DNA of 64,000 nucleotides from a virus, in the IMG/VR virus record IMGVR_UViG_3300042560_001229, positions 17,220 through 81,219 of that record. The stretch is one strand, 5' to 3'. The notes under the pieces were generated by a model. That model was not told the origin of the DNA. It was given only the letters and a program-made list of their open reading frames with translations, and ran no database searches. Both the position numbers and the translations under genes were made by a program. Of this stretch, positions 1-64,000 are shown piece by piece; within the stretch, counting starts at the first letter, position 1; the number at the start of each line of letters is the position of its first letter.

Positions 1-1
1 G

Positions 2-1102
2 ATGCCCCTCTACGAGATGATCTTCCCCAAGGCGACGTTGCATCCGCTTTTCAACAGGTCAGATAGTTGGATGCTGAACAACGGAAGCGGGGTAAGGGCT
101 AAGTCGGTAGGGAAGAAGCTGACCGGACGCCGGGTGGACTGGCTGATTATTGATGATGCCCACTCCGGTCGTCGTGAGGCCGAAAGTCCTCTGGCAAGGA
201 AGCGAGTGCGCGAGTGGTATTTCGGTGATTGCATCAGCCGTCTGGCTCCGAGTGCCACCGTTTTTATCATAGGGACTCGCTGGCATCCGCAGGATTTGAT
301 TGGGCATCTGATCGGGGAGGAATACACCGAGGAGATGGTGTTGCAGGGCAAGACGCAGGAGTTGTTCAGTGCCACGAACATGGAGGCCATCTGCACGGAC
401 ACGGACAAAGACCCGCTGCATCGGGATGTGGGAGCCGCCCTATTCCCCGAAGTGCGTAACCGGGTGTTCTTGGAAAACATCAGGGCGGCGATTCCAGAGT
501 ATGAGTGGCAGAGTCAGTTCCAAGGCAAGCCGCAGACCAGCGGCAGCGGACAGGTGGACATCAATAAGCTGCATCGCATCAGCATGTCGGATGTGCCCAC
601 GAACATCGAATGGTTCCGTGGTTGGGACTTGGCGCTGACGGAGAACAAGACCAGCGACTACTCGGCAGGGCCGCTCTGCGCCTATGACAAGGCGAAGGAC
701 TTTTTCTACATCATTGATATGTTCCGTGAGAAGCTGGCGTGGCCAAGGTTGAAGCCGCAGATTGTCCGTCTGGCGAAGCTCGACCATGAGGAGCACGGTT
801 CGCATCGCGTAGGCATGGAGGCGGTGATTGGTTTCGACATCGGCTGGCAGGAAGTGCGGCAGGAGTTGATGGGTGTGATGAAGGTGGAGAAGCGCAATCC
901 GTCCTCGGACAAGCTGATTCGAGCGCAGCCGTGGTTTAACAAGATCGAAGCCGGGAAGGTGTTCCTCGTCCGTGGGGAATGGAACCGGGACTTCCTCAAC
1001 GAGTTGTCCCTTTTCCCCGATGGCGACCATGATGACCAGATAGATGGAGTCTCGGTTTGCTGGGAGATGGCGACCAAGGTGCAGAAGCTCCTGTTCGCGT
1101 AA
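2..1102 (+). CDS. terL: Terminase large subunit (5'-truncated by window edge)
   Basis: Walker B WLIIDD, GTRWH coupling motif, RNaseH-like nuclease motifs GWDLA..SDYSA and HDDQIDG. Confidence 0.93.
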   Translation: MPLYEMIFPKATLHPLFNRSDSWMLNNGSGVRAKSVGKKLTGRRVDWLIIDDAHSGRREAESPLARKRVREWYFGDCISRLAPSATVFIIGTRWHPQDLIGHLIGEEYTEEMVLQGKTQELFSATNMEAICTDTDKDPLHRDVGAALFPEVRNRVFLENIRAAIPEYEWQSQFQGKPQTSGSGQVDINKLHRISMSDVPTNIEWFRGWDLALTENKTSDYSAGPLCAYDKAKDFFYIIDMFREKLAWPRLKPQIVRLAKLDHEEHGSHRVGMEAVIGFDIGWQEVRQELMGVMKVEKRNPSSDKLIRAQPWFNKIEAGKVFLVRGEWNRDFLNELSLFPDGDHDDQIDGVSVCWEMATKVQKLLFA

Positions 1103-1226
1103 TCCACACCCAAACCGCCTCTTAGGACAGGCCGCTCCAGAGGCCACAAAAGCCCCATACGTTGAGCAGGCTGGCTTCCCCACTACCTACCCTCCAGAAG
1201 TTGCAAACGCCGGTTTCCAGTCATCG

Positions 1227-1306
1227 AAACTATTTTTGCAACAGTTGCAAATTCTTTTTGACAACGAATCACTCCTGTAAGAAACTGCTGCCTTATGAAA
1301 TCCACC
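1227..1306 (+). promoter_or_regulatory. Early-type promoter cassette (palindrome, TTGACA-ACGAATC, -10 GAAACT, leaderless ATGAAATCCACC)
   Basis: -35 at 1258-1263, 17-bp spacer, ATG at 1295; 1227-1271 is identical to 51841-51885. Confidence 0.8.
1235..1251. repeat. 17-bp palindromic dispersed repeat
   Basis: TTTGCAACAGTTGCAAA. Confidence 0.95.
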
Positions 1307-1579
1307 CGCCAACCCGACCCCGCTGAAATCCAACGCAAGCTCGATCTTGCCATTGCCTTCAAAGCCGCCTGCGCCCGTCTGCGGGCCACCCGCGCTCGCA
1401 CCCTGTCCGAGCAGCCGCCCCTCTCCACCTACGTCAACGGTGTGTATGACGACCGGAGCGAGGACTTCCACGCCCGCGAGAACGAAATCGAAAATGACCG
1501 CCGTGCTGCGGAGTTCGATGAAACCGTGGCCGAACGCGCCGCGCAGTTCAGTGAGCACGCCCTCCCTACCGCCTACTGA
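1295..1579 (+). CDS. Hypothetical early protein (MKST start)
   Basis: ORF begins at the cassette ATG. Confidence 0.75.
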   Translation: MKSTRQPDPAEIQRKLDLAIAFKAACARLRATRARTLSEQPPLSTYVNGVYDDRSEDFHARENEIENDRRAAEFDETVAERAAQFSEHALPTAY

Positions 1580-1580
1580 C

Positions 1581-1862
1581 ATGAGCTACCAGACTATCGA
1601 AGCAACCATGTATCTGGAGCGGGATGGGTATGAAGTGCAGGTGTCCCTCAGCGCCACGTTCATTCCCGGCTCACGCCAGACCCGCGAGGAGCCTGTCGAG
1701 GAAGCCTGCTTGGAGGATGTCACAGCCAAGTTGCCCGATGGACGGGAACTGACTTTGGAGGACGATGAGGAGGACGATGCCGAGCAAGCTCTGTGGCAAG
1801 CAGTCGAGGGTAAGCGCGAGGATGCACAGGTTCGTAACCACGTAAGCCGAAGGGACGAATAG
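1581..1862 (+). CDS. Hypothetical acidic protein
   Basis: ATG at 1581 just after the upstream stop; MSYQTIEA... Confidence 0.65.
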   Translation: MSYQTIEATMYLERDGYEVQVSLSATFIPGSRQTREEPVEEACLEDVTAKLPDGRELTLEDDEEDDAEQALWQAVEGKREDAQVRNHVSRRDE

Positions 1863-2434
1863 CATGAGCAGAAACGATCAAGAACTTCTGATATTCGCCA
1901 TCTACATGCTGGCTGTCGCCATCTGGACGGTCGCCTACTTCATACCGGCACCCTCGCTATGACCATCACCTATCTGAACGGAGAGAACAGGCAAGTGACC
2001 GAGCATCTGCCCTGCCGCACGGCTCTTGCCGCTGTGGAGTTGCTGAAAGCCGCAGGGAAGAATTTCAAGTATCTCGTGCGCTGTGAACCAGACGCACCCG
2101 CAGTGAAACCAAAAACAGAAAACCAACCGAAATGAAACAGTATCAAGACCACGACCCGATCAAGGACAAAGGCAAGGCAGTGCCGCATCCGAAACGTCCG
2201 ACCCATTACTCCTACCGGGGCCGGGGCTGCGGAGGCTCCCTCACCTTTCTGCGTTCGCAGATAGACAGTGCCACCCGGAAGGCGAACTCGCCCAAGGCGG
2301 TAGCTGATAGGGGCGGTCGTCTTGGAATCTTCGGCATCCTGATGGCCGTGGCCGCGTCTGTGAAATCCGCCGCACGCCGCCCTACTCAACGAGGACGCTA
2401 AGACCATGACACCTTACGAAGCACAGGAGGCCAA

Positions 2435-2704
2435 ATGACCATCTGGAAATACCCGCTGACCCTCACCGACGTTCAGGATGTGCGGATGCCCATTGGCTCG
2501 GAAATCCTCACGGTGCAGGTGCAGCACGCCAGCCTATGCCTGTGGGCGCTGGTGAATCAGAATGCCGGACGAGATGCCGGTGAGGTTCGCACAATCGAAA
2601 TCCACGGCACTGGCATCATAATGTCGGACGAGGAGCGTCGTTACATCGGCACCGCGCAGATGGCCGGTGGCGCTCTCGTCTGGCACGTTTTCGAGAGGCT
2701 ATGA
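2435..2704 (+). CDS. Conserved phage hypothetical protein
   Basis: MTIWKYPL..LWALV..GTG..YIGT..LVWHVFE pattern common in phages; GGAGG upstream. Confidence 0.75.
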   Translation: MTIWKYPLTLTDVQDVRMPIGSEILTVQVQHASLCLWALVNQNAGRDAGEVRTIEIHGTGIIMSDEERRYIGTAQMAGGALVWHVFERL

Positions 2705-2860
2705 AAACGATCACGAACATGAGGCAGTGCCCCAAAGGTCTGACCCGGCCTCAGCGCAAGGTGGTGAGCAGCATCCTCAGTCGCGTGCGGTTCAAGAAAG
2801 GCCGGGGTGTGGTGGTGCATTACTACCATCGGACTAGGGAAGTGCTCGCCCGCCCTCTAT

Positions 2861-2877
2861 TTTGAAACTGTTGCAAT
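2861..2877. repeat. 17-bp palindromic dispersed repeat
   Basis: TTTGAAACTGTTGCAAT, overlaps a stop and the next ATG. Confidence 0.9.
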
Positions 2878-3217
2878 GAGCACACCTACCAAAGAGCAAA
2901 TCAAAGACGGGAGGAAGTGCTGGCGTCCGAAGATGCCGGAGCTATCCAAGGCATGTGCGAGTTGTCCGTTCATGGAAGGGAACGATTCCGAGTTCGCCAA
3001 GATCATCGCCCGGCTCAGGCGGGTGAGTGTGCAGAACGTCCTCAAGTCCGACATCGAATATGCGCGGAGGAGTGTGAAACTGGACACTGTGCTGACCGGC
3101 AACTTCGCCTGCCATCACACCGCCTATGACTTGGAGAGCATGAAGCCCAAGCCGCAGACGGAGTTGCGCCAGTGCAAGGGAGCCGCTGACTGGTATCGCG
3201 CCGGAGGACAGATATGA
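2876..3217 (+). CDS. Cys-rich protein (DUF6283-like)
   Basis: CASCPF...FACH...CKGA; similar to 42313-42621. Confidence 0.6.
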   Translation: MSTPTKEQIKDGRKCWRPKMPELSKACASCPFMEGNDSEFAKIIARLRRVSVQNVLKSDIEYARRSVKLDTVLTGNFACHHTAYDLESMKPKPQTELRQCKGAADWYRAGGQI

Positions 3218-3401
3218 GCTACTACCCCTCCAACCCATCAGCTACGGAGACAGACCGCAAGATTCAGCACTGTGCTACGCCGAAGGAGGCAGCAGATGCC
3301 CTCGAAGGACATGACTTGATAATGGCGGTGGATGCCCTCAGCCGGAAGTTTGGCATCAAGACCAACTCGAAGAAGATGCACGCCCTAGTGACTCGCAAGC
3401 C

Positions 3402-3995
3402 ATGAGCAACGCCCTAGAAGATCAGATCGTCGAAGGGCACACGGACTTCCACAACCCGCATGATCTTATCTGGCCGCAGATCGAACCGCACCTTGGCTAT
3501 CGTCTGCTGAACACGGACGAGGTAGGCGAACTGCATCCCCAACTTGAGGAAGTGGAGGCGTGGCTGGTCACGGTAGATAAGTGGGCTACTGGCTATTGGG
3601 GACAGGATAGAGGGCTTACCTATCGCACCAAGATGACCCGCGCAGAGTTACGGAAAGCCAGAGGACTGCCGCCCGAGCCGAAACCAAGGCGCAGGCACAA
3701 TCCCGACAACGTGACCGATGACCAAGTTGGGGCAGGCTACCGACTGCTGGATGACGATGAGGTAGGGCCGGAGTTTGACCGGAACAGGGGCTTGGGTGTG
3801 GAGCGGTGGCATCCTCACGATAAGGAGTGGCTGAATGGGTATAGTGGTGGCTCAAAGAGCATTACTTACCGCACAAGCATGACGCGCAATGAACTGCGTC
3901 AGGCTCGCGGCCTGCAACCCGAAGCCGAGCCTCTCTACCCATCTGCTGCACCTGAGCCTGTCCGAGCAAAGAGATTGCGGAGACTGGAGTTTTAG
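3402..3995 (+). CDS. Protein with two tandem GYRLL-domain repeats and C-terminal RLRRLEF
   Basis: Internal repeat NP..GYRLL..DEVG..W..GY..TYRT.MTR.ELR.ARGL.PE. Confidence 0.8.
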   Translation: MSNALEDQIVEGHTDFHNPHDLIWPQIEPHLGYRLLNTDEVGELHPQLEEVEAWLVTVDKWATGYWGQDRGLTYRTKMTRAELRKARGLPPEPKPRRRHNPDNVTDDQVGAGYRLLDDDEVGPEFDRNRGLGVERWHPHDKEWLNGYSGGSKSITYRTSMTRNELRQARGLQPEAEPLYPSAAPEPVRAKRLRRLEF

Positions 3996-4012
3996 CCCAA
4001 CCTGCTGACCTT

Positions 4013-4282
4013 ATGAAAATCGAACACTTGCTTGAAGCCATTACCGAAACCGCCCGCGAATACGAAGGTCAGGGAGCCAGCGGGCAGAGAATATGTGAAG
4101 CCCTGCGCGGTGTGGTCGCAAGGGCCGGACGTTACGCCGCCAAAGACCCCGACACGGAGGTTGCCCTGCCCGAGCACGAACTGCGGGCGATGATTCGTGA
4201 CGAGATTGCCAAGATGGTCATGCCCTTGGCGCTGGTGGAGAACCCGCCCGAAATTCTCCAACCCGAGGATGCGGAGAGATGA
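4013..4282 (+). CDS. Hypothetical protein
   Basis: ORF in operon context. Confidence 0.6.
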   Translation: MKIEHLLEAITETAREYEGQGASGQRICEALRGVVARAGRYAAKDPDTEVALPEHELRAMIRDEIAKMVMPLALVENPPEILQPEDAER

Positions 4283-4324
4283 ATCGCAGTTGACAGGAGA
4301 AAGTTGCCCGCCTAGTTGTGGCGC

Positions 4325-4693
4325 ATGGCCAACGAACTTACGCTCAGACTGCAAGCCTCGATCTTGTCTGGAAATCTCCAGAGCGAGTTTCCTCAGCAGA
4401 TCATCCGTCCCAACGTGGCGGCACAGGAGCAGAATGGCGGGGTGTTCTCGCTTACGACTTCCGAGACTGACCTGACGCTGACCGGCATCACCACACCGGG
4501 CTGGCTGATCTTGAAGAATCTCGACACCACGAATTTCCTGACATGGGGGCCGAAGTCTGGCGGTTCGATGATTCTCTGCGGAAAGATTCTGGCCGGGGAG
4601 TTTGCCATCTTCCGGCTCGGCGCTGCGGTGACAATGCGGATGAAGGCGGATACGGCCACGGTCAAGGTGCAGTGGTGGGTCGTTGGCACCTAA
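4325..4693 (+). CDS. Small beta-rich putative virion protein, paralog of 16124-16480
   Basis: MANELT..WLILKNLDTTNF..KILAGEF matches MANEIT..WMFVKNLDSTNF..KLLPGEF. Confidence 0.7.
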   Translation: MANELTLRLQASILSGNLQSEFPQQIIRPNVAAQEQNGGVFSLTTSETDLTLTGITTPGWLILKNLDTTNFLTWGPKSGGSMILCGKILAGEFAIFRLGAAVTMRMKADTATVKVQWWVVGT

Positions 4694-4800
4694 GCCCAAG
4701 GCGGTTCCTCACCCAAACCCCCACCCTCGGGGTCTGACGATTCTCAGGGCATCCTCAGCGATTCTGCTGATGGATTCCCCACCTTCCCCAAGGTGGTTTG

Positions 4801-4892
4801 CCTCTTATGGGCCAACTATTTTGCAACTGTTGCAAAATATCTGTTGACGACGAATCGGTTTAGGCCCATATTGGTGGCATATGAAATCCACC
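4801..4892 (+). promoter_or_regulatory. Early-type promoter cassette
   Basis: Palindrome, TTGACG 4844-4849 then ACGAATC, CATATT 4867-4872, ATGAAATCCACC at 4881; near-copy at 63767-63858. Confidence 0.8.
4820..4836. repeat. 17-bp palindromic dispersed repeat
   Basis: TTTGCAACTGTTGCAAA. Confidence 0.95.
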
Positions 4893-5351
4893 TCATCCAA
4901 ACTCAAGACCGCAGCCGTCACGCAGGCTGCACCCGTCCTCACCAAAGCCGAGCGTTTCGCCCGAGGCTTGGAGCATCTGTCTTACCAGCTTACCGCTGAC
5001 GTTGAAGACGCCAAGACGCTGAAAGCCAAGTTCATCGCTGACCTTGAAAAAGGTGACGCGACCTACCGCATTACGTGGAATGCCACTGAACTGGTGAAGG
5101 CCGAGTTCAAGGCGAGCTTCGCCTTTGGTGTTCTGGAAGATGCCAAGCGCAAAGGTGAGCAGTTGTCGGTGACACTGGCCAGCCATGTGGCCTCGCTGGG
5201 TGAGGCTATCCTCCGCAATCGGTTCATCGAATCCTCTACCAGTCCGATGAGCAACGCGGTGGCGATGGCCAAGCACGAAGCCGCCTGCCACACGCAGGAG
5301 CGGTATGCGGGAGTGGTGCGGCACTTCGTCAACGTGGCCGCTCAGTCCTAA
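4881..5351 (+). CDS. Hypothetical early protein (MKST start)
   Basis: ORF begins at the cassette ATG. Confidence 0.8.
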   Translation: MKSTSSKLKTAAVTQAAPVLTKAERFARGLEHLSYQLTADVEDAKTLKAKFIADLEKGDATYRITWNATELVKAEFKASFAFGVLEDAKRKGEQLSVTLASHVASLGEAILRNRFIESSTSPMSNAVAMAKHEAACHTQERYAGVVRHFVNVAAQS

Positions 5352-5527
5352 CCGAACACGAACATGACTTTGAACATCACGTATAAGAACGGAAAGGTGC
5401 AGACGATTGAGCGCGTCACGGACATCAAGGAGCGCGAGCGCGACGGCGGTGTGGTGATTATCTACTACGGCGACTGCGGCTTCCAGAAAACGGAGAAGAA
5501 GCATATCACCAATATGGAGGTGACGCT

Positions 5528-5824
5528 GTGAGCCGCCTGCTCGAACTGCCCTCGGTCAAGGATTGGCCGGAACCGCGCCGGAGGAAGGCTGTGAACACGC
5601 TTCTCTACAAGCTGGGGTTCAACCAGTGGTATCAGTCCATCCCGACTACGGAGATTGCGGACATCCTCACCCGCTTCGGCTTTGATGCCTCGGTGATGGA
5701 GGGCATCTACACCGGCAGGGATGGGCGGATGCACGAACAGATCAAGGACAGCCGACTGTGGCTGACGATGACATGGCACGCGATGCCGAGTGGCCGCTAC
5801 GAAATCGTGGCTTATGTCAATTAA
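5528..5824 (+). CDS. Hypothetical protein
   Basis: ORF with GTG start overlapping an upstream stop. Confidence 0.65.
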   Translation: MSRLLELPSVKDWPEPRRRKAVNTLLYKLGFNQWYQSIPTTEIADILTRFGFDASVMEGIYTGRDGRMHEQIKDSRLWLTMTWHAMPSGRYEIVAYVN

Positions 5825-6085
5825 CACCTTCCCCGAAACAGGTGTGCTGCTGGACGCAATGCTTGCCGCTCTCGGCCCGCAGACTCCGACAGCAACCACC
5901 GATCAGATGTGCGACCGCATCATCGTTTCGCTGAGGATGCCTGACCGCATGAGTGGAGATTCCGAGTTCAAGACTCGGGTGTATCGGTTGCTGTGCCGAA
6001 TGAAGAAGCGCGGACTGTTCACCAGCACGAGGGAGTGGACTGGAAAAGGTTACGGCCCATTATGGAGGCTCGCGTAAATTAACTT

Positions 6086-6135
6086 TTGACAACGAATCGA
6101 ATCTGAGCCAAGCTACCTGTATTATGAAATCCACC
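6086..6135 (+). promoter_or_regulatory. Early-type promoter
   Basis: TTGACA-ACGAATC, CAAGCT after a 17-bp spacer, ATGAAATCCACC at 6124. Confidence 0.75.
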
Positions 6136-6420
6136 ACTAGTCCGAAGTCCAAGGCTGTCCGAGTTGGCAGCATTTTGTTTCACCCTCCCCGTATGGAGCG
6201 AAGGTTCCTGTTGTTCACCCTTACTGGTGAGCCTGTGTATCAGTATGGCTACACCGGCTACACGTTGGAGAAGAACGGGACACGTCAGCAGTCCACCAGC
6301 TATGGGGACGTTGGTGATGACCTGCGGCAGAGGCGCGCAGCCAAGGCCACGGCCAAGCTCGGAGTCCCCGTCGAATGGCGGGAGACGAAGCCAGTCGAAA
6401 TGATGGGGGTGTCGTTCTAA
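6124..6420 (+). CDS. Hypothetical early protein (MKST start)
   Basis: ORF begins at the cassette ATG. Confidence 0.7.
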   Translation: MKSTTSPKSKAVRVGSILFHPPRMERRFLLFTLTGEPVYQYGYTGYTLEKNGTRQQSTSYGDVGDDLRQRRAAKATAKLGVPVEWRETKPVEMMGVSF

Positions 6421-7430
6421 TGATTGCCCGCCCCATGCTGGCCGAGACGCTGGAGAATGTCGCAGACATCCAGTTCCCGGTGCTCGCCACCGATAAGATT
6501 GATGGTCGCCGCAACCTCCTACTCCCACCCACCGAAGCCGGGAAGATGAGCCGCTGTGCCAGCCGTTCGCTGAAAGGGTTGAAGAATGACTTCACGCGGG
6601 AGTGGCTGGAGAGCTACCTCCCACCCGGCTTGGATGGGGAGTTGGTGGTGCTGACGCCCGATGGCCGCGTGGACGAGTTTCACGTTATCTCGTCGGCGTT
6701 CACTAATGACGGTGAGCCTGACTTCCGCTTCATGGTGTTCGATGACTTCCGTGGCGGGTTGCAGGAGCCATATCTGGAGAGAATGAAACGGCTGGAGAAA
6801 TCCCGGCTCCCATCTGGCAGGGTTATCAAGCTGCTTCCCACCCTCATTGAGAACGAGGAGGAACTGGACGCCTTTGAAGCCGCTGCCCTTGCCCGAGGGA
6901 ATGAAGGGATTATGATTCGCACGCCCCACTCACCTTACAAGGAGGGACGCAGCACGGTGCGCGAAGGTTGGCTGCTCAAGATCAAACGGTTCAAGGATGC
7001 GGAGGGCACTATCGTCGGAACCGTGGAGGGGATGCACAATGCGAATGAGGCCACGATCAACGAAGTAGGGCGCACGCAGCGTTCCACTTCCAAGGAGGGC
7101 AAGATTGGCAAGGGCCGAGTTGGTGCGCTGGTGGTCAAGCCGCTGGAGTTTGGCCCTCCTACCAATGACGACTGGCTGTATGTGCAGCAGAACGCTCATC
7201 GGATGAAGGCGGCAGTGCAGAGCCACCCGTATCTGTTTATGATGGGCACCGGAGCCATCACCGTAGGCGGGAACAACGTCCCGTTGTCCGAAGCGCACAC
7301 GATGCACAGACGGGTGGTGAAGTATAAGTTCCAGCCCATCGGCGTGAAGGTGAAGCCGCGTTTCCCGCAATGCCTCGGCTACCGGGACGCTGATGATATG
7401 GATGGCGAACAGCAAGGGAGGCTGTTATGA
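6420..7430 (+). CDS. lig: ATP-dependent DNA ligase
   Basis: KIDG adenylation motif, LDGEL, FMVFDD, EGIMIR, LLKIK, RFP OB-fold end. Confidence 0.93.
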   Translation: MIARPMLAETLENVADIQFPVLATDKIDGRRNLLLPPTEAGKMSRCASRSLKGLKNDFTREWLESYLPPGLDGELVVLTPDGRVDEFHVISSAFTNDGEPDFRFMVFDDFRGGLQEPYLERMKRLEKSRLPSGRVIKLLPTLIENEEELDAFEAAALARGNEGIMIRTPHSPYKEGRSTVREGWLLKIKRFKDAEGTIVGTVEGMHNANEATINEVGRTQRSTSKEGKIGKGRVGALVVKPLEFGPPTNDDWLYVQQNAHRMKAAVQSHPYLFMMGTGAITVGGNNVPLSEAHTMHRRVVKYKFQPIGVKVKPRFPQCLGYRDADDMDGEQQGRLL

Positions 7431-7432
7431 CT

Positions 7433-7818
7433 TTGGTGGTCAGTAGTAGCAACATGGTGCCCACGCGAGATGCTGGGACAGGGCGGTGGAATCTTCGCCT
7501 CATAGAAACAAGCGCGCTACTGGCCACCATCACTTTCAGTAGCAATGCTGAGGCTGACGGGCTGGCAGTATCCAGCCGAGGGCTGACGGCGAAAGCCTAT
7601 GTAGCCTGCCATAATCCTATACGGCCCTCGCAAAGGTGCAGTGTAGGCAGTGCCCTCCGTGTGCGCTGTAAAAGGGTGCAAACCCAACGCGGCCCTTTCG
7701 GGGTAGATGGATGCGGGTTCGATTCCCGCACGCTCCAGTTACGGGGCGGCTCGGTGCTACAAGACCTGACGGTGACATGCCGCAAGCATACCGGGTTCGA
7801 CTCCCGGCTACTCCACCC
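7433..7818 (+). ncRNA. Putative structured ncRNA with two tRNA/tmRNA-like T-arm and acceptor modules
   Basis: Several stems with GCAA/GAAA/UUCG loops; T-arms GCGGG-TTCGATT-CCCGC (7713-7729) and CCGGG-TTCGACT-CCCGG (7791-7807), each followed by a 7-nt acceptor strand and A. Confidence 0.65.
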
Positions 7819-7820
7819 CT

Positions 7821-7837
7821 TTTGAAACTGTTGCAAA
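7821..7837. repeat. 17-bp palindromic dispersed repeat
   Basis: TTTGAAACTGTTGCAAA. Confidence 0.95.
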
Positions 7838-7844
7838 CTGACTT

Positions 7845-8213
7845 ATGCCCGTAACGATTGTTGGTGTAACAGCCGGGGCGGTCATCACTTTCCTCTCCAC
7901 GGTGCAGAGGGAGGGTGAGCCTCGGCTGTATCGGGTGCGGTTGACCGTAATTGCGTTTGGTCAGACGGAACCTGACAAGGTGCTCGCACTGGCGGATGGC
8001 TTCATGTTTGGGGATGAGCAACTGATTCGAGTCGGCCCGAGACGCCTCCTACCGGAGCGTGTGAAGTCCAGAAACACTGACTTTGCCTCGGTGCTTTCCA
8101 ACTACATGCGGCTGGATGACATTGACGATGAATTGTCCTTGCCAGAATCCGCCCGCCAGTGGTATCGTCGCCAAGCAGTGAAACCCCGTAAAAGAAACCT
8201 CGAAATCCTATGA
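7845..8213 (+). CDS. Hypothetical protein with C-terminal RKRNLEIL
   Basis: ORF overlaps the groES start. Confidence 0.7.
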   Translation: MPVTIVGVTAGAVITFLSTVQREGEPRLYRVRLTVIAFGQTEPDKVLALADGFMFGDEQLIRVGPRRLLPERVKSRNTDFASVLSNYMRLDDIDDELSLPESARQWYRRQAVKPRKRNLEIL

Positions 8214-8476
8214 AAATGATCGGCAGTAAAGTCCTCGTCCGCATGAAGCCCCGCGCCACAGTCAGCGAAGGCGGCATCCATATCCCGGCAGTGAGCCAGA
8301 CCACGGAGTTGTGGGGCACGGTGCAGTGCGTCGGGGAGGGGGCGAAGGATTTGGTCATCGGGGATGAAGTGCTGATTGAGGCGCATCTCGGCACGCACTT
8401 CATCATGCGCGGCGAAGATCACATCATCATCGAAGCGGAGAAGATCAAGGCGAAGCGCGAGTTGCTTGCGGCGTGA
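8210..8476 (+). CDS. groES: GroES/Cpn10 co-chaperonin
   Basis: KVLVR..SEGGIHIP..GTVQCVGEG..GDEVL. Confidence 0.88.
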   Translation: MKMIGSKVLVRMKPRATVSEGGIHIPAVSQTTELWGTVQCVGEGAKDLVIGDEVLIEAHLGTHFIMRGEDHIIIEAEKIKAKRELLAA

Positions 8477-8553
8477 AGAATCCGCTTGCGTTCATTCCTG
8501 AGTGCGGATATGGCGTTGCTGCAATTCAGTAACCAACCAATCAAAAACGCATT

Positions 8554-9354
8554 ATGACGATCAAAGCTCCTTCCACCTACGTTCGCGGCCAAGACGGTCG
8601 CGCTGGCTTCCGCGATGTTGACTTCAAGACGAAGCAAGACCTTGTGCTTCCGTTCACGAAGCTGAACAAGCGGTATCGCATCAAGTCCATCTCGATCATC
8701 TCGAAGGACACGAATGTTGACTTGTCGAACGGCGCAACGGTCGTCGCGGCTGAGGCTTCGACCGGGGCCGACACGGACGCCACGATCACGCTGACGAGCA
8801 ACGGCACCGCCCCTGCGGACGGTGTGACGGTGACAGTAGGCGGGAAGGTCTATACGTTCCAGACGACCCTAACCAATGTGGATGGGAACGTCCTGATTGG
8901 CTCAACTGCAAATGCGGCTGCTGCTCTCGACAATCTCAAGTCGGCGGTGAATCTCTCGACTGGTGCCGGAACCACCTACGCCACTGCGATGACGGCGCAC
9001 CCTAAGATCACCGCCACGACCAATACCGACACGACTCAGGTGTTTGTGGCCAGCGTCGGTGCAAGCAGCGGGCGTGCTGGCAATGACCTGACTGGTGCCG
9101 ATACGTCTGCCACGCTCTCGTGGAGCAACAGCGGTGCGTTCACTGGCGGTCTGGACGGCGTGCTCGTCAACGCGATGGTGGCCTCCACCGATCTGGCCGA
9201 CACCGATCAGACCGGGCTGGTGCAGAACCTCACCCTCGCGGCCACGGCGGAAGTCCTGACGGCCCCGAACGCGGTCGTCCTGTCCATCCGCACCGGCTCC
9301 TCAGCAACCACGGACACGAAGGACGTGGAAATCGAATACACCGTTCTCGACTAA
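8554..9354 (+). CDS. Putative virion structural/decoration protein
   Basis: Thr/Ala/Gly-rich beta composition, VTVGGKVYTF, strong codon bias. Confidence 0.6.
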   Translation: MTIKAPSTYVRGQDGRAGFRDVDFKTKQDLVLPFTKLNKRYRIKSISIISKDTNVDLSNGATVVAAEASTGADTDATITLTSNGTAPADGVTVTVGGKVYTFQTTLTNVDGNVLIGSTANAAAALDNLKSAVNLSTGAGTTYATAMTAHPKITATTNTDTTQVFVASVGASSGRAGNDLTGADTSATLSWSNSGAFTGGLDGVLVNAMVASTDLADTDQTGLVQNLTLAATAEVLTAPNAVVLSIRTGSSATTDTKDVEIEYTVLD

Positions 9355-9358
9355 GCCG

Positions 9359-9556
9359 ATGGGTGTGCTCGTCAATCACTGGCCCACCCTCGCCCTAGTT
9401 GGATACTGCCTCGTTGGTCTGTCCATCTTCTCAGCTTACATCCGCTCGTCGTATGTAATGCTGAGAAGGTGGGAGGTAGTTCTGTTCGTCGTCTCCGGCC
9501 CGCTGGTCTGGCTGGTGGCAATTTTGAAACTGTTGCAAAGCAGGAGGGCACGGTGA
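9359..9556 (+). CDS. Small two-TM membrane protein
   Basis: Two hydrophobic segments. Confidence 0.55.
   Translation: MGVLVNHWPTLALVGYCLVGLSIFSAYIRSSYVMLRRWEVVLFVVSGPLVWLVAILKLLQSRRAR
9523..9539. repeat. 17-bp palindromic dispersed repeat (intragenic)
   Basis: TTTGAAACTGTTGCAAA. Confidence 0.95.
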
Positions 9557-10152
9557 AGGAGGCGGGCGGAATCCACATGGCCTCGCACGGTCGCAGGCTG
9601 GTGCTGGTGCTGACGGATACGATGGGCAGTCAGGCATTGGCCCAAGCACTGATGGAGGGTGATTCGTCGGTGGTGCAGATAAGCACGCAGGAGTTGTCCC
9701 TCTACCGGCAGTTTGATCGTTTCGCGCTGGTGAGGAATCCGGTGCAGCGACTCGCCAAGGCTTACCGGCACCATGCCGATGAGTTGCTGGCTGGTGACTC
9801 GGCGGTTGGGTCGTTCGAGGATTTCACCAAGGAGATGTGCCGCAAGATAGCGCATGGCCTCCAGCCGAAGGATGTGACCGCCACATGGTTCAGTTACGTG
9901 CTCTCGCAGTTCGGCTACATGCAGCGAGGAACTGACTGCGAAGTGGATGGGCTGTTTGATCTGGCGCAGGCGAACGTGTGGCTCCCCTACCTGCAACGCC
10001 GGTATGGTCTGGCGGATATTCGGCTGGATGATTCCATCGGGCAAAATAGCGGCCCGTTGTCCACTCCCACCCTCTCCATCATCCAAAAGACTTACGCGCA
10101 GGATTACGCCATCCTCAGCGAATTAAAAGACGCTCCCTTCGTCGTTCTCTAG
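9553..10152 (+). CDS. Sulfotransferase-family-like protein (degenerate)
   Basis: FALVRNPVQRLAKAY and IQKTYAQDY resemble Sulfotransfer_2 motifs. Confidence 0.55.
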   Translation: MKEAGGIHMASHGRRLVLVLTDTMGSQALAQALMEGDSSVVQISTQELSLYRQFDRFALVRNPVQRLAKAYRHHADELLAGDSAVGSFEDFTKEMCRKIAHGLQPKDVTATWFSYVLSQFGYMQRGTDCEVDGLFDLAQANVWLPYLQRRYGLADIRLDDSIGQNSGPLSTPTLSIIQKTYAQDYAILSELKDAPFVVL

Positions 10153-10210
10153 GACGTTTTGGCTTGCCTCCGGGGTCGGATGGCTTAACAGTCGCGCAAA
10201 CCGCACTCCG

Positions 10211-11515
10211 ATGGCAAACCTACTCCGCAGACGCACCAAGGAATTTTCCAGCAAGAGGGAGGCTGCGGAGGCGTCACGCATCCAAGATCGCAAGGAGCAC
10301 AGCTACATTGAGCAGCGGTTGAAGATTCCGATTTCGCGGCTGGGAGACATAAATTCGTTCCTGAGTGTGGGCAGCAAGAAGGTGTGGGCATCGTTCCGCG
10401 CCTGCCATCTGGTTGCCTCCCTAATCATGTCCACGGAGTTCAAGCTGGTGAAGCCCGATCAGCCGGAGTGGAAACCCAAACCCGGCGACCCGCAGGACGA
10501 CTTCCTCAGCAACCCGAACCCCTTCGATTCGTGGAAGGAGATGCTTTACCTGTGGACGTTCCACATGAAGCTGACCGGGCGGGCGTATTGGATGAAGGAT
10601 GAGATTAACGGCATGGGTCAGCCGAGCGCGGTCTATCCGATGCTGCCGCAATACATGAAGATCGTGCCTGACGCGAAGAAGGGCATCGGCATGTTCATTT
10701 ACAGCGTGAACGGCAAGGAGATTTCACTGACCCCCGAGGAAGTGATTTACTTCCGCCGACCGTCCGCGATCAGCCTGATTGAAGGCATGGGTGACGTGGA
10801 GCCGAGTCAGGACTTGTATAACGACTTCATCAATCGCAGCACGTATTCGGAGAAGTTCATCGAACACGGCGCACAGCCTTCCGGCATCCTGACCCTCAAG
10901 GAACCGATGGATGACGAGGAGCAGTGGGGCAAACTCAAGGACTGGTGGAACCGGGAATACAGCGGCAAGCAGAACGCAGGCAAGACCGCCTTCCTATCCG
11001 GCGAGTGGAGCTATCAGCAGCTTGGACTTACCCATCAGGAGATGCAGGCGGTGGAGCGGGATACGATGACCGTGAATCAGATATTTATGAACCACGGTGT
11101 TCCGCTCTCCATTGCGGGCATCCAAGGTGCGGCGAACTACGCCACGGCGCGGGTGGATGAGATGAACTTCCGCAAGTATGAAATCGTGCCGTTGCTGGAG
11201 TTGTTCATCGGCAAGCTGAACCGTTCCGGTGCGCTGTTCACGAACTTCGAGGAAAGCACGCAGATTGCCTACAACCTCTCGGGGCTGATTGACGTTGAGC
11301 AGGTGACGAGGGACTACGGCCCGCTCGTGAGCATGGGAGCCATGACCCTCAACGAGTATCGGGAGAAGGCCGGACTGCCGAAGATTGACAATCCGTATCT
11401 CGATCAGTTTTTCATCCCGTCCAGCTTCACGCCGCTGGAGATGGCCGGACTGACGGATGTGCCGCCAGCCGAAGCCACGGTGAAGCGTTTGGTCAGGGAA
11501 GCAATGGGGAGGTAG
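10211..11515 (+). CDS. Portal protein (HK97 family)
   Basis: NPNP, LTGRAY, EEVIYFR, GAQPSGIL, NAGK, GVPLSIAG, ANYATA, TLNEYR. Confidence 0.93.
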   Translation: MANLLRRRTKEFSSKREAAEASRIQDRKEHSYIEQRLKIPISRLGDINSFLSVGSKKVWASFRACHLVASLIMSTEFKLVKPDQPEWKPKPGDPQDDFLSNPNPFDSWKEMLYLWTFHMKLTGRAYWMKDEINGMGQPSAVYPMLPQYMKIVPDAKKGIGMFIYSVNGKEISLTPEEVIYFRRPSAISLIEGMGDVEPSQDLYNDFINRSTYSEKFIEHGAQPSGILTLKEPMDDEEQWGKLKDWWNREYSGKQNAGKTAFLSGEWSYQQLGLTHQEMQAVERDTMTVNQIFMNHGVPLSIAGIQGAANYATARVDEMNFRKYEIVPLLELFIGKLNRSGALFTNFEESTQIAYNLSGLIDVEQVTRDYGPLVSMGAMTLNEYREKAGLPKIDNPYLDQFFIPSSFTPLEMAGLTDVPPAEATVKRLVREAMGR

Positions 11516-11518
11516 GCT

Positions 11519-14500
11519 GTGCCCTGCTCCCACCCGCACCATCGTCTGTCATCCAGCAGGGTGTTCTCCCTACTGAGGAAGTCCCATGCTCCCGAGGGGG
11601 GCTGGAACGCTGCGAACTACCACGGAGTCCACGCGGAGCGGCTGGTGCAGGATTTCATCAAAGTCCACAAGACCGCACAGGCGAGAGGCATCCGCTCGCT
11701 GACGGAGTATCTCAAGGCGAAGTTCAAGGAGTTGGTGAACATCGTCATTCAGGAAGTCACGGAGCGGAAGATTCGGCTCGGTCAGACGAAGGGTCTTGCA
11801 ACTGTTGCAAAAGCACTGGAGTTCACGGTGAATCCTGCCGGTGACAGCAATCTGTGGATGGAGGCCATTGCCGGTGCGATGCGGGACTACGATAAGGAAG
11901 TGATCGTGGAGATGCTGCCTCGGATGCAGAGCGTAGCCTCCGAAGTGTTTGGCAAGACCACGGTGCTGCTCGGCGGTGAGGTAGGGAAGGACGCTGCGAA
12001 CATTGTCCATGCTGAGATGAAAGACTTGGCCAAGCTGGTCACGCGCATCAATGAAACGACGCGCAACCAGATGGCGACGATCATCCGAGAAGGCATCGAA
12101 GCCGGTGACTCTGTGAGCGGGGTGGCACAACGGCTGCGGGATGCCCTTCCGCAAAAGCTGTGGCCGCGCATTCCCACCATTGCCCGCACGGAGATGGGCA
12201 GGGCTGCGGACAAGGGCAGTGCGCTGGCCATGATGAAGTCCGGTGTGGTGAAGACGGTCATGGTCATCGGCTGCAAGGCCATTGAGCCGGGGATTCCCAC
12301 TTATCATGGGGTGCCGACTTGCAACATCGAACACGTCCCGGTTGAGGACGCCGCGCTGCTGCAATTCCACATCAATCACACCGGGACGATTGTGCCGGAG
12401 TCGTTCTTCGATGATGACCGCGCACCCGCCTCCCTACCACCTTTGGATTCACCGGCAGATGAGTTGAAGCTGGCGCGTGGTGCGGAGGGCAGTTTGTCTT
12501 CAAGGCCGATTGAATTTGCCGGTGCGGAGGAGGCTGAGTTTCTGGCCAAGGAGTTGGCCGAGGATAACATCCTCATTCAGCCCACCGCGTTGAAGGCCAT
12601 GCAAAGTGGCTTCGGCATGTCGCCGGTCGCGCTGAGAAATGCCTTGATGGAGGATGCGGTGCCCAAGGATGGCTACCTTCCGGCGAAGATGATTATGACC
12701 CAGCAGGAGAAGGGTCTGTGGAGCATCCTGTCCAAGATTTGCCCGGTGAAACCCGGCAAGGCCGAAGGCGATGATGGATGCAACACTTTGGCGATGGTCT
12801 ATGACCTAAATGAGAAAGCGGTCGGGCAGGGCATCCACACCATGCACGAAACGATAAAGGCCAAGGCTGTTGGCAAGCAGGCGTTAGCCAACCATTTGGC
12901 CACGATGGATTCGCTCGGCATCAAGAAGATGAGTCTGGAGGCAAACATTGACAAAGGCGGGTTTGCATGGGCGCGTTACGGATTCGTGCCCACCGACCCG
13001 AACGGGCTGGCTGGGCAGTTGCTCAAGAAATACACGAGCGCGGTATTCGACTCCCTGCCTAAAGCCGATGCTAGTCATGTGTTGGGTCTTATCTCCCGGC
13101 TGACGATGGGTGATGCCAAGGCGGTGTGGGAGATCGCCGCTTTGAAAATGACCGGCCCCGGTGGGATGGGAATTGGCGATTGGTTGTTGCGCGGAACCAA
13201 GTGGCAGGCGCAACTCGATCTGACGGACAAGGTGGCCTACAAAATGTTCAAGAAGTATGTGACTGACAAGGGAGTGGCCTCTGCTGGTGTTGCGCTGCCG
13301 CCGAAGATTCTTCCTGCAATGGTGCCCAAGCCGCTGAGTGCCCCGGTAGTCTCTGCGGCACCCATCAGCATGTCCGGGGTGCAGTTCCCGACCATTGCGG
13401 AATTGAAGGATACAGGCACGCGCATCGGCGGAACTACTGGTGCCCGACTCATGGTGGACTCCAAGGGCAAGCGGTGGGTGCTCAAGGATGGCCGTGGGGC
13501 TGTTGGAACCATCACGGAGGAAGTTCACGCTGACAATGCTTACCGGGCGATGGGCGTGAATGTGCCGAACAGTATCCTGATGACCGAGGGTGGAGTGACG
13601 GTCAAAATCTCCGAGTTCATGGAGGGAGGGGTGACGCTGAACGACTACGCGCTCTCGGCCAGCAAGGGAGACATCGCGGCGATGTATGCCAAGATCAGGA
13701 AGGGCTTTGCCGCTGATGCGCTGCTGGGAAATTGGGACGTGATTGGCATGGACGCTGATAACATCCTCATTGTGAAAGGCGTCCCCTATCGGATTGATAA
13801 CGGTGGGTCGCTGCGCTACCGGGCGCAGGGTTCCCTCAAGGGAGCCGCGTGGAATGAGCATCCGGTGGAGTTGTGGACGATGCGTGGCGAACGCTTCTCA
13901 TCTGGTGCCGCTGCACAGGCCAAGAAGGTGTTCGGTGAAATCGGGGACAAGGCGGAACTGACCATTTATGATCTGGCACGGCAGATTGATGCCATTGATC
14001 GCAAGGCGTTGCTGGAGTCGCTGCCCGAGGAGTTGCGGGACACGGTGGGCAAGCGTCTGACCTCCCTAAAGTCCATCGCAAGAAAGGCCAAGGATTACGA
14101 AAAGGATGACTGGAATCATGGCAATACTGACCGTGTGACCTTTGGCATAATGGAGTTGCGAGAGGCAGGTATATCGAAGAAGCTGGAGAAAACACTGGAT
14201 TTTGCTAAGAGCAGGGGTGTTAGACGCGCTAGCTGGGAGATGACGGATGACGCAGGCAAGTCGTTTGGTGGTCTGCGGGACAAAGGTGGTGCCGGTCAGG
14301 AGTTTTGGGATTTGCTGAGAAAGAAGCATGGGCCGGAGGGCGTGGATGTCTTGCGTGCGTGGCACAATGCACAGGCTGGTGGTTCGTGGAGTCCTGAGTC
14401 CGTTGGCTTGAAACATTGGCTCACTAATCAGAGGCACGCCATCGCCGGGAAAGTTGAACGCTATTGGGGTCGTGGGAATATAACCACGGAGATGGCCGAG

Positions 14501-15016
14501 AACCGATGGAAGGATATGTGCAAGGTCGCCGGTATCAGCACGGACGAGGCTGGCAAGGTGTTCTCCTTCTATCATGCCTTTGTGCAAGAGCAGCTTGGGG
14601 TCATTGATCTGCCAAACAACGACCGGGCGCGTAGGGTGGTGAGGCTGCTACGGACTGAGGAAGCCAGCACGTTATCGGCTGCAAAAATATCCGTTGGGGA
14701 CAAGAACCGGCCTCTGCGCCGTGGTAAGAATGAGTCTTCCTCGCTGGTGCATCCCACCACACCCGCTGGCAATGAACTGACCGTTCAAGTTGTTCCGCAT
14801 ACCCGAGTGACTGGTTCGTATCTCGGAGGAAATCAAAGCGGTGGCAGTTCTTTTCTTGGTGATGAGGAAAATGAGTTCACCTTCATCCCTGACAAGATTC
14901 CGGTTAGTTATTTAGGGACGGTGCGTTATGATGATACCAAGTGGGACGGTGATTTTGGCCGGGAAGCTACGGATTGGGGACTCAGCCTCGACCATCTGGC
15001 CCATCTTAACGATTGA
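11519..15016 (+). CDS. MuF/SPP1-gp7 head morphogenesis protein fused to GNAT-like, PI3/4-kinase/HipA-like and ADP-ribosyltransferase-like domains
   Basis: Follows portal; INETTR..IARTE..HIN MuF core; GGFAWARYGF; GGTTG..WVLK..DALLGNWD..DN..RIDNG; LLRTE..NESSS..EENEF. Confidence 0.8.
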   Translation: MPCSHPHHRLSSSRVFSLLRKSHAPEGGWNAANYHGVHAERLVQDFIKVHKTAQARGIRSLTEYLKAKFKELVNIVIQEVTERKIRLGQTKGLATVAKALEFTVNPAGDSNLWMEAIAGAMRDYDKEVIVEMLPRMQSVASEVFGKTTVLLGGEVGKDAANIVHAEMKDLAKLVTRINETTRNQMATIIREGIEAGDSVSGVAQRLRDALPQKLWPRIPTIARTEMGRAADKGSALAMMKSGVVKTVMVIGCKAIEPGIPTYHGVPTCNIEHVPVEDAALLQFHINHTGTIVPESFFDDDRAPASLPPLDSPADELKLARGAEGSLSSRPIEFAGAEEAEFLAKELAEDNILIQPTALKAMQSGFGMSPVALRNALMEDAVPKDGYLPAKMIMTQQEKGLWSILSKICPVKPGKAEGDDGCNTLAMVYDLNEKAVGQGIHTMHETIKAKAVGKQALANHLATMDSLGIKKMSLEANIDKGGFAWARYGFVPTDPNGLAGQLLKKYTSAVFDSLPKADASHVLGLISRLTMGDAKAVWEIAALKMTGPGGMGIGDWLLRGTKWQAQLDLTDKVAYKMFKKYVTDKGVASAGVALPPKILPAMVPKPLSAPVVSAAPISMSGVQFPTIAELKDTGTRIGGTTGARLMVDSKGKRWVLKDGRGAVGTITEEVHADNAYRAMGVNVPNSILMTEGGVTVKISEFMEGGVTLNDYALSASKGDIAAMYAKIRKGFAADALLGNWDVIGMDADNILIVKGVPYRIDNGGSLRYRAQGSLKGAAWNEHPVELWTMRGERFSSGAAAQAKKVFGEIGDKAELTIYDLARQIDAIDRKALLESLPEELRDTVGKRLTSLKSIARKAKDYEKDDWNHGNTDRVTFGIMELREAGISKKLEKTLDFAKSRGVRRASWEMTDDAGKSFGGLRDKGGAGQEFWDLLRKKHGPEGVDVLRAWHNAQAGGSWSPESVGLKHWLTNQRHAIAGKVERYWGRGNITTEMAENRWKDMCKVAGISTDEAGKVFSFYHAFVQEQLGVIDLPNNDRARRVVRLLRTEEASTLSAAKISVGDKNRPLRRGKNESSSLVHPTTPAGNELTVQVVPHTRVTGSYLGGNQSGGSSFLGDEENEFTFIPDKIPVSYLGTVRYDDTKWDGDFGREATDWGLSLDHLAHLND
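11795..11811. repeat. 17-bp palindromic dispersed repeat (intragenic)
   Basis: CTTGCAACTGTTGCAAA, encodes LATVAK. Confidence 0.9.
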
Positions 15017-15053
15017 CGATTAAACGGTTCTAGTGTATGGTTTGACCTATATG
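15013..15053 (+). promoter_or_regulatory. Promoter for genes downstream of the MuF fusion
   Basis: TTGACG 15013-15018, TATGGT after a 17-bp spacer, ATG at 15051. Confidence 0.65.
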
Positions 15054-15458
15054 GATATTACCAAAGTGACTGCTGACGAAGAAGGGCTGGTTGTCGAAAG
15101 TGACATCGGCCAGATGCTCATTGGAGGAAAACGCTACTTCTTGGAGGCAGGAGTTACGATGCTGTTTATCACGAAAGGCCCGCCCGAACCGAAGGTGGTT
15201 GTTCCTAGTGTGGATGGAAGTTCGTCGGTTGTCCTGTCGGGGACGACCGACCCGCAGTTGGTGTGCCTTGCCCGCAGGGGATGGTCTGCACACCAGATGG
15301 TGCCTATGCCTGACGAGTTTCCGGTGCCAACGGTGGGTGAGTCCACGGCTGAACTGGCCAGCGGACAGGACGTGAATGGTGAACCGTGGCCGGTGCCGCG
15401 ACTGCCCGCTGTTCCATTGGAGGAAGCACTGGCTGCGGCCAAGAAGGAGGGCAACTGA
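15051..15458 (+). CDS. Hypothetical protein (candidate immunity/partner of the MuF enzymes)
   Basis: Directly downstream of the fusion with its own promoter. Confidence 0.6.
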   Translation: MDITKVTADEEGLVVESDIGQMLIGGKRYFLEAGVTMLFITKGPPEPKVVVPSVDGSSSVVLSGTTDPQLVCLARRGWSAHQMVPMPDEFPVPTVGESTAELASGQDVNGEPWPVPRLPAVPLEEALAAAKKEGN

Positions 15459-15459
15459 A

Positions 15460-15852
15460 ATGTGGGTAGCCTCGAAATACGGTTTCTTCTCCATCGTGAA
15501 AAAGGACGGCGGCTGGCACATCCGCGCTCGCAAGGCGGCGGATTTGAAACTGTTGCAAAAAGCCGTGGGCAGCACGTTCGCCGGGGAGAAGATTCACCTG
15601 ACCCCGGATGCCGACTACTGCGCCCGCATCTTCATCACCGACCATTCGGACGGTCGCGGTGCGGTGCAGATTGACCGCATCATGTCCGCGCTGGGTGAGT
15701 CCGTGGACTACGGAAACTTCAAGAGCATGATCGCTGAGACTCCCGACCAGCAGGATAAGTTGCCCGCCTACCATCGCATGTGGAGTGCAATGTTTGACTT
15801 CCAGATGAGCATGGCATCGCGTAAGGTCAGGACATGGCTGAAAAGAATCTGA
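15460..15852 (+). CDS. Conserved phage hypothetical protein
   Basis: MWVASKYGFFSIV..IRAR..DY..R..DYGNFKS pattern; AAGGAGG upstream. Confidence 0.75.
   Translation: MWVASKYGFFSIVKKDGGWHIRARKAADLKLLQKAVGSTFAGEKIHLTPDADYCARIFITDHSDGRGAVQIDRIMSALGESVDYGNFKSMIAETPDQQDKLPAYHRMWSAMFDFQMSMASRKVRTWLKRI
15543..15559. repeat. 17-bp palindromic dispersed repeat (intragenic)
   Basis: TTTGAAACTGTTGCAAA. Confidence 0.95.
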
Positions 15853-16064
15853 CCGCAGGCCCGTATGCCCTCGACCCCGAAGGGCAGAAGATTGATGCGT
15901 TCTTTCACGAGGCGATGCTGGAATCGAAAAGTGGCACGCTGGCCTCGGACTACGCGGCGATTCAGCAGGGCATGGCGAACGGACTCTCCCTAGCCCTCGC
16001 GGTGCGCTATTACGCTTCTCCGGTCACGAAGGAATGGCTGACTGTGAAGGGCGTAAAGTTTTGA
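15834..16064 (+). CDS. Hypothetical protein
   Basis: ORF in operon context. Confidence 0.55.
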   Translation: MAEKNLTAGPYALDPEGQKIDAFFHEAMLESKSGTLASDYAAIQQGMANGLSLALAVRYYASPVTKEWLTVKGVKF

Positions 16065-16123
16065 GTTGACGAGTTTCAGAATGTGCCGCAGTCTCGCGTT
16101 GCTCAACCAACCAACTACTTTTT

Positions 16124-16480
16124 ATGGCCAACGAAATTACGGTATCACTGCAATTCAACGTATCGAAGAACGGAGCCTCGGTAACGGCGTCACCTTCCAT
16201 CACGCAAACCATGTCTGGAAATCAGATGATTTCCAACGTGCAGGCGGTTGGCACATCCAACGAAGCCCTGTTGCTTGGCGACGTTGTGCCTACTGGCTGG
16301 ATGTTCGTCAAGAATCTGGACAGCACGAATTTTGTGGAAGTGTTCCTCGACAATGCCAATGCCGAGCTTGCGGCCAAGCTGCTGCCCGGTGAGTTCTGCC
16401 TGCTCAAGCCCGGTGCGGCCATCTACGCTCGTGCCGACACTGCCGGTTGTGATTGTCAGGTCATCGCCATTGAGTTGTAA
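16124..16480 (+). CDS. Small beta-rich putative virion protein, paralog of 4325-4693
   Basis: Shared MANE, KNLD.TNF and GEF motifs. Confidence 0.75.
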   Translation: MANEITVSLQFNVSKNGASVTASPSITQTMSGNQMISNVQAVGTSNEALLLGDVVPTGWMFVKNLDSTNFVEVFLDNANAELAAKLLPGEFCLLKPGAAIYARADTAGCDCQVIAIEL

Positions 16481-16485
16481 GCCGT

Positions 16486-16502
16486 TCTGCAACTGTTGCA
16501 AA
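16486..16502. repeat. 17-bp palindromic dispersed repeat
   Basis: TCTGCAACTGTTGCAAA. Confidence 0.9.
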
Positions 16503-16510
16503 AATCCACC

Positions 16511-16807
16511 ATGAACTTCGTTCAATGCAGATTCGTCGGTAAGCCCTCATGTGTGGGCAGGCATGGGATGCTGGAGTTCGGTGACGTGGTGACGCTCAGT
16601 GCGAAGGAGTTCCTGTCTGCCAAGCGCGGCCCGAGCGCGGACGATTGGGAGAGGCTGCGGGATGTTGACAAGCCACAGGCTCCCATTCGCGCTTCCGAGG
16701 CGGTGAAGGTCGTGGAGACGCAGCCCGACCCCGAAGTGCTGCACGAGAAGGCACCGGAGGTTGAGCTTCCGACCAAGGTGGAGACGCGCAGGAAGCACCG
16801 GAAGTAA
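16511..16807 (+). CDS. Hypothetical protein, N-terminus similar to 26930-27397
   Basis: FVGKP..GRHG...GDVVTL vs YIGAP..ARHG...GDTIYM. Confidence 0.6.
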   Translation: MNFVQCRFVGKPSCVGRHGMLEFGDVVTLSAKEFLSAKRGPSADDWERLRDVDKPQAPIRASEAVKVVETQPDPEVLHEKAPEVELPTKVETRRKHRK

Positions 16808-16813
16808 GCTGCC

Positions 16814-18277
16814 ATGCGACGGCTGATCGTCCGCAAAGCCCATCCCGGTGACGGGGCCAGCAGTGCCTACTACCAGACCGATGGGCCGATTCCCCGGATA
16901 GTGGTCGTTAAGGCGAACCCGAATCACGACCCTGCTACTGGCCGGTTCACGTCGGCTGGTGGAGGAGGCGGTGGTGGTGGTTCAGCGAATGAGCGGACTC
17001 GTGATCGTATTGAAGGGACACAGGCCGAAGCTGATCGTGAAGTAGCCAAGGCCGGTGCCGTGGTTAAACGGATTCGTGGCAAGCTGGATGCAGTGAAGGC
17101 ACGGCGAGACGCGCTGGACACTCCACCCTCTATCGTCAGTCAGCTTACGGCGGCGTTGAGCAGCGCCACTGCCAAGCGCAAGGCACTGGAAGCTGAGGGT
17201 GAGAAGATCAATGCGCGACTCGCCGCACTCAAGGCCCAGCTTGCCGCCTTGAAGAAATCCCTTGGTGATGATTTTGACCAGTTGCTTACGGATGCGATGG
17301 CATGGCGTATGGGGTGCGAGTCACTGGAGAGCTACTTGTCCGAACTGCTGACTACGAAGGCTCCAAGGCTGGTCGTTTTCAAAGCAGGGAACCCGAATCA
17401 CGACCCGGTTACTGGCCGTTTTACGTCTGCCGGTGGTGGCGGGTATCTCCACGCCACGACTCGCGGTGCGGACGGCAAGCTGACGATGAGCGACGGCTCT
17501 CCCCTACCTTCCCACATCGCTGCATTGAAGATTCCGCCGAAGTGGGCTGATGTCGAAGTGAACAAAGACCCGGCTGGTGGGTTGCTGGCACAGGGCAAGG
17601 ATGCCAAGGGCAGGGTGCAGAGTGTTTATGGTGAGAGCTTCATTGCGAAGAAGGCGGCGCAGAAGTTCGCCCGCAACACCGAACTGATGGCCAAGGAATC
17701 CAAGGTCGTTTCGCAGATTAACGACAATCTCAAGAGCAGTGATGCCAAGACGAGGGAGAATGCTGCCGCGATGAAGGTCATTCACTCCACCGGCATCCGA
17801 CCCGGCAGTGACAATGACACCGGGGCCAAGGTGCAGGCCTACGGAGCCACGACGCTGGAGGGCAGGCATGTCGTGGTCAACGGGGAGAAGGTCAGATTGA
17901 AGTTCACCGGCAAGAAAGGCGTGGCCTTGGACATCCCGGTGGATGACCCGGTTGCCGCCAAGATTCTGCGGGAGCGCAAGGAGGCAGCGGGCAAGAAGGG
18001 AAAGATTTTCCAAACCAACGATGGCTCCCTACGCGAGTATAGTCACACGCTCGGCGGTGGCAGTTTCAAGCCCAAGGATTTCCGCACGCTCAAGGGCACG
18101 AACGAGGCACTGGCGATGGTTGGCAAGATGAAGGCACCCAAAGGAGAGAGTGCCTACAAGAAAGCGGTCAAGGCGGTGGCCACTCACGTAGCCAATAAGC
18201 TGGGCAACACAGCGACCGTGGCGTTGCAGAGCTACATCAATCCCGTTGTGTTTTCGCATTGGAGGGAAGCAAAATGA
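16814..18277 (+). CDS. DNA topoisomerase IB with an N-terminal extension carrying two NPNHDPxTGRFTS motifs and a coiled coil
   Basis: IPPKW..GKDAKGRVQ..Y; catalytic GIRPG, FTGKKG, KDFRT, LGNT, SYINP. Confidence 0.9.
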   Translation: MRRLIVRKAHPGDGASSAYYQTDGPIPRIVVVKANPNHDPATGRFTSAGGGGGGGGSANERTRDRIEGTQAEADREVAKAGAVVKRIRGKLDAVKARRDALDTPPSIVSQLTAALSSATAKRKALEAEGEKINARLAALKAQLAALKKSLGDDFDQLLTDAMAWRMGCESLESYLSELLTTKAPRLVVFKAGNPNHDPVTGRFTSAGGGGYLHATTRGADGKLTMSDGSPLPSHIAALKIPPKWADVEVNKDPAGGLLAQGKDAKGRVQSVYGESFIAKKAAQKFARNTELMAKESKVVSQINDNLKSSDAKTRENAAAMKVIHSTGIRPGSDNDTGAKVQAYGATTLEGRHVVVNGEKVRLKFTGKKGVALDIPVDDPVAAKILRERKEAAGKKGKIFQTNDGSLREYSHTLGGGSFKPKDFRTLKGTNEALAMVGKMKAPKGESAYKKAVKAVATHVANKLGNTATVALQSYINPVVFSHWREAK

Positions 18278-18438
18278 GCGAACCATTGTTACCGTCTGAC
18301 CCGCATTTCGGCTACGCGGACAAGCCGCTTCCAGACTGGCGTAATGAACTGGACGAACCCGACCCCGATGACGAGGAGTTGGAGGAGACGCCTGCCGATG
18401 TCATTCTGATTTTGGGTTTCGACCCGAAAGACCTTTAG
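18274..18438 (+). CDS. 54-aa acidic protein coupled to the TopIB gene
   Basis: ATGA overlap; MSEPLL...DEPDPDDEELEETPADVILILGFDPKDL (not in the ORF track). Confidence 0.65.
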   Translation: MSEPLLPSDPHFGYADKPLPDWRNELDEPDPDDEELEETPADVILILGFDPKDL

Positions 18439-18493
18439 TTTCTCGTTGACTTGCGACGGGGCGGTGGGAAAGATTCGGCAATAAACCGGAGCC

Positions 18494-19492
18494 ATGCCAA
18501 AACTACTCAAGCGCAACGCCAACAGACCGACGCATCTCCCTACTCCGGTTCTGGAGCCGCACGCACACTACAAGAACGTGTGTCCTGTGTGTCTCGTGAC
18601 CAGCCAGTGCCGCTGCACATCCTCGTATAAGCGTATGAGCACCCACGTCTGCGCGACGTGCGTGAAGGAGATTGGCAGTCGTCCGGTGGACTTGTCCCTC
18701 CTGCCTCAGCCGCAGAAATCCGCCCACGCCCTCATGGGTAAGATGGTGACGTTTGAAGTGGATGGTGTTCGCATCGTGGGCCGCGTGGAGAAGCAAGTCA
18801 GTGCCGACAACTTTTCGATGAAGCTGGCCATGCCCGATGTGGATGGGATGCTGATTCTCACGGACAGCGAAATCGTCCATCCCGTCTCCGGTCTGGAGGA
18901 GGTAAGTGCCGTGGCCAACGCCAAGAAGATGCGCGTGTTCGAGGACACCGTGCCGTTTGAAATCGAACGCGGGAAGATGCAGACCATTCGTGATTCGGAC
19001 AAGGCGATCATGGATTATCAGGACGTGGTGATTGCCGGGTTCGCCTCCACGTTCAAGTCGGTGACGCCCGCTGATCGTGACGGGGACTACGTTCTGGAGA
19101 AGGCGTTCGACAAAACACTCATGGAGTTCCGCAAGAACCCGGTGATGCTCATTGACCATCAGAATCGGGTGGACTCGCTGGTGGGTTCCTACTCGAAGAT
19201 TGGCACGTCCGAGAGTGGCCTCGCGGTAGAGGGCCGGTTGAGCAACGCACCGGAGGTTCGCCGCGTGCGCTTCCTCGTAGCCGAGGGCCACTTGAAGGCG
19301 TTCAGCATCGGCGGCTTCTTCCTCTACGAGTCAGACGGCAAGGGCATCGGTGAAGTGAAGCTCTACGAGATTTCGCTCATCCCGATTCCGGCCAACCCCG
19401 ATTCCCTTTTCCACACGCGCTCGCTTGGCATGGGTGATGTCGTGAAGTGCTGGAACAACCACCGCAAGCATCTGCGGGCTTGGATTCGCTAA
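18494..19492 (+). CDS. Prohead protease (HK97/S78 family) with Cys-rich N-terminal extension
   Basis: IAGFAST..DRDGD..AF..NPVMLIDH..LKAFSIG..LYEISLIPIPANP. Confidence 0.9.
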   Translation: MPKLLKRNANRPTHLPTPVLEPHAHYKNVCPVCLVTSQCRCTSSYKRMSTHVCATCVKEIGSRPVDLSLLPQPQKSAHALMGKMVTFEVDGVRIVGRVEKQVSADNFSMKLAMPDVDGMLILTDSEIVHPVSGLEEVSAVANAKKMRVFEDTVPFEIERGKMQTIRDSDKAIMDYQDVVIAGFASTFKSVTPADRDGDYVLEKAFDKTLMEFRKNPVMLIDHQNRVDSLVGSYSKIGTSESGLAVEGRLSNAPEVRRVRFLVAEGHLKAFSIGGFFLYESDGKGIGEVKLYEISLIPIPANPDSLFHTRSLGMGDVVKCWNNHRKHLRAWIR

Positions 19493-19498
19493 CGTCCT

Positions 19499-20317
19499 AT
19501 GGCCGAAGTCGTTTTTAACCGCGTTGATTTTCATGTGCTGGTGTCGGAGAAACCGACATCGGCCCTTCGTATCAGCTACACGAATAACAACCCCGCGCCC
19601 ATGCCGGTGCTGGTGCAGGGTGACAAGGTGAGCGTGCGGGTGTTCCCTTACGTGCTGACTTCCGCTGGGGCGTTGGAGACATGCAATTTCGCCACCGGCT
19701 CGGTGGTGACTATCGGGGCGCTCGCCGCCAGTCCGATTGGCACTGATGAGTTGTTTGACAGCGGGACGTTTGCGATTGGGACGCCGGGTGCCGATGGGTT
19801 GCAGTTCTACGAAGCCACGGTGGGCATGAATACGGTGCCGATTGATACGCTGCTCGCCGGGGAGACGGAGGCGGAAATTCTGGTGAACATCCAAGTGGAG
19901 GATTTGGCTGGGGTGGCGGCTACGAAGCGCAAGACCATTGCCTACTTCGCGGCGACGTTGAAGGCGGATGTGCTATCCGAGGCCAGTGACCCCACACTCA
20001 GCACGGTGACGAAGTGGCCTGCGACGTTCTCAGTCATTTCTGCCAACGGCACGACGATGGTGGCAGGAGGGCGCTACGCACTGGACACCACTGCCGGTGC
20101 GCTGAGTATCACACTCCCTACTTCTCCGGCGATAGGGGCGACGATTGAATTGTTTGACGCGCAGGGGACATGGGGCACGAACAATGGCACGCTGATTCGC
20201 GGGGTGACTTCGCTGGAGGATATTGAAGACACTGCGGCGAGCCTGACCTTGAATGTCTCCGGTGCCCGCCTCATCCTCGAATACGTGAGCGGCGCAAAAG
20301 GCTGGAGGGTGAACTAA
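19499..20317 (+). CDS. Putative fibre/baseplate structural protein
   Basis: YALDTTAGALSITLPTSP..G and L.YVSG..GW motifs typical of fibre/wedge domains. Confidence 0.6.
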   Translation: MAEVVFNRVDFHVLVSEKPTSALRISYTNNNPAPMPVLVQGDKVSVRVFPYVLTSAGALETCNFATGSVVTIGALAASPIGTDELFDSGTFAIGTPGADGLQFYEATVGMNTVPIDTLLAGETEAEILVNIQVEDLAGVAATKRKTIAYFAATLKADVLSEASDPTLSTVTKWPATFSVISANGTTMVAGGRYALDTTAGALSITLPTSPAIGATIELFDAQGTWGTNNGTLIRGVTSLEDIEDTAASLTLNVSGARLILEYVSGAKGWRVN

Positions 20318-20322
20318 ACTTT

Positions 20323-21666
20323 ATGGCTCTACTATCCGACCTTTTAGCGACTCAGCAGAGTAACGCTCTGAAAGTTAATACCGTGGACGTTGTGGACAGC
20401 ACGGCGCGTCTTGAGTTGACCACGGCAACCGTTCGCGCCGGAGATTTCGTCCGTGAAGTTGGCCGCGCTGAAATCGCTAAACTAACGTGCCTCGGGAGCA
20501 CTTACACAGCGGGAGTCGCGGAAACCACGGAAATCACCTGTAACGGACAGGGAAGCCCCACGCTGGCAGGCACTTGCTTCTACCTCAGCACGCCGACGGA
20601 AGTTGTGTATGTCTGGTTCAGCGTTAACGGCGACGGCTCGGACCCTGGGGCGGCTGATCGCGGCATTGAAGTTCAAATCGGAATGTCGGAAACCGCGAAC
20701 GGTGTCGCGGCGGCTGTGCAAGCAGCCGTTGACTTGGATGCCGCGTTTTCCGCAACGGTGTCCGGCAATGTCGTCACAGTGGTCAACGCCGTCGCTGGTC
20801 TGACCCTGTTTGGCAGCATGGACGAAGATACAGGCTTCACAATTACCAATCCAGTGATCGGCGCGGACGCCACGCACACTCTGCAAGACAAGTTGCTCAC
20901 CCTCCGTAACGGCGCGGGAACGGGCATTTCAGTAGGTTTTTCGCTCGCGGGCAATGTCGGCAACATCGCCGTAACGCTGCCCCCGTCCACGCAGACCGCC
21001 GCACAGATCGCCGCGCTCACGCAAGCCGCGATTCACGCGCACGCAGACTTCAACGCCGTTCAAGGAACCGGGGGAGCAACGGCGGAAGTCACCGTTACGA
21101 ACGCCGCCCCCGGAATGACTGCGAACGCAAGCGCGGGAGACACAGGCTTCACAGTAACTACGCTCACGGAAGGCGTATCTGTTGGCCCCATATCTGTTCT
21201 GGTGGATGAAGCTCTGATTGCCAGCGAGACTGGATGGCGTAGCGATCTTCCTCAGTGTTTGGCGTGGATTCGTCATGCAACGTCCAACCAAACCATCGCG
21301 GCCAGTGTAGCGTCTAAGATATTATTCGGCGCTGGAGAACAGCTTGGTTGTCCTCACTACGATTCGGTTGAGAGTTGTTTCACCGTGCCCCGGACAGGGA
21401 AGTATCGTGTTACCCTCTACGCCAACACCGGGAATGCGACCGCCTCCAGAACAGACCTTCGCGTTTATGTGAACGATGCCCGCGCAACCGACAACGAGTG
21501 GCGCATTGAAAGACCCGCCAGAGCAAATGACGTGATGATCGGCGGTTCCATCGTTTGTCAATTCACTGCTGGCGACAGGCTGACTTTTTTCGTATGGCCG
21601 GAATCGGGGACGTTGACTCTTTATTCAGGAGTGAAGACTTACGCGCTTATTGAAAGACTGCTATGA
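20323..21666 (+). CDS. Putative tail fibre/receptor-binding protein with C1q-like C-terminus
   Basis: Internal repeat; C-terminal FTVPRTGKYRV..AGDRL. Confidence 0.65.
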   Translation: MALLSDLLATQQSNALKVNTVDVVDSTARLELTTATVRAGDFVREVGRAEIAKLTCLGSTYTAGVAETTEITCNGQGSPTLAGTCFYLSTPTEVVYVWFSVNGDGSDPGAADRGIEVQIGMSETANGVAAAVQAAVDLDAAFSATVSGNVVTVVNAVAGLTLFGSMDEDTGFTITNPVIGADATHTLQDKLLTLRNGAGTGISVGFSLAGNVGNIAVTLPPSTQTAAQIAALTQAAIHAHADFNAVQGTGGATAEVTVTNAAPGMTANASAGDTGFTVTTLTEGVSVGPISVLVDEALIASETGWRSDLPQCLAWIRHATSNQTIAASVASKILFGAGEQLGCPHYDSVESCFTVPRTGKYRVTLYANTGNATASRTDLRVYVNDARATDNEWRIERPARANDVMIGGSIVCQFTAGDRLTFFVWPESGTLTLYSGVKTYALIERLL

Positions 21667-22109
21667 TTCAACGTCGCACTTCCGCATTACCCTCGCCGCC
21701 AATGACTGATATTGCTGTCAGGCTGTCGGTGCTTTTCCCCGGCATTGATTTAGTGACTGACGTGGAAATCCGCGACGACGGCAGCGGGCCGCGCATCGCC
21801 GCGTGGCACCGCCCTGAACCTAAGCCGACTCCGGCAGAACTCGCTGCCGTGGTAGTCCCGCCGCCTGTGCTTGCGCTGACCGCTCGGCAGGCGAGACTCT
21901 GGTTGCTCTCTGCCGGATTGGATGACGCGGCGATTCGGGCGCAAATTGACGCCATTCCAGACAGCAATCAGCGCGCTGCCGCACTTGTGGAATGGGAGTA
22001 TTCCGTGACCATTCACAGCAATCACCCGCTTGTCTTGCTGATTGCCAGCGGTCTTGGTTTAAGTGACGTGCAGCTTCGAGCGGCATTCATCAACGGAGCG
22101 AGTCTGTAA
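21663..22109 (+). CDS. Fibre-associated protein (XkdW-like N-terminus)
   Basis: IRDDGSGPRIAAW..PKPTPAEL; TARQARLWL..EWEYS..HPLV. Confidence 0.65.
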   Translation: MIQRRTSALPSPPMTDIAVRLSVLFPGIDLVTDVEIRDDGSGPRIAAWHRPEPKPTPAELAAVVVPPPVLALTARQARLWLLSAGLDDAAIRAQIDAIPDSNQRAAALVEWEYSVTIHSNHPLVLLIASGLGLSDVQLRAAFINGASL

Positions 22110-22121
22110 CGATCAACTAAG

Positions 22122-22733
22122 GTGCGTTCCGCCTTCCTAATCCCATCTCGATTTCTTCCGCCGCCGCCCCTATTGAACTGCCTGTGGAGGGCGAGGATTT
22201 TCTTCGGCGGGCTGCTGTGGCTGATCGGGATGCCGAATCGCGGCTACTGGTTTTGGGACTTGCGAACCAAGGAACTTTGCTGGTGTGCGAACATGGAATC
22301 CGTCTATGGCGTCCCGCACGACCCGAAGGGCTACACGATAGGGGAGTATGACAGCCTGTTCGCCAGCGCACTTTGGGATGACCGAACCCGCTCCTATGTG
22401 AACTACGCGGTGGAGTTGGCGAAGCAAAGCCGCTCGGTATTTACCCATGATTTCCGCGTGCGCGACCAGACAACCAACGAGTTGAAGATCGTGCATGGTC
22501 GGGGCCAGTGGATTTACGAAAATGGCAAGCCTGTGGGCATGTTCGGCTACAACAGCGTCTATCGGCTCAACTCGAAGGACAAAGCCTTTGTTGACTCCGC
22601 GCTGGCCATTGAGGAGTTGCAGCACGCCGCCTCGAATCCGAACTGCCCTACCCCCGACACGATAAGCATTGCCTGTGGCTTGATGTCTATGGCACAGTGC
22701 TTTCACTCCCTAACTCACCATGTCCGAGGATGA
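22122..22733 (+). CDS. Stand-alone PAS-domain protein (start uncertain)
   Basis: WFWDLRT...W...ESVYG...DFRV..IVHGRGQ..ENGKPVGMFG is PAS_3-like. Confidence 0.7.
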   Translation: MRSAFLIPSRFLPPPPLLNCLWRARIFFGGLLWLIGMPNRGYWFWDLRTKELCWCANMESVYGVPHDPKGYTIGEYDSLFASALWDDRTRSYVNYAVELAKQSRSVFTHDFRVRDQTTNELKIVHGRGQWIYENGKPVGMFGYNSVYRLNSKDKAFVDSALAIEELQHAASNPNCPTPDTISIACGLMSMAQCFHSLTHHVRG

Positions 22734-23034
22734 GGCACTCAAAACAGGATTAGCGGCACTGGCCGAACTGACCAAGGAACTGCGCGAGCAGAAACTCAAA
22801 GAGTCGGGGATACCGCCGTGGGTTTCGGTGCTGGTAACTATCATGGTTCCGACGATTGGGCTGATCTTGTGGTTCGGGAAGCTGGACTCGCGGATGCAGA
22901 ATTTAGATCAGGCCAGCACGACTGCTCACAGGCGACTGGATGCCAGTGATCTCGTCATCAGAGAAAATGCCTCCAAGACCTCCCGCAGGTTGCGCGTGAT
23001 TGAAAGAAAGCTGGACTTGCCGGATGGGGAATGA
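22720..23034 (+). CDS. Single-TM protein (holin/antiholin-like)
   Basis: One TM followed by a coiled coil, in the lysis cassette. Confidence 0.55.
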   Translation: MSEDEALKTGLAALAELTKELREQKLKESGIPPWVSVLVTIMVPTIGLILWFGKLDSRMQNLDQASTTAHRRLDASDLVIRENASKTSRRLRVIERKLDLPDGE

Positions 23035-23046
23035 AACTGTTGCAAA
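23030..23046. repeat. 17-bp palindromic dispersed repeat
   Basis: AATGAAACTGTTGCAAA, spans a stop and precedes an ATG. Confidence 0.88.
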
Positions 23047-23047
23047 C

Positions 23048-23776
23048 ATGAGCCAGCGCACACGCAAGATAATCGCGCAGGTAGGCTTCGTCCTCCTATC
23101 CCTCGTCCTCATTTCCCTGTGCCTGATTTTCAGCGGATGCACCAGCAGGCCCGATAACCGCAAGTTGCTGGAGAAGCAGGCGGAAGTGACTCAGAATGTC
23201 GCCAAGGCCAAGGCTCATTTTGCAGCGGCGAGTGTGAAGCTGCGAGAGGCCAAAAAGAGCAACGCCAAGGCTGCGGAAAAGCAGGTGGAGGCGTTGCGCT
23301 GGATGACTCTGATCGTGCCTGCGGTGGAGCAACTGGCATTGAAGGTTCCTGATGACTTGAAGCCCGAAGTGGAGGCGCTGCGGCTCAAGGTGGAAAGTCT
23401 CAGTGCCGAGATTACAGCGGCGGTAGGAGCGACGGCGGAAACGAAGGTGGCCGTGGATGAAGCTGACAAGGAGCAGGACAGTGGTTTGGCGAGAATCGTA
23501 TCCGTGGAGGCTGCGATCAAGGAGATGAACGAGAAGTGGGGGCCGGAATACTTTGCCGAAGTGAATGCAATGGCAGAGGACAGGGATAGCCTGCGGAGTC
23601 GGCTGAACAAGGTGCTCGGCATCGTGGGTTTCCTTCTTGGTGGAGCCGCTTTTCTTGCATCCACCCGATTTACAAAAGTTGGCGTGCCTGCGACATGGGG
23701 CATTCCGGTAGGAGCCTTTGCCTTCGTCTATGCCGCGACGTTTTTCCTTGGCAGATGGGGGAAACTGTTCCAGTAG
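23048..23776 (+). CDS. Spanin-like lipoprotein with C-terminal TM segments
   Basis: Signal peptide ending IFSGC, long coiled coil, hydrophobic C-terminus. Confidence 0.65.
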   Translation: MSQRTRKIIAQVGFVLLSLVLISLCLIFSGCTSRPDNRKLLEKQAEVTQNVAKAKAHFAAASVKLREAKKSNAKAAEKQVEALRWMTLIVPAVEQLALKVPDDLKPEVEALRLKVESLSAEITAAVGATAETKVAVDEADKEQDSGLARIVSVEAAIKEMNEKWGPEYFAEVNAMAEDRDSLRSRLNKVLGIVGFLLGGAAFLASTRFTKVGVPATWGIPVGAFAFVYAATFFLGRWGKLFQ

Positions 23777-23796
23777 TGACCGCGAAACACTGACCT

Positions 23797-23943
23797 ATGA
23801 AACCCATCCTGCTACTCATCGCCGCCGTCCTTTGCATCGGTTGCGCCGCAAAGCGCGAACACTGGACGCAACGCCCGCCGACCGGCCCAGCGACGGAGCG
23901 CACGGTGGACGAGAAAGGCAACCCTTCTTTCGGAACCAAGTAA
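23797..23943 (+). CDS. Small lipoprotein (o-spanin-like)
   Basis: MKPILLLIAAVLCIGC lipobox with Pro-rich tail (not in the ORF track). Confidence 0.55.
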   Translation: MKPILLLIAAVLCIGCAAKREHWTQRPPTGPATERTVDEKGNPSFGTK

Positions 23944-23958
23944 CCAGAAAACCAACCC

Positions 23959-24315
23959 ATGAAAAAACTCATCAATCGTTTCGGACTTCCCGGAGTCCTC
24001 TTTACTGCCTGCATCGGCCTGTGGCTTCTGACCAGCATCTTCGCGGAGGACTTTCAAGCCAGCGTCGGCCCCGGCTTCCTCGCCCGCATCCCGACCAAGT
24101 TGGCGGTGCTGGCGGTCATTCTGGCATCGCTGAGGTTGGTCATTAAGTTCGCCTTCCCTTCCATTTATAGGTTCACGGATACGGAGGGCGGCAAGGTCGT
24201 TTCTGAGTTTGCGACTGCATGGCGTTCCCTCGAATCGAAACACAAAGTATGGATAAGCGTCATCACCTACCTCATCGCCTTGCTTGCACTCTCGCAGGCA
24301 TTTCTCTCCTCTTAG
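23959..24315 (+). CDS. Holin (about 3 TM)
   Basis: Three hydrophobic helices directly upstream of the endolysin. Confidence 0.65.
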   Translation: MKKLINRFGLPGVLFTACIGLWLLTSIFAEDFQASVGPGFLARIPTKLAVLAVILASLRLVIKFAFPSIYRFTDTEGGKVVSEFATAWRSLESKHKVWISVITYLIALLALSQAFLSS

Positions 24316-24977
24316 TGGCGATGGGCGGCACACCCGCCCGCCCGCAGCCTACGCCGCCAAAGGCTACTCCGCGTCCGGTGGTCATCGCCACGACGCCGAG
24401 TGACAAGAAGCTGCCTCCGGCCAAGGTGCCGCAGGCCACGCCCCAGCCGGTAGCTCCCGCAACTCCGGCACCCGCCACGCCTGCCCCGCGCAAGGTGCTT
24501 GGTGGACTGATTGCGGTGGACAGCAAGGCGCTGCTGAGAACATTCGCCTCCTATGTAGGAATCAAGGAGCAGCCGTTGGGCAGCAACAACGGCCCGATGG
24601 TCAGCAAGTTCAATGCGTCGTGCGGGTTTAAGCCCAGCGACCGCGCTCCGTGGTGTGCGTCGGTGGCGCACTATGGCTACCGGGTGAACGGCGCTCCCGA
24701 CCGCCCCGGTGCCTACTCTCCAAGCTGGTATGTCAAGGCTCGGGTGGTTCCGGCCAAGGATGTGCAGCCCGGTGACGTGGGGCTGGTCTGGTTTCCCTCG
24801 AAGAAACGCTATGCCCACACCATTGCCGCGATTGAGAAAGTGAACTGGTCAGGCCGCGTGGTGTCCTCCTACGTCACGCTGGAAGGAAACACCAATGCGA
24901 TGGGGAGTAGGGAGGGCGATCAGTTTGCTCGCCGCGTGCGCCCTGCCGATACGGTGACAGTGGTGCGGTGGAACTAA
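24219..24977 (+). CDS. CHAP-type endolysin with hydrophobic N-terminus and Pro/Ala linker (start uncertain)
   Basis: YVGIKE..SNNGP..PWCA..PGDVG..AHT..TLEGNTN. Confidence 0.82.
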   Translation: MAFPRIETQSMDKRHHLPHRLACTLAGISLLLVAMGGTPARPQPTPPKATPRPVVIATTPSDKKLPPAKVPQATPQPVAPATPAPATPAPRKVLGGLIAVDSKALLRTFASYVGIKEQPLGSNNGPMVSKFNASCGFKPSDRAPWCASVAHYGYRVNGAPDRPGAYSPSWYVKARVVPAKDVQPGDVGLVWFPSKKRYAHTIAAIEKVNWSGRVVSSYVTLEGNTNAMGSREGDQFARRVRPADTVTVVRWN

Positions 24978-24994
24978 TTTGCAACTGTTGCAAA
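24978..24994. repeat. 17-bp palindromic dispersed repeat upstream of the capsid promoter
   Basis: TTTGCAACTGTTGCAAA then TTGACT at 25002. Confidence 0.95.
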
Positions 24995-25135
24995 GTTTTT
25001 GTTGACTCGCTGTTCGCGCTCTGCTGATTTGCAGCGCAACGAAGAAAATCGAAAAAGCCTTGAGAGGGGAGTATCGAAGCCGCTTCGCAAAAGTCCAACT
25101 CAGCAAGTCAACTCAGTAAAAACCAAACTCATAAA

Positions 25136-26821
25136 ATGAAACTTACCCGCGATCAGAAAATTCGGCTCAAGGCACTTCTCTCCAAGGATGCGAAGTCCCT
25201 GACCGCCGACGAAACGACCGAACTCAACACCCTCACTGCGGCTGCAAAGGCTGCGAATTGGGACGCCGCCACCGACCCCATCGAAGATGAGGACGAGAAG
25301 GGGCTGACCGATGACGAAGTGAAGGGCATCGTGGTGGACGCGCTCAAGGGCATCGGCCTCGACGCTGAAACTGTCACCGCCATCAAGGACGGCCTCAAAG
25401 CCTCCGGCAAGTCGCTCACTGCCGAGGACGTGTCCACTGCCATCCAGAAGCATCTCGGCGGCAACGCCGTTGACCAGAAGGCTCTGACCGACGCCGTGAC
25501 CAAGGCGGTCAGCGCGCAGAAGGGTCTGACCGAAGCCGATCTGACCAAGGCTCTGGAGAACTTCTCCAAGAACCTCAAATCGCCCTCGCGTCACGAGTTC
25601 CCGGTCAACTCCGGCGAAGCCTCCTTCCCCATCGAGTCCCGCGCTGGCAACCTGACCGTTGGCCAGAAGCAGCTTCTCAATATCTGCATGATGCACGTTG
25701 GCGAGTCGGCCATTCTTTCCGGCAAGTCGGTTCGTCCGAAGTCCGAGAATGATGGCATCACCGCCGAGCAGTTGGCGCAGGCTTGCCGCAACGGTGAGTT
25801 CGTCAGCAAGACCATCCGCGCTGAGATGCTCAATGGTCGCAAGGCCATCACTGCTGGTGGTTCCGGCTCCGGTGCCGAACTGGTGAACACCGATCTGTCG
25901 AGCGATCTGCAAACCCGCCTCTATTTGGAGTCGGCGGTTGCAGCGGAGTTCGTCGGTCAGGAAATCCAGATGCCGACCAATCCGTTCCAGCTTCCGATGA
26001 CCACGACTCGTCCGTTCTTCCGTATCGGTGACGAGACTGGCTCGGTGCCCACGGCATCCACTCCGGCGACGACTCGCCCGACCCTCACGGCTGGCAAGCT
26101 GATCGGCATGTCCGAATACAGCTACGAGGCTGAGGAGGACGCGATCATCGCCATCCTGCCCATGCTGCAAGAGCAGTTGGGTTCGGCTGCGGCTGACGCC
26201 CTCGAAGGTGCCCTTATCAATGGTGACACCGGCACCCACATGGACGGCGACATCGAAGCTGTCTCCGGTCATTCGTCCAAGCTGTTCAAGGGCTTCCGCA
26301 GCCTCGCCTTGGACGCTGGTGGCATCTGCACTGTGGACATCTCCGCTGGTGGTATCAGCACCGACAACATCGGTTCCATGCGTAAGAACATGGGCAAGTA
26401 TGGCATCAAGCCGCGTGACCTTATCCTCATTGCCGGGCCGAAGGGCTACAACGATCTGGTGCAACTCGCGGAGACACTGACGTTCCAGAATGTCGGCACC
26501 GGCTCGCTGGCTCGCATCCTGACTGGTGACGCGCCTTCGCTGTTCGGTATGCGTATCATCACTTCGGCGCAGTGCCGCGAGGATTTGAATGCTGCCGGTG
26601 TTGATGAAGTCGCTGGCGTTGCTGACCGGGGCAGCATCCTCATCGTCCACAAACCGAGCTTCCTGCTCGGCGTGCGCCGGGGCTTCACCGTCGAAGTGGA
26701 CACTGACAAGCGGACGCAGATGAACTCTGTCATCGCCAGCTTCCGCCGCGCCTTCACTCCGAAGGAGACTCCTTCGACCACTGAGCCGATGGTGATTCTC
26801 GGATTCAAGCATGTGGCCTAA
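25136..26821 (+). CDS. Major capsid protein (HK97 fold) with long N-terminal scaffold domain
   Basis: KAITAGGSGSGAELV, KLIG..SYE.EEDAI, ALINGDTG, strong codon bias, downstream terminator. Confidence 0.92.
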   Translation: MKLTRDQKIRLKALLSKDAKSLTADETTELNTLTAAAKAANWDAATDPIEDEDEKGLTDDEVKGIVVDALKGIGLDAETVTAIKDGLKASGKSLTAEDVSTAIQKHLGGNAVDQKALTDAVTKAVSAQKGLTEADLTKALENFSKNLKSPSRHEFPVNSGEASFPIESRAGNLTVGQKQLLNICMMHVGESAILSGKSVRPKSENDGITAEQLAQACRNGEFVSKTIRAEMLNGRKAITAGGSGSGAELVNTDLSSDLQTRLYLESAVAAEFVGQEIQMPTNPFQLPMTTTRPFFRIGDETGSVPTASTPATTRPTLTAGKLIGMSEYSYEAEEDAIIAILPMLQEQLGSAAADALEGALINGDTGTHMDGDIEAVSGHSSKLFKGFRSLALDAGGICTVDISAGGISTDNIGSMRKNMGKYGIKPRDLILIAGPKGYNDLVQLAETLTFQNVGTGSLARILTGDAPSLFGMRIITSAQCREDLNAAGVDEVAGVADRGSILIVHKPSFLLGVRRGFTVEVDTDKRTQMNSVIASFRRAFTPKETPSTTEPMVILGFKHVA

Positions 26822-26850
26822 GCCGTAGCCTTTAGGGGAACCGCAAATAG

Positions 26851-26890
26851 AAGCCCGCTCTCGTTTCATGGCGAGGGCGGGCTTTCTTTT
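26851..26890 (+). terminator. Rho-independent terminator
   Basis: AAGCCCGCTCTCG..CGAGGGCGGGCTT followed by a T tract. Confidence 0.85.
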
Positions 26891-26929
26891 GTGTTGCGAA
26901 ACTGGCTGGTGTGGGCGTAGGGTCTGGCC

Positions 26930-27397
26930 ATGAGAAAAGTCACCTATATCGGAGCGCCAACCCTCCTAGCCCGTCACGGAAACATCAAATCAGGGGACAC
27001 GATTTACATGCGCGAAAGCGAATGGGATACCGTGAAGAATGACCCGCAGCGTTTTCAACTGGACAGCGACACAGCGGAGTTGCGCGACAGTTCCGGCGTC
27101 AGCGTCAAGCCACAGAAGACCAACAAGTTTGACCTTCGCACGATTCATTGGAGCAGCCGACCATTGGGGCGTTACCTTGGCCGGTTCAATATGAGCAAGC
27201 TGAACAAGGTGGCTGAGGCCATGAACTCGCTGGGACTGCCGGTGCTGTGCGGGCGAGGCTGCAACGCTGTGGATATTTTGGATTCGATTCAGCATCATGC
27301 GGTGACGCAGGGCTGGGATAAGTTGAGTCGCACTGACTGCCTGACCAGCGGCACGCACAAGCCGCGTGTGCGGGAACGCCACGCAGCAGCCGCGTAA
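26930..27397 (+). CDS. Hypothetical head-region protein
   Basis: ORF after the capsid gene. Confidence 0.65.
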   Translation: MRKVTYIGAPTLLARHGNIKSGDTIYMRESEWDTVKNDPQRFQLDSDTAELRDSSGVSVKPQKTNKFDLRTIHWSSRPLGRYLGRFNMSKLNKVAEAMNSLGLPVLCGRGCNAVDILDSIQHHAVTQGWDKLSRTDCLTSGTHKPRVRERHAAAA

Positions 27398-27414
27398 TTT
27401 GCAACTGTTGCAAA
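27398..27414. repeat. 17-bp palindromic dispersed repeat
   Basis: TTTGCAACTGTTGCAAA fills the gap between a stop and an ATG. Confidence 0.95.
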
Positions 27415-27415
27415 C

Positions 27416-27622
27416 ATGAACAAAGCCACCGTTACCCGTTTGCTGGAAGGATTGAGTCTTCCCGATGCTGAGGCTCGGCTGTGGACTGAACGCATCAAGA
27501 AGGCCGACGATGGGCAGCAGGATGGCCGGGAGGAGTTGCAGCGGTGCTACGATCAGTTGGTTCGCAAGGTGGGCGTAGCCGGTCATCAGCACAAGCGTTC
27601 ACCCATCCATCACACCCGATAA
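27416..27622 (+). CDS. Hypothetical protein
   Basis: ORF in operon context. Confidence 0.5.
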   Translation: MNKATVTRLLEGLSLPDAEARLWTERIKKADDGQQDGREELQRCYDQLVRKVGVAGHQHKRSPIHHTR

Positions 27623-27625
27623 GTT

Positions 27626-28300
27626 ATGCCGACCACACTTGTCCGTCCCCTTACCACGCTGCGCGAAGTCCAGAAGGAAACGCGCAATGTGGATACTGCC
27701 CAAGAAGATTGGTTCAAGGAGTGCATCAATGCGGCGAGCCGTGCAGTGGAAGCCATCACCGGAAGGGAGTTCTGGTATTTTGATTACTCGTCCACCGAGC
27801 TTGTTGTGAAAGAGAAGTGGGTGGTGATGAGCCGCATCTACCTTCCGTGGCCCATCATTACGCTGACGGAGATTAAGAACCTCGGGGAAGTGGTTCCGAG
27901 TGAGCAGTATTATTACAGTGGCGGGGTCATTCAAGGGCTGCGCTGGTGGGCGACCTACCGCAACCGTCCGAATTACTCGAACACCGGATTGGACGGCACA
28001 CCTATCGGTGGCGACCATGAATCCGAAGGACTGTTTGCCGTGGGCAGCACCGGGCTGATGAGCAACCCCCTGACCATTAAGGGCACGTTTGGATGGCCGC
28101 TGACTGACGCAGTGACGCCGCCTCCTACCCTGCCTGCGGATTTGCGCCGTGCGGCGACTTTGCTGGCCGCTGCTTGGACGATGTTCAACCGCAGGGAACT
28201 GGTGGGTTATGACGGTCAGAAGCAGACGTTGCTCGACAGCCGGATTCCCAAGGAAGTGAAGGACATTCTGAGCGCCGGATACAGCGAACGATTCCTGTGA
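27626..28300 (+). CDS. Head-tail adaptor (gp6/gp15-like)
   Basis: TTLREV..INAASRAVEAITGREF..LPWPI..PADLRRA..IPKEVKDIL. Confidence 0.8.
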   Translation: MPTTLVRPLTTLREVQKETRNVDTAQEDWFKECINAASRAVEAITGREFWYFDYSSTELVVKEKWVVMSRIYLPWPIITLTEIKNLGEVVPSEQYYYSGGVIQGLRWWATYRNRPNYSNTGLDGTPIGGDHESEGLFAVGSTGLMSNPLTIKGTFGWPLTDAVTPPPTLPADLRRAATLLAAAWTMFNRRELVGYDGQKQTLLDSRIPKEVKDILSAGYSERFL

Positions 28301-28776
28301 ACGGCTCGTTTCGAGTAGTGGTGCATGGTGAGCGGGCGGAAGCAGCCATGCGGAAGCTCGCGGCGGAACTGACCGTCGCCAAGACGAAGCCGGTCATTGC
28401 CGGAGTGGCATGGCGGGTTCATGCACGGCTGGTCAGGAACACGCCGATCAAGTGGACAGGGAATCTGCGCCGAAGCTGGACGGTGGTTGAAACGCCTACC
28501 GGCTTTGTCGTCACCAATCCGAACAGGGTGATGTTGTTTCTGGAGAAGGGCACGCGGGCGCATGGCCCGAGATTCAAGAAGTTCCTCTACATCCCGTTGG
28601 TGCCGTCTGCGATGGTCTGGCACCCCGGTTTAATTCGTGGTCAGGACTACGTGCTGACCAAGAGAGTGCGGGGTATCCGCGCACGGAACATTGTCCGCGA
28701 TGAGCGCCCCACTGCCCGAGCGGAAATGCTTGCGGCGTTGACCCGTTACGTGGATAACGTGCTGAACAAACCATGA
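28297..28776 (+). CDS. Neck/tail completion protein (HK97 gp10-like)
   Basis: TPIKWTGNLRRSW..FLEKGT. Confidence 0.78.
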   Translation: MNGSFRVVVHGERAEAAMRKLAAELTVAKTKPVIAGVAWRVHARLVRNTPIKWTGNLRRSWTVVETPTGFVVTNPNRVMLFLEKGTRAHGPRFKKFLYIPLVPSAMVWHPGLIRGQDYVLTKRVRGIRARNIVRDERPTARAEMLAALTRYVDNVLNKP

Positions 28777-29318
28777 ACGTCACCGATTACCCCATCCCTG
28801 CCAGAGCCTTTGCGGTGATGGACGCTCGCATTGCTTTCTGGTCGGTGGCCGGGTCTGGTCGGGTGCTGGATGGCGTGACCTATGACCGGGAGGCTCGATT
28901 GGAGCCGATGGGTGCGGACATGCTGCCCATGATTCAGCCGGTGGACTATACTTGGGAGGAGAAGGTGTGGGGCGGTGCATCCTCCGCACCTGAGCGCGTG
29001 GGTAACACCCAAGTCGTCTCGGAAATCACGTCCACGTTCTTCGTCGCTGGGCGCAGGGAGTATGGTCTGATTCAGCGCAGCACGGCTAACCCCGAGGACG
29101 GCAAGGGTGTCTTGGAGTGGGTGTCCCGGTTGCAGGATGCCTTGGAGAAGGCCGTGAGTGACGGCAGGCAGGATTCCATGCTGGAGGGGACACTGGCCAA
29201 GCCCATGCGCTTTGTGTGCAAGCAGAACTACCTTTCCGATCTGTCGTTCGCCCTCCTGCTGGAAGTCTCCCTATTCACCGTGCCGTATTGGAGAGCCGGG
29301 AGGACACCGCCGTTTTGA
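28773..29318 (+). CDS. Putative tail terminator
   Basis: Position between the gp10-like and tail tube genes. Confidence 0.5.
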   Translation: MNVTDYPIPARAFAVMDARIAFWSVAGSGRVLDGVTYDREARLEPMGADMLPMIQPVDYTWEEKVWGGASSAPERVGNTQVVSEITSTFFVAGRREYGLIQRSTANPEDGKGVLEWVSRLQDALEKAVSDGRQDSMLEGTLAKPMRFVCKQNYLSDLSFALLLEVSLFTVPYWRAGRTPPF

Positions 29319-29410
29319 TGAAAGAAAATCTTGACGCGATGCTCGCGCTTACGCACAGTGCGCTCAGTCCACAACGTATTCAGCCTCACACTTAACAGAA
29401 CCCAAACATT

Positions 29411-29755
29411 ATGGCAGTCATCGGAGACGCTCTTACTTTCGGAATCGCAGCAGACCAAGGCGGTGGTAGCCCGGTTTTGGTTTTGCAGAAACTCACTGTC
29501 AACCAGAAGACTGACCAGAAGGAGGCCCGCGACCGCAACGGTGTCGTGCAGGCTGTGTCGTTCTACAACAAGACGCAGGAAATCAGCCTCGAAGGTCTTG
29601 GTGCATACACCGGAGCAGCCATCGGTGCTGCGCTTTCGCTTTCCGGCATCACCCTTGTTGGCACGTCTGCTTACGTTCAGGAAATCAATGTCGAGCACGG
29701 CAACGAGGAATTTCTCAAGACAAGTGTGAAGGCGATGTGCTGGGAAGGCATCTAA
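29411..29755 (+). CDS. Putative minimal tail tube protein
   Basis: Beta-rich, strong codon bias, own promoter, upstream of chaperone and TMP. Confidence 0.6.
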   Translation: MAVIGDALTFGIAADQGGGSPVLVLQKLTVNQKTDQKEARDRNGVVQAVSFYNKTQEISLEGLGAYTGAAIGAALSLSGITLVGTSAYVQEINVEHGNEEFLKTSVKAMCWEGI

Positions 29756-29789
29756 ACCTTCTACTTGGCGATGACCCCCGCTTGACGGG

Positions 29790-30281
29790 ATGCCAATGGA
29801 ATCAACAGGAGACATAACGCAGGATGGGGCTGGTGACGTAAGGCAGGGTTCGCTGATCGTCTATGTTCGGAATACGCAACTGGCGGCGTGCTTGGTGGCG
29901 ATTGGGGTGAGACTGAGAAAAGACCCTCCCTACACCAAGAAGGAGATGGGCAACGGGGATGTTGTGACCACTTGGAATTTCGAGGCGAAGACGCCTGACG
30001 GTGGCATCAATACCTTGGATATGCTCAAGGCGTGGAAGGATGATGTGGCCTTTGGTGAAAAGAATCCGACCCATCCGTTCACGTTCGCCATGCACGCAGT
30101 CAAGAACTACCGGCAGATGGTGGAGCATGTTCACAATCAGCAACCGTGGGTGGCCTATGTGAGTGAAACCGGGATGCACACAATTTGGGTCATCAAGGAC
30201 TCTGCCAAGGCTAGGGAGTGTGTGGCGCTTGGACTGTCCCGCACTGGCGACCATGCCGAAGTTGACCAGCACACCAGTTAG
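29790..30281 (+). CDS. Hypothetical tail-region protein
   Basis: ORF in the tail operon. Confidence 0.6.
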   Translation: MPMESTGDITQDGAGDVRQGSLIVYVRNTQLAACLVAIGVRLRKDPPYTKKEMGNGDVVTTWNFEAKTPDGGINTLDMLKAWKDDVAFGEKNPTHPFTFAMHAVKNYRQMVEHVHNQQPWVAYVSETGMHTIWVIKDSAKARECVALGLSRTGDHAEVDQHTS

Positions 30282-30852
30282 CAATACCGATATGAGCGAC
30301 GACGACATCACCACCATACTACGTGACGGACAAAAGCCCAAAATTGACCCACAAGCGGCCTCTGACCCCAAGCCCCCTACACCCACCCCAACTAGTAGCT
30401 CCGGCGTTTCTGGAGCCAAGGATTTGATAGCGCGAATCGAGCAGGCAGGCAGTGCCAGCTTGCTGGATGAGAACCGCAAGATCGTTGTGGGTGGATGGGA
30501 AATTCGTCCGGTGAGTCTTGGCTCCATCGAGATGCTGCACTTGCTGGAGTCGAAGCTGATTTCCGGGGTGCGAGTGAATAACGTGGCTGACCTGCTGGGT
30601 GACTGCTTGGAGTTCATCATGCTGCATGTCATCAGCGAGGATGACGCCGTAGAGCATTGCTTCCTGAGCAAAGTGGAGAGGCAGAAGGCCGTGATGAAGT
30701 GGGGTCTGAAAGTGAAGGTGCAGGACATCGAAGGGCTTGTGAAAAGCACGATTGGGGTGATTGCCAGTGCCACGTCCACACAGGTTAAGGGGACGCCGCC
30801 CGAGCATGTGAAGGCTGCTGGTAGGAAGGGTTCCGGTTCAAAAAAAGCGTAA
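30253..30852 (+). CDS. Tail assembly chaperone (G)
   Basis: Upstream of TMP; ends at a slippery A-AAA-AAA-G. Confidence 0.7.
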   Translation: MPKLTSTPVSNTDMSDDDITTILRDGQKPKIDPQAASDPKPPTPTPTSSSGVSGAKDLIARIEQAGSASLLDENRKIVVGGWEIRPVSLGSIEMLHLLESKLISGVRVNNVADLLGDCLEFIMLHVISEDDAVEHCFLSKVERQKAVMKWGLKVKVQDIEGLVKSTIGVIASATSTQVKGTPPEHVKAAGRKGSGSKKA

Positions 30853-31058
30853 GGCCACCTTGGTTGCACCGTCTGGTTGCAATCGTGGTGGCCATCACCG
30901 GGCACGACTCCCGTTACGTGATCTGGAAAATGCCGCTGCGTCAGGTGTTCGTGTGGGAGCATGTGCATCTGGAGAAAGAGGGCTGGACGTGCTGGCCTCC
31001 TAGTGTGGAGTTATCTGCCGAGGAGGTTATTCGTTCGTTCAGGAAGGAAAGGGCTTGA
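30840..31058 (+). CDS. Tail assembly chaperone -1 frameshift extension (GT)
   Basis: -1 frame open from the slippery site to 31058 (SVRPPWLHRLVAIV..WKMPL). Confidence 0.7.
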   Translation, partial: KKSVRPPWLHRLVAIVVAITGHDSRYVIWKMPLRQVFVWEHVHLEKEGWTCWPPSVELSAEEVIRSFRKERA

Positions 31059-31092
31059 GTCACCCATGTCGCTGAGTTAAGAGAACGCACGT

Positions 31093-33273
31093 ATGTCAAA
31101 CCCAACCGTAACCATTGATCTGCTGGGCAATCTTGCTCCGCTGAATCAGTCACTCGGCAGGGCGCGAGATGCTCTTGGCCGTTTCGTGAAGCAGGGCACT
31201 ATGGGCAGTCGTGCCGGTGGTGGCGGTGGTAGCCGTGGTGTGCAGACTGTCAGCGTGTTTGGAAGCGGAGGCGGTGGCGCTGGCCGAGGCGGTGGAGGAG
31301 GCGGTGGAGCAGGCTCCGATGATGACGGAGGCATGAACCTCGGTGGCCTTATTGGCAAGGCAGGCTCGGCATTGGCTGCACTTTACGCACTCAAGAAGGG
31401 TGTGGACTTTGTTGGTGCAGGCATTTCGCTGAACGCACAGATGGAGGATGCCAAGACTAGCATCGCCACAATGCTGGGCATGTTCGGGGATGATCGTGGA
31501 TTCGGTGATCGCATGAAGGTTGCTGGCGGTGTAGTTGAGGAGATTAGGCAAAAGGGGTTGCTCGCGGAGGCGACGTTCAGTGAGTTGCTTAACACCTACG
31601 GAGCCATTGCAGGCACGGCCATTTCTGCCGGTGTCACGGAGGCGTCTGACCAGATTAACCTGATGGTGGCCGGGTCGCAGGCGTTGAAGGTGCTGAATGG
31701 CGACCAAGCAAACCTCGCCGCAGAGTTGAATCGTGCGTTGTCCGGTCAGTTGAAGACTGGTGACAAGCTGTTGCTCGTGAACGGACTGACCAAGGATGCG
31801 ATGAATAAGGCAATCAAGGAGGGTAACGCCTTGAAGTTCATCATGGAGAAGCTGGCCCCTGTCATTAAGGACGGCAAGGAGGGTCTGACAAATTGGGGGT
31901 CGCAGATAACGCTGTTGAAGGAGAACTGGCAGACTTTTCAATCGGCAGTCGCCGCCCCTATTTTTGACCATGCGAAGAATGCACTGATCTGGATTAACGA
32001 GAAGCTCGGGGTAATCACAGCAGAAGTAAAGGTGTGGGCTGGAACGGTGCAGGGTATCTTTGCCAATGGGGATGCCGGGTCTGTGCTTAGTCTGGCTCTG
32101 CAAATCGGAGCAGCCGATGGCATCGAGTATATGGCTGGCCTGCTCTTTGCGGTGTTCAGTGCCGCAGGTGAGGTTCTTTTGCGCTCGCTGGTTCGTCTTG
32201 GTGATGGTGATTTTTGGGTTGCGGTGGGGGACATCATGGTTGGCTTGGCTAAAGTGTTCCTTGGGACTATGGGAACGGTTGGCGCTTACCTTCTGGATGG
32301 CTTTGCCTCAGCGGTGGACTTTCTTGCAGCCGGGATGATGGTGGCTTCCGGGAAGTTCAAGAATGTGTTCAACTCGGACACGGTTGGTAATGTGATGCTG
32401 TTTGCCGAGACGATGAGGGAAGCCATGCTTAACCCGCTGGCTGAGTTAGGCAAAGGTCTGATGACCGTCGCCAATTACTTTGCCCAAGCCATGAGTTCTG
32501 CGTTGAAGGGGGACTTTTCGGCCATAGGTGCCGTAGCGAAGCCCCTGTATGCGGCACTCAATCCGGTAACTTTCCTCCTTAGCGAAACAGCCAAGAAAGT
32601 GGCATCTGTTGCCAGTGGTGCTAAGGCAGGCATCACCATTGACGAAGCCTTGAAAGAATCCAAGGGAACCGGGAAGGACGTGTTGACGAGCATGGGTATT
32701 GATACCGGGAAGATGAAGGACATTAGCGGTGTCATTGCATCCAGCGGTGTTGAGCAAGCGGCCAAAGGTGCGGCTGCACGTTTGCAGCAGTTGAACGAGG
32801 ACGTGGCGAATCCCATTGTTGACGCATTGACGAACTTCACGAAACCCGACATGATTGACACTTCGGCGCAGGAGAAAGCGTTGAAGGATAAGCTAGATGC
32901 TGCCAAGCCTCTTGAGTTTTTTGGCCCCGAGTGGGATGGGCGCAAGCCGATGACTAAGGCCAAGGAGAATGGCGATGGCGATGGTGACAAGACTGTGGCA
33001 GACAGTCTCGCCTCCATTGGTGGTGGCGGTAATGTGTGGGGCGGTGGCAGCGGCATGTCCGAAGTGCAGGAGCAGACCGCCGCCGTGAAGGAGCAGGTAG
33101 TTGCCGCAGGGCAGCAGACCGTTGCGGTGCAGGCACAGACGACTGCCGTGCAGGAGCAGTCCAGTCACACCAAGATACTGGTGGACGTTATGCGTGACTC
33201 CTATGCTGCGCTGCTGAACATCGTGGAAAATACCAAGAACCGGGGCGGGTTCTCCCTAACCGCATCCGCATAA
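31093..33273 (+). CDS. Tape measure protein
   Basis: RARDALGRFVK, Ala/Gly-rich helical 726 aa, follows the G/GT chaperone. Confidence 0.88.
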   Translation: MSNPTVTIDLLGNLAPLNQSLGRARDALGRFVKQGTMGSRAGGGGGSRGVQTVSVFGSGGGGAGRGGGGGGGAGSDDDGGMNLGGLIGKAGSALAALYALKKGVDFVGAGISLNAQMEDAKTSIATMLGMFGDDRGFGDRMKVAGGVVEEIRQKGLLAEATFSELLNTYGAIAGTAISAGVTEASDQINLMVAGSQALKVLNGDQANLAAELNRALSGQLKTGDKLLLVNGLTKDAMNKAIKEGNALKFIMEKLAPVIKDGKEGLTNWGSQITLLKENWQTFQSAVAAPIFDHAKNALIWINEKLGVITAEVKVWAGTVQGIFANGDAGSVLSLALQIGAADGIEYMAGLLFAVFSAAGEVLLRSLVRLGDGDFWVAVGDIMVGLAKVFLGTMGTVGAYLLDGFASAVDFLAAGMMVASGKFKNVFNSDTVGNVMLFAETMREAMLNPLAELGKGLMTVANYFAQAMSSALKGDFSAIGAVAKPLYAALNPVTFLLSETAKKVASVASGAKAGITIDEALKESKGTGKDVLTSMGIDTGKMKDISGVIASSGVEQAAKGAAARLQQLNEDVANPIVDALTNFTKPDMIDTSAQEKALKDKLDAAKPLEFFGPEWDGRKPMTKAKENGDGDGDKTVADSLASIGGGGNVWGGGSGMSEVQEQTAAVKEQVVAAGQQTVAVQAQTTAVQEQSSHTKILVDVMRDSYAALLNIVENTKNRGGFSLTASA

Positions 33274-33276
33274 TTT

Positions 33277-33996
33277 ATGTCAACGCCCATTTGGATAGGA
33301 ACCGACCTTGCTGGCTACTTGCTGGAGGATGTCCCTGCGACCATTGATATTGACGAGTCCGGGGTTGCCAAAGGTTCGTTGACCTTTACATCGAGATACG
33401 ACGGTGCGGTTGGGCTGGTGCTGGCTGTAACCGAGCATCCCACCTACCCGTGGTTGCAGCGAACGACGGCCACGGTAACACGCGAGGAGGGTGATTCGGC
33501 CAAAATCGTGGTGAACTACGAAGGCGTCACACCAAGTCCCGGTGACGAGGAAGTGCCTGCTGAGAGGAAGCAGTATTCGTTGAAGGTGACTGCCGGGAAT
33601 GAACCCATCGAGACGCACCCGCAGTTCTTTGCCATGATTACAAACTTTCGTGCGATCATTGACAAGGAGGATGACAAGTTCAAAGGATTCCCGGCGTATC
33701 TGGACGCGGAGAAGACGCAGAGGAATCCGATGGCTGGGGTCAAGAATTACCTAGTGCCCGGTCTGATTTATGAGGAGAGCTATACCGACCCCGATGGCAA
33801 TGTGGATTTGGGTGCATTATTCGGCACAATGGGGGCAATAAGCGTTCCACCCAGCAGCGGCGTTCTTCCGAACATCCCCGGTAGGAACTGGCTGATGGTT
33901 GGCGGCAGCGTCTCCAAGGTGGGCGATGGGTTGAAGGTGACGCGAAGCTGGCGCATGAGCGGTGACGACGGCTGGAATCCCTCCATCTACCTTTAA
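33277..33996 (+). CDS. Distal tail/tail-tip protein
   Basis: Follows TMP; EPIETHP..NWL..W..S..GWNP.IY. Confidence 0.6.
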   Translation: MSTPIWIGTDLAGYLLEDVPATIDIDESGVAKGSLTFTSRYDGAVGLVLAVTEHPTYPWLQRTTATVTREEGDSAKIVVNYEGVTPSPGDEEVPAERKQYSLKVTAGNEPIETHPQFFAMITNFRAIIDKEDDKFKGFPAYLDAEKTQRNPMAGVKNYLVPGLIYEESYTDPDGNVDLGALFGTMGAISVPPSSGVLPNIPGRNWLMVGGSVSKVGDGLKVTRSWRMSGDDGWNPSIYL

Positions 33997-34001
33997 GTGC
34001 C

Positions 34002-34526
34002 GTGAGTATTAAGATGCCAGTGTTCAAGTGCAGTGAGAAGGCGTTGGAAGACGCGCTGAACCTGCTGGCTCGTGGAATTGAAACTGTTGCAAACCGCTCC
34101 ACGATAAACACGGCAGGCGGGCTGCTGTTCAGGCAGGACGAGTCAGGGGTAACTCTGGAGGAGATGCCCGATGAGGACACGTCTGGAAGGCATGACTCGC
34201 CCTACGAGATGGGAACCACGGCTTACGGCAGTGATGACCCCGAGAACCCGACAGCCCGGCCTGCGCTGACGAGCGCCATGACGGACACCGGCATCGTGGG
34301 TATTCAGCCACTCGACTACGTTGGCAGTGACCCGACGTTTGGATTCAATGTGCAGGTAGTGACTCGCAGGATTTTTTACAACCCGGCGTCTGGTGCTTTC
34401 GATGTCCGAATGTTTGTCCGTGACCTTATTTTTGATTCCAAAGGCAGGCTCTACAAGATCACCGCCGAGAAGATAGTGGAGGAGTCCAACATTGTTGGCA
34501 CCGGCAGTAACGGAGGAGGAATATGA
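34002..34526 (+). CDS. Hypothetical tail-tip protein
   Basis: Tail operon context. Confidence 0.55.
   Translation: MSIKMPVFKCSEKALEDALNLLARGIETVANRSTINTAGGLLFRQDESGVTLEEMPDEDTSGRHDSPYEMGTTAYGSDDPENPTARPALTSAMTDTGIVGIQPLDYVGSDPTFGFNVQVVTRRIFYNPASGAFDVRMFVRDLIFDSKGRLYKITAEKIVEESNIVGTGSNGGGI
34077..34093. repeat. 17-bp palindromic dispersed repeat (intragenic)
   Basis: ATTGAAACTGTTGCAAA. Confidence 0.9.
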
Positions 34527-35317
34527 TTGCCCTCTATTCGTGGAAGTATCGGCAGGGGACGTTCTCGTTGAGCAATTCCCGGATATGGACTGCGAGTGTC
34601 CACTACGCCCTTCGAGCAGGGATGAGGCCTGTGCTTGTGGCCGATGAGGTTGGCGTCCGTTACCTTGCAGATGGCTTGAAGCTGCCCTTTGCCGAAGTCC
34701 TGCCGCTGCCCGCCATTCCTGATGAGCTTGTGCATGTGTATGATCTGACCAAGCTGACCGCGTTGCAGATAATTGCGGAGCGGGGAGAGCCTGTGATTCA
34801 CGTTGACCATGATGCCTTCATTCGCCGACCGCTCCCGAAGCGCATTCTGGAGGCTCCCTATGCCGCTGAGTTCAGATACCGCCCAAGTCAGGACGCCGCC
34901 AGTCTGCATGGGTCGCTGCCTGTCCCACGGTTTGCAGGGGATTTGCCAACCGGATTGATGGCAGGAATCATGGGCGGTAATGCCACTGAAAGAATCGTAG
35001 CGGTGTGTCGTGAATCGTTGCGGGTGGCTCTCGACCAACGGAACAGGCGAATGCTGGTTCAGGAGCCAAACGGCTTCCTGCTCTCCACAATCTTCGGTGA
35101 ACTGGCTTTCGGTGAGGCATTCCCTGACGCCGAGGAGTTGCTCCCGAGAGGGCCGTCTGTGCAGGAGGACTACTACAAGGTGGGGTATATGCACGCTGCT
35201 GGCTTGAAGAAGGATGCCGGAACGCGGTGTGAGATGCTGGAGTTTTTCAAGGCCGACATGCCGGAGGTTTTCGCAGCCACGCTTCCCGCCTTCGACTCCT
35301 ACCACACAGGGCGATAG
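34523..35317 (+). CDS. DUF6734-like / glycosyltransferase-like protein
   Basis: KL.AL..EPVIHVDHDAFI (DxD)..AGIMGG..GYMH. Confidence 0.55.
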   Translation: MIALYSWKYRQGTFSLSNSRIWTASVHYALRAGMRPVLVADEVGVRYLADGLKLPFAEVLPLPAIPDELVHVYDLTKLTALQIIAERGEPVIHVDHDAFIRRPLPKRILEAPYAAEFRYRPSQDAASLHGSLPVPRFAGDLPTGLMAGIMGGNATERIVAVCRESLRVALDQRNRRMLVQEPNGFLLSTIFGELAFGEAFPDAEELLPRGPSVQEDYYKVGYMHAAGLKKDAGTRCEMLEFFKADMPEVFAATLPAFDSYHTGR

Positions 35318-35321
35318 TTGT

Positions 35322-35398
35322 TTTGAAACCGTTGCAAAATTTTCTTTTGACAACGAATCAGTAAGGAGGCAGGCTGGTGGCCTATGAGCAAATCCACC
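35322..35398 (+). promoter_or_regulatory. Early-type promoter cassette
   Basis: Palindrome TTTGAAACCGTTGCAAA 35322-35338, TTGACA-ACGAATC 35347, CAGGCT, ATGAGCAAATCCACC 35384. Confidence 0.8.
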
Positions 35399-35626
35399 AA
35401 GCAAGTCACGCAGGCCGAGTATCTCGACCATTGCACCCGCGCCAGCCGCACCTTCCATACGCAGGACAGTTCCACCGGAGTTCCCGAATCCCGCTGGCCG
35501 CTGGTCTGCAACTGGTTCGACGGCTACAACGGCAACACACCCATCAATCCGCGTGAGGCTGGCCGCGTCGTCTATCTGGAGGATGGCAGCAAGCAGTGGT
35601 TCATCAATGAGGAGGCGCAGCCGTGA
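35384..35626 (+). CDS. Hypothetical early protein (MSKST start)
   Basis: Begins at the cassette ATG. Confidence 0.7.
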   Translation: MSKSTKQVTQAEYLDHCTRASRTFHTQDSSTGVPESRWPLVCNWFDGYNGNTPINPREAGRVVYLEDGSKQWFINEEAQP

Positions 35627-35850
35627 CCATTGCCGAAGCCAAGGCGGATGTTGCCAAGCGGTTGAAGGAACACACGCTTCCCTACCTTCGGCTGCGAGCA
35701 CGAACGGTTGGGTTCTACGGGTTCGGCTACGGCGAGGCGATCTTCGTTGACATCTTCTTCACCACCCCGCCGTCTGCTGGCTGGAAGGAGCGGGTGTTTG
35801 GTGATGTCCCGAAACCCAGCGCCGGAGGCTATATCCCACGAAGCGCATGA
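35623..35850 (+). CDS. Hypothetical protein
   Basis: GTGA overlap with the upstream gene. Confidence 0.6.
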   Translation: MTIAEAKADVAKRLKEHTLPYLRLRARTVGFYGFGYGEAIFVDIFFTTPPSAGWKERVFGDVPKPSAGGYIPRSA

Positions 35851-36473
35851 ATCCGATTCTCGAAATGTCCAAGCAAGTTGCCTGCCCCAAGTGCGGCGGA
35901 ATCATGGGCAGGATTACCGGAGCGGAGAAGCAGGGCGACCGTAGTGAAGTAGCCTGCCCGCACTGTGGGTGGAGTGGAACAGCGGAAGTCGTCTCGGAGC
36001 GGCTGGAGGTTTTCGAGTGGGGCTTTGACGGCGGTGCCCGCACGGTCATCTGGAACGTGGCCAAGATGCGCCGCTTCCTACTCAAGCACGCGGAGAAGAT
36101 TCCCGTCCATGAAGTGCCGTGGATGCTGGCCGAGAAATGGCTGGAGATGAACGACTTCTCCCCTACCGATGCTGACCCACCATCCGTGGCTGGGGACACG
36201 CCGCTGATCGTCATTGAGCATCCCTCGGCCATCGCGGAAGTCCGCGAGCATTTTGGACTCCTGCCCATTGATGGCTGGCACCGGATGTTCGACGCGGTAA
36301 AGGCGAAGCGAAACCTGCGGGCGTGGATTTGCAAGACCGCGCTGGAGCAGAAGTTTCGGATGCTGGACATCGTGCATGTGGACAACGGCGAGGGTGCTTT
36401 TGCGACGGAGACGCCCACGAACACGCAACTGGAAACGTGGGACAGGCAGGAACCCATTCTGCACCGACCATGA
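35847..36473 (+). CDS. Zn-ribbon plus ParB/Srx-like domain protein
   Basis: CPKC..CPHC; PLIVI..LPIDGWHRM. Confidence 0.6.
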   Translation: MNPILEMSKQVACPKCGGIMGRITGAEKQGDRSEVACPHCGWSGTAEVVSERLEVFEWGFDGGARTVIWNVAKMRRFLLKHAEKIPVHEVPWMLAEKWLEMNDFSPTDADPPSVAGDTPLIVIEHPSAIAEVREHFGLLPIDGWHRMFDAVKAKRNLRAWICKTALEQKFRMLDIVHVDNGEGAFATETPTNTQLETWDRQEPILHRP

Positions 36474-36742
36474 GCAACTACGTTTCCCGAGCATGGCTGC
36501 AATCCGTGGCCGCAGAGTTCCGCATTCAGATGAGCGGGCTGGAGACGAAGAAGGAACTGACCGCAGCGCGGAAGATCATGGAGTCCTTCATGGCCTGCTG
36601 CTCTTGGCGGAATCCACGGTTCAGTAAGGAGAAGTTTCGAGAGGCGTCCGATTATGATCGCCCTCCGGTCAAGCGAAAGCGCACCCGGCGACCCTCCACC
36701 ATTACTCAAGATCGCAAGCCCCGGCGCATTCTGGAAATTTGA
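36470..36742 (+). CDS. Hypothetical protein with C-terminal RKPRRILEI
   Basis: ATGA overlap; NPRFSKEKF. Confidence 0.65.
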   Translation: MSNYVSRAWLQSVAAEFRIQMSGLETKKELTAARKIMESFMACCSWRNPRFSKEKFREASDYDRPPVKRKRTRRPSTITQDRKPRRILEI

Positions 36743-36812
36743 AACTGTTGCAAAATAAACGATTGACGATAAATCGGTTCTGTAAGAAGTTGCCGTTCTT
36801 ATGAAATCCACC
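36738..36812 (+). promoter_or_regulatory. Early-type promoter cassette with an 11-aa MKST uORF
   Basis: Palindrome 36738-36754, TTGACG 36763, GAAGTT, ATGAAATCCACC 36801 (stop at 36836). Confidence 0.78.
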
Positions 36813-36819
36813 CCGCGTC

Positions 36820-37275
36820 ATGCCTTACCGACCTAACGCCCACAATCCAAGTAACGTCCCGCTGGAGCACTGGCAGCAACCCGGCTGGCGGCTGATGGAC
36901 GCCGATGAAGTCGGGAGTCAGTTCACCACCCCGCTGCCCTTCACCCATCGCTGGAGTTCTCTCCGACAAAAATGGATGCGGCGTCGTCACAAGACCGAAA
37001 TGTGGACAGCCTCCTCTCGGAATAACTCGTATCTCACGAAGCTGTCCCGCAACCGCATCCGCGCCCTGCGTGGTCTGCCCCGCGAGCACTTCCCACCGGA
37101 TGTGCCGCCACGCCCCAGCACGTCCCTTGCACACTTGACCATCCCTGCGCCGACGATAGTGCCACCGCATACTCCACCATCGCCAGCGTTTCCGCATGTG
37201 CCTACGCCTGCGCCTCCACCGGAACCCGAGCCACCACTGCAACGCCGGAAACGCATCCGCAAGCTGGAGTGGTAA
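36820..37275 (+). CDS. GYRLL-family protein with Pro-rich linker and C-terminal RIRKLEW
   Basis: NPSNV..GWRLMDADEVG..LRGLP is similar to 3402-3995. Confidence 0.7.
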   Translation: MPYRPNAHNPSNVPLEHWQQPGWRLMDADEVGSQFTTPLPFTHRWSSLRQKWMRRRHKTEMWTASSRNNSYLTKLSRNRIRALRGLPREHFPPDVPPRPSTSLAHLTIPAPTIVPPHTPPSPAFPHVPTPAPPPEPEPPLQRRKRIRKLEW

Positions 37276-37283
37276 CGCTGTGC

Positions 37284-37324
37284 TTGACTACAAATCAGTA
37301 ACCTAGTAAGTTGTCCACCTTATG
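37284..37324 (+). promoter_or_regulatory. Early-type promoter
   Basis: TTGACT-ACAAATC, TAAGTT after a 17-bp spacer, ATG at 37322. Confidence 0.7.
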
Positions 37325-38044
37325 AGCAGACCATCCATCCAAACCAAGAAAGGCTACGATATGTTTGAAGTATCGTCAGCATTGCAGAAGTCCATCCGCC
37401 GAGGCATGGAGAAAGAAGCCCTGTATTGGGCGCACGAGTTGGTGCAGTCCAACTACCATAACTACCTTTGGAAGCGGCTGGCCATCGTCGCGGTGGAGGA
37501 CATCGGCCCTGCCGACCCTGATGCCATCGTGCGGGTCATGGCCATGAAGCAGGCGTTTTACGACGAGAAGGAGAACAAGGGTGGTGGCACCCTGTTTTAC
37601 GTGTCGGCGGTGATGCTGATGTGCCGTTCGCACAAGTCGCGCCTGTGGGATTGGGCAACGTGCAGCATGCTGGCTTCCCACAATCGTCGGGCCGAGGACA
37701 TTCCCGACTTCGCCATTGATAAGCACACGCGCAGGGGCAAGATGATGGGTAGGGGACGCGATCACTTTTTGAAGGAGGGCACCAAGCTGCATCCTCACAA
37801 GACCCAACCCGGCGAGGAGGAGTTGAAGCAGGAAACCATGCTGCTGTGGGATGACAAGTCCGAGGCCGAGCACGCCGCCCTTCCTCACAATCACAAAGAT
37901 CGCGCCAAGGGTTCGGTGCCCACCGACTCTGATGAAGGAGTCACCGGACGCTTCCCTATCGGGGCGTCTGATGAAGGCCCAAGGGTGCGGACGAAGAAAC
38001 GCCGCCGCACCGCCGCCGAGGCTGAACTGGACTTCGGCAAATGA
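37322..38044 (+). CDS. RarA/MgsA C-terminal-domain-like protein (no AAA domain)
   Basis: SALQKSIRRG..ALYWA..WKRL..VEDIGPAD..IPDFAIDKHT. Confidence 0.8.
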   Translation: MSRPSIQTKKGYDMFEVSSALQKSIRRGMEKEALYWAHELVQSNYHNYLWKRLAIVAVEDIGPADPDAIVRVMAMKQAFYDEKENKGGGTLFYVSAVMLMCRSHKSRLWDWATCSMLASHNRRAEDIPDFAIDKHTRRGKMMGRGRDHFLKEGTKLHPHKTQPGEEELKQETMLLWDDKSEAEHAALPHNHKDRAKGSVPTDSDEGVTGRFPIGASDEGPRVRTKKRRRTAAEAELDFGK

Positions 38045-38613
38045 ACCAGACGCCGTGGGTCATCCGCACCGTGGCCGTCAAGGCCACAACTTCTGAGCCG
38101 GTGCCCAAGGCCGACTGGCGCAAGGGCACGGTGCGGCGTTACTCTATGGTAGAGCCGGGTGAGTATAGCATTGTGGAGAAACCCGGCCTCGTCCATCGCA
38201 GCGGTTGGTTCGGCATTGTGAAGGGAGAGAACACGCTAACCCATATCCCTACCGGGAGGGGTTTGAACATTGGCCACCGGCTGAACCATGAGCAGTGCAA
38301 ACGATACGGGGAATGGCTGGCTGAGTTGGAGCCGAATGAGGCGTTCTGGAACCGGAACATGGAGAGTTGGGATGATGAGAAGATAGGCAGGCGCAAACGT
38401 CCCTTTCGTAAGACGCTGACTGACTACCTGTATTGGCTGACCACCGATGACCCCTGCTGTGAGCCAGCAGCCTGTGAGTTCTGCCAAGGCACCGGAGCCG
38501 CTGGCGAGTGGAGCACGAATGTATTTGGCGAATGGGTATGGCAGTGCGTTGGTGTCCCATGCTCACTCTGCAACGGATTGGGTGTAACTCCGGCACACAA
38601 TGAGGGTCTTTAG
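38041..38613 (+). CDS. Hypothetical protein with C-terminal CxxCxGxG zinc motifs
   Basis: CEFCQGTG..CSLCNGLG. Confidence 0.6.
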   Translation: MNQTPWVIRTVAVKATTSEPVPKADWRKGTVRRYSMVEPGEYSIVEKPGLVHRSGWFGIVKGENTLTHIPTGRGLNIGHRLNHEQCKRYGEWLAELEPNEAFWNRNMESWDDEKIGRRKRPFRKTLTDYLYWLTTDDPCCEPAACEFCQGTGAAGEWSTNVFGEWVWQCVGVPCSLCNGLGVTPAHNEGL

Positions 38614-38722
38614 AAGTGAGTTTTCCTTGGCCAAAAAGAGTCCTCCTAGTTGTTTTGGTGGCCTTTCCCACCATCCACCCTCTTGTGAGCGCAAACGATG
38701 GTTTCCAGCGAAATGAGTCTTT

Positions 38723-38785
38723 TTTGCAACTGTTGCAAAATAATCGTTGACGATGAATCGGTTTTGCACTAAGTTCGTGGCCATG
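38723..38785 (+). promoter_or_regulatory. Early-type promoter cassette
   Basis: Palindrome 38723-38739, TTGACG 38747, TAAGTT 38770, ATG 38783. Confidence 0.8.
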
Positions 38786-39127
38786 AGCAAATACACCCCG
38801 ATCAGTGAAGACCAAATGGATGCCGTATTTCAGCCCGCAAAGGGCTGGACGAAGACCGCCACCCAAAACGGGCACGGCGAGTTCGTGTATCAGTATCGCA
38901 CCAACTTCAACCCGGCCTTCGTCGTGAAGGTCTATTCGTCCGTGTCGGCCAGCCGTCAGGTCAGCCGCAAGGTGGGTCTGGATGCCATCCGGGTCTGCGC
39001 GGTGAACACTGTGACCGACCGTGGCCTTATCAAATCCGCCCGCATCCACCGCACCGCTGGCTGGGAAGCCCGCGTGCGGGAGCGCGTCCTCGCCACCCTC
39101 ACCGCCCTTAAAGCCCGCCGCGCATGA
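38783..39127 (+). CDS. Hypothetical early protein
   Basis: VKVYSSV..SRKVGLDAIRV..RIHRTAGW. Confidence 0.7.
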   Translation: MSKYTPISEDQMDAVFQPAKGWTKTATQNGHGEFVYQYRTNFNPAFVVKVYSSVSASRQVSRKVGLDAIRVCAVNTVTDRGLIKSARIHRTAGWEARVRERVLATLTALKARRA

Positions 39128-39255
39128 AAGACGCAATCTCCAAGCAAGTCGGCCCGCCCTACTCCACCAGCCGCTCGTTCGAGAAGGCCATGAAGAAGCG
39201 CACCCATAAGAAACGCCGTCAGGAAGGCCGCAAAGCCTGCACGAAAAATCTCTGA

Positions 39256-39310
39256 TTGACTACGAATCAGTCAGCAGCTACCTTTCCACTTCACCGCAGT
39301 TACAACCGCA
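39256..39310 (+). promoter_or_regulatory. Early-type promoter with TTCACCGCAGYTACAACC leader
   Basis: TTGACT-ACGAATC, TACCTT; leader shared with the 42661 promoter. Confidence 0.7.
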
Positions 39311-39329
39311 AACCATAGAAATCGAAGAT

Positions 39330-40958
39330 ATGAGCAAACCGCAGATTACATCGGCTCGACAGAGCTACATTGACCAGCTTGACCTGCTCTCGGCAGCAGC
39401 CGTGGGTGTCGTGCTGACTCGCACCCGCGAACCGCACCGGGCCGAGGAAGCCATCAAGGAGTGGACGTTCACGAAGAAGCGTTCCTTCAAAAGCTGGAAC
39501 GCCGTGCGCGGCTGGAAGGAGTCCAAGCCCGACATGCGTGCCACCGTGCCCCCGCCTGACAAGGTGACGGACTTCTACCTCGCCCTCCAGAAGATCGCTG
39601 ATGTCGCCGGGAACGGTGCCGCAGCGTGGCAGGACATCACGCTTGTCGCCCACTACCCGCATTGGAATCTGGCCAAGTCTCCGGCGCAGATGCAGTTGCT
39701 CAAGGAATACAGCCGCGACTTCACGGAGACGAAGCAACGGCTCGTCCTGCTCGTGCCCGAGGCATTCGTCCTCCCGCCCGAGTTGCAGAACGACATCGCC
39801 GTGCTCGACTTCGGCCTCCCCTACCGGGACGAGTTGCGCGAGATTTACGATAACGTGATGGATGCGTCCAAGGAAGTCAGCGGGCACTCGGCACCCTATA
39901 ACGAGGACGAGATTGGCACGCTGCTCGGTTCCGGTGCGGGCATGACCGAGGCCGAGTTTGAAATGGCTCTGAGCAAGGCGATTCTCACCCATAAGGAGAA
40001 GTGGCCGAAGGTGCCGGTGAAGGACATGAACCGGGTGCTGCTCGAAGCGAAGACCGATGTGGTCAAGCGTTCGGAGATTCTCGAACTCATGGACATCGTG
40101 GATATGAAGGAAGTCGGCGGTCTGGACTTGGCGAAGGATTGGATTGCCAAGCGCAAGCGTTGCTTCACTCAGGAGGCCACCGACTTCGGAGTTGACCGTC
40201 CCAAGGGCATCGCCGCCATCGGGCCTCCCGGCACCGGCAAGAGCCTGTTCGCCAAGGCACTGGCTGGCCTGCTCTCAGTCCCTCTTATCAAGTTCGATGT
40301 GAGCAAGGTGTTCGGCTCGCTGGTGGGGCAGACGGAGACGAAAACGCATTCCGCCCTCATGCAATGCGATGCGATGGCCCCATGCGTGGTGCTCATTGAC
40401 GAAGTGGATAAGGCGGGCATTGACCCGAGGCAGGGCGGCGGTGACTCCGGCACCAGCAAACGGGTCATCGGGAAAATCCTGACGCACATGCAGGAGAGCA
40501 AAGCACCGATCTTTTGGGTGCTCACTGCCAACCGCGTGGATGGGCTTCCGCCCGAGTTGCTCCGCAAGGGACGACTGGACGAAGTGTTCGCCATTCTTCC
40601 GCCGAACAAGGTGGAGCGCATGGAAATCGTTAAGATTCACCTTCGCAAGCGCAAGCAAGACCCGAGCAAGATGAAGGACTTGTCCTTGGTCGTGGACGCC
40701 AGCGAGGGCTTCGTCTCTGCGGAACTGGAAGGTGCCGTCAAGGACGCTGTGATTGAGGCGTTCACGGAGGGCACGGAAGTCACCGGGGCCATGATCGCGG
40801 AACAGTTGAAGGGCATGAAGCCCATCAGCGTGGCCTTCGCCGACGACTTTAATGCGATGAAGGAGTGGGCTGCCAATAACGCACGCATGGCCAGCACGCA
40901 GGACGAAGTGGACGAGACTGTGCAATTCCGTCCCCGGCGTCGTAGGATGGAGCAGTAA
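39330..40958 (+). CDS. Ycf46-like AAA+ ATPase
   Basis: VGGLD.AK.W, GPPGTGKS, VLIDEVDK, TAN..LPPELLRKGRLDE, degenerate N-terminal AAA. Confidence 0.9.
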   Translation: MSKPQITSARQSYIDQLDLLSAAAVGVVLTRTREPHRAEEAIKEWTFTKKRSFKSWNAVRGWKESKPDMRATVPPPDKVTDFYLALQKIADVAGNGAAAWQDITLVAHYPHWNLAKSPAQMQLLKEYSRDFTETKQRLVLLVPEAFVLPPELQNDIAVLDFGLPYRDELREIYDNVMDASKEVSGHSAPYNEDEIGTLLGSGAGMTEAEFEMALSKAILTHKEKWPKVPVKDMNRVLLEAKTDVVKRSEILELMDIVDMKEVGGLDLAKDWIAKRKRCFTQEATDFGVDRPKGIAAIGPPGTGKSLFAKALAGLLSVPLIKFDVSKVFGSLVGQTETKTHSALMQCDAMAPCVVLIDEVDKAGIDPRQGGGDSGTSKRVIGKILTHMQESKAPIFWVLTANRVDGLPPELLRKGRLDEVFAILPPNKVERMEIVKIHLRKRKQDPSKMKDLSLVVDASEGFVSAELEGAVKDAVIEAFTEGTEVTGAMIAEQLKGMKPISVAFADDFNAMKEWAANNARMASTQDEVDETVQFRPRRRRMEQ

Positions 40959-41037
40959 CAGTCGCCACAAATGACCACCACGTTGCGAATGACCCTCTAC
41001 CCATACCAATCCACCAGAATGAAAGGAGCAGCCCACC

Positions 41038-41661
41038 ATGCCACTGATTAGCACGATGACCGGAAGCGAAACCGTAGCCGATGGCTTTGCCAAGGTGTTC
41101 GCCTTCCATGTAACCCGCGAGGCTGAGACTTTCATCGGCCAAGCAGCCAAGACGGGGGAGAAGGTTAGGGCGGTTGGCAGTCCCGTCAGGGAAAGCGCCG
41201 TGGCTGGCATCCGTCAGGAGATAGGAGGGTCTTGGGTGATGCAGTCGTTCGAGGTTGAGGACGATGAAATCATCAAGGTGTTTGCCCAGCGCAGGAACGC
41301 ATGGAACAAGCTGATCGTGGCCGCGCAGCTTCTCCTGCTATGCCGCACCACCGGCCCGCTGACCCGCATCACCATCCCTCTACTCAACCGTCCCGGCAAG
41401 AGCCGGTTCACGGAGGCGGTGATGCAGGGCCGGTTTGAAGTCGTCACCCCGCAGGAGGCGTTTGAGCGACATGGCATCACCGTCCCGCCGCACTTCATGC
41501 GGTTCTACCATCCGAGTTCGCAGCAGTCGGTGTTCAACGTCACGCAAGTCGAAGCGGCCAGTTCGGTGAAGCAGAAGATCGTGGCCACCATCACCAAGGC
41601 CGATGACGGAGCCACCGTGGTTGTCCGTTCGGTGAAACGTCGGAGGGCATTCGAGCTATGA
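41038..41661 (+). CDS. Hypothetical protein with C-terminal KRRRAFEL
   Basis: AAGGAG upstream; ORF. Confidence 0.7.
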   Translation: MPLISTMTGSETVADGFAKVFAFHVTREAETFIGQAAKTGEKVRAVGSPVRESAVAGIRQEIGGSWVMQSFEVEDDEIIKVFAQRRNAWNKLIVAAQLLLLCRTTGPLTRITIPLLNRPGKSRFTEAVMQGRFEVVTPQEAFERHGITVPPHFMRFYHPSSQQSVFNVTQVEAASSVKQKIVATITKADDGATVVVRSVKRRRAFEL

Positions 41662-42107
41662 GTCAGTCATCCGATAACAAGAAGTGGCGGCAGAACGTGC
41701 CATCAAACATCGGCATGTTGGGGCTGCTTGTTCCGCCGAAGGTCAAGACCAGTCTGCCGAAGCCTTACCAATACGAGGCACCGATTGCTGCGGTGCAGGA
41801 CATGGTGCGACAGTTGAAGATCGAGGAGAAATCTGATCGCAAGTTGCAGTGCTACCTTGTTGCCACCAAGCCAGTCAGCAAGGGTATCCGACTGACCATC
41901 TTCATGCTCGGCTATCAGCCCGGACTGTGTGGAGAGAGTGGGACTGGTGCAGGGTTGGATAAGTCTCAATGGGAGGCCATGACCGGCACTGTGCGGATGA
42001 TTCTGGAGCACGACTTGGGCAAGGTGCCTCTCTATGTCGAGCCGTGGCGCAAGGGGAAGAAGTTTCAAGCCCGCTTCGAGACTTACATCAAATACTCAGA
42101 ACTATGA
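41658..42107 (+). CDS. Hypothetical protein
   Basis: ATGA overlap. Confidence 0.6.
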   Translation: MSQSSDNKKWRQNVPSNIGMLGLLVPPKVKTSLPKPYQYEAPIAAVQDMVRQLKIEEKSDRKLQCYLVATKPVSKGIRLTIFMLGYQPGLCGESGTGAGLDKSQWEAMTGTVRMILEHDLGKVPLYVEPWRKGKKFQARFETYIKYSEL

Positions 42108-42316
42108 CCACCCGCGACCAGTTTGTAGCCTACGTTGACCGGATGGATGCGCGGCAGCGGTTCTCGGACTTATACACCCGCCCCGTCGAGGAGTATCTCA
42201 CCGAGTATTGTGGGTCGGCGCAGGAGGCTGAGGATGCTTCGGACGGCGAGAAGCAACTGTGGCAGAGCATCTGCAACGATTTGGGGCTTCCCTTCCCACC
42301 AGAGGACGAAGCATGA
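42104..42316 (+). CDS. Hypothetical protein
   Basis: ATGA overlaps at both ends. Confidence 0.6.
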   Translation: MTTRDQFVAYVDRMDARQRFSDLYTRPVEEYLTEYCGSAQEAEDASDGEKQLWQSICNDLGLPFPPEDEA

Positions 42317-42621
42317 GCAAGAACCAAGTGCTTGTGCCGATGGAGACAATGTGCCCGACCTGCCCGTTCCGGCCCGAGGGCTATACCGAAGTTCGCAGCC
42401 TGCTGGTTGAACGTGCGACGAGCGAGGCGACACCCATCTGCCACTCGACCGGGGACACAGAGATTGTCCCTCCAGAAGATCGGCTGGACGCCAACCCAAG
42501 GGCGTGCCGGGGTGCGCGGAATCTGCAACTGCAACGCTTTGCCAAGATGGGGTTCATCACCGCCCCGACTGACGAGGCATGGTTTGCCAAGTGCAAGGAA
42601 ATGGGACTCCCGACACCGTGA
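42313..42621 (+). CDS. Cys-rich protein (DUF6283-like)
   Basis: CPTCPFR..ICH..CRGAR. Confidence 0.65.
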   Translation: MSKNQVLVPMETMCPTCPFRPEGYTEVRSLLVERATSEATPICHSTGDTEIVPPEDRLDANPRACRGARNLQLQRFAKMGFITAPTDEAWFAKCKEMGLPTP

Positions 42622-42623
42622 CC

Positions 42624-42712
42624 TTTGAAACTGTTGCAAAATCTTTTTGAAAATTTCGGATTGACCACGAATCAGTCATGGTCTAAGTTTCAGTTCACCG
42701 CAGCTACAACCC
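42624..42712 (+). promoter_or_regulatory. Early-type promoter cassette
   Basis: Palindrome 42624-42640, TTGACC-ACGAATC 42661, TAAGTT 42684. Confidence 0.78.
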
Positions 42713-42742
42713 GCCCAACAGGGCACAGCAGAAACAGACAGT

Positions 42743-43183
42743 ATGAGTAAAACGACCACCATTAACAAAGTCCCGATTCGGGACATCGCCGCCCTGCATT
42801 CCGCAGCGACGGACTTGAAGAACGCCGGAGTGAATTGCTCCCTCGTTGCCAACACCGGATGCCGCCTCTGGTATTCGGAGCAGCAGTGCGCCTACGTGCT
42901 CAAGCTGCCTGACTGCCAGTTCGACCTTGGCATCGTCAAGAACGGGGATGGCACCTATTCCACCGTGACCGATCTGCACGCCGGTTTGGTGTCCCGGCAG
43001 ATTGGGCAGACCGCCCCGCCGTCCTGTGGCTTCACGCCCGAGGAGTTGGCCATCGGCAAGTTCATGCAGGAGTATGGCAAGCACGCCGCCATCAATGCCG
43101 CAATGGAGGCAGGCCACCAAGTAAGCGGCTGCTACCTTGACGAGCAAGGCGAGTATCAGTTGGAACTCGAAGTCACCCTCTAA
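42743..43183 (+). CDS. DUF1257/Ycf35-like protein
   Basis: IRDIAAL..FDLGIVKNGDGTY..D..GKFMQEY..AMEAGHQV. Confidence 0.7.
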   Translation: MSKTTTINKVPIRDIAALHSAATDLKNAGVNCSLVANTGCRLWYSEQQCAYVLKLPDCQFDLGIVKNGDGTYSTVTDLHAGLVSRQIGQTAPPSCGFTPEELAIGKFMQEYGKHAAINAAMEAGHQVSGCYLDEQGEYQLELEVTL

Positions 43184-43215
43184 CCGCAACACCGAACCAG
43201 AAAGAAACCACCAGT

Positions 43216-43413
43216 ATGCCGAAAATCCGAGTCACCATCAATAAAGTCGGGGGAGTCAAAGCCGAGGGCGAAGGGTTCGTCCAAGGCCAGTGCCATACGA
43301 GCATGGCTCCCATCCTCTCCGTGTTCAGCGGAGGCACCGGAATCCAAACGTCCGAGGAGAAGCCGGACTTGAACGTGCTGGACGAAGGCGAGCACGAGCA
43401 CATCGCCCTCTAG
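43216..43413 (+). CDS. DUF2997-like protein
   Basis: IRVTI..GGVKAEGEGF..GQC..EEKPD. Confidence 0.65.
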   Translation: MPKIRVTINKVGGVKAEGEGFVQGQCHTSMAPILSVFSGGTGIQTSEEKPDLNVLDEGEHEHIAL

Positions 43414-43416
43414 GTC

Positions 43417-43788
43417 ATGGGAAAGCAACTCATTACCATTGGCGTAGGCGGGTCGTTGACCGGCCTGCAAATGAAGAAAGGCGCGGGGCTGGACTTACGG
43501 AAGTTCGGCCCCGCCGCCATCGTCCGCTCGACCGAAATCGAATGGGACGAGGAACAGCAAAAGTGGTTCGTCCACTTTCTCCAAGGGCAGCGCAAGGACA
43601 CCGTGCTGACGCGCACTGACTTCCATGAGTATGTCGTCCCTCCTATCCACCAGACGGTAGGGGAGGCCAAGCTGAACGGATGGAAGTGGCAGGATGCCAT
43701 GCTCTACTCGGATTACGAGGATGCCGTCGCCGCCGAAGTCGCCGCCATTCAAGCCATGCGGAAGAAGCATGGGAAGGAGTTCGTATGA
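43417..43788 (+). CDS. Conserved protein of the AAA/DUF1257/DUF2997 module
   Basis: LDLRKFG..IVRSTEIEW..W..YEDAVAAEV. Confidence 0.6.
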   Translation: MGKQLITIGVGGSLTGLQMKKGAGLDLRKFGPAAIVRSTEIEWDEEQQKWFVHFLQGQRKDTVLTRTDFHEYVVPPIHQTVGEAKLNGWKWQDAMLYSDYEDAVAAEVAAIQAMRKKHGKEFV

Positions 43789-44516
43789 GCGTGGAGTTCA
43801 AGACGCTCATGGGCACCACCATCCCAAGGGAAGCTGTGCCGATCTTTCTGTTCAAGGACGGCACGCACTGGTGCGCGGTGCGTCCTGACTTCATCAACTT
43901 GCATGAGAGCATCGCCGGATTCGGTGTCACGCAAGGTGAGGCTGTGATGAATCTGGAAAGTAACGAGGCCATCGCACCGAGAACGGTTGTGCAGCCTGAC
44001 GGCTCGGCGCTGGGGGAGATTCCTCCGGTTGAGGATACCGGCCTGTTCGGCGGAGTCATTCCCGAAGGAGCCACTGACATCACGCTAGAGCAGCAGGCCG
44101 TGCTGGACGCCATACTGCCGGAGCCACCTAACCCTGCCTACCGCACTACGGTTCGTATCGTTACCTCGATGGGGAGTCTTGCCTTGGACTATGACGGGCC
44201 GGTTCGGTTCCAGCACGGAGTCACCGATGCTGATGAAGGTGAGTTGCGAGCCATCCTGCAACCCGGCAGGCATGAGTTCGTGGTCATCACCCGGCCTTAT
44301 GCTCCCGATGTCGAAGCTGAGGAAAAGCCCGACGCCGAGGGCTGGTATAACTTGCAGACCCAAAGCAAGATGCCGGAGCCTCGCGTGGCGGTGCAAGTCA
44401 AAGGGCACTTAGGGGATGACACGGTCGGCGTCACCTACTGGTCGCATAAAATGGGCGACTGGATGTGCAGCGGCGACCCGACGCACTGGCGTCCCATTCC
44501 TCCAGAAAAAGTGTAG
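43785..44516 (+). CDS. Mosaic hypothetical protein with DUF551-like C-terminus
   Basis: KMPE..THWRPIP. Confidence 0.6.
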   Translation: MSVEFKTLMGTTIPREAVPIFLFKDGTHWCAVRPDFINLHESIAGFGVTQGEAVMNLESNEAIAPRTVVQPDGSALGEIPPVEDTGLFGGVIPEGATDITLEQQAVLDAILPEPPNPAYRTTVRIVTSMGSLALDYDGPVRFQHGVTDADEGELRAILQPGRHEFVVITRPYAPDVEAEEKPDAEGWYNLQTQSKMPEPRVAVQVKGHLGDDTVGVTYWSHKMGDWMCSGDPTHWRPIPPEKV

Positions 44517-44659
44517 CAGTGGGGAAACCGGAGAAGGGGTGTCACAGCCCCTTCTCCGCGTCCTTGCCCTCCAGACCACCCAACCCCCACCCGGCACCGG
44601 AAAACGATTCCTACGCCATCCTCAGCGCACCATTTTGATGAAATTCCACCCTTCCCACC

Positions 44660-45001
44660 ATGCCCATTCAAGAAAACGCCTGTGACTGTCCGCACTGCCG
44701 AGCCATGTGCCAGAGTCCCTGCATAGGGACGCCCGAGGACATCGCCCGATTGATTGCCGCAGGGCACCGGGACAAACTCGCTCCGACCCTCTACGCGCCG
44801 CTCCTCGACTACGGCGTTCCGCCTGTGAGCATGGTGGCTCCACTCAAGACTGAGAAGGGCTGTGTCTTTCGCACCGAGGAAGGTCTGTGTTCGTTGCACG
44901 CCAGCGGACTGAAACCGTTGGAGGGTAAGCTGGCCTCGTGCAAGCACACGCCCAAGGAATCCCTCATGGTCATCGCGGCAGTAACGAAGACATGGCTGTG
45001 A
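44660..45001 (+). CDS. Cys-cluster (YkgJ-like) protein
   Basis: CDCPHCRAMC..CVF..GLCSLH..KPLEG. Confidence 0.65.
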   Translation: MPIQENACDCPHCRAMCQSPCIGTPEDIARLIAAGHRDKLAPTLYAPLLDYGVPPVSMVAPLKTEKGCVFRTEEGLCSLHASGLKPLEGKLASCKHTPKESLMVIAAVTKTWL

Positions 45002-45034
45002 GCACACGCAATAGGGACGGTGAGAAAGTAGCCA

Positions 45035-45074
45035 TTGACAACGAAACGTCCTCTCTGATAGCGTCTTACCCATG
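45035..45074 (+). promoter_or_regulatory. Early-type promoter
   Basis: TTGACA-ACGAAAC, TAGCGT, ATG at 45072. Confidence 0.65.
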
Positions 45075-45413
45075 AAGAAAGACATCGAAAAGTATCTGAT
45101 ACCGGGCGACCGTCCGCTGGTCATCCTTCCCGAACTGGCTAGGGAGTTGGGTTTGGAGCAGGCGGTGGTTTTGCAACAGTTGCATTGGCTGCTGAGGGAC
45201 GAGCGCAACGGCAAATTGCTGAAAGATGGGAAGCGGTGGGTGTTCAACACTTACGAGGATTGGGTGAAGAATTACTTCGTGTGGATGAGCGAGCGCACCC
45301 TCCGCAGAGTGTTCACAGAACTGGAGACGCTGGGTGCCATTGAGTCGTGCCAGCCCGAAGGTGGTATCTCCCGGCGCAAATACTACCGAATGCTGATAGG
45401 AGGAACGAAGTGA
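45072..45413 (+). CDS. Replication-initiator N-terminal wHTH (lambda O/DnaD-like), short or split
   Basis: PELARELGLEQAVVLQQLHWLL..WVFNTYEDW..SERTLRR..LE.LG. Confidence 0.75.
   Translation: MKKDIEKYLIPGDRPLVILPELARELGLEQAVVLQQLHWLLRDERNGKLLKDGKRWVFNTYEDWVKNYFVWMSERTLRRVFTELETLGAIESCQPEGGISRRKYYRMLIGGTK
45170..45186. repeat. 17-bp palindromic dispersed repeat (intragenic)
   Basis: TTTGCAACAGTTGCATT. Confidence 0.85.
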
Positions 45414-45423
45414 GAAACCATGT

Positions 45424-45489
45424 GGCCATTTTGGACGCATCCACCGGCCATCCTGACCGCTTCCTCATGCGGCCAATTTGGACGGTTCC
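45424..45489 (+). repeat. Three 19-bp iteron-like direct repeats
   Basis: GGCCATTTTGGACGCATCC, GGCCATCCTGACCGCTTCC, GGCCAATTTGGACGGTTCC. Confidence 0.65.
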
Positions 45490-45555
45490 TATAACAAGAA
45501 GGACTGCAAGCATCACCGACAAGAACTGCTCGCGCAGACGCGAGGTAGGAGGGCT

Positions 45556-46266
45556 ATGCTGAAAGTCTCGACCAAACCCAAGGCCACGGAGCCGCCCCCT
45601 ACCATGAGCCTTGATGAACGGGTGGCAAGGGCCACGGAACGCTGTGACACCATCCGGCAGAAGAAGAAGCAGAAAGCCGCCGAGTCCGGTCTGTGCTCGG
45701 CGCGGGAGTTGCGGAAGCTGTGGCTTAGTGCTGGCGGTGCGACCGTGCTGCCGGTGACGACGCAGGACGCCATCATCCTTCACCAAGAAATGAAACGCCA
45801 CGCGGCGCGGAAGGAGAAAGTCGGGTTCATTGAACTGATGGAGTGGAGCATCGCCAACTGGCCGCTGATGATGGACGCGCATTTTCACACCATGCAGAAC
45901 CGGCCCGAGTTACCGGCCATCCGCTTTTTCGTGAAGTGCATCGGCAAGTTCCTGTTCGCTTACGATGAACGCGGCAGGCTGGAGCGCATGGCGAACATGA
46001 CGACCCGCGAACGCATGGTGGACACCCTGATGCGGAGGAAGGGCATGACGCAGGCGGCAGCGGAGCGGGAGGTTGATGAACGCCTTGGCCTGACCAAGCT
46101 GAAAGCCGAGATTGAAACCGAACGCCGGAAATTGCAACAGTTGCAAGACCGGCACCAGCAAACCAAAGAAACCGAAGAAAGAATCGCCATGATGAACCGA
46201 ACCGTGCAGCGCAAGGAACTGCGAGCCGTGCAGGGTGTGGGAGGCACCTACGAGCAATGGACTTAG
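45556..46266 (+). CDS. Hypothetical replication-region protein
   Basis: AGGAGG upstream; coiled-coil C-terminus. Confidence 0.65.
   Translation: MLKVSTKPKATEPPPTMSLDERVARATERCDTIRQKKKQKAAESGLCSARELRKLWLSAGGATVLPVTTQDAIILHQEMKRHAARKEKVGFIELMEWSIANWPLMMDAHFHTMQNRPELPAIRFFVKCIGKFLFAYDERGRLERMANMTTRERMVDTLMRRKGMTQAAAEREVDERLGLTKLKAEIETERRKLQQLQDRHQQTKETEERIAMMNRTVQRKELRAVQGVGGTYEQWT
46131..46147. repeat. 17-bp palindromic dispersed repeat (intragenic)
   Basis: ATTGCAACAGTTGCAAG. Confidence 0.85.
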
Positions 46267-46811
46267 ACGACCCGCAAACCAAGGTGGTGAACGATGCGGT
46301 GGAGCAATCCATCCTCCGTGCCGGTATCCCGAAGCAGTTCGCCCGCAAGTCGGAGCAGTTGAGGAACTACGGACTGAGGGGCATGGCACTGGACGATATG
46401 TTTTCCTCCGGTGAAATGTCCACCCTCCTAGCCGGTGGCGGTGGCCTTTACTTCGAGGGTGACTCGCCGGAACTGTTTGCCCGCTTCCATCTGACTTGCC
46501 GGGGTGTGCTGCGGAGGCATCTGCCTTTGTCGGTGCTGTCCCTGCCCACCTTCCGTCAGGTGGTCTGCGGAAAGAACTACGACGAAACGATTTCGAGGGT
46601 GGTGGTGCTGGCCATTGGCGGGTTTTACGACAAGACCTACAAGCAACCGTTCTCCGAGGAAGACCTGTTCACGATGGGTTGGTATCTGCGCGAGTGGGTC
46701 ATGTCCGGCAAGGCGCTGATACTCCAAGGCTCCCTGCCATTGGGCCGCTGCGATTGGTGGTCGGACTCACTTTTGCAACTGTTGCAAACGAAGCTGGTCA
46801 CGCACAAGTAA
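46257..46811 (+). CDS. Degenerate DnaC/IstB-like helicase loader
   Basis: AGIPKQF..GLYFEG (no GKT)..VLAIGG..KALIL. Confidence 0.5.
   Translation: MDLDDPQTKVVNDAVEQSILRAGIPKQFARKSEQLRNYGLRGMALDDMFSSGEMSTLLAGGGGLYFEGDSPELFARFHLTCRGVLRRHLPLSVLSLPTFRQVVCGKNYDETISRVVVLAIGGFYDKTYKQPFSEEDLFTMGWYLREWVMSGKALILQGSLPLGRCDWWSDSLLQLLQTKLVTHK
46772..46788. repeat. 17-bp palindromic dispersed repeat (intragenic)
   Basis: TTTGCAACTGTTGCAAA. Confidence 0.95.
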
Positions 46812-46812
46812 C

Positions 46813-47361
46813 ATGGCGGAACTGATTCCACTACCCAAAGGCGTGCCGCCTCATAGTGTGCAGATGACCCCTGATGCACTTGCCGCCTTACCCGAAGGTT
46901 ATCGTCTGCTATCCAAGCTGGAGGCTGAACGAGTTCCGGCCAACGCGCTGTGCTGGGGCAGGGCCAAGCTGAACCATGTGGCGGAAATGGGCTGGTATCC
47001 CACCCGCCGCGCCGGGAAGACAGCGACGGTGCTTACTTACATCGTGCCAGTGGCCAATGACACATGGGAAGAACCCGTTGCCGCCGTAGCGTTCAACCCG
47101 CTGCCCGAAGGTGCCACTCTGCCGAGAGGTTACAGGCTGCTGCAAAAGGACGAGGCGAGGAAGCTGCCGAAGGGTGCCATGTTTTTTTACGAAGCTACCG
47201 GAACATGGGGTCACTCGAATGAGTGTGGCGGGGATGTTACGGACAATATCAATCTGTGCTACTGCGTGCCAAGTAACGGAGTGCCCACGGTGTCCATTGC
47301 GGGAGTTGCAACAGTTGCAATCCCACCCAAGAAACGGATGCGGAGGCTGGAGTTCACATGA
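46813..47361 (+). CDS. GYRLL-repeat protein with C-terminal RMRRLEFT
   Basis: LPEGYRLL..YIVP and LPRGYRLL..YCVP. Confidence 0.7.
   Translation: MAELIPLPKGVPPHSVQMTPDALAALPEGYRLLSKLEAERVPANALCWGRAKLNHVAEMGWYPTRRAGKTATVLTYIVPVANDTWEEPVAAVAFNPLPEGATLPRGYRLLQKDEARKLPKGAMFFYEATGTWGHSNECGGDVTDNINLCYCVPSNGVPTVSIAGVATVAIPPKKRMRRLEFT
47305..47321. repeat. 17-bp palindromic dispersed repeat (intragenic)
   Basis: GTTGCAACAGTTGCAAT. Confidence 0.85.
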
Positions 47362-47648
47362 ATAAGCGCATGAGGCTGCTGGAGTTTTACCCTCAGCCCG
47401 ATCATATCTACGGCATCGTCTGCCACCCATCGGCGGCGCAGGTGTTGCGGGAGGGTTACAGCAAGCTGCCCGCCATTCCCAAGCTGATGGGCTTGACGGG
47501 CGATCTTCCTCCTATCATTGAGGACGCGAACATTGACCCGCAACAGTCACAGATTTACACCGGGCAAGCCGCATGGCAGGCCCGCGTCGAGCAGGAGCGC
47601 AGGAAGACGATGCGCGAAACCATTCACCAAGAATTGAACTACCCATGA
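47358..47648 (+). CDS. Hypothetical protein with N-terminal KRMRLLEF
   Basis: ATGA overlaps at both ends. Confidence 0.6.
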   Translation: MNKRMRLLEFYPQPDHIYGIVCHPSAAQVLREGYSKLPAIPKLMGLTGDLPPIIEDANIDPQQSQIYTGQAAWQARVEQERRKTMRETIHQELNYP

Positions 47649-48889
47649 GCCTATTTACCAAGCTGGTCGCATCGTGCATTGATTCCGGTTCCGTCTCCGC
47701 GCTGATGCGGGACTTCAAGGAGTTGTATCTGCTGGAGGAGGAGAGGCCGCTCTACGACATGGTGCGGGCGCACTGGCAGAGGCATGGCCGTCTGCCCTCC
47801 ACGGAGACAGTCACGGCTGCCGGGCACGCGCTTGAGCCGTTTCGTGAACCGCCCCTCTACTACAATGACAGGCTGCGGGCGCGGTATGCCTACAACGTCA
47901 TCAACGAGCGGCATCCTGCCTTTCGTGAAGCACTGTCCAACCGCAACATGGAGGCGGCGGTGGAGCACTTGCGTGACATGCTGACCACGGTGGGTGGCGC
48001 GGTGAATCAGGAGAGCGCCACAACGCTGGTGTCCGAAGTTGCCGGGGTCATCGAGGAGTATGACTCGCGGAGATTTCGCTCCGGTCTGGCCGGGGTCACG
48101 TTGGGCTGGCCCACCATGAACGATCTGACGTTGGGGGCGATGGGTGGTGATGTCATCGTGCTGGCTGGAAGACCTTCGATGGGAAAAAGCTGGCTGCTGT
48201 TCGAGTCTGCCTACCAAGCATGGCGGGCCGGTCACTCCATTGCCATCGTCTCAATGGAGATGAGCAAGCGACAGGTGGTGCGGCGGTGGATGGGTCGGCA
48301 CCTCGGCATCAATCCAAATTTCATCCGCGCAGGGCAGGTGAGCGCGTGGACGGAGGAGATGCTGCGTGGGTATGCGGATGTGGCCAGTGCCATGCCGAGG
48401 GTCAGCCTGATAAGCGGGGAGATGGAGAAGCAGATCACGGCCATTGAGGAGGCGATCAGGGAGCACATGCCCGACATCATTTACGTGGACGCCGCCTATC
48501 TGCTGACGCCGAGCGGACAGAACAAGGGCAGCATTTCCAAGTGGGAGAGCATCGCCAAGGTCATCGGGGAGTTGAAGAAGATGAGCATTCGGTATCACCG
48601 GCCCATCGTGATTACGGTGCAGTTCAACCGGAATCAGAAGACCAACTCCAACAAGGAACCGGACTTGGGTGACATCGCCGGGTCGGACTCCATTCCGCAG
48701 GACGCCAGCATCGTGGCTGGTGTGCGAATGGGACTGCCCCCGTTCGAGGCCATCCGCCGCCGCATCATCGTGATGAAGAATCGGGAGGGTGCGGTTGGCG
48801 AGTTCGTCACGGATTTTCTGTTCACGCCGCCGAGCATGGTGGAGATTGCCGACGAGCAGGATAGCTCCGGCATCACGGACTGGATGTAA
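47645..48889 (+). CDS. dnaB: DnaB-like replicative helicase
   Basis: AGRPSMGKS, SMEMS, IYVDAAYL, QFNR, SDSIPQDAS, KNREG. Confidence 0.92.
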   Translation: MSLFTKLVASCIDSGSVSALMRDFKELYLLEEERPLYDMVRAHWQRHGRLPSTETVTAAGHALEPFREPPLYYNDRLRARYAYNVINERHPAFREALSNRNMEAAVEHLRDMLTTVGGAVNQESATTLVSEVAGVIEEYDSRRFRSGLAGVTLGWPTMNDLTLGAMGGDVIVLAGRPSMGKSWLLFESAYQAWRAGHSIAIVSMEMSKRQVVRRWMGRHLGINPNFIRAGQVSAWTEEMLRGYADVASAMPRVSLISGEMEKQITAIEEAIREHMPDIIYVDAAYLLTPSGQNKGSISKWESIAKVIGELKKMSIRYHRPIVITVQFNRNQKTNSNKEPDLGDIAGSDSIPQDASIVAGVRMGLPPFEAIRRRIIVMKNREGAVGEFVTDFLFTPPSMVEIADEQDSSGITDWM

Positions 48890-48892
48890 TGA

Positions 48893-48932
48893 TTGACCAC
48901 GAAACTGTAACCACCTATGCTGCGCGCCAATG
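48893..48932 (+). promoter_or_regulatory. Early-type promoter (leaderless polymerase)
   Basis: TTGACC-ACGAAAC, TATGCT after a 17-bp spacer, ATG at 48930. Confidence 0.72.
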
Positions 48933-51836
48933 AGTAAGACCCTGCTGGATTTTGAAACTGACCATTTGAACTGTGATGGGAACCCCGACGCGCAGATTAT
49001 CGTGGTGTGCGACACGCCCTCGCAGGGCACCTTCGATGCCGGTCAGGTCATGGGCAAAAAGGCGATGGAAATTTTCGGTGAGCAGGCCAAGGCGTGCGGG
49101 CTGACCAAGCAGGACTTCTTTTTCGTGACATGCTCCCCACCCATCCCCGAGGAGCACAGCAATACCGAGGGTCGCATCAATAAGTTCGTTGACCAGTTTC
49201 GGACTGAGTTGCTGGGCACGTTGCAACAGTTGCAAAATGGCAGGCTGCTGCTTGCACTTGGCAAGACAGCGGCGAGGATGGTCATGGGTAAGCCGGTGCA
49301 GATAACCAAGGTGCGCGGCCAGTTTGACAGCGTGGAGGGAATCCCATGCACGGTCATGCCCATGCTCTCCCCTACCAATGTTCTTCGCAGACCGGAGGTA
49401 GCCGAGACGTTCAACACTGACTTTCGGCAGGTGCGCGTGCTCAAGGACTACGGCTGGGATGTGGAGGCGTTCGCCGGAGCCAAGGACAGCGGAAAGTATC
49501 AGTGGGTGACGGATTTGCAGTTCCTACTGGACAACCCACCATCCGCGCTCGCTCTGGATACGGAGACAGATGGGCTGAATTGGATGAACGGTGCCAAGCC
49601 CATTCTGGCTTCGCTCTGCTGGCGCAGTGGCACGGAGAAGGTGGACATGGACAAGGGTGGCAAGAAGTTGCGTGCGCTGGAGATGGGTCAGAGAGATGAG
49701 CCGGTGGCGATCTGCGTGCCTCTGGACATTCGTTACTGGCCCGAGCTAGGGGAAGCTGGCATCGCCAAGTTGCATGGTCAGCTTCGGCAACTGCTGGCCA
49801 ACCCCAAGGTGCATGTGGTCGGTCACAATCTGAAATTCGACATCCATTGCCTCCGCAATATCGGCGTGCGGGTGGCCAACTGGTATTCGGACTCCATGCA
49901 ACTGCTGTTCGCGCTGGACGAGAATATGTTCTCCAAGACCCTCGCGGACGGCGTGCGGAGATACGTCCCCGAACTGGCCTCCTACTCGGATGCCTTCGAC
50001 CGCGAGATTGATAAGAGCAAGATGCTGGAAGTGCCAAGAGCCAAGATGCTGGCCTATGCCGGTGGTGATGCCGAGGCGTCTTACCTGCTGAACAAACGGC
50101 TGATAGATTTGGTGAAGGAGGACAAGCGGCAGTGGGACACTTTCCGGCATATTCAGATGCCCGCGCTGCGTATGTTCGTGAACGTCGAGAAGCAGGGCAT
50201 CCATATTGACCAGCCGGAGTTGGCCAAGTTGGAGCATACGCTTGGTGAGCGGGAGCGAGAACTGTATCGCTCGCTGATTCTGCGGGTGCCTGCGGAAATC
50301 AAAAAACGGCACTTGGACAAAGGGCTGTCCTTTACCCGCGATGAGTTCGTGCGGGACATCCTGTTCACCAAGGATGGGTTCGATTTCACGCCGGTTGTCT
50401 TCACGGACTCCACGAAGAACCTGTCCAAGAACGAGCGGGTGCCAAGCACGAGCAGCAAGCAGCACCTTCCCTACTTCAACCATGAGCCGTTCGTGCAAGA
50501 CCTGATTCAGTATCAGAAGCTCGCCAAGATGCGCTCCACCTATGTCGGCAAGGCCAGCGTGCTGGAGACTGACCGCATCGTGACACTCAAGAACGGCAAG
50601 CTGCCCAAGAAGGTGACTGACGATTTAGCCAAGTCTGGCATCACCATTGAGGGCAGTGCGGTGACGTTGCATGGCATACGGGTTCGCCCCCGGTTGCGTG
50701 CGCTGGACTTCGGCAACAAGCCGCTGGACTACACCCATCGCTTGCAGATGGCGGATGGTCGCTGGCTGGTGGTGTCCAAGAATGGGTCGCTGTTCAGTCA
50801 GACGCTCAGTGATGCCTCCGGCTTCTGGAAATACCTGTGCGACGATGGCTGCATCCATCCGAGTTTCCTGCTGCATCGCACCAACACCGGCAGGACAAGT
50901 TCCGCCAACCCGAACGCACAAAACTTCCCCAAGCGTGGCCCGTTGGCCAAGGAGTATCGCAAGATTTTCGTGCCGACGCCAGGGTTCGCTTTCTTGGAAG
51001 CCGATCTGTCTCAGGCCGAGTTGCGGATTGCGGCGTGGATGGCCAACGAGACGACGATGCTTCGCATTTACCGGGAGGGTGGGGACATCCATGAGGCCAC
51101 GGCTGCGGCGGTGCTTGGCATCAAGGTGACTGAGTTCCGCAAGTTCAAGAACAACGCGCAGGGGGTTCCATCCCGTTTTCGTAGTGGCAGCTTCTCCGGC
51201 TCCACGCTGGCTGAGTATTACGATTACATGCGGTTCTTGGCCAAGGCCGTGAATTTCGGTTTCCTCTACGGCATGGGCTGGCGCAAGTTCAAGGAATACG
51301 CCAAGACGGACTTCGGCATCGAACTGACCGATGAGGAGGCGGTGGTCATGCGGAAGGCGTTCTTCGCCCTCTACCCGAGGCTGGAGACATGGCACAAGCG
51401 GATGCGGGCCTTTGCCAACGAGCATGGCTACGTCCGCGCTCTGCACGGTGCGCTGCGGAGACTCCCATCCATCTACTCCGACGACGAAGGGGTAAAGGGC
51501 GAGTGCGAGCGGCAGGCGATCAACGCCCCGGTGCAACGCTTCGCTTCCGATCTTGGACTGCTGGGCATGATTGGCTTTGTGGAGAACTGCCCGCTGGAGG
51601 ACATTCGCCCGGTGGCCTTCATTCACGACTCGGCGGTGCTGGAGGTTCGCATTGCCCGCATTCGGGAAGCGGCGGCTGGCATCAAGTGGCACATGCAAAA
51701 TCAGCCCTTGGAGGAACTGTTCGGCATCACCCCACCCATCCCCATCGTGTCCGATGTCTCGCTGGCGGAAATCAGCCTGTCCAAGTCCGAGGCACTGGAT
51801 GTGGAGGCCGTGGTGCCCAACTGGACGGTTTTGTAG
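48930..51836 (+). CDS. polA: Family A DNA polymerase with N-terminal UDG-like domain and 3'-5' exonuclease
   Basis: ALDTET, GHNLKFD, YAGGD; TGRTSS..QN.P, ADLSQAELR, RFLAKAVNFGFLYG, IHDS. Confidence 0.95.
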   Translation: MSKTLLDFETDHLNCDGNPDAQIIVVCDTPSQGTFDAGQVMGKKAMEIFGEQAKACGLTKQDFFFVTCSPPIPEEHSNTEGRINKFVDQFRTELLGTLQQLQNGRLLLALGKTAARMVMGKPVQITKVRGQFDSVEGIPCTVMPMLSPTNVLRRPEVAETFNTDFRQVRVLKDYGWDVEAFAGAKDSGKYQWVTDLQFLLDNPPSALALDTETDGLNWMNGAKPILASLCWRSGTEKVDMDKGGKKLRALEMGQRDEPVAICVPLDIRYWPELGEAGIAKLHGQLRQLLANPKVHVVGHNLKFDIHCLRNIGVRVANWYSDSMQLLFALDENMFSKTLADGVRRYVPELASYSDAFDREIDKSKMLEVPRAKMLAYAGGDAEASYLLNKRLIDLVKEDKRQWDTFRHIQMPALRMFVNVEKQGIHIDQPELAKLEHTLGERERELYRSLILRVPAEIKKRHLDKGLSFTRDEFVRDILFTKDGFDFTPVVFTDSTKNLSKNERVPSTSSKQHLPYFNHEPFVQDLIQYQKLAKMRSTYVGKASVLETDRIVTLKNGKLPKKVTDDLAKSGITIEGSAVTLHGIRVRPRLRALDFGNKPLDYTHRLQMADGRWLVVSKNGSLFSQTLSDASGFWKYLCDDGCIHPSFLLHRTNTGRTSSANPNAQNFPKRGPLAKEYRKIFVPTPGFAFLEADLSQAELRIAAWMANETTMLRIYREGGDIHEATAAAVLGIKVTEFRKFKNNAQGVPSRFRSGSFSGSTLAEYYDYMRFLAKAVNFGFLYGMGWRKFKEYAKTDFGIELTDEEAVVMRKAFFALYPRLETWHKRMRAFANEHGYVRALHGALRRLPSIYSDDEGVKGECERQAINAPVQRFASDLGLLGMIGFVENCPLEDIRPVAFIHDSAVLEVRIARIREAAAGIKWHMQNQPLEELFGITPPIPIVSDVSLAEISLSKSEALDVEAVVPNWTVL
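49220..49236. repeat. 17-bp palindromic dispersed repeat (intragenic)
   Basis: GTTGCAACAGTTGCAAA. Confidence 0.9.
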
Positions 51837-51840
51837 GCCC

Positions 51841-51920
51841 AAACTATTTTTGCAACAGTTGCAAATTCTTTTTGACAACGAATCAATTCTGAGCCAGTTT
51901 TGGGCCTTATGAAATCCACC
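51841..51920 (+). promoter_or_regulatory. Early-type promoter cassette
   Basis: Palindrome 51849-51865, TTGACA-ACGAATC 51872, CAGTTT, ATGAAATCCACC 51909. Confidence 0.8.
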
Positions 51921-52145
51921 ATTCACGGCCCCGCTTCCATTCCCGGCAACACCGCGTTTCCGCTCACCCAGCTAAACGACACCCAGCGCGAGGAGCGCAT
52001 CGCGCTCGAAAACGCCCGCTACGCTTCCGAACTCGAAGCGGCCATCACCGCCCACTTCAACGCGGGCATCATCGTTACGCCCGCCGACTACAACGCCATG
52101 CTCGCCGTGTGGCGTCAGGGTGGCCTCCTATCCGATCTGGAGTAA
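51909..52145 (+). CDS. Hypothetical early protein (MKST start)
   Basis: Begins at the cassette ATG. Confidence 0.7.
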   Translation: MKSTIHGPASIPGNTAFPLTQLNDTQREERIALENARYASELEAAITAHFNAGIIVTPADYNAMLAVWRQGGLLSDLE

Positions 52146-52571
52146 ATGCAAACCTTCCTTCCCTATCCCAACTTCGCGCAAAGCGCGGCTTGCCTTGACT
52201 GGCAACGACTAGGCAAACAACGTGTCGAAGCGAAGCAGATATACCTCGCGTTGACCACGCCATCCTACGGCTGGCAGAACCACCCAGCGGTGAAGATGTG
52301 GCGACATTGGGAAATCTCCCTCGCAACTTACGGCGAAATCATCTGTCTTGAATGGCGTAAGCGTGGTTACAACGACACGCTGCTCCCTTGGTTTCAAGAA
52401 CGCTCCGCACTACGCCCGGACTTGCAGCCTTGTCCACCACAATTCGATACTGCATTTTGCACGTCCCACAGATCAAACTTGCTTCGCAAACTCCCATCCC
52501 ACTACCGCCCACTCTGGCCCGATGTGCCCAACAACCTGCCATACATCTGGCCGGTCATTCATTCCGTTTGA
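52146..52571 (+). CDS. Pyrimidine-dimer DNA glycosylase-like protein (MSMEG_6728/DenV-like)
   Basis: MQTFLPY..LD..RLGKQRVE..HPAVKMW..SHRSNLLRK..YIWP. Confidence 0.85.
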   Translation: MQTFLPYPNFAQSAACLDWQRLGKQRVEAKQIYLALTTPSYGWQNHPAVKMWRHWEISLATYGEIICLEWRKRGYNDTLLPWFQERSALRPDLQPCPPQFDTAFCTSHRSNLLRKLPSHYRPLWPDVPNNLPYIWPVIHSV

Positions 52572-52608
52572 CAACGAATCAGTAACGTATTAGTCTTTCA
52601 CCATTATG
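52568..52608 (+). promoter_or_regulatory. Early-type promoter
   Basis: TTGACA-ACGAATC, TAGTCT, ATG at 52606. Confidence 0.75.
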
Positions 52609-53037
52609 AAAACCCGCACCCGCAGAAAACTCGACATGCCGACCCCCGAAGCTGACCTTGCTTACGCCAAGATTACGGAGTTGGCCATCACCACGTTCGT
52701 TGAGAACAAGTTGCAGAACGAACATAAGCGCAAATATGACAAGTCCCGCAAGGAGTTGCTCGGTCAGATGAAGGACTCTGGCAAGTCCACCCATCGTGCT
52801 GAGTATCGTGACGAGGACGGCAAGAGCATCATGCTGGTGGCCGAAATATCCACCCCGACCGGACAGGCCGTGGATGTGACCAAACTCCAGAAGCTCGTCA
52901 CGGAGAAGCAGTTCCTCGCCATCGTGGAAGCCTCGCAGAAGGCTGTCACGGACATCGTGGGCACCGCCACCCTCGCGCAGTGCCTCGTCCCCACCATCGG
53001 CACCGAGAACGTCAGCGTGAAGGTCGCCAAACTTTGA
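52606..53037 (+). CDS. Hypothetical protein (N-terminal RTRRKLDM)
   Basis: Begins at the promoter ATG. Confidence 0.7.
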   Translation: MKTRTRRKLDMPTPEADLAYAKITELAITTFVENKLQNEHKRKYDKSRKELLGQMKDSGKSTHRAEYRDEDGKSIMLVAEISTPTGQAVDVTKLQKLVTEKQFLAIVEASQKAVTDIVGTATLAQCLVPTIGTENVSVKVAKL

Positions 53038-53049
53038 AACTGTTGCAAA
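53033..53049. repeat. 17-bp palindromic dispersed repeat
   Basis: TTTGAAACTGTTGCAAA supplies a stop and abuts the next ATG. Confidence 0.95.
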
Positions 53050-53221
53050 TGACCAAGACCCGAAACCGCTCCACTGGCATCTGCCATTACGAATGCCATG
53101 CGCTTGGCGACAAGCTGGTGGTGAATTACACCTATCACGGCTCCAGCTTTGTTCACGCGAAGGAGTTCACCGGCCAGAGGCAGGCAGAACTGGCGCAGGC
53201 ATTTCTCCAAGAACTGAAACG

Positions 53222-53728
53222 ATGAAAGACCCGTTCTTCCACGTTGACGATGTCGTGGTTCATGCTGTGGTGCGGCAGTGGCCTTTGGTTACGCGAAAGG
53301 ACTCGCTCCACGGAATCTCCCACTGGCTAAGGGTAGCCCGTAATGCGGCACAAATCGCCACCACCGCGTTCCCCGATGACGCACCCTCCATCATCCCTCT
53401 TACCGGGCTGTTCGCGCTTTTTCACGACTCTCAAAGGCTCACCGAAGGCGTTGATTACGAGCATGGGCCATTGGCTGAGAAGTTTCTCCGCACCTATGCT
53501 TTGACGGAGGACATCGGCATCCGTGAAGCCGACGTTGAGAGAGTTGCACTGGCCTGCCGGGTGCATACCACCTTTCAGCCCATTAACATTGGGCAGTTGG
53601 ATGACCAACGGACGCGGATGGTGCTGGCGTGCTGCTTGGACGCTGACCGTCTCGACTTACTCCGTGTGGGCATCCAGCCCGAAGCACAGTATCTCTACAC
53701 CGAAACCGCGAAGTCCCTGATACCATGA
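53222..53728 (+). CDS. HD-domain phosphohydrolase
   Basis: HG.SHW.RV..HD..HG..DADRLDL. Confidence 0.82.
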   Translation: MKDPFFHVDDVVVHAVVRQWPLVTRKDSLHGISHWLRVARNAAQIATTAFPDDAPSIIPLTGLFALFHDSQRLTEGVDYEHGPLAEKFLRTYALTEDIGIREADVERVALACRVHTTFQPINIGQLDDQRTRMVLACCLDADRLDLLRVGIQPEAQYLYTETAKSLIP

Positions 53729-54027
53729 AAAAGCAGCAATTCATCATTCCACCGGAGCAGTTGGCCGAACGCGAGCGGGCAGAAGCGGCAGAGTGTGACG
53801 GCAGAATCAGGATGTTTTGCGCCATCGGCTACAAGGGAAGACTTGGAGTGGGGCCGCTGGTGCCGCTGGGGCCGCTGGGGACAAAGGGGGAGCCGTTCTA
53901 TGTTCAGGCTTGCTGCACGAATTCCGCAGCCCGATCACTCCACGGTTTCATGGCCGAGGGTGTCAGTGGCTTTGTGTTTGTGGAAGTAAAGGATGACAAA
54001 CCCACCGCCCCCGTTGTTCAGTTATGA
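53725..54027 (+). CDS. Hypothetical protein
   Basis: ATGA overlaps. Confidence 0.55.
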   Translation: MKKQQFIIPPEQLAERERAEAAECDGRIRMFCAIGYKGRLGVGPLVPLGPLGTKGEPFYVQACCTNSAARSLHGFMAEGVSGFVFVEVKDDKPTAPVVQL

Positions 54028-55001
54028 GGCTGGCCAAGGTGCTGGAGATTGCGGATGCGGCTGGCTTCACCATTGTCAGTCGGGAGGCCAACGGCGGCGG
54101 GTGGATACCGATGCTCTGTCCCTTTGCTCCCTACCTTCACGAGCGCGGTGTTGACCGCAATCCATCCTTCTTCATCAAGGTGAACAACGCTGGTGTGTCC
54201 GCGTGCCACTGCTTTACGTGCAAGGAGAAGGGACGCATCTCCACCATCCTTCGCAAGCTGGAGTTCCATAGCGGAGACAGTTACTCGAAGCTGATTATCC
54301 GCGCCGACATGGAGGAGATTCCCGAGGAGTTTGGTGAGTTCGAGGAAGTTGGCGCAACGCGGGAAAGGCGCAAGCCGGTGGAGGAGGCCATCTTCTTCAA
54401 TATGTATCCGCTGGCTTATGAGGACAGGGCGTGCGCCGCCTATCTTCGGGGCCGGGGCATCAGTCCGACTACCGCCACCAAGCTGGGTCTGCGTTTCGAT
54501 GATACGGAGAAGCGGGTGCTGTTTCCAGTCAAGGGTAGGGACGGTGAGTTGTATGGCTACTCCGGCAGGGCGATTACGGACACCGGGCACTCGCGGCACC
54601 GCGACTATGGCTTCACCAAGGAACTGTGCCTGCTGGGTGAGCATTTGTTCCAACCCGGCAAGCCCGCCTTTGTGGTGGAGGGTCTGTTCGCCTTCGCACA
54701 TCTGGTGGAGATAGGAGCGCGTGGCCTCTGCAATCCGCTGGCTTCCCTTGGCTCTACCATCAGCGGGCCGCAGCGTGATTTGCTGGAGGACTTGGATGTG
54801 CCGGTGTATCTCTGCTTCGACCCTGACGCGGCAGGTGACTTGGGCACCTACGGCAAGGACGGCAAAGGCGGTGCGGTGGCTTTCCTCAAGGAGCATGTGC
54901 CGCTGCGGATTCCACTCTACCCCGAAGGGCTGGAGGACATTGACGCGATAACTTTGAAACAGTTGCAACGCATGGTGACGATGGACTATGAAACCCCTTG
55001 A
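54024..55001 (+). CDS. DNA primase (Zn finger plus TOPRIM)
   Basis: CPF..H..CHCFTC, YLRGRGI, GYSGRA, VVEG, FDPDAAG. Confidence 0.88.
   Translation: MRLAKVLEIADAAGFTIVSREANGGGWIPMLCPFAPYLHERGVDRNPSFFIKVNNAGVSACHCFTCKEKGRISTILRKLEFHSGDSYSKLIIRADMEEIPEEFGEFEEVGATRERRKPVEEAIFFNMYPLAYEDRACAAYLRGRGISPTTATKLGLRFDDTEKRVLFPVKGRDGELYGYSGRAITDTGHSRHRDYGFTKELCLLGEHLFQPGKPAFVVEGLFAFAHLVEIGARGLCNPLASLGSTISGPQRDLLEDLDVPVYLCFDPDAAGDLGTYGKDGKGGAVAFLKEHVPLRIPLYPEGLEDIDAITLKQLQRMVTMDYETP
54953..54969. repeat. 17-bp palindromic dispersed repeat (intragenic, upstream of a promoter)
   Basis: TTTGAAACAGTTGCAAC. Confidence 0.85.
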
Positions 55002-55052
55002 CAACGAAACAGTCATCTGCTACAGTGTTCGCCATGAGCAACCTTAACCATG
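54998..55052 (+). promoter_or_regulatory. Early-type promoter
   Basis: TTGACA-ACGAAAC, TACAGT; duplicated CCATGAGCAACC downstream. Confidence 0.72.
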
Positions 55053-55424
55053 AGCAACCCGCACAGGGATGAAGTCGTGACCTACGTGATGAACAGATTC
55101 GCGCAGGGCAAGGGTGCCGAGTTGGTGCTGCACCGCAAGGGCCAGCCCAAGCGGTTGCTCCTCATACCGTCCCCGGTGTTCAGTGAAAGTGCCGTGTGCG
55201 GTCTGGCCATCGCTTTGGAGGACGAGGGGTTCCACTTTTGGTCGGGCTTGAACCCGCTGAATGGATTCGACTTGTGCGCCTCTGGATTTTCGCTAAAGGT
55301 AGCGGATGCCGTCGCAGTGCTGGTGAGGGACTTGTTCCCCTACCGACTTCGCCGGAAACTACAACGCTCGCAAGAGCACAAACCAATGGGCGTAAGCCCG
55401 CAAATAGAAGACAGACAACAATGA
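55050..55424 (+). CDS. Hypothetical protein
   Basis: ORF between primase and SSB. Confidence 0.55.
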   Translation: MSNPHRDEVVTYVMNRFAQGKGAELVLHRKGQPKRLLLIPSPVFSESAVCGLAIALEDEGFHFWSGLNPLNGFDLCASGFSLKVADAVAVLVRDLFPYRLRRKLQRSQEHKPMGVSPQIEDRQQ

Positions 55425-56359
55425 GTGAACCAGTAAGACAACGACGCCGTGCAATCACGGCAGCAGGAGCAGGGGCGGCGGCGACCGCCTCCGGGCAATC
55501 CGGTGGAACGTGGGGCCGCAGGGGTTCCGCCATCGCAGCGGAAGCAGCCAAGGCGCAGGCCAGTGCTGAACGCAAACGCAGTGGAGCAGGCAGTGCGCTT
55601 CGCTTCTACGTCAAGGGAGGGGATGATTGCGAAATCATCATCCTCGATCATTCGATTGAGGACGGCCTCGCCTTCTACGAGCACAACCTGCAAGGCGCGG
55701 ACGGCAAGTGGGACATCTATGAGCCGTGCATTAAGGACTTCGCGCAGTGCCCGATCTGTGCCCGGTTCAAGGAGTCCTCCTACGTGCTGATGCTGACCTG
55801 CTTGGTGCTGAAACCCTTCACCACCAAAAAGGGCGTAGTCGTTCCGCATAGCAAAATGTTGCTGCCGGTTCGCATCACGCAGTTTGACAAGTTCCGCGAT
55901 CTGGAGGCATCGGCCAAGAGCGAAGGCGGTTCCTTGCGGGGCATGTATCTGATTATGAAACGCTCCAAGAGCGACAGCAAAGCGGCCCGCATTGGGGAGC
56001 CTGCCATGCTCGAAGGCGGCAAACTCTACGATCTGATTCCCGAAGCTGAGTTGGTTCGGGACTATGGCCACAAGGAAGTGCGTTCGGAGGATGGGACGAA
56101 GGTGTTCCGTCCCGCCAACTTCGACATCACGCCGTATGACTACGACGAGTTGTTCCCGAAGCCTGATGTTAAGGACATCCAAACCCGCTACGGTGCGGAC
56201 ATGCGCCCGCCCGCTGGTTCCGCCCGCGAAGTGGCGGCTGAGTTCGAGGAGAACGAGCAGAAGGAGCAGCCGGAGGAAACCGCCAAGCCTGCCGCTACGG
56301 TTCGCACTCGGCGCAAGGCGGCACCGACCGCTGACAGCAATCCCTTCCCGGAGGATTGA
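55421..56359 (+). CDS. Single-stranded DNA-binding protein (gp32-like)
   Basis: YEH..C..CPIC zinc motif, acidic tail NPFPED, replication context. Confidence 0.65.
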   Translation: MSEPVRQRRRAITAAGAGAAATASGQSGGTWGRRGSAIAAEAAKAQASAERKRSGAGSALRFYVKGGDDCEIIILDHSIEDGLAFYEHNLQGADGKWDIYEPCIKDFAQCPICARFKESSYVLMLTCLVLKPFTTKKGVVVPHSKMLLPVRITQFDKFRDLEASAKSEGGSLRGMYLIMKRSKSDSKAARIGEPAMLEGGKLYDLIPEAELVRDYGHKEVRSEDGTKVFRPANFDITPYDYDELFPKPDVKDIQTRYGADMRPPAGSAREVAAEFEENEQKEQPEETAKPAATVRTRRKAAPTADSNPFPED

Positions 56360-56371
56360 TACTGCCCGACC

Positions 56372-57778
56372 ATGAGTAATGCCCTTCACGGAAACTCCGC
56401 AGTGCTGTCCAGCCTGCTTTGGTTGCCCTTTGCCATGTTTGACCGTGAAACCGGAGACAGGCTGAGGAAGCGCCTAACTGTGACCGTGAAGGGCTATCAT
56501 GCGGATGACGAGGACAAGGTGATTAAGGGCTACGTGCTGAATCAGGAAACCCGGCAGATTGGCGTCCCTGTTCACTTTGGGATGCAACTGTTGCAAAGTC
56601 AGCCACGCGACGTTGTAGTGAATCTGGCCAACGGCTTCCCTATCTCTGTCCAGAAGCGACCAGACCCCAACCATCCAAGCGCCTCGCCCGCGCAGGGCTT
56701 GCTGATGAAGCAGGTAGTGCGGCACGCCTCCACAAATCCGGTGACACTGATAAAGGCACCGACCGGCAGTGGGAAGACAGTGGTAGCGTTGAACACCATT
56801 GCCGAGTTGGGACGAACCGCCTTGGTGATTGTCGGCACCAAGGTTTTGGCCCGTCAGTGGGAAAAGGAGGCCATGCTGCATCTTGGACTGACGGCTGACG
56901 AGATAGGCCATGTGGAGGAAGGCAAGTGCGTGTTTGAGGGCAAGAAGCTGGTTGTTGCCGTGGCGTGCAATTTGACGCAGAAAAACTTTAGTGAGTGGTT
57001 CTACGACTATTTTGGAACGGTGGTGTGGGACGAGGCGCACAGGCTTGGAGCAAAGCACTTCTCACGCACACTGACCATGTTTGCTGCCAAGACGCGCATC
57101 GCAATGACCGCCACCCCGACCCGACGCGATGGGGCCGAGCAGCTTTTTCTGGATTACTTCGGCGACCCCTCCGTGGAGGGCAGTGCTGATGCGCTGGAGT
57201 GCGATGTGCGAGTGGTCAATCGAAACACGGTGTTGAAGCAGTGGAAGTATTTGTCGGTGCCGTCCATCGTTTCCAAATTGACAACGGATAAGTTTCGTAA
57301 TATGGATATAGCCATGCTCATTCAGACGCTCTATCGCAGTGGCCGCACGACGCTGGTGTTATCCGACCGGATTCACCAGTTGCACGTCCTTATGGAGATG
57401 TGCGCCGAGGGTGAGAAGGCCATCCCCAAGGAAGTCATGGGATTGTTTGCCCGCCAGCGCGAAGTGGCCGGTGGCAAGCGCAAGCAAGTGACGAACGCTG
57501 AACTGGATGAAGTGAAGGCAAATGCCAAGGTGGTGTTCTCCACCTACGGCATGGGCAAGGAAGGTCTGGACATCCCGCGACTGGATGCCGGAATTGACGC
57601 CACTCCCCGAGCAGACGGTGTGCAGGCCATTGGCCGCATCCGCCGACCCTTTCCAAACAAGAAACGTCCTGTGTGGTTCACCATTCGGGATAACGGAATC
57701 CCGCCACTGATGGGCTACACCAAATCCCGGCTACGGGAGTATAAAGAAAGTAACGTGAACGTAATTGACCATGAGTAA
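56372..57778 (+). CDS. SF2 DEAH helicase (UvsW/XPB-like)
   Basis: APTGSGKT, DEAH, TATP.R.DG, EGLDIP.LD, QAIGRIRR. Confidence 0.92.
   Translation: MSNALHGNSAVLSSLLWLPFAMFDRETGDRLRKRLTVTVKGYHADDEDKVIKGYVLNQETRQIGVPVHFGMQLLQSQPRDVVVNLANGFPISVQKRPDPNHPSASPAQGLLMKQVVRHASTNPVTLIKAPTGSGKTVVALNTIAELGRTALVIVGTKVLARQWEKEAMLHLGLTADEIGHVEEGKCVFEGKKLVVAVACNLTQKNFSEWFYDYFGTVVWDEAHRLGAKHFSRTLTMFAAKTRIAMTATPTRRDGAEQLFLDYFGDPSVEGSADALECDVRVVNRNTVLKQWKYLSVPSIVSKLTTDKFRNMDIAMLIQTLYRSGRTTLVLSDRIHQLHVLMEMCAEGEKAIPKEVMGLFARQREVAGGKRKQVTNAELDEVKANAKVVFSTYGMGKEGLDIPRLDAGIDATPRADGVQAIGRIRRPFPNKKRPVWFTIRDNGIPPLMGYTKSRLREYKESNVNVIDHE
56581..56597. repeat. 17-bp palindromic dispersed repeat (intragenic)
   Basis: GATGCAACTGTTGCAAA. 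Confidence 0.85.
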
Positions 57779-58454
57779 GAAGCCCGCATCGCAAACAAGG
57801 AAGTGGTGGGTGGAGCGCAATGCTCGCCGCCGCGAACGCTACGCCAGTGACCCGACTTACAAGGCACAGGTGAACAAGACCAACCGGGGAAGTTACCGCA
57901 GGGTCAGCCCGGTGACACCCCACACAGCACTTCGGGGTTCCGATTTGTCCGCGCAAGGGACAACCCGCAAGGTGCAGACGCCTGCCGGTGAGCAGAAGAT
58001 GAAGACCTTCTCCGTTGAGGAGATGGCCACTGTCCTCGGCGGCTACCATACGGTTGTGCTGTATCGCTGGATTCGTGCTGAACGCTTTCCCAAGCCGACG
58101 CTGGCGACGGTGCCCGATGGCATGGCATCACAGATGGTCTATTGCTTCAACGATGCCCGAGTGCTGGCCAGAGTGATGGCCGAGCACCAGCGCGAGAAGG
58201 CCTACTTCCATTCCTCGGACTTTGAAACTGTTGCAAAACTGTTCGAGGCCGCAGCGCAACCAATTCCGAAAGCCACGCAGTCCGCGCTGGCGATCATTAA
58301 GAGCAAGAGCAAACCAACCAACACCGATGCAGACACCAACAAGAGTAAGACAGAGAACCAAGCAGCAGGGCAACGAAGGGTCAGTAACCAAAGCCGTGGA
58401 GCGAAAAGTCTCCGGCAAGGTAACGTCCAGCGAAAGCACAACGGAAAAGTTTAA
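57765..58454 (+). CDS. Putative DNA-binding protein (MerR/excisionase-like HTH)
   Basis: FSVEEMATVLG..VLYRWIRAERFPKP. Confidence 0.55.
   Translation: MTMSKKPASQTRKWWVERNARRRERYASDPTYKAQVNKTNRGSYRRVSPVTPHTALRGSDLSAQGTTRKVQTPAGEQKMKTFSVEEMATVLGGYHTVVLYRWIRAERFPKPTLATVPDGMASQMVYCFNDARVLARVMAEHQREKAYFHSSDFETVAKLFEAAAQPIPKATQSALAIIKSKSKPTNTDADTNKSKTENQAAGQRRVSNQSRGAKSLRQGNVQRKHNGKV
58221..58237. repeat. 17-bp palindromic dispersed repeat (intragenic)
   Basis: TTTGAAACTGTTGCAAA. Confidence 0.95.
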
Positions 58455-58665
58455 GGGCACCGACTGCCTCAACCCCGCCTATGTTGGCGTGATGGGCAGC
58501 GTGACCAAGAACCTCGGCAACTACGAAGCCGTCCGCGTTCAAGTCAGCATCTCCCTACCCTGCGAGAGCGATGAAGCCTCAGTCCGCAAGACCTTCGACA
58601 AAGCCTCCGAAATGGTGGACGAGTTCGTGGGAATCGAACTGGAAAACGCGGGGGTGAAGAAGTGA
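58327..58665 (+). CDS. Conserved phage hypothetical protein (start uncertain)
   Basis: TKNLGNYEAVRVQVSISLPC motif. Confidence 0.6.
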   Translation: MQTPTRVRQRTKQQGNEGSVTKAVERKVSGKVTSSESTTEKFKGTDCLNPAYVGVMGSVTKNLGNYEAVRVQVSISLPCESDEASVRKTFDKASEMVDEFVGIELENAGVKK

Positions 58666-59804
58666 GTCGCCAACGCAAGAAGGCGGCAGCTACCGATGAG
58701 GCACCCGCCCCGAAGTATGCCACTGAACTGGACGCCGTGTTTGCCGACATAGGAAAGCACATGGGCGAGGAGATGGTGATGGATGCCAGCAAACTGCCAC
58801 CGTGCAACCATATCCCTACCGGCTCGTTCATGCTGGACTTGGCCACGCTGGGTGGGATGCCCGAAGGATTCCCGGCCATGTTCTATGGCTACGAATCGAG
58901 CGGGAAAACAACCATCATCAAGAAGATCGTCGGTGAGTTCCAGAAGAAGTATCCGCAGAAGAAGGCTGTGTGGGTGGACACCGAAGGTATGTTCGACGCG
59001 GCATGGGCCAAGCAGCTTGGTGTGGATACGTCCTCCCTAAAGCTGGCGCGGCCCGAGAACGGTCAGCAGGCCGTGGACATCATTGATGCCGTGGTGGGTG
59101 CGTGGGAGACTGGTCTGGTGGTTCTGGACTCCGTTCCGTCCTGTGTCTCCAAGGCCATTTTGGATAAGTCCGCTGATGATGACACCATGACGGAGTTGGC
59201 GCGGCTGATGGGCAAGCTGTGCAGCAAGCTGGCCATGTCCTTCAACCGGGAAAGGAAGCGGGGGCACCATGTCACCTTCCTCTACACGAATCAGTGGCGG
59301 GGTAAGCCGGGAGTGATGTTTGGCGACCCACGCACGCTGCCCGGTGGACGCCAGATCAACCATATATGCACGACCAAGCTGGAGGTGAAGAACGCCGAGG
59401 AGATGGGAAAAGACAAGCACGACATTGAGGTAGTGGAGTTCAATCAGCACTCGTTCAAAATCACCAAGGCCAAGCATGGTGCGTCGGTGCGGAGCGGCGA
59501 GTTCCGCATGATGATTAACCCCGACAATGACAAGGGACTGCCACAGGGGTCTTACAGCGATGCCGATACGATGGTGGTCTATGGGAAGAAGATGGGTCTG
59601 ATTACCGGAGGCGGCTCGTCATGGAAGATTGATGACAACGACACGAAGTTCGCCAAGCTGGTGGACATCGAGACTTACTTGCGGGAGAACGCCGCCGCCT
59701 ACCTTTCACTCAAGCAAGCGATTGTCGCCATGCAGCGGGTGGACAAAGGACTGCCAGCACTGCCGCCTGATGGCTATTTGTTTGACTGGTGTGCCATCGC
59801 TTAG
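58662..59804 (+). CDS. recA: RecA-like recombinase
   Basis: IPTGSFMLDLA.LGG.P.G, GYESSGKTT, VDTEG, VVLDSV, NQWR, GDP..PGG. Confidence 0.92.
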   Translation: MSRQRKKAAATDEAPAPKYATELDAVFADIGKHMGEEMVMDASKLPPCNHIPTGSFMLDLATLGGMPEGFPAMFYGYESSGKTTIIKKIVGEFQKKYPQKKAVWVDTEGMFDAAWAKQLGVDTSSLKLARPENGQQAVDIIDAVVGAWETGLVVLDSVPSCVSKAILDKSADDDTMTELARLMGKLCSKLAMSFNRERKRGHHVTFLYTNQWRGKPGVMFGDPRTLPGGRQINHICTTKLEVKNAEEMGKDKHDIEVVEFNQHSFKITKAKHGASVRSGEFRMMINPDNDKGLPQGSYSDADTMVVYGKKMGLITGGGSSWKIDDNDTKFAKLVDIETYLRENAAAYLSLKQAIVAMQRVDKGLPALPPDGYLFDWCAIA

Positions 59805-59819
59805 GACAAACTCCCAAGT

Positions 59820-60272
59820 GTGCCCTCCTACGCCAAACGGAAGAAGCGTGAGCTATGCGCTACCAAGTATTGCCGCAATCCGCGCAGTGCAACCAGAGGA
59901 AGGATGTGCCATAAGTGCAGGATGCGTAAGTGGAGGGCCAGCAAACCGATTCGTGCCTACTACCGGATGGTCGTTGACCACGCCAAGACGCGGAAAATCA
60001 AGGTGCTTTGCACCTACGAGGAATTTGCAGCATGGGCGATTGAGAAAGGCTTGTTCAGCAAGGATGGTGTCAGGGACAAGGATAAGACCATTGATCGAAA
60101 GGATGGTGCTGGGCCGTATGCCATCTGGAATCTGGATGTGCTCACCCTTGCTGAGAACGTCGCCAAGGGCAACAAGGAGAGGCACTATCCGGCTTACAGG
60201 GAAAATCGCTGGGTCGGTGATGAAGGATGCAAGACGATGGCCATGCTGGATGACAACGGCGACCCGTTCTGA
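59820..60272 (+). CDS. Putative HNH-like endonuclease
   Basis: CxxxxC..CxxC; TIDRKD..Y..N..LT..EN..KGN. Confidence 0.65.
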   Translation: MPSYAKRKKRELCATKYCRNPRSATRGRMCHKCRMRKWRASKPIRAYYRMVVDHAKTRKIKVLCTYEEFAAWAIEKGLFSKDGVRDKDKTIDRKDGAGPYAIWNLDVLTLAENVAKGNKERHYPAYRENRWVGDEGCKTMAMLDDNGDPF

Positions 60273-60275
60273 CCT

Positions 60276-60635
60276 ATGCTGAAACTTCCCAAGAGCAAGC
60301 AGCAGCATCCGTCCATTCACCGCTCCAAGATGCAGGAAAAGGAACTGGCCTATCGTGTTGGTGGAAGAAAGACCATAGCCTCCGGTGCCCTCGACGTGAA
60401 GGGGGACGTGCGAAAGAAACGGGTGATGCGGATTGAGGCTAAGACCACCCAAGCCAAGAGCTTCTCCGTAACCCTCGACATGGTGCGGAAGATAGAGGAA
60501 GCCGCCCTAGCCACCAATGAGTTGCCGGTGATCGTGGTGGAGTTCAACCGCAAAGGCAAGCCCATCGCGGAGTTGTGCGTGGTGCCGAAGTATGTGCTGG
60601 AGATGATAGCTGAATGGGTGGAGGCTAAGGCATGA
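60276..60635 (+). CDS. PD-(D/E)XK nuclease / Holliday junction resolvase-like
   Basis: E..LA..SGA..KGDVR..IEAKTT..SFSV. Confidence 0.75.
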   Translation: MLKLPKSKQQHPSIHRSKMQEKELAYRVGGRKTIASGALDVKGDVRKKRVMRIEAKTTQAKSFSVTLDMVRKIEEAALATNELPVIVVEFNRKGKPIAELCVVPKYVLEMIAEWVEAKA

Positions 60636-61495
60636 ATCTGTTAAACCGACTGGAAGGCAAAGCCAGAAGACGCAGCACGCAGGAGGATTCGCTGCCTGCC
60701 TTTGCCAAGGAGTTCCTAACCGAGATTATTCGTGGGCAGGATGAGCAGCCCGAGGATGCCCGAGGGGTTGGCGGGTATGTGCATGTGACCGCACTGCTGG
60801 ACTTCTGCCCCCGCCTGTGGAGCCTTGTGGCCGAGGATACCAGCAACCGGCCCAACCTGCCCAAGAGTGCTGACCGTGTAATGTGGGCCATTGGTCGTGC
60901 GCTGGAGCATCACGTTAGGACGCAGATCATTGCGGCGGTTGGACGCAAGGCCGTCTATGGTTTGTGGAAGTGCCCCTGTGGTGGAACTGAGGTTATGGGT
61001 CTTGGCAACTCGGCAACTTGCAACAGTTGCAAAAAAGAGCCTTCCATCTTCCATGAGGTTCCGGTGTTTGACCATGAGTTGCAGATTACCGGCAGTCCCG
61101 ACTTGCTGCTGGTGCATGGTGGCGGCTTCCGCGTGGTGGAAATCAAAAGCATGAACAAGAAGGACTTCGACCTTCTGCAAGCCCCGGTGCCAAACCATGT
61201 GTTCCAAGTGAACAGCTACCGGAAGATGCTGCTGGCCACTGGTGCGAAGGTCTGCGAGGAGGCGATCATCATGTATGTGGCCAAGGACTACTCGTTCAAG
61301 TCCCCCTATAAGGAGTTCCATGTTCTGCCGGATGACCAGATGTTGGCCATCAATTCCATGTTCGAGCAGGTGCGTCTGATGCGGCAGAGCGGCAGTGCTG
61401 GCCAACTCCCTCCAAAGCTGCCCGTTTGTGCGAACATTGATTCGCCAATGGCTCGACGTTGCCCGCAAGCTGTCAACTGCTTTTCCCGCCGATGA
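60632..61495 (+). CDS. Cas4-like PD-(D/E)XK exonuclease
   Basis: CPR, G..H, GSPD, EIKS, Q..Y, terminal C..CP..C. Confidence 0.78.
   Translation: MNLLNRLEGKARRRSTQEDSLPAFAKEFLTEIIRGQDEQPEDARGVGGYVHVTALLDFCPRLWSLVAEDTSNRPNLPKSADRVMWAIGRALEHHVRTQIIAAVGRKAVYGLWKCPCGGTEVMGLGNSATCNSCKKEPSIFHEVPVFDHELQITGSPDLLLVHGGGFRVVEIKSMNKKDFDLLQAPVPNHVFQVNSYRKMLLATGAKVCEEAIIMYVAKDYSFKSPYKEFHVLPDDQMLAINSMFEQVRLMRQSGSAGQLPPKLPVCANIDSPMARRCPQAVNCFSRR
61017..61033. repeat. 17-bp palindromic dispersed repeat (intragenic)
   Basis: CTTGCAACAGTTGCAAA, encodes CNSCK. Confidence 0.9.
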
Positions 61496-61502
61496 CCAAT
61501 TT

Positions 61503-61748
61503 ATGAAGCCCATCCCATTCCCTGAGCAGACGGTGACGTATGCCAAGAACCAACCCCAATACAATCCACTGCCCGCCTACCGGGAACAGACTGCCGAGGG
61601 CCGCGTGGTGTTCTGCTGGCAGCTTACTTGGAAGGAGCGACTGCGCGTGCTTCTCGGTGGCGTGGTCTGGCAGGAAGTGCTGACTTTCAACCAGCCGCTC
61701 CAGCCGCAGTTGCTTGGGGTGGACAAACCGGAGATGACCAAGCCATGA
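61503..61748 (+). CDS. Conserved phage hypothetical protein
   Basis: MKPIPFPEQ..AKNQPQY.PLPA..CWQLTWKERL..PLQP. Confidence 0.75.
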   Translation: MKPIPFPEQTVTYAKNQPQYNPLPAYREQTAEGRVVFCWQLTWKERLRVLLGGVVWQEVLTFNQPLQPQLLGVDKPEMTKP

Positions 61749-62215
61749 AGACCTATCCTGCTTGGACACGCCCCGGTGGTGGCACCTTCATCCACGCCCC
61801 CGAGTGGCTGGGCTTCGTCTATCTTATCACCGCCCCATCCGGCATGAAGTATGTAGGCAAGAAACTGTTCCGCTCGGCTATTCGTCGCAAGCCCCTCAAA
61901 GGCACCAAGCGCGTGCGGCTCGACCACAAGGAGTCTGACTGGCGGAAGTATTTCGGCTCGTCCAAGGAATTGCTGGCGGAACTGTCGCGGACGAACCCGA
62001 TGCACTGGAAGCGGGAGATTCTTCACCTTTGCACGTCCAAATGGGCGATGGCCTATTTAGAGTTGAAGGAGCAGATGGCGAGGGATGTCCTGATGCGGGA
62101 GGACTACTTCAACGGCATCCTCCATATCCGGCTGGGAAAACCGAACGCGGCCACGGCTAGGGAGTGCGGTTTGCTCCCTCCTACCAGAATCCGCACCAAG
62201 GCGATTCCCTCTTAG
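61745..62215 (+). CDS. GIY-YIG-family endonuclease-like protein
   Basis: GFVYLIT..KYVGKK..YFGSS..REIL..E. Confidence 0.78.
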   Translation: MKTYPAWTRPGGGTFIHAPEWLGFVYLITAPSGMKYVGKKLFRSAIRRKPLKGTKRVRLDHKESDWRKYFGSSKELLAELSRTNPMHWKREILHLCTSKWAMAYLELKEQMARDVLMREDYFNGILHIRLGKPNAATARECGLLPPTRIRTKAIPS

Positions 62216-62227
62216 AAATGAACTATT

Positions 62228-62298
62228 TTTGCAACTGTTGCAAAAATTGCTTGCCCACGAAACGGTTCTGGCCCAAGTTGCCGTTAATGAAATCCACC
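62228..62298 (+). promoter_or_regulatory. Early-type promoter cassette with an 18-aa MKST uORF
   Basis: Palindrome 62228-62244, TTGCCC-ACGAAAC, CAAGTT, ATGAAATCCACC 62287 (stop at 62343). Confidence 0.75.
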
Positions 62299-62356
62299 AC
62301 CATTCAGGTGTCTGGACGATTCAGACACGCAAATCGCAAATAGAACCAATCGCAAC

Positions 62357-63544
62357 ATGAGCAAGAGCACCAAAGCGGCCAAGGCCGCACCCGCAAAATC
62401 CACCAAGGCCGCACCCGCTGCTGCCTCCACCGAAACCACCTTTGCCCCGAAAGAGGGCGACACGGTGACGTTCAAGGGCTACGCCCAACTCGAAGACGGG
62501 CAGGAGCCTATCTTCACCGCAGGCGAGCAAGTCCGCATCGTAACGGTCGTGGACGCCGAAACCTTCCAGTGCGTCAGTCTGACTGACCCGAAGAAGACCG
62601 ATTCGGCTTTCGACACCGAAATCGCTCCGGCGTCCGACACTGCCGCTGCCGAAACCACGGCCCCGGCCAATGGTGGCAAGGTCAAGTTGAAGAAAGGCGC
62701 AGCCCCGGCCCCTGCCGACGCCCCTCCGGCTGAGGGCAAGAAGCCCAAGTCCACGAAGGAGAAGGCCAAGGCCAAAGCCAAGGCCGAGAAGAAGGAGGAC
62801 GAACTCCAGCCGCTCGCGCCCGAGGCGTATGACGCCGAAACCCGCAAGGTCATCAAGACCGATGCCTCCGCGCTCAAGGCCGCGAAGTCTCTGGCCGAAA
62901 AGATCAAGGAGACGTTCTGGACGCTCGGCGGCGTCCTCTCCTTCATCCGGCGTCACAAGTCGTATGCGACCATCGAAGTGGATGGCGTCACTCCCTACTC
63001 CGGCAAGCAAGGCTTCGCTCAGTATGTCGAAGCTGAACTGGACACGCACTACCGGAAGGCCATGTATTACATCGAGATTTACGAAACCTTCGCCCCGCTG
63101 GGTATCAGCGAGGAGCAGGTGCTCGCCCTCGGATGGAGCAAGGCCAAGGAACTGTGCGGCGTCGTCAACGCCAAGAACGTGGAGAAGTGGCTCAAGAAAG
63201 CCAACGAGCTTGGCCGTGAAGACTTGCAGGCGGAAATCAAATCCGTTCGAGTCAAGGCTGGCGACACCGGCACCACCGACCCCGGTGAGACGGCCAAGGC
63301 GACCACGTTCAAGTTCCGCCTGTTTGAAGATCAGGGGCAAGTCGTGCAGGAGGCACTCAAAGCGGCCTCGGCGGTCATCGGTGACGACGACCTGAACAAG
63401 GCGTTCGCGCACATCGCAACGGAGTGGCTGACCCTCCAAGGTGGTTCTGCCAAGGTTGGAATTGAGCAGGCGTTTGCCGCGCTGGAAAACTCCTACGGCC
63501 TCGCGGAAGTCTCCGGTTACGCCCGGATGCAGTATAAGAAGTAA
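62357..63544 (+). CDS. Probably highly expressed DNA-binding protein (Ala/Lys-rich N-terminus, DUF3102/ParB-HTH-like core)
   Basis: KAAKAAPAK repeats; FWTLGGVL..F.QYVEAEL..YRKAMYYIEIY..LGWSKAKEL; strong codon bias. Confidence 0.6.
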   Translation: MSKSTKAAKAAPAKSTKAAPAAASTETTFAPKEGDTVTFKGYAQLEDGQEPIFTAGEQVRIVTVVDAETFQCVSLTDPKKTDSAFDTEIAPASDTAAAETTAPANGGKVKLKKGAAPAPADAPPAEGKKPKSTKEKAKAKAKAEKKEDELQPLAPEAYDAETRKVIKTDASALKAAKSLAEKIKETFWTLGGVLSFIRRHKSYATIEVDGVTPYSGKQGFAQYVEAELDTHYRKAMYYIEIYETFAPLGISEEQVLALGWSKAKELCGVVNAKNVEKWLKKANELGREDLQAEIKSVRVKAGDTGTTDPGETAKATTFKFRLFEDQGQVVQEALKAASAVIGDDDLNKAFAHIATEWLTLQGGSAKVGIEQAFAALENSYGLAEVSGYARMQYKK

Positions 63545-63570
63545 GTCCGACTTACCACCGGCACAGGAAT

Positions 63571-63602
63571 GCCCTCACCGTCTTCGGCGGTGGGGGCTTT
63601 TT
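63571..63602 (+). terminator. Rho-independent terminator
   Basis: GCCCTCACCG-TCTTCGG-CGGTGGGGGC followed by TTTTT. Confidence 0.85.
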
Positions 63603-63766
63603 CCTGCCCTGATTCCTCCCGGCTTACGACCCAAAAAGGCCACCAAGAAGGGACTCACCAGTGGCCATAAACGGGCTATACGTTGCGCTGACCCCATTCC
63701 TCACCACTCACCTTCCCCGCTCCACAAACGAAGGTTTCCCGAGATTCTCACGACCCGAATTTTTCG

Positions 63767-63858
63767 CCTCTTATGGGCAAACTTTTTGCACTTTGTTGCA
63801 AAATAATCGTTGACGACGAATCGGTTCTGCCCCATATTGGTGGCATATGAAATCCATC
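63767..63858 (+). promoter_or_regulatory. Early-type promoter cassette
   Basis: Variant palindrome 63785-63802, TTGACG-ACGAATC 63810, CATATT, ATGAAATCCATC 63847 (29-aa ORF ending at 63936). Confidence 0.8.
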
Positions 63859-64000
63859 CGACAGTTCCTCGCCAATCTCTCTAACTGGCTCGAAAGCCAA
63901 GCGGCCAACTTTCACGAAGGCCGTCCCACCCTCTAAAATCCTACCCATCGAAATTATGAAAAAGACCCACACAACCTACGTCGGAACCTTTGTAAAAGTC

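Follow-up and report, generated by a model that had tools for sequence, protein, structure and literature searches.

A lineage-specific palindrome repeated throughout the genomes of related lake phages, with a MerR-type protein as its candidate binder

KorB of plasmid RK2, a ParB-family CTPase with a helix-turn-helix, controls a whole replicon as one protein through a palindrome with A/T-rich ends, of which a dozen copies are present, some adjacent to promoters and some distant. Among known systems, the nearest to the one described here are the repeats of 17 bp in Cluster O mycobacteriophages and the stoperators of L5. In Corndog and its relatives (Cluster O), TGTTCGG-NNN-CCGAACA is found in 31-37 copies over a ~70-kb genome, and a dimeric binder was predicted for it (PMC4351075). 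MerR-type proteins have been implicated in comparable tasks: 17-bp inverted repeats are the targets of TnrA and GlnR, which can activate as well as repress (PMC4475385), and the MerR-like gp36 of D29 represses phage genes (PMC12266134). This kind of system has been seen in other phages, lytic ones among them. The first-pass annotation of the DNA analysed here drew analogies to L5 stoperators and KorB operators, which are apt. It did not recognise the site, which is fair for the sequence, but the kind (17-bp dyad, >30 copies, non-temperate phage) had been published for Cluster O (PMC4351075). New here are the lineage-specific versions, the selection on the arms, the positions at which the motif has switched and the promoter geometry.

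The source phage (G000) is a complete virus of lake bacteria, 81,219 bp long with 58% GC and a 127-bp terminal repeat. In the whole genome every gene lies on one strand and an integrase was not found. The window, that is the entire 64,000-nucleotide stretch analysed, comprises its bases 17220-81219. All 29 sites claimed in it are real, with 0-0.25 expected by chance. The 28 17-mers lie where they had been placed, with at most three mismatches to TTTGCAAC-N-GTTGCAAA (shuffles expect 0.25), and the remaining variant is a genuine 18-bp form. Exact matches to TTTGMAAC-N-GTTGCAAA amount to 16 sites (nine fully symmetric, seven GAAAC variants; 0 expected). Over the whole genome, 37 palindrome sites and one 18-bp variant were counted (~38 copies). 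The sites in the window, to which no strand is assigned, are:

1235..1251: perfect palindrome, intergenic; 6 bp downstream, -35 TTGACA (1258) belonging to a leaderless promoter cassette
2861..2877: GAAAC variant; site positions 3-5 are the TGA stop of ORF 2701-2865; stop-to-start junction, ATG overlapping the end of the site
4820..4836: perfect palindrome; -35 (4844) 7 bp downstream
7821..7837: GAAAC variant; TGA closes the 142-codon open frame 7427-7825
9523..9539: GAAAC variant; called start 9553 lies 13 nt on; in-frame FETVAK if the start is 9469
11795..11811: intragenic, residue 93 of 1165-aa head-morphogenesis gene; LATVAK, not conserved in orthologues
15543..15559: GAAAC variant, intragenic, LKLLQ; within first 21% of gene
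16486..16502: intergenic; stop codon 5 nt before, ATG 8 nt after
23030..23046: degenerate GAAAC variant; TGA is the stop of 22720-23034; ATG 1 nt past the site
24978..24994: perfect palindrome straight after a stop codon; TTGACT 7 bp on; upstream of major capsid gene, position conserved in G001 and G006
27398..27414: perfect palindrome forming the exact stop-to-start gap (stop 27397, ATG 27416)
34077..34093: GAAAC variant, intragenic, IETVAN
35322..35338: GAAAC variant, centre C; -35 (35347) 8 bp downstream
36738..36754: GAAAC variant; TGA is the stop of 36506-36742; -35 (36763) 8 bp downstream
38723..38739: perfect palindrome; -35 (38747) 7 bp downstream
42624..42640: GAAAC variant at gene end; -35 (42661) 20 bp downstream
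45170..45186: intragenic, LQQLH; 135 bp past a promoter without palindrome
46131..46147: inside conserved gene 45556-46266; KLQQLQD, a peptide not conserved in orthologues
46772..46788: perfect palindrome, intragenic; stop 12 codons on
47305..47321: intragenic, VATVAI, close to gene end
49220..49236: intragenic, DNA polymerase residue 97, LQQLQ; peptide not conserved in orthologues
51849..51865: perfect palindrome, 12 nt past DNA polymerase stop; -35 (51872) 6 bp downstream
53033..53049: GAAAC variant; TGA is the stop of 52606-53037; overlaps start of next gene
54953..54969: intragenic, LKQLQ, end of primase-like gene; -35 (54998) 28 bp downstream
56581..56597: intragenic, helicase residue 70, MQLLQ; the aligned position in G001 holds that phage's own palindrome (LKFFQ)
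58221..58237: GAAAC variant, FETVAK, within the gene of the candidate binder
61017..61033: sole frame-1 site, CNSCK, on the conserved CxxC motif of a PD-(D/E)XK nuclease
62228..62244: perfect palindrome; -35-like TTGCCC (62251) 6 bp downstream
63785..63802: 18-bp variant TTTGCAC-TTT-GTTGCAAA; -35 (63810) 7 bp downstream

The supply of stop codons and the filling of stop-to-start gaps by the sites, both proposed earlier, are seen in the site-by-site context. Sites are strongly enriched at non-coding positions and gene edges in the source phage (20/36, p=2e-9) and likewise in its relative G001 (30/45, p=2e-12), and they are spaced more evenly than random sites would be. Translation reproduced the peptides LATVAK/FETVAK, LQQLQ/LKLLQ and CNSCK for intragenic copies; all three frames do occur, but unevenly, with nine copies in frame 2, five in frame 0 and one in frame 1. 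The statement that GAAAC variants have no reversed copy holds inside the window, but two to three occur in the 17 kb that precede it in the genome. Polarity with transcription, which had been deduced from it, fails in the rest of the genome and mostly reflects coding: TGA stop codons are provided by the GAAAC arm, and, all genes being on one strand, only forward copies can provide them. In seven of the 13 forward copies the TGA ends an ORF of at least 93 codons; setting these copies aside leaves a forward to reversed ratio of 6:2, a non-significant excess. In either orientation, the strand that carries the GAAAC arm also has T at the centre, and the symmetric sites have T or A at the centre in a ratio of 12:10.

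The motif covaries with lineage across the family. At least 10 related lake-phage lineages carry their own palindrome version in 12 to 47 copies each, in which the outer TTTG/CAAA never varies and the inner 4 bp depend on the lineage:

G001: TTTGAAAA-S-TTTTCAAA, 45-47 copies
G013: TTTGACCG-W-CGGTCAAA, 23 copies
G011: TTTGCAM-NNN-KTGCAAA, 19 copies
G006 and G010: TTTGCAA-NNN-TTGCAAA, 28 sites in G006
G007: 18-bp form, 14 copies
G014, G002 and G009: further palindrome versions

It had been proposed that the intragenic copies are selected as DNA, and a synonymous-site check on the sister pair G010 and G006 bears this out; the peptides encoded at 11795, 46131 and 49220 are not conserved in orthologues. 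Between the two sisters, the arms show 0/154 changes against a background divergence of 15.8% (p=6e-12), while the three central nucleotides diverge at the background rate. At intragenic sites, third-codon changes are 0/34 against a background of 33% (p=3e-6). In the comparison of G004 with G005, the arms differ by 2.7% versus 8.1% (p=0.005). As judged from these alignments, the palindrome arms, and not the centre, are under strong purifying selection. Moreover, some site positions are kept although the motif found there has become that of the lineage in question; one lies ahead of the capsid gene (three genomes) and a second at helicase residue ~70 (MQLLQ in the source phage, LKFFQ in G001). 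Overall, the analysis supports the view that the sites are DNA-level elements under selection and not chance occurrences.

The source phage has ~23 leaderless sigma-70-like promoters, 15 of which have a site upstream, in 13 of these 15 at 6-9 bp before the -35 box. The window contains eight or nine such copies, in agreement with the earlier estimate of about eight at 6-8 bp. A similar geometry was observed in G001, where seven of nine promoters have a site 5-8 bp upstream of -35. On the other hand, ~60% of the sites of the source phage lie at no promoter. Since 7-8 promoter cassettes have no site and ~23 sites no recognisable promoter, promoter control is not the whole function.

Three binders had been proposed. 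One of them, given as 57765-58454, is the best candidate:

57810..58454, plus strand: best candidate binder; 214 aa, very basic; MerR-type winged helix-turn-helix at residues ~63-151

The products of 62357-63544 and 35847-36473 are not supported as binders: neither shows DNA-binding evidence, and the latter is not conserved in relatives that keep the palindrome system. The profile of the candidate matches the CarA MerR DNA-binding domain (E=0.006), and the top 11 structural matches of its AlphaFold2 model (pLDDT 77) are all MerR-family DNA-binding domains (Z 4.8-6.3). Its gene lies between helicase and RecA in 10/10 palindrome-bearing genomes examined at that region and is missing there in two palindrome-less contigs, which are 36% and 22% complete and belong to one lineage. 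Among 5.8 billion proteins, members of its family (14 clusters) occur in these phages only; the protein has a long basic N-terminal part, in most relatives a KRGRP AT-hook-like motif, and no sensor domain. The modest structural matches (Z ~6) and the weak MerR sequence match count against its being the binder, as does the presence of a ParB-like protein in most family members. Recognition-helix differences among lineages are inseparable from phylogeny. Position also counts against the candidate: the sites here are upstream of -35, and the place of canonical MerR operators is the -35/-10 spacer.

The form of the sites supports recognition by one dimeric sequence-specific protein. We regard the palindrome, with about even confidence, as the operator of one phage-encoded dimer, most likely the 57810-58454 protein, serving as a promoter switch and in roadblocks or anchors. 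The dimer would recognise two TTTG(C/A)A half-sites, one helical turn apart, in duplex DNA, and the protein and its ~38 sites would co-evolve, giving inner 4 bp that differ per lineage. At a promoter site, centred at about -50 to -53, it would contact RNA polymerase and turn initiation on or off. TnrA-activated promoters have their box centred ~50 bp upstream of the start. For the remaining sites, at gene junctions and near gene ends, the most likely role would be that of roadblocks or architectural anchors, comparable to L5-like stoperators. That the 57810-58454 protein binds the sites is inferred, and so are the timing of the control and whether it is activating or repressing.

It is unlikely, in our view, that the sites serve to organise the genome (compact, anchor, partition or protect it, or hand it to packaging or DNA modification) and not to control transcription. 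The binder could be a ParB-like protein encoded beside glycosyltransferase and terminase genes, as KorB/ParB at parS, or the winged-helix candidate itself, behaving as RacA does at its ram sites. The abundance of sites away from promoters would fit, as would their spacing, which is more even than random and extends genome-wide, even over 30 kb of structural genes where promoters are few. KorB, too, has as its operator a palindrome of similar kind with A/T flanks. The source phage encodes a protein with a ParB-like N-terminal domain (phrog_620, E=8e-23), which recurs in G001, G002, G007, G010, G011, G013 and G014, and the structural matches of the candidate include RacA, which binds palindromic sites in 25 chromosomal regions and anchors the chromosome (PMC4914108). 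Nevertheless, the ParB-like gene was not found in G006 (89% complete) with its 28 sites, and no helix-turn-helix was detected in the ParB-like protein in either Pfam or PDB. That the distance of 6-9 bp to -35 is fixed, and is so in two genomes that have diverged, indicates that RNA polymerase is contacted. With no integrase, and no ParA-type partition family among the 25 listed of the 42 Pfam families found, nothing suggests a need to segregate.

Binding by a host protein, a global regulator or nucleoid protein to which the phages adapted with inner bases differing by host, is improbable. The constancy of the outer TTTG/CAAA over a range of 41-63% GC in the phages is what a conserved host factor would demand. 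However, across 185,579 species genomes the exact 17-mer occurs no more often than by chance and in single copies, by which a common host repeat was rejected as well. The motif is identical in the source phage (58% GC) and G003 (45% GC) whereas phages of similar GC differ, the inner bases change even between close relatives, and a family-specific predicted DNA-binding protein co-occurs with the sites.

We give very little credence to an RNA or single-stranded DNA hairpin acting as a terminator, processing site or translational operator at gene starts. Canonical copies fold, at -4.7 to -8 kcal/mol, into a stem of 7-10 bp, many copies are found 0-17 nt ahead of start codons, where the ribosome-binding site would be, and intrinsic terminators are not above chance in the genome of the source phage. 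Yet 13-16 GAAAC copies are kept despite a mid-stem A-G mismatch and do not fold, and a third of the sites of this phage cannot fold (both 0 kcal/mol). Deviations are never G-U wobbles, the stem has no U-run after it, and intragenic sites would terminate or cleave essential messages. Hybrid TTTGAA/TTTGCA sites in several lineages indicate that half-sites behave independently, and such free mixing is predicted by protein contacts. Just as implausible are recombination linkers, i.e., short shared border sequences for module swapping between related phages: the sites do lie at gene borders, the phage has RecA-like, gp32-like single-strand-binding, resolvase and PD-(D/E)XK nuclease proteins, and a 17-bp repeat flanks a gene insertion in Cluster O (PMC4351075), but aligned-block ends in G004/G005 and G010/G006 mostly do not fall at sites, dyad symmetry and a free central spacer would be unnecessary, and the fixed -35 distance is left without explanation.

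The proposed operator of a phage-encoded dimer can be set beside the known systems. RacA of Bacillus subtilis shares the MerR-like winged helix and palindromic consensus, but its ram site is GC-rich, lies near the chromosome origin and serves pole anchoring, and its DivIVA-binding coiled coil is absent from the candidate (PMC4914108). With respect to KorB, the ParB-like protein of the source phage shows the N-terminal domain only and is missing from one palindrome-rich relative. The TnrA/GlnR boxes of Bacillus, 17-bp TGTNAN7TNACA, are bound by a MerR-type winged-helix dimer mainly through the outer bases, with activation or repression by position and some sites intragenic (PMC4475385). These host regulators have tens of sites in 4 Mb whereas the source phage has one site per 2 kb, and the candidate differs in its N-terminal part and in having no sensor domain. 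In L5-like (Cluster A) phages, 20-30 sites per genome serve one phage protein, a minority in promoters and most in short intergenic gaps elsewhere, and the consensus varies by lineage and covaries with the protein; the stoperators are, however, 13 bp, asymmetric, oriented with transcription and the targets of a temperate phage's immunity repressor (PMC6550527). The sites of the source phage are symmetric, their orientation is not significant without the stop codons, and there is no integrase. Cluster O phages, although unrelated in phage, host and sequence, share the 17-bp length, the dyad, many intergenic copies with about a third in genes, the lack of integrase and lysogeny, a ParB-domain protein and sigma-70/SigA-like promoters starting at the first codon. 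The Cluster O paper reports no promoter-position link, lineage variants or candidate binder; the lake phages show all three and add direct evidence of selection.

The palindromes dispersed through G000, the complete lake phage record IMGVR_UViG_3300042560_001229, are very probably DNA sites that are bound by a protein and maintained by selection. The first-pass annotation had listed 29 copies in the window. A scan with TTTGCAAC-N-GTTGCAAA, allowing up to 3 mismatches, recovered 28 of them, all at the coordinates it had given (0.25 expected), and the remaining copy at 63785 proved to be an 18-bp variant. Exact matches to TTTGMAAC-N-GTTGCAAA number 16 in the window against 0 expected, and the whole genome (81 kb) holds 37 sites in addition to the 18-bp variant. 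Twelve sites are perfect, 11 of these being intergenic, and a weak symmetry reaches two bases further out on each side (aT-TTTG...CAAA-At). Non-coding DNA is touched by 20 of 36 sites as compared with 13% of random 17-mers (p = 2e-9), and the sites are spaced more evenly than at random (CV 0.74 vs 0.96, P = 0.05). The 15 intragenic sites among the 36 fall in reading frame 2 (nine), frame 0 (five) or frame 1 (one), and 13 of them are located in the first 30% or the last 20% of the gene. Orthologues do not keep the peptides that the intragenic sites encode (LATVAK, LQQLQ and others); the sole frame-1 site exploits a conserved CxxC.

The genome that carries these sites has 81,219 bp, a direct terminal repeat of 127 bp and a GC content of 57.6%, and all credible genes are on the + strand; the window covers its bases 17220-81219. 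Virion and packaging genes (portal, prohead protease, major capsid, tape measure, terminase-like) were found together with replication genes (family-A DNA polymerase, DnaB-like helicase, primase, second helicase, ligase, RNase H), genes of recombination/repair type (RecA-like, gp32-like zinc single-strand-binding, Holliday-junction resolvase, PD-(D/E)XK nuclease), a type IB topoisomerase and a GroES-like chaperonin. The topoisomerase gene (PF01028, E = 5e-19; window 16814-18277) sits within the head-assembly block; its homologue lies elsewhere in the complete 88-kb relative G001, and none is present in the relatives G006 and G007. A conserved 312-aa protein (window 55421-56359), not recognized by Pfam, has an H...C...C..C motif resembling the zinc site of T4 gp32 and is, from this motif, probably the phage single-strand DNA-binding protein. 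Left of the window, genome positions 12043-16380 encode a ParB-like protein and, after it, a pair of TET-associated glycosyltransferases (PF20691) and a pair of UDP-galactopyranose mutases (PF03275). This block adjoins the terminase genes from upstream, the terminase extending into window 1-1102, and is likely a DNA sugar-hypermodification module; it is not conserved in G001. The complete genome has no match to PF00589 or PF00239 and hence no tyrosine or serine integrase; no CI/Cro-type repressor is seen among the PHROG matches and the 25 of 42 Pfam families listed for the proteome, and no phage RNA polymerase family among the same 25. Megablast of 20 kb against 50,697 deposited phage records returned no close relatives. 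According to the sequencing-run listing the phage occurs only in DNA contigs of lake-water metagenomes, with no RNA set listed, and four sequencing runs gave near-identical fragments that carry no informative variants.

That selection acts on the DNA, as had been claimed from the window alone, was borne out in a sister lineage. Two contigs of the phage family, G010 and G006, could be aligned along 19.2 kb and are 15.8% divergent there. At 11 aligned sites none of the 154 arm positions differs (Fisher p = 6e-12), while the three central positions differ at 18%, the background rate. The synonymous-site comparison proposed in the first-pass annotation gave the same answer: at eight intragenic sites 0 of 34 arm third-codon positions differ vs 33% elsewhere (p = 3e-6). 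The same trend was observed between the IMG/VR fragments G004 and G005 (arms 2.7% vs 8.1%, p = 0.005).

Canonical copies are foldable, at -4.7 to -8 kcal/mol, and could be taken for an intrinsic terminator or RNA hairpin. This reading is rejected, with duplex DNA favoured as the active form, in view of the GAAAC copies, the one-arm mismatch variant that makes up one third of the sites, which remain unfolded (0 kcal/mol), of the A/U-rich stems of the sites and of the lack of a U-run after them. In the GAAAC copies the mispair is A-G or C-T and in no case a wobble; terminator-like sites occur at chance level in a terminator scan of G000, and scans of the window for tRNA/tmRNA (ARAGORN) and for Rfam families found nothing. 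A common host repeat or uptake sequence was an explanation foreseen in the first-pass annotation. Among the matches listed from 185,579 species genomes (596 Gb), the exact 17-mer appears as scattered single copies in diverse taxa, at about the chance number, and so does not behave as a bacterial repeat. The most copies on one bacterial contig, again among the matches listed, was two, on a 3.9-kb contig of a Haliscomenobacter sp. MAG; this contig has no protein similarity to G000 and so may be a binned phage fragment or a chance hit. A DNA-modification target can be dismissed, since the family does not conserve the TAGT/Glf genes and GC or CG steps are missing from the G001 motif.

About 20 contigs of one phage family were gathered from IMG/VR via capsid, portal and RecA proteins. 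Their protein identity to G000 is 40-57% and their GC content runs from 41% to 63%.

Versions of the palindrome in members of the phage family
G001, 88 kb, complete: TTTGAAAA-S-TTTTCAAA, 45-47 copies
G013, 88 kb, complete: TTTGACCG-W-CGGTCAAA, 23 copies
G011, 90 kb, complete: TTTGCAM-NNN-KTGCAAA, 19 copies
G006 (78 kb) and G010 (fragment): TTTGCAA-NNN-TTGCAAA, free centre, 28 and 12 copies
G007, 75 kb: TTTGCA-CGATCT-TGCAAA (18 bp), 14 copies
G014, 74 kb: TTTGCACG-type, 12 copies
G002, fragment: TTTGAAG-NNN-CTTCAAA, 8 copies
G009, fragment: TTTGAA-N5-TTCAAA, 10 copies
G012, 88 kb: TGAACC-SS-GGTTCA, 5 copies in 21 kb
G003, 45% GC: motif identical to that of G000, 4 copies in 11 kb

The outer TTTG/CAAA is constant across lineages, and positions 5-8 with their mirror positions differ by lineage. 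The 18-bp site of G007 (e.g., G007 3010-3027) is slightly asymmetric, TTTGCA-C-GATC-T-TGCAAA with a GATC core, and occurs in the two orientations 10 vs 4 times; the spacing of the half-sites can thus shift by 1 bp within the family. Hybrid sites that pair a TTTGCA arm with a TTTGAA arm were seen repeatedly in G011, G014 and G015, and in G013 at position 6, which indicates that each half-site is drawn from an allowed set independently of the other. Judged from the site sequences, such independence is what two protein subunits would show if each read one of two major grooves ~10 bp apart, and the free centre in G006 and the spacer longer by one base in G007 and in the 63785 variant would match this two-subunit picture. 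Placement, too, is shared. G000 and G001 have sites, each in its own lineage's sequence, upstream of the capsid gene (so does G006) and downstream of three other genes, and at about residue 70 of the helicase the site is read as G-M-Q-L-L-Q in G000 and as G-L-K-F-F-Q in G001. On the reverse strand of G006 a module of ~100 bp is found four times (reverse-complement coordinates 8838, 14745, 63872 and 75578), consisting of the palindrome, one to three additional TTTGCAA half-sites and a conserved block downstream; it looks like a larger regulatory cassette. The highest density was seen in G004 and G005, which are 94%-identical 14-kb fragments with 9-10 copies of TTTGCAA-YNR-TTGCAAA per 10 kb and additionally repeat a CTGAAAGGGA motif. 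Over their 14 kb they have no detectable protein in common with G000 and no homologue of the winged-helix protein considered below; they may represent early (unconserved) parts of family genomes or a separate system.

The site had been described as polarised with transcription, with the GAAAC mismatch always on the left arm. This did not hold beyond the window: two to three reversed copies exist in the 17 kb to its left, and genome-wide 13 GAAAC half-sites occupy the left arm against 2-3 on the right. In seven of the 13 forward copies a TGA at site positions 3-5 terminates an open frame of 93-228 codons; copies with no stop-codon role are distributed 6:2 (forward:reverse). The polarity is mostly a coding effect, because transcription runs in one direction and only the forward GAAAC orientation can give a TGA stop. 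Among symmetric sites the central base is T in 12 and A in 10. The GAAAC arm, read on its own strand, is followed by a T in 14 of 16 cases whichever way the copy points, a feature of the duplex that is symmetric between the strands. The G001 motif in its canonical form already starts with TTTGA, and nine G001 sites supply a stop codon. A frame of 132-142 codons at window 7427-7825, without ARAGORN or Rfam match, also ends at a TGA inside a palindrome, the one at 7821; the codon-usage gene caller rejects this frame.

A consensus promoter scan of G000 stayed at chance level; the -10 is weak, and the promoters were found only through a cassette pattern of their own, TTGAC-N3-GAAWC with a 17-bp spacer and a weak -10 (sAAGyT), in ~23 copies, all on the + strand. 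Seven further cassettes lie left of the window.

Promoter cassettes in the window, start of the -35
1258, 4844, 6086, 35347, 36763, 37284, 38747, 39256; + strand; -35 of the cassette
42661, 45035, 48893, 51872, 52568, 54998, 62251, 63810; + strand; -35 of the cassette

The -35 start and the ATG are 37 nt apart, from which leaderless transcripts are predicted, and many of the predicted mRNAs begin M-K-S. The conserved GAAWC within the spacer could be the site of a second protein. A palindrome is found upstream in 15 cassettes, at 6-9 bp in 13 and at 20 and 28 bp in the other two, placing the site centre at about -50 to -53 given the 17-bp spacer; the pairs 1235/1258 and 51849/51872 (site/-35) are examples. 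In 7-8 cassettes, the one at 48893 among them, there is none, and for three site-less promoters a palindrome lies 135-465 bp downstream. In G001, seven of nine TTTACA-N17-TATTCT promoters have that lineage's own palindrome 5-8 bp upstream. Site-to-promoter geometry is therefore conserved although palindrome and promoter sequences both differ. About 23 sites in G000 and ~37 in G001 are at no recognizable promoter, and many of these occupy stop-to-start gaps or the 0-17 nt before start codons. In public assemblies of the phage from other lake samples, breaks and small insertions were noted exactly at palindrome-promoter modules (window 51841-51870 and 62247); they are more likely assembly artefacts caused by the dispersed repeat than real variants.

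We consider it probable that the binder of these sites is encoded by the phage. Candidates were taken from the proteins common to G000 and its near-complete relatives. Of the three put forward in the first-pass annotation, the one at 57765-58454 is the best candidate, and the other two found no support: 62357-63544 gave no meaningful PDB profile match, and 35847-36473 gave only weak zinc-ribbon matches and is not conserved in relatives. The best candidate, more precisely 57810-58454, encodes 214 aa, is very basic (38 K+R vs 18 D+E) and shows a helix-turn-helix pattern of MerR/excisionase type. Homologues are syntenic between helicase and RecA in G001, G006, G007, G011, G012, G013, G014, G015 and G018, most of them with an AT-hook-like KRGRP at the N-terminus. 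A profile of four members matched the MerR-type DNA-binding domain of CarA in the PDB (E = 0.006), with CarH and LitR weaker. The top 11 VIA-align matches of an AlphaFold2 model (pLDDT 77) were all MerR-family DNA-binding domains, among them RacA, TipAL, SoxR and BmrR (Z 4.8-6.3, ~72 residues, rmsd ~3 Å); GlnR, TnrA, excisionases and BldC ranked lower. With moderate confidence, the modelled protein has a MerR-type winged helix-turn-helix fold. The family comprises 14 clusters in 5.8 billion proteins, none of them named. Two related contigs in which the helicase directly precedes the RecA region lack the winged-helix gene and both lack palindromes, a joint absence of weak weight because the two are fragments of one lineage. 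Recognition-helix differences between lineages are present, but they track phylogeny. Only tentatively, and at slightly less than an even chance, is the 57810-58454 protein predicted to be the binder of the palindromes.

The ParB-like protein, encoded at genome 12043-12834, is the second candidate. Its N-terminal domain matches phrog_620 (E = 8e-23); no helix-turn-helix was seen in it, its Pfam and PDB sequence searches were empty, and it is absent from G006 (89% complete, 28 sites), so that its co-occurrence with the sites is not universal. PDB profile searches with two further conserved proteins, 45556-46266 and 43417-43788, gave no meaningful match, and AlphaFold2 modelled 45556-46266 poorly (pLDDT 67, pTM 0.28). 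The product of 8210-8476, conserved in every fragment, is a GroES-like chaperonin and not a DNA binder.

In the mechanism that we propose, a dimer of the 57810-58454 protein would bind the palindromes. At promoters the dimer, centred near -51, on the helical face shared with -41.5 and -61.5, would touch RNA polymerase and either activate or block it; at the other sites it would block elongating polymerase or bridge DNA. The proposal starts from observed features, namely many symmetric sites in duplex DNA whose arms are under selection, covariation across the family, a fixed geometry at promoters and a family-specific MerR-type protein. Transcription control has an even chance of being the main role of the sites. 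An unlikely alternative is a self-marking system of this lytic family, in which the protein would coat or bridge only DNA with its own lineage code (~40 sites), coordinating transcription with replication and packaging and discriminating its own genome from DNA of the host or of co-infecting relatives. If it were true, the inner 4-bp switch would create incompatibility groups among virulent phages, a lytic counterpart of temperate immunity groups. Whatever the role, the palindromes are of real interest to phage biologists: at least 10 lineages with the same outer half-site, differing inner bases and a spacing of 17 or 18 bp amount to a natural experiment. It becomes testable how a lytic phage runs its genome through one protein and ~40 sites, and how a protein and dozens of sites shift specificity together with function kept. 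Binder-site pairs could also supply orthogonal operator-regulator parts.

Several known systems invite comparison. Unlike KorB/ParB systems, the ParB-like protein does not accompany the sites in every member, being missing in G006. Canonical MerR operators lie in a long -35/-10 spacer; the sites in G000 lie upstream of the -35, mostly by 6-9 bp, with a spacer of 17 bp. TnrA and GlnR, MerR-type proteins that recognise a 17-bp box, activate or repress according to its position (PMC4475385), and by analogy this mode, with its box upstream of the promoter, would fit the G000 geometry better than the canonical one. A MerR-like repressor of a lytic phage has been described in D29 gp36 (PMC12266134). 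In the L5-like operator/stoperator network most sites lie away from promoters, and consensus and repressor covary (PMC6550527). G000 resembles it in that its sites occupy promoters as well as non-promoter junctions and in its lineage-specific consensus, and differs in that its site is palindromic, stoperators being asymmetric with one orientation, and in that no integrase was found, stoperators serving the immunity repressor of temperate phages. The closest parallel is with Cluster O mycobacteriophages, which are not temperate, have leaderless SigA-like promoters and carry 31-37 copies of a 17-bp dyad (PMC4351075). G000 likewise has a 17-bp inverted repeat in at least 30 copies genome-wide, with a short centre that is free in sister lineages, a mixture of intergenic and intragenic sites and no integrase match; its motif is different, and the 20-kb megablast gave no match pointing to common descent. 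Dispersed 17-bp dyads in non-temperate phages are therefore already published, and the G000 system is not categorically new. New are their presence in an unrelated uncultivated freshwater phage family, the lineage codes with an invariant outer half-site, the 17/18-bp change of spacing, the quantitative evidence for selection, the conserved promoter geometry and a named candidate binder. For the Cluster O palindromes neither binder nor function has been assigned, and the lake-phage family supplies one concrete candidate protein.

Follow-up and report, generated by a model that had tools for sequence, protein, structure and literature searches.

Many proteins of an uncultured phage carry a terminal arginine-rich motif tied by conservation to a predicted Cdc48/p97-like ATPase gene and its neighbour

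Short terminal peptides that dock onto AAA+ machines are known from several cellular systems. The HbYX tails of PAN, Rpt and Cdc48, the GQYL tails of Mpa and Bpa and the C-terminal tail of HslU are docking tails on AAA+ rings, and ClpX is addressed by the C-terminal ClpX-binding peptide of SspB and by the basic C-terminal signal of MuA. In eukaryotes, p97 and proteasome biology centre on short docking peptides by which many proteins are directed to a single AAA+ machine. Cofactors of p97/Cdc48 carry the VCP-binding motif (VBM), with the consensus EhRRRRLxhh, and the VIM, Arg-rich linear motifs that address this ATPase family (PMC5389986). In the literature searched we found no prior description of a proteome-wide docking-peptide tag in a bacteriophage, in agreement with an earlier note on the DNA considered here, which knew of no described phage tag like this one. 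Among papers on DUF1257/DUF2997, Ycf46/Ycf35 and related phage names, we likewise did not find a mechanistic study.

The phage is represented by the complete, uncultured genome IMGVR_UViG_3300042560_001229 (81,219 bp), which was analysed as a whole; the window is the 64,000-nucleotide stretch from position 17,220 to its end, and all features below lie on the plus strand and are given in window coordinates unless genome coordinates are specified. The tag consists of an Arg run, then Leu, Ile or Met, then Asp or Glu, then a hydrophobic residue (at C-termini, basic run-[LIMF]-[DE]-hydrophobic). It is found at C-termini, at N-termini and in one polymerase loop, and at least 12 proteins of the phage bear it at one end. 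Like the VBM and VIM peptides, it places an Arg run followed by Leu and hydrophobic residues on unrelated proteins, a description qualified below, and it accompanies a p97-like ATPase gene. Compared with the VBM, the partner-family consensus RRRR-x-L-D-L and the window copies RRLEF, RKLEW and RRILEI have the Arg run, the Leu and the hydrophobic residue in common, whereas the leading Glu is absent and the register is off by one; in addition, an acidic residue is favoured after the Leu and the phage ATPase itself bears the motif. VBM and VIM peptides are read by the N-domain cleft of p97, and a VBM-type reading by the Nn-Nc cleft was rejected because the phage ATPase lacks the N domain. The likeness to HbYX, GQYL and HslU tails would be that of a short C-terminal peptide that an AAA+ ring shares with unrelated proteins and that plugs pockets of one partner, but the phage tag can also lie in an internal loop or at least nine residues short of the end; we rejected identity with an HbYX/GQYL tail, since Tyr is absent from every copy and N-terminal and internal copies exist. 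SspB and MuA offer a basic-hydrophobic terminal peptide that follows a flexible linker and tethers to an AAA+ machine, but these are read by host ClpX, whereas the phage tag changes along with the phage lineage and keeps an acidic residue at one position. The gene content resembles the Ycf46 (AAA+)/Ycf35 (DUF1257)/DUF2997 set of cyanobacteria and plastids, in which a PF00004 ATPase stands beside DUF1257 and a small protein; the 207-aa partner family sets the phage module apart. The DUF1257 match in the phage is just above the cut-off.

All ten peptides cited in the earlier note are present where it placed them, and the motif is enriched at protein ends, as its reading implied. Across the whole genome, a loose C-terminal regex matches 10 of 342 plus-strand ORFs and none of 421 antisense ORFs. 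In 2000 shuffles the same regex matched on average 0.10, 0.14 or 0.19 times, depending on whether the whole protein, the last 30 or the last 12 residues were shuffled, with a maximum of 4 against the 10 C-termini observed, and no such C-termini occur among the 358 ORFs of four control phages with comparable GC but without the ATPase. An independent scoring matrix was also built from one tagged family, that of the 207-aa partner, using the C-terminal 8 residues of 150 metagenomic homologues. At 8 bits or more it retrieved 9 C-termini, compared with 0.2–0.56 in shuffles, and its best 15 matches across the proteome include 10 C-terminal, 2 N-terminal and 1 nine residues from the C-terminus; a matrix made from the homologues of one tagged protein alone thus recovers other tagged proteins. 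The Arg, Leu and Glu codons vary among copies, as expected from the earlier claim of conservation as a peptide, and the ribosome-binding site of a downstream gene overlaps the tag in at most three of ten copies. Selection acts on the peptide, since the codons differ and such overlap could explain so few copies. Most copies follow a Pro-rich linker, and the ATPase tail (residues 528–542) has pLDDT below 50, which agrees with the Pro-rich or disordered linkers described in the earlier note.

One carrier is a 542-aa protein (39330–40958; phrog_8638) that is predicted to be a Cdc48/p97-like type II AAA+ ATPase with a degenerate D1, an active D2 and no N domain. PF00004 matches residues 297–421 (E 2e-27), while residues 1–285, corresponding to the degenerate D1, have no Pfam AAA match. 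Full-length Foldseek searches with the AlphaFold2 model (pLDDT 86; tail below 50) returned the D1-D2 regions of p97, Cdc48, Drg1 and NVL (E 4e-23), and the ATPase has both a classical AAA domain and the tandem D1-D2 architecture. Its whole length aligns to p97/Cdc48 D1-D2 (546–582 columns, E about 1e-22), and no residues are left over for an N domain. The tag, RPRRRRMEQ (40929–40955), lies in the disordered tail, and in all 25 of the 25 homologues compared an Arg run comes after an acidic linker and is usually succeeded by [LI][DE]; R536 is conserved in at least 90%, and some homologues extend up to about 10 residues beyond the motif. In the AlphaFold2 model the ATPase's own tail is undocked and disordered, so it gives no structural hint of a binding site.

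The tag is most strongly conserved in the family of the adjoining gene, which encodes a beta-rich 207-aa partner protein (41038–41661) with the tag VKRRRAFEL at 41632–41658. This family comprises 259 cluster representatives; in the 150 representatives aligned, the tail consensus is [RK][RK]RR-x-[LI]-[DE]-[LIVF], in short form RRRR-x-L-D-L, with R at −5 in 97, L/I at −3 in 86, D/E at −2 in 72 and L/I/V/F at −1 in 92. R203 is nearly invariant. A match to the beta-clamp motif QL[SD]LF was rejected, as the matching positions are Arg in 97/150 and 75/150 members. In these alignments, the tag is the near-universal tail signature of the ATPase and its adjoining gene. The partner model is confident (pLDDT 96) and has a structural match in a 201-aa protein of Pseudomonas phage SM1 (A0A0U3ECN5); the PDB held no meaningful fold match, with nothing from Foldseek at E ≤ 0.001 and a top Z of 5.0 in a wide fold search, and a PDB sequence search had no match for either the partner family or DUF1257. 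Longer family members, searched for a fused reader domain, yielded one weak, sub-threshold PolA-like fragment only. In the data at hand, the family occurs only in phage contexts. Three untagged candidate readers lie downstream: a DUF1257 (Ycf35-like) protein at 42743–43183 (PF06868, 23.9 bits; cut-off 22.2) and two small conserved module proteins of 65 and 123 aa at 43216–43788. The latter is phrog_38408; the former (43216–43413) has no Pfam match and resembles, by eye and position, a 72-aa ORF that follows DUF1257 in phage L338C. A search for a peptidase among the module genes with Pfam and PHROGs found none.

The motif is real, sits at protein ends and persists among orthologues, and its conservation ties it to the ATPase and the adjoining gene. 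The closest relative found, G001, has an ATPase 66% identical to that of this phage. G001 was retrieved with a smaller alignment, the large alignment A1 having diverged too far for use in a pattern scan. Neither a megablast with 17 kb as query against cultured phages nor the protein atlas gave a match, and when viral contigs were scanned with one protein at a time, the ATPase or P0002, no close relative came up. Comparison with G001 and other relatives bears out the supposition that homologues keep the tag. For the 52 ORFs with a G001 homologue, no pair disagrees in tag status: three C-terminal families have the tag in both phages, and no family has it in one alone. The N-terminal as well as the internal sites are retained in G001. 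The motif takes the form RRLE-hydrophobic in this phage and G001 and R[RK]..LD in L338C, and in HJ05 the acidic residue is absent. In the more distant HJ05, RcMenchie, SM1 and JP1, no more than one or two proteins have the strict motif, and their looser Arg-rich tails could not be told apart statistically from control phages; both points weigh against the docking reading given below. The idea that distant relatives spread looser RxRxR 'dialects' over many of their proteins was dropped, because counts of basic tails do not separate phages that have the module from control phages. ORFans carry the tag seven times in this phage and twice in G001, each phage tagging its own, and nine of the ten strict carriers have no Pfam or PHROGs annotation.

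The ORF at 3402–3995 (197 aa) has two GYRLL..DE repeats and ends in RAKRLRRLEF (3963–3992; matrix score 11.0), that at 36820–37275 (151 aa) has a GYRLL-type domain and a Pro-rich linker before RKRIRKLEW (37246–37272), and that at 46813–47361 (182 aa) has two GYRLL-type repeats before KKRMRRLEFT (47329–47358). These three and the ORF at genome positions 6810–7433 share the repeated domain, and since four tagged proteins are thereby paralogues, the earlier description of the carriers as unrelated is too strong. A homologue search with the GYRLL-repeat protein recovered only itself. The ORF at 7845–8213 (122 aa) ends in KPRKRNLEIL (8181–8210), and its G001 orthologue, at 36% identity, in KRKHRRIEV. 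A further C-terminal copy, RKPRRILEI (36713–36739; matrix score 13.9), precedes the stop at 36742 of an ORF whose start, from ORF calling alone, is at 36323 at the earliest. The MgsA_C-like protein at 37322–38044 ends in a split variant, recognised by eye and unscored, in which RVRTKKRRR, a six-residue spacer and LDF are followed by GK (37982–38041). At the N-terminus of the 143-aa ORF at 52606–53037, the tag is MKTRTRRKLDM (52606–52638); homologues start with MKTRTRTKNRNLDG, MSNTRTRTKNRNLEL and MPATSKTPVRTRTRKIDA, and the N-terminal tag is retained in four homologues. The internal copy, RVRPRLRALDF (50679–50711), lies as previously proposed within an insertion of about 85 residues (50559–50810) in DNA polymerase I (48930–51836), corresponding to residues ~544–627 that are missing from five related PolA proteins. 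The G001 PolA has the insertion too, and its GVRARTRRRVLEF is the best-conserved island there; the tag is kept although the rest of the insertion is poorly conserved.

These data bear on several other explanations. It is hardly credible that the tag is a by-product of DNA signals at gene ends, such as Shine-Dalgarno sequences or promoters, or of compositional chance. In three of ten cases GGAG or AGGAG within the tag does have the right spacing for ribosome binding at an overlapping downstream start, but the other seven tags are not so spaced from the next start, which in six lies 16–820 nt past the stop codon; the seventh, at 8213, has no Shine-Dalgarno-like run, although it overlaps the next start. 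A Shine-Dalgarno origin, prompted by the sequence CTGGAG, is contradicted by the varied codons, the absence of antisense matches, the shuffle means of about 0.1–0.2 and protein-level conservation in distant homologues. It is very unlikely that the tag serves to load proteins into the capsid, as a signal for virion packaging or ejection. Terminal targeting peptides do serve T4 internal proteins and encapsulin cargo, the carriers at 3402–3995 and 7845–8213 lie between the terminase and portal genes, and the L338C portal protein has an Arg-rich tail end; against this, most carriers are in the replication region, including the replicative polymerase and the 542-aa ATPase, and the motif has no tie to capsid or scaffold genes.

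That the tails are Arg-rich nucleic-acid-binding motifs comparable to lambda N and Tat, holding proteins on phage DNA or RNA hairpins, is quite unlikely. The repeated Arg runs and RxRxR patterns would suit it, as would the polymerase and the MgsA_C-like protein among the carriers and a TGCAAC-N-GTTGCA palindrome with 22 copies here, 30 in G001 and 12 in L338C. However, the conserved L/I at −3, D/E at −2 and hydrophobic residue at −1 are unlike charge-driven binding, Arg is strongly favoured over Lys at fixed positions, and HJ05 has the module and the Arg tails but zero copies of the palindrome; a link between the two was also rejected on spacing, as the tags are not near palindromes. Alternatively, though we regard this as unlikely, the reader may be a conserved host machine: the beta sliding clamp, or else the ClpX N domain or a different AAA+ protease, to which the tag would be a degron or a tether comparable to the MuA signal or the SspB tail. 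Basic and hydrophobic residues combined in a flexible terminal tail would fit such a reader, and conservation over 259 sequence clusters would fit a conserved host target. Clamp-binding motifs also occur at N-termini, at C-termini and in polymerase loops, the placements seen here, but the Gln that defines them is absent from its position. An acidic residue at −2, as in the tag, disfavours ssrA-type ClpX recognition, and a degron is implausible inside a replicative polymerase loop. The motif moreover differs between the related phages G001, L338C and HJ05, and since the many carriers in a genome shift together, a co-evolving phage-encoded reader fits better than a host one. For the clamp, compartment or protease hubs listed in the earlier note, we found no positive evidence.

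On balance it is somewhat probable that the tag is a docking motif tied to the ATPase/DUF1257 module, with a putative single common reader; we favour this reading because related phages keep the tag and because it is the tail signature of the ATPase module. The tag would be a short linear peptide, displayed in flexible terminal tails and once in a surface insertion, and would represent, in the version peculiar to this phage, the tail signature of the conserved module that comprises the Cdc48/p97-like ATPase without N domain, the beta-rich 207-aa protein, DUF1257 and the two small proteins. As an address, it would lead its carriers to the same binding site; these are the ATPase, its neighbour, DNA polymerase, the MgsA_C-like protein and some ten small proteins specific to the lineage. 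We infer that a protein pocket binds it and that the reader is phage-encoded and part of the module, the site being either on the ATPase ring or on the untagged DUF1257 or small partner proteins. With the tag on the ATPase as well as on its neighbour, a third protein fits the role of reader better than the ATPase does. The ATPase also lacks the N domain that reads VBM and VIM peptides in p97. Docking might lead to recruitment, remodelling or turnover. Of the earlier docking proposal, the linear motif in flexible tails, conserved among orthologues, stands, while the shared hub remains a candidate; among the hubs it named, an AAA/DUF1257 machine gains indirect support from the tail signature in 25/25 ATPase homologues and 150 neighbour representatives.

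More tentatively, and with a probability below even, the ATPase, the beta-rich partner, DUF1257 and the small proteins could form a phage protein-handling machine with its own peptide 'postcode', to which any phage protein that gains the tail would be delivered, new ORFans included, and the replicative polymerase by way of its inserted loop. If so, the virus would have its own equivalent of the p97 cofactor code, with which it would organise or time replication and take-over proteins. The tag offers an experimental handle on a widespread phage module (ATPase phrog_8638; partner family of 259 sequence clusters), on about ten ORFans otherwise without annotation, and on how new phage genes join a network by gaining a ten-residue tail. 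Identifying the reader would give a function to a Ycf46/Ycf35-like gene set and possibly a portable tagging system.

Two sets of carriers complete the inventory. A second N-terminal copy, MNKRMRLLEF (47358–47387; matrix score 11.0), begins a 96-aa ORF at 47358–47648 and is found 32 nt downstream of the KKRMRRLEFT tag in a different frame; this ORF, called from the reading frame alone, is only putatively coding, as no homologue of it was found. Upstream of the window, strict C-terminal tags end three further ORFs, at genome positions 847–1293, 3826–4560 and 6810–7433, and a near-terminal tag occurs in the ORF at 11078–11617.

An Arg-rich tag, in which a run of Arg is followed by Leu, Ile or Met, an acidic residue and a hydrophobic residue, recurs mostly at the ends of this phage's proteins, and translation recovered, each in its place, all of the tag peptides that the earlier note had listed. 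Across the whole genome, a loose C-terminal pattern ([RK][RKNA].?[LIMF][ED][FIWLQ], at most 2 residues from the end, ORFs of at least 40 aa) matched 10 of 342 plus-strand ORFs vs 0 of 421 minus-strand ORFs; seven of the ten were already in the earlier note, and three lie upstream of the window at genome positions 847–1293, 3826–4560 and 6810–7433. Shuffling the proteome (n = 2000), a check which that note had proposed, gave means of only 0.10 matches with whole proteins shuffled, 0.14 with shuffling confined to the final 30 residues and 0.19 with the final 12, and a maximum of 4; the low counts in the tail shuffles indicate that residue order is non-random and that tail composition alone does not account for the tag. 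Because the loose pattern was fitted after the fact, we built an independent matrix from the C-terminal octapeptides of 150 metagenomic homologues of the tagged protein at 41038–41661. At a score of at least 8 bits this matrix detected 9 of 139 C-termini, vs 0.2–0.56 in shuffles, and the best 15 matches among ~25,000 proteome positions included 10 C-terminal sites, two N-terminal sites (47358 and 52606) and one site nine residues from a C-terminus. The control phages D3, L5, 16-3 and Bcep781, of similar GC and without the ATPase discussed below, had 0 tagged C-termini in 358 ORFs.

The signal lies at the level of the peptide, as indicated by codon variety, the few fits to a Shine-Dalgarno site and the absence of spacing relative to a repeated palindrome. 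Specifically, the tag copies use six Arg codons, several Leu, Ile, Met and Phe codons and both Glu codons, bearing out the claim that codons differ between copies. A downstream Shine-Dalgarno site (CTG GAG contains GGAG) could explain at most 3 of the 10 cases, those with an overlap between the stop codon and the following gene and a purine run at suitable distance; of the remaining seven, six have their next start 16–820 nt past the stop codon, whereas the seventh, the tag at 8213, does overlap a start but has no Shine-Dalgarno-like run. The tags showed no positional relation to the palindrome TGCAAC-N-GTTGCA, and a DNA-level artefact is effectively excluded as their origin. This palindrome occurs in 22 copies at gene junctions and inside genes, among others at 1237, 4822, 11797, 24980, 27400, 38725, 46133, 46774, 47307, 49222, 51851, 61019 and 62230, and its translation yields recurrent LLQLLQN strings at several ORF ends. 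Among relatives there are 30 copies in G001 (IMGVR_UViG_3300044611_002115; 77.5 kb, complete), 12 in Rhizobium phage L338C and 0 in Aeromonas phage HJ05.

The carriers had been described as unrelated proteins, which fails for four of them. All-against-all BLAST showed that 3402–3995 is homologous to 36820–37275 (E 9e-11) and 46813–47361 to genome 6810–7433 (E 1e-5), and a G-Y/W-R-L-L..D-E domain of roughly 80 residues is present once or twice in each of the four; this family had no Pfam or PHROGs match and no homologue found outside this genome. Outside the tag, no mutual similarity was detected among genome 847–1293, genome 3826–4560, 7845–8213, the ORF ending at 36742 (its start, like all gene calls an ORF call of this analysis, is putative), the ATPase and 41038–41661. 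Pro-rich stretches precede most tags. At 47329–47387, two copies 32 nt apart in different frames span a gene boundary, KRMRRLEF and a stop being followed by M-N-KRMRLLEF of the putative gene 47358–47648, which may be a trace of tag copying onto a neighbouring gene.

Homologues retain the tag; by the earlier note, their lack of it would have counted against the proposal. In all, 52 ORFs have a homologue in G001, the closest whole genome compared (ATPase 66% identical), and 0 of these pairs are tagged in just one phage. Both phages tag the C-termini of three families: the ATPase, 41038–41661 and the 7845–8213 family (KRKHRRIEV in G001), where BLAST aligns only the core, so that the tag was kept while the linker diverged. 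G001 and two metagenomic homologues (56–74% identity) also have the N-terminal tag of 52606–53037, its variants being TRTRRKLD, TRTRKID, TRTRTKNRNLD and TRTRTKNRNLE. Seven other carriers have no G001 homologue, and in G001 two ORFans not shared with this phage carry the tag (ends RRRRLEL and RGRRLEL); given the agreement between orthologues, the tag is therefore stable on old carriers, while new ones have gained it repeatedly. The internal copy in PolA does lie within an insertion, of ~85 residues (window 50559–50810) between the exonuclease and polymerase domains, shared only with G001; residues ~544–627 are absent from PolA of L338C, HJ05, Rhodobacter phage RcMenchie, Pseudomonas phage SM1 and Agrobacterium phage JP1, and R-x-R-x-R-x-R-x-L-[DE]-F is the island of the insertion best conserved with G001. 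In L338C the annotation divides the polymerase between two genes, and the HJ05 match is split over ORFs 58825–61002 and 61689–62285. In L338C (ATPase 49% identical), five to eight proteins bear the related form R[RK]..LD, and there is an N-terminal EVRTR.R form too, on RecA among others. The matrix threshold is reached by no more than one or two proteins in each of HJ05, RcMenchie, SM1 and JP1, and a generic basic-tail count does not separate these phages from the controls, so we do not claim proteome-wide tags there.

The ATPase (39330–40958) has a PF00004 domain at residues 297–421, and its AlphaFold2 model (pLDDT 86; last 15 residues disordered) matches the D1-D2 double ring of p97, Cdc48, Drg1 and NVL from end to end (E ~1e-22 to 1e-23). 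The protein is therefore a Cdc48-like ATPase whose first ring is degenerate and which lacks an N domain. A search with its N-terminal half found 25 metagenomic homologues, every one of which ends in an acidic or polar linker and an Arg run; in most, [LI][DE] comes next (e.g. RRRSLD, RRRKLD, RRKLD, RRRALD), and as many as about ten residues may follow the motif. At least 90% of these homologues conserve R536. An exhaustive HMMER search with the adjacent 41038–41661 found 259 cluster representatives, the best 150 of which share the sharply position-specific tail V-x-V-x-x-x-[RK]-[RK]-R-R-x-[LI]-[DE]-[LIVF]-end. Its beta-rich model (pLDDT 96) had no convincing match in the PDB but matches SM1 protein A0A0U3ECN5 (201 aa; TM-score about 0.8), which, by its size, is the ORF immediately following the ATPase in the SM1 annotation. 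Downstream come a DUF1257 protein and two small proteins of 65 and 123 aa (the latter phrog_38408), all untagged, and this gene order recurs in L338C, HJ05, RcMenchie, SM1 and JP1.

We consider the tag most likely to be a docking motif for one pocket, since it is a flexible, terminal decapeptide conserved position by position. It is found at both N- and C-termini and within a loop, orthologues keep it, and within one phage its form shifts jointly on unrelated proteins; being strictly tied to the Cdc48-like ATPase and the adjacent gene, it points to their module. Tagged proteins would thus dock onto one site linked to that module and may thereby be recruited to a replication assembly, remodelled or turned over; the tag in the inserted polymerase loop favours recruitment over degradation. 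That the tag is instead read by a host protein, ClpX or the sliding clamp, seems unlikely, and we give slightly less credence still to nucleic acid binding by Arg-rich tails; a virion-packaging signal is highly improbable.

In eukaryotes, Arg-rich linear motifs address the p97 ATPase family, and the VCP-binding motif consensus EhRRRRLxhh (PMC5389986) is strikingly close to the phage tag, apart from its leading Glu and a register shift of one residue. However, that motif binds the N domain, which the phage ATPase lacks, limiting the analogy. Because the ATPase and its neighbour both carry the tag, a third component is no less likely than the ATPase to be its reader, candidates being DUF1257, the small module proteins or a host factor. 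The papers searched contained no phage tag like this, in line with the earlier note, and literature on domain names, plastid gene names and related phages yielded no mechanistic description; we rate the tag as belonging with AAA+ docking motifs, a known kind not yet described for phages in those papers.

The source record is a single virus contig of 81,219 bp (GC 58%) with direct terminal repeats, rated complete, of which the window is bases 17220–81219; megablast against cultured phages gave no match. It is the genome of a tailed phage, with essentially all genes on the plus strand, among them DnaB, a primase-like protein, PolA with UDG and exonuclease domains, a DenV-like glycosylase and a helicase. 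Between an MgsA_C-like gene and the ATPase gene, 38041–38613 encodes a 190-aa protein with two C-terminal CxxCxGxG motifs (CEFCQGTG, CSLCNGLG), like a DnaJ-type zinc finger. The proteins at 55196–56359 (..SNPFPED) and 59820–60272 (..DDNGDPF) end in acidic Pro-Phe tips resembling those of SSB, as do their G001 orthologues (..GEPFGED and ..QEPDPF), and L338C has a typical ..DDNIPF end.

What the first reader, a model, noticed from the sequence alone, without database searches (positions are those of the whole stretch)
7433..7818. ~390-nt structured RNA with two nested alanine/tmRNA-like arms
Seen: a long stem TGGTGGTCAGTAG/CTACTGGCCACCA (about 7434-7529) and hairpins TCAGTA-GCAA-TGCTGA, GGCTGG..CCAGCC, GGC-GAAA-GCC, CCTATAC/GTGTAGG, GGGT-GCAA-ACCC and a UUCG loop. 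Two T-arms are each followed by exactly 7 nt and A. GGGGTAG (7700-7706) pairs with CTACTCC (7808-7814) with a G3-U70 wobble, then ACC. CGCTCC (7731-7736) pairs with the downstream GGGGCG (7743-7748), also with G-U, which is a permuted acceptor stem. No D or anticodon arm is visible. Established: G3-U70 with discriminator A is the AlaRS identity used by tmRNA, and two-piece tmRNAs are permuted. Inference: a novel tmRNA/tRNA mimic (decoy for SmpB, AlaRS or anticodon nucleases) or a large ncRNA processed at tRNA-like ends.
Basis: partly seen in the sequence, partly recalled or inferred. Interest (0 to 1): 0.78.

Follow-up and report, generated by a model that had tools for sequence, protein, structure and literature searches.

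The report
Two-headed alanine tRNA-like phage RNA
A lake-water phage carries, just after its DNA ligase gene, a non-coding stretch ending in a 119-base RNA made of two interlocked alanine-tRNA "top halves" with no anticodon and no tag message. It is a rare, apparently undescribed variant of the cut-down ribosome-rescue RNA (tmRNA) mimics already known from phages.

Summary
In detail: every stem, both T-arms and both G3-U70/A73 acceptor helices sit at the stated coordinates.

- **ORF 7427-7825 is not a gene.** Its codon score is 0.01, against 0.43 +/- 0.14 for the phage's genes. GC is flat across codon positions, and it has no real homologue among billions of proteins.
- **No standard tool calls it.** ARAGORN finds nothing and no Rfam family reaches its cut-off. 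The tmRNA model gives 28.8 bits over 7700-7818 with its whole mRNA part deleted, about what an ordinary tRNA-Ala scores.
- **The fold is nested.** The minimum-energy fold is an outer open acceptor/T-arm helix enclosing a loop-closed, permuted one (-49.1 kcal/mol, against -36.7 for the tandem alternative).
- **The design recurs.** Two unrelated phage contigs (L015, L241) share it, with compensatory changes and an invariant G3-U70 in both heads.
- **The upstream 270 nt** fold well on the + strand only and match no known RNA family.

Best reading: a tag-less tmRNA/tRNA-Ala mimic related to the "TLD only" tmRNA of mycobacteriophage DS6A, which probably interferes with host ribosome rescue. No function was tested. 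Earlier notes of this scan describe the same two-headed class on other DNA.

The parts
6375..7430 (+). ATP-dependent DNA ligase gene (context). Its stop codon overlaps the ATG of the spurious ORF.
   Evidence: PHROG 114 at 7.7e-40; Pfam PF01068 at 1.6e-12; codon score 0.52.
7427..7825 (+). Open frame of 132 codons, judged not to be a gene.
   Evidence: Codon log-likelihood is 0.01 per codon, below the lowest of the 64 training ORFs (0.08). GC1/2/3 is 0.59/0.55/0.63 against 0.59/0.45/0.70 for genes. A word-indexed search of 5.8e9 protein clusters finds only itself. The phmmer hits are repeat-inflated chance matches. The phage's genes mostly lack SD motifs, so the GGGAGG before the ATG carries no weight.
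7431..7699 (+). Unassigned structured RNA domain or leader. It has a 13-bp closing stem (7434-7446 with 7517-7529) and several hairpins capped by GCAA, GCAA and GAAA loops. It also contains an internal 24-nt duplication (7537-7560 and 7566-7589).
   Evidence: MFE -111.8 kcal/mol, z = -2.9 on the + strand and +0.5 on the - strand. It is an outlier among 69 control windows. No Rfam family matches at E <= 10.
7700..7706 (+). Outer acceptor stem, 5' strand (GGGGUAG).
   Evidence: Pairs 7/7 with 7808-7814, with G3-U70. In the three-sequence alignment positions 1-4 are invariant and positions 5-7 covary.
7707..7712 (+). Linker AUGGAU, a D-loop-like GG.
   Evidence: Aligned by the Rfam tmRNA model to its GAU..GGAU positions.
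7713..7729 (+). T-arm 1 (GCGGG / UUCGAUU / CCCGC).
   Evidence: Identical to the tmRNA model consensus at positions 347-363, 14.3 bits.
7730..7749 (+). Inner, loop-closed (permuted) acceptor helix. The 3' strand is ACGCUCC, followed by discriminator A7737 and GUUAC, and the 5' strand is GGGGCGG. It forms 6 bp with G3-U70.
   Evidence: It has the same form as the acceptor junction of a genuine permuted tmRNA (L021, 101.6 bits, 6-nt loop, no encoded CCA). RF04321 gives only 14.5 bits here.
7750..7790 (+). Interior: a GGUGCUA D-loop-like motif and two small hairpins (GGU..ACC, and AUGC-CGCAA-GCAU).
   Evidence: MFE fold. The motif GG(U/C/G)GCUA follows the inner 5' strand in L015 and L241 too.
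7791..7807 (+). T-arm 2 (CCGGG / UUCGACU / CCCGG).
7808..7818 (+). Outer acceptor 3' strand CUACUCC, discriminator A7815, then CCC (CC of a CCA end; the final A is not encoded).
   Evidence: The same acceptor pair occurs in tRNA-Ala genes and in tmRNAs of Pontibacter, Adhaeribacter (Bacteroidota) and a Cytophagales MAG.
7845..8213 (+). Downstream gene of unknown function (context).
   Evidence: Codon score 0.34, inside the range of real genes. No Pfam or PHROG match.

Best explanation
Bases 7700-7818 encode a small non-coding RNA. It is an alanine-type tRNA/tmRNA mimic built from two nested acceptor/T-arm minihelices.

- The outer head has free ends: a 7-bp acceptor stem with G3-U70, discriminator A and a CC tail.
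- The inner head is circularly permuted and closed by a 6-nt loop.
- It has no anticodon arm and no tag reading frame.

Shown here:
- The region does not look like coding sequence.
- The nested fold is the minimum-energy fold.
- The design recurs, with compensatory changes, in two unrelated phage contigs.

Inferred steps:
1. The RNA is co-transcribed with the ligase operon.
2. RNase P cuts 5' of G7700, which frees the 270-nt structured upstream part.
3. The 3' end is trimmed and completed to CCA by the host enzyme.
4. Host AlaRS charges it, since G3-U70 plus A73 suffices on minihelices.
5. Like the 'TLD only' tmRNA of phage DS6A, it then occupies SmpB, EF-Tu or stalled ribosomes. This blunts or redirects host trans-translation during infection.

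The inner head may also be opened by RNase P and given a CCA end. Two-piece tmRNAs and M. smegmatis YrlA are matured in that way.
For: - **Non-coding:**
- **tRNA-like frame:** RF00023 scores 28.8 bits, E 8.6e-10, over model positions 1-374 with 300 positions deleted. The outer 5' strand adds about 17 bits over the 3' half alone.
- **Nested fold:** it is the MFE at -49.1 kcal/mol, against -36.7 for tandem self-pairing. Chance of both strand complements is about 9e-4.
- **Same design elsewhere:** L015:468-577 and L241:8628-8752(-). In the alignment 92.8% of cells are paired. Nine pairs changed on both sides (1 of 500 shuffles reached this, and slid controls gave 1-2). G3-U70 is invariant in both heads.
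- **L241 detail:** it encodes CCA after both heads.
- **Published precedent:** DS6A 'TLD only' tmRNA, and a TLD alone inhibits tmRNA (PMC4131195, citing Mao 2009; PMC11915505). I located the DS6A RNA at 43.2 bits. An 81-nt form at 57 bits is conserved in Streptomyces phages.
- **Against an attP relic:** the phage has no integrase or resolvase.
- **Host factors needed:** the phage has no SmpB and no CCA-adding enzyme.
Against: - There is no expression data: no RNA run was listed.
- There is no natural variation: four other lake runs hold identical sequence.
- Only two relatives were found, and the alignment was fitted to the model.
- 28.8 bits is below Rfam's cut-off of 47, and an ordinary tRNA-Ala scores 29.9 on the same model. 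The match therefore shows alanine acceptor/T-arm likeness, not tmRNA descent.
- The interior shares nothing with the DS6A or Streptomyces-phage mini-tmRNAs.
- The 3' end reads ACCC, not ACCA.
- No promoter or terminator brackets the RNA.
- The MFE fold of L015 alone does not give the nested structure.
- Charging, SmpB binding and any effect on trans-translation are untested.
Confidence: 0.55

Rival explanations
1. The tRNA-like heads are processing punctuation. RNase P and RNase Z cut at them to define the ends of the 270-nt upstream structured RNA, or of the ligase and downstream mRNAs. The functional product would then be the upstream RNA or a stabilised mRNA, as with MALAT1-mascRNA or mitochondrial tRNA punctuation.
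For: The structured, strand-specific 270-nt domain abuts the outer 5' strand directly. No terminator or promoter lies between the ligase gene, the RNA and the next gene. M. smegmatis YrlA shows that RNase P and CCA addition act on such mimics (PMC4201824).
Against: One acceptor/T-arm helix would be enough for punctuation. Alanine identity marks conserved in both heads in three phages are not needed for cutting. L015 and L241 lack any comparable upstream domain.
Confidence: 0.15
2. It is a decoy or sponge for host defence or toxin enzymes that act on tRNA acceptor ends or on the tRNA elbow. These would be enzymes that cut, acetylate or add nucleotides to tRNAs. It would protect the host tRNA pool that the phage needs.
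For: It has two acceptor/T-arm heads and no decoding part. The phage carries no tRNA genes of its own, so it depends on host tRNAs.
Against: Nothing here points to a particular enzyme. With no anticodon arm it cannot decoy anticodon nucleases. Strict retention of G3-U70 and A73 points to AlaRS or tmRNA partners rather than to a general tRNA-binding enzyme.
Confidence: 0.12
3. It is a decaying remnant of two tandem tRNA or mini-tmRNA genes (unit A 7700-7737, unit B 7743-7815) and has no present function.
For: The four acceptor strands are similar, so self-pairing is also possible: 5/7 for unit A and 6/7 for unit B. Unit B has the length of a tRNA. Its 5' half (GGGGCGG, three bases, then GGUGCU..GAC) resembles the DS6A 5' half. 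ARAGORN at lowered thresholds reports weak tRNA-like calls at 7660-7737 and 7736-7814.
Against: The tandem fold is 12 kcal/mol worse than the nested one. In L015 and L241 the self-pairings are poor (3-4 bp), while the crossed outer pairing is 6-7 bp. Both T-arms are perfect, whereas decay would hit them too. 400 nt of junk is unusual in a tightly packed 81-kb phage genome.
Confidence: 0.1
4. ORF 7427-7825 is a real 132-residue protein, and the RNA motifs are coincidental.
For: The frame is open for 132 codons (roughly a 1-5% chance at this GC; my estimate). The ATG overlaps the ligase stop codon and follows GGGAGG. phmmer gives E 4.9e-13 to a 1393-residue protein.
Against: The codon score is below every training ORF of the phage, and GC is flat by codon position. 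The phmmer hit is to a Big_9/cadherin repeat protein with 13 stretches. The best single alignment is only 29 bits, and Pfam's models of those repeats do not match the ORF. The phage's genes rarely have SD motifs. 'GFDSR' occurs twice simply as the translation of the two T-arms.
Confidence: 0.03

Closest known systems
'TLD only' (CDS-less) tmRNA of Mycobacterium phage DS6A (tmRNA Website tmID 11587; PMC4131195, PMC11915505), and the 81-nt form found here in Streptomyces phages (LuckySocke, GiJojo, Alone3, pSt2308, BRock)
   Same: Both are phage-encoded. Both have an alanine-type 7-bp acceptor stem with G3-U70 and A73 next to a canonical T-arm. Neither has an anticodon arm, a tag reading frame or an encoded CCA. 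ARAGORN, run here on the Streptomyces-phage form only, calls nothing. The DS6A RNA scores 43.2 bits on RF00023, below the cut-off of 47.
   Different: Those RNAs are 81-83 nt, with one head and a conserved interior hairpin (CCGCACGCGG). The window RNA is 119 nt, and its interior is a second, loop-closed acceptor/T-arm helix. It shares no interior sequence with them and scores only 28.8 bits.
Two-piece (circularly permuted) tmRNA, Rfam RF04321, e.g. L021 (101.6 bits)
   Same: The inner module has the same order: T-arm, 7-nt 3' strand, A, short loop, then a GGGG 5' strand followed by a GG-containing D-loop analogue. L021 shows that a 6-nt loop without an encoded CCA occurs in a genuine permuted tmRNA.
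   Different: There is no P2 helix, no pseudoknot and no tag frame. RF04321 gives only 14.5 bits here. The module sits inside another tRNA-like frame.
YrlA-type bacterial and phage Y RNAs (Chen et al. 2014, PMC4201824)
   Same: The tRNA-like module has the order T stem-loop, closed acceptor-like stem-loop, then D-like stem-loop. [quoted passage not shown]
   Different: No Ro60/TROVE gene is present in the phage. The Rfam YrlA model gives no match at E <= 10. There is no Ro-binding stem. YrlA has no second, open alanine acceptor end.
tRNA-Ala
   Same: The acceptor stem GGGGUAG/CUACUCC-A is identical to that of tRNA-Ala genes, for example in Sandarakinorhabdus and Bacteroidales. The T-loop is canonical.
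   Different: There is no D arm and no anticodon arm, so it cannot decode.

Membership tests
tmRNA (Rfam RF00023) | 7-bp acceptor stem with G3-U70, discriminator A73, adjacent 5-bp T-arm with a 7-nt T-loop | tested here: met
   7700-7706 with 7808-7814, A7815, T-arm 7791-7807.
tmRNA (Rfam RF00023) | Score at or above the curated gathering threshold (47 bits) | tested here: not met
   28.8 bits. A tRNA-Ala scores 29.9 and the DS6A TLD-only RNA 43.2 on the same model.
tmRNA (Rfam RF00023) | mRNA-like domain: P2 helix, pseudoknot(s) and a tag reading frame ending in a hydrophobic tail | tested here: not met
   300 model positions are deleted in the match. No tag-like ORF occurs in any frame of 7400-7960.
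tmRNA (Rfam RF00023) | Alanylation by AlaRS and binding of SmpB | not testable with these tools
   Needs biochemistry. The phage encodes no SmpB.
TLD-only phage mini-tmRNA (DS6A type) | Phage-borne acceptor/T-arm frame with alanine identity and no tag frame | tested here: met
TLD-only phage mini-tmRNA (DS6A type) | Single head, about 65-85 nt, with the shared interior hairpin of DS6A and the Streptomyces phages | tested here: not met
   The window RNA is 119 nt with a second T-arm. It lacks the CCGCACGCGG motif.
Two-piece (permuted) tmRNA (Rfam RF04321) | Order T-arm, 3' acceptor strand, loop, 5' acceptor strand, followed by a coding piece with a tag | tested here: not met
   The order is present at 7713-7749, but the score is only 14.5 bits against a cut-off of 47. 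There is no tag.
tRNA (RF00005 / ARAGORN) | Cloverleaf with D arm and anticodon arm | tested here: not met
   ARAGORN finds 0 genes. Only a weak call appears at lowered thresholds. The tRNA model scored below the tmRNA model.
YrlA / bacterial Y RNA | Encoded next to a Ro60 (TROVE) gene, with a Ro-binding stem and a match to RF02553 | tested here: not met
   No TROVE gene in the phage. No YrlA match at E <= 10. One GNCGAAN0-1G-like word occurs at 7588-7595, which is within what chance would give.
Two-headed (nested) alanine tRNA-like phage RNA (informal class; L015, L241 and earlier notes of this scan) | Outer open and inner loop-closed acceptor/T-arm helices with crossed strands, both with G3-U70 and a discriminator A | tested here: met
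   Models R1 and R2 and alignment A3: 92.8% of cells paired, 9 pairs changed on both sides, G-U invariant in both heads. Only three sequences are available.

The most novel reading that the evidence does not exclude
The RNA is cut in the inner loop and completed to CCA at both 3' ends. This would give a two-piece, strand-swapped complex with two alanine-chargeable heads. Such a bivalent Ala-tRNA/tmRNA mimic could engage two AlaRS, SmpB, EF-Tu or ribosome partners at once. The 270-nt upstream domain would be a new large structured phage RNA working with it. L241, which encodes CCA after both heads, fits this reading.
Probability: 0.15. Interest if true: 0.85.

Novelty: new variant of a known kind. 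Interest (0 to 1): 0.6.

Why it matters
Phage-encoded tag-less tmRNA mimics are barely studied. The two tmRNA papers read here name one case (DS6A), and inhibition of tmRNA was shown for a similar TLD-only molecule (Mao 2009, as cited in PMC4131195).

A nested, two-headed version with alanine identity on both heads would be a compact natural tool for probing several questions:
- how AlaRS, RNase P, the CCA-adding enzyme, SmpB and EF-Tu read the tRNA 'top half';
- how circularly permuted tRNA-like genes arise;
- how phages tamper with ribosome rescue.

ARAGORN and the Rfam gathering cut-offs call nothing at the window or L015 copies, and ARAGORN missed the Streptomyces-phage mini-tmRNA too. Such RNAs are therefore probably under-annotated, and here the region reads as a 132-codon open frame. 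The adjoining 270-nt structured domain is an unassigned RNA that deserves its own experiment.

Tried and rejected
**Homologue searches**
- The 'phages' collection gave only T-arm-sized hits.
- Exact and degenerate patterns in IMG/VR found nothing, or found tandem tRNAs. The CTGACGG-pair pattern was unspecific.
- The single JGI metagenome scan found only a genuine permuted tmRNA.
- The single GTDB scan found tRNA-Ala and tmRNA genes with the same acceptor stem, and no homologue.
- Ligase- and portal-anchored locus searches found only relatives at 25-35% identity, none with the RNA.
- Model R2, run over 100 further IMG/VR records, returned mostly tandem-tRNA junctions and no new clear member.

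**Expression and variation**
- No RNA holder was listed.
- Contigs of four lake-water runs were identical, so no microdiversity was available.

**Rejected readings**
- attP relic: the phage has no integrase or resolvase.
- Y RNA: no TROVE gene and no YrlA match.
- Group I intron, RNase P or any other known family for 7420-7712: no match.
- Permuted tmRNA running into 7875-7885: that stretch lies inside a frame with gene-like codon usage.
- Protein gene: see the rivals.

**Other**
- ARAGORN at lowered thresholds gives only noise.

Full report
**Setting.** The window is bases 17220-81219 of an 81,219-bp IMG/VR phage record with direct terminal repeats, rated complete. Identical DNA occurs in several lake-water metagenomes. 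Nearly all genes lie on the + strand. The finding sits between an ATP-dependent DNA ligase gene (6375-7430) and an unknown gene (7845-8213), which is followed by a GroES-like gene. The portal gene lies 2.4 kb downstream. The whole phage has no tRNA gene. It also has no SmpB, no Ro60/TROVE gene, no CCA-adding enzyme, no integrase and no resolvase.

**Observation.**
- A 13-bp stem pairs 7434-7446 with 7517-7529.
- Several hairpins follow, three of them capped by GNRA tetraloops.
- There are two perfect T-arms (7713-7729 and 7791-7807). Each is followed by 7 nt and then A.
- The 7/7 pairing GGGGUAG/CUACUCC has G3-U70 and is followed by ACCC.
- The 6-bp hairpin CGCUCC/GGGGCG also has a G-U.

The unconstrained MFE fold of 7700-7818 is exactly the nested structure.

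**Coding or not.** The 132-codon frame 7427-7825 has a per-codon log-likelihood of 0.01. The phage's genes average 0.43 +/- 0.14, with a minimum of 0.08, and the 5th percentile of in-frame windows is 0.24. GC is flat over codon positions.
- A word-indexed search of 5.8 billion protein clusters finds only itself.
- An exhaustive phmmer search of 1.84 billion representatives gives three other hits. The best (E 4.9e-13) is a 1393-residue Big_9/cadherin repeat protein matched in 13 stretches.
- The best single alignment to that protein is 29 bits, and Pfam's models for those repeats do not match the ORF. I read this as a chance likeness multiplied by the repeats.
- 'GFDSR' appears twice in the product simply because that is how the two T-arms translate.
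- The GGGAGG before the ATG carries little weight. Only 22 of 80 long ORFs have an SD core upstream, against a 20% background.

I conclude that the roughly 400 nt are non-coding.

**Known RNA families.** ARAGORN reports nothing, and no Rfam family reaches its gathering score.
- In E-value mode the tmRNA model matches 7700-7818 end to end at 28.8 bits, E 8.6e-10, with 300 interior positions deleted. That is the tRNA-like domain only.
- Truncation tests show what drives the score. The 3' unit alone gives 11.4 bits and T-arm 1 alone gives 14.3 bits. The outer 5' strand plus the GAU..GGAU linker therefore adds about 17 bits.
- The score needs a caveat. On the same model a genuine phage tRNA-Ala scores 29.9 bits and the published DS6A 'TLD only' tmRNA scores 43.2. 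The match therefore shows an alanine-type acceptor/T-arm frame, not tmRNA descent.
- No tag-like reading frame exists.
- The upstream 7420-7712 matches nothing.

**Nested or tandem.** The four acceptor strands are similar, so two folds are possible. One is nested (outer 7/7, inner 6/6). The other is two tandem units (5/7 and 6/7). The nested fold is 12 kcal/mol more stable (-49.1 against -36.7). Given the two T-arm/3' strands, both complementary 5' strands arise by chance at about 9e-4.

**Relatives.** No relative of the phage or of the whole RNA was found in isolate phages, IMG/VR, JGI metagenomes or GTDB genomes.
- A note from earlier in this scan described 'two-headed alanine tRNA-like phage RNAs' of 111-126 nt on other DNA. 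I treated that as a lead and tested it.
- One of my pattern hits, L015:468-577, lies in the tRNA array of a complete 161-kb phage. A covariance-model hit, L241:8628-8752(-), is the second. Both have the same design.
- In both, the crossed outer pairing is 6-7 bp, while the tandem self-pairings are only 3-4 bp.
- In the three-sequence model alignment, 92.8% of cells are paired. Nine of 23 pairs change on both sides; 1 of 500 shuffles reached this, and slid controls gave 1-2. G3-U70 is invariant in both heads.
- L241 encodes CCA after both heads. This hints that the inner loop is opened.
- Caveats: there are only three sequences, the alignment is fitted to the model, and L015's own MFE fold differs.
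- Model searches of 100 more IMG/VR records gave mostly tandem-tRNA junctions and no further clear member.

**Upstream domain.** Bases 7431-7699 fold at -111.8 kcal/mol, with z about -2.9 on the + strand and +0.5 on the - strand. Of 69 control windows none reached -2.9, and the lowest was -2.72. My own re-run of the target gave -2.6, so this is suggestive rather than strong. The domain contains a 24-nt internal duplication, and the word CUGACGG occurs three times within 220 nt. L015 and L241 have no such domain, so it may be an independent RNA or a leader.

**Known precedents.**
- The tmRNA literature lists mycobacteriophage DS6A as 'TLD only'. It notes that a similar molecule strongly inhibits tmRNA, perhaps by titrating SmpB (PMC4131195). 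PMC11915505 repeats this.
- An 81-nt TLD-only RNA in L016 scores 57 bits, above the Rfam cut-off. It is conserved and unannotated in five Streptomyces phages.
- The inner module has the form of the acceptor junction of permuted tmRNAs. L021 is a genuine one (101.6 bits) with a 6-nt loop and no encoded CCA.
- It also has the T, closed-acceptor, D order of YrlA Y RNAs. One of those is cut by RNase P and given CCA (PMC4201824).
- I found no paper describing a nested two-headed form.

**Conclusion.** The finding is real and non-coding. Its 3' 119 nt are an anticodon-less, tag-less alanine tRNA/tmRNA mimic of a nested two-headed design that recurs in other phages. The most likely role is interference with, or use of, the host's AlaRS, SmpB and ribosome-rescue machinery. 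That role is inferred from the identity marks and from the DS6A precedent, and was not tested here.

Rivals:
- processing punctuation;
- a decoy for enzymes that target tRNA ends;
- a decayed tandem remnant;
- a protein gene (least likely).

I class it as a new variant of a known kind, with moderate to high interest. The same class was noted earlier in this scan on other DNA.

Noticed in passing
L016:1748-1828 (-); also Streptomyces phages LuckySocke, GiJojo, Alone3, pSt2308 and BRock: An 81-nt tRNA-like-domain-only tmRNA scores 57.1 bits on RF00023, above the cut-off. It sits inside a phage tRNA array and is 78-100% conserved in five isolate Streptomyces phages, where it is unannotated or lies under a 'hypothetical protein'. 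It shares an interior CCGCACGCGG hairpin with the DS6A TLD-only RNA.
   Followed up: partly
L021:2144-2407 (+): A genuine permuted (two-piece) tmRNA scoring 101.6 bits, with tag ANDSAYDQALAA. Its intervening segment is only 6 nt, and it has no encoded CCA on the acceptor piece.
   Followed up: partly
L307, L325, L327, L328 (and L210, L233, L236, L258, L263, L276): A conserved 98-99-nt RNA with two T-arms and a 6/7 outer acceptor-like stem (GAAGGUG/CAUCUCC, no G3-U70). ARAGORN does not call it. It recurs in at least six IMG/VR contigs and looks like another double-elbow tRNA-like family.
   Followed up: no
L334 (G063:5055-5190, -): A mini-tmRNA-like unit with a perfect GGGGCUG/CAGCUCC acceptor stem, directly preceded by another T-arm plus a 3' strand. 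This is a tandem arrangement, not a nested one.
   Followed up: no
L304:1650-2040 (-): A dense cluster of T-arm-containing elements. It includes a permuted-type junction (T-arm, CGGCUCC-A, UCUU, GGGGCCG, GCU-GGUGCUA) and a tRNA-like stretch with an apparent insertion. It was not resolved.
   Followed up: no
L002:5504-5600 (+): A 97-nt tRNA-like RNA (RF00005 40.9 bits, encoded CCA, missed by ARAGORN). It lies about 600 nt downstream of the distantly related ligase gene, 35% identical over the best matched segment, in another phage group.
   Followed up: no
window 7554-7560, 7583-7589, 7766-7772; 7537-7560 and 7566-7589: The word CUGACGG occurs three times within 220 nt (19 times in the whole window on both strands). 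A 24-nt hairpin-plus-tail module is duplicated at 71% identity. This may be a repeated protein-binding or tertiary-contact module.
   Followed up: partly
whole phage (G000): Genes are SD-poor: 22 of 80 long ORFs, against a 20% background. The outer acceptor stem and the GGGGUAGA.. 5' end match tmRNAs of Pontibacter, Adhaeribacter (Bacteroidota) and a Cytophagales MAG. This is a weak hint at a Bacteroidota host despite 58% GC.
   Followed up: partly
L016:6642-6874 (-): A manA-RNA-like match (47.8 bits, cut-off 55.2) inside the same phage tRNA array.
   Followed up: no
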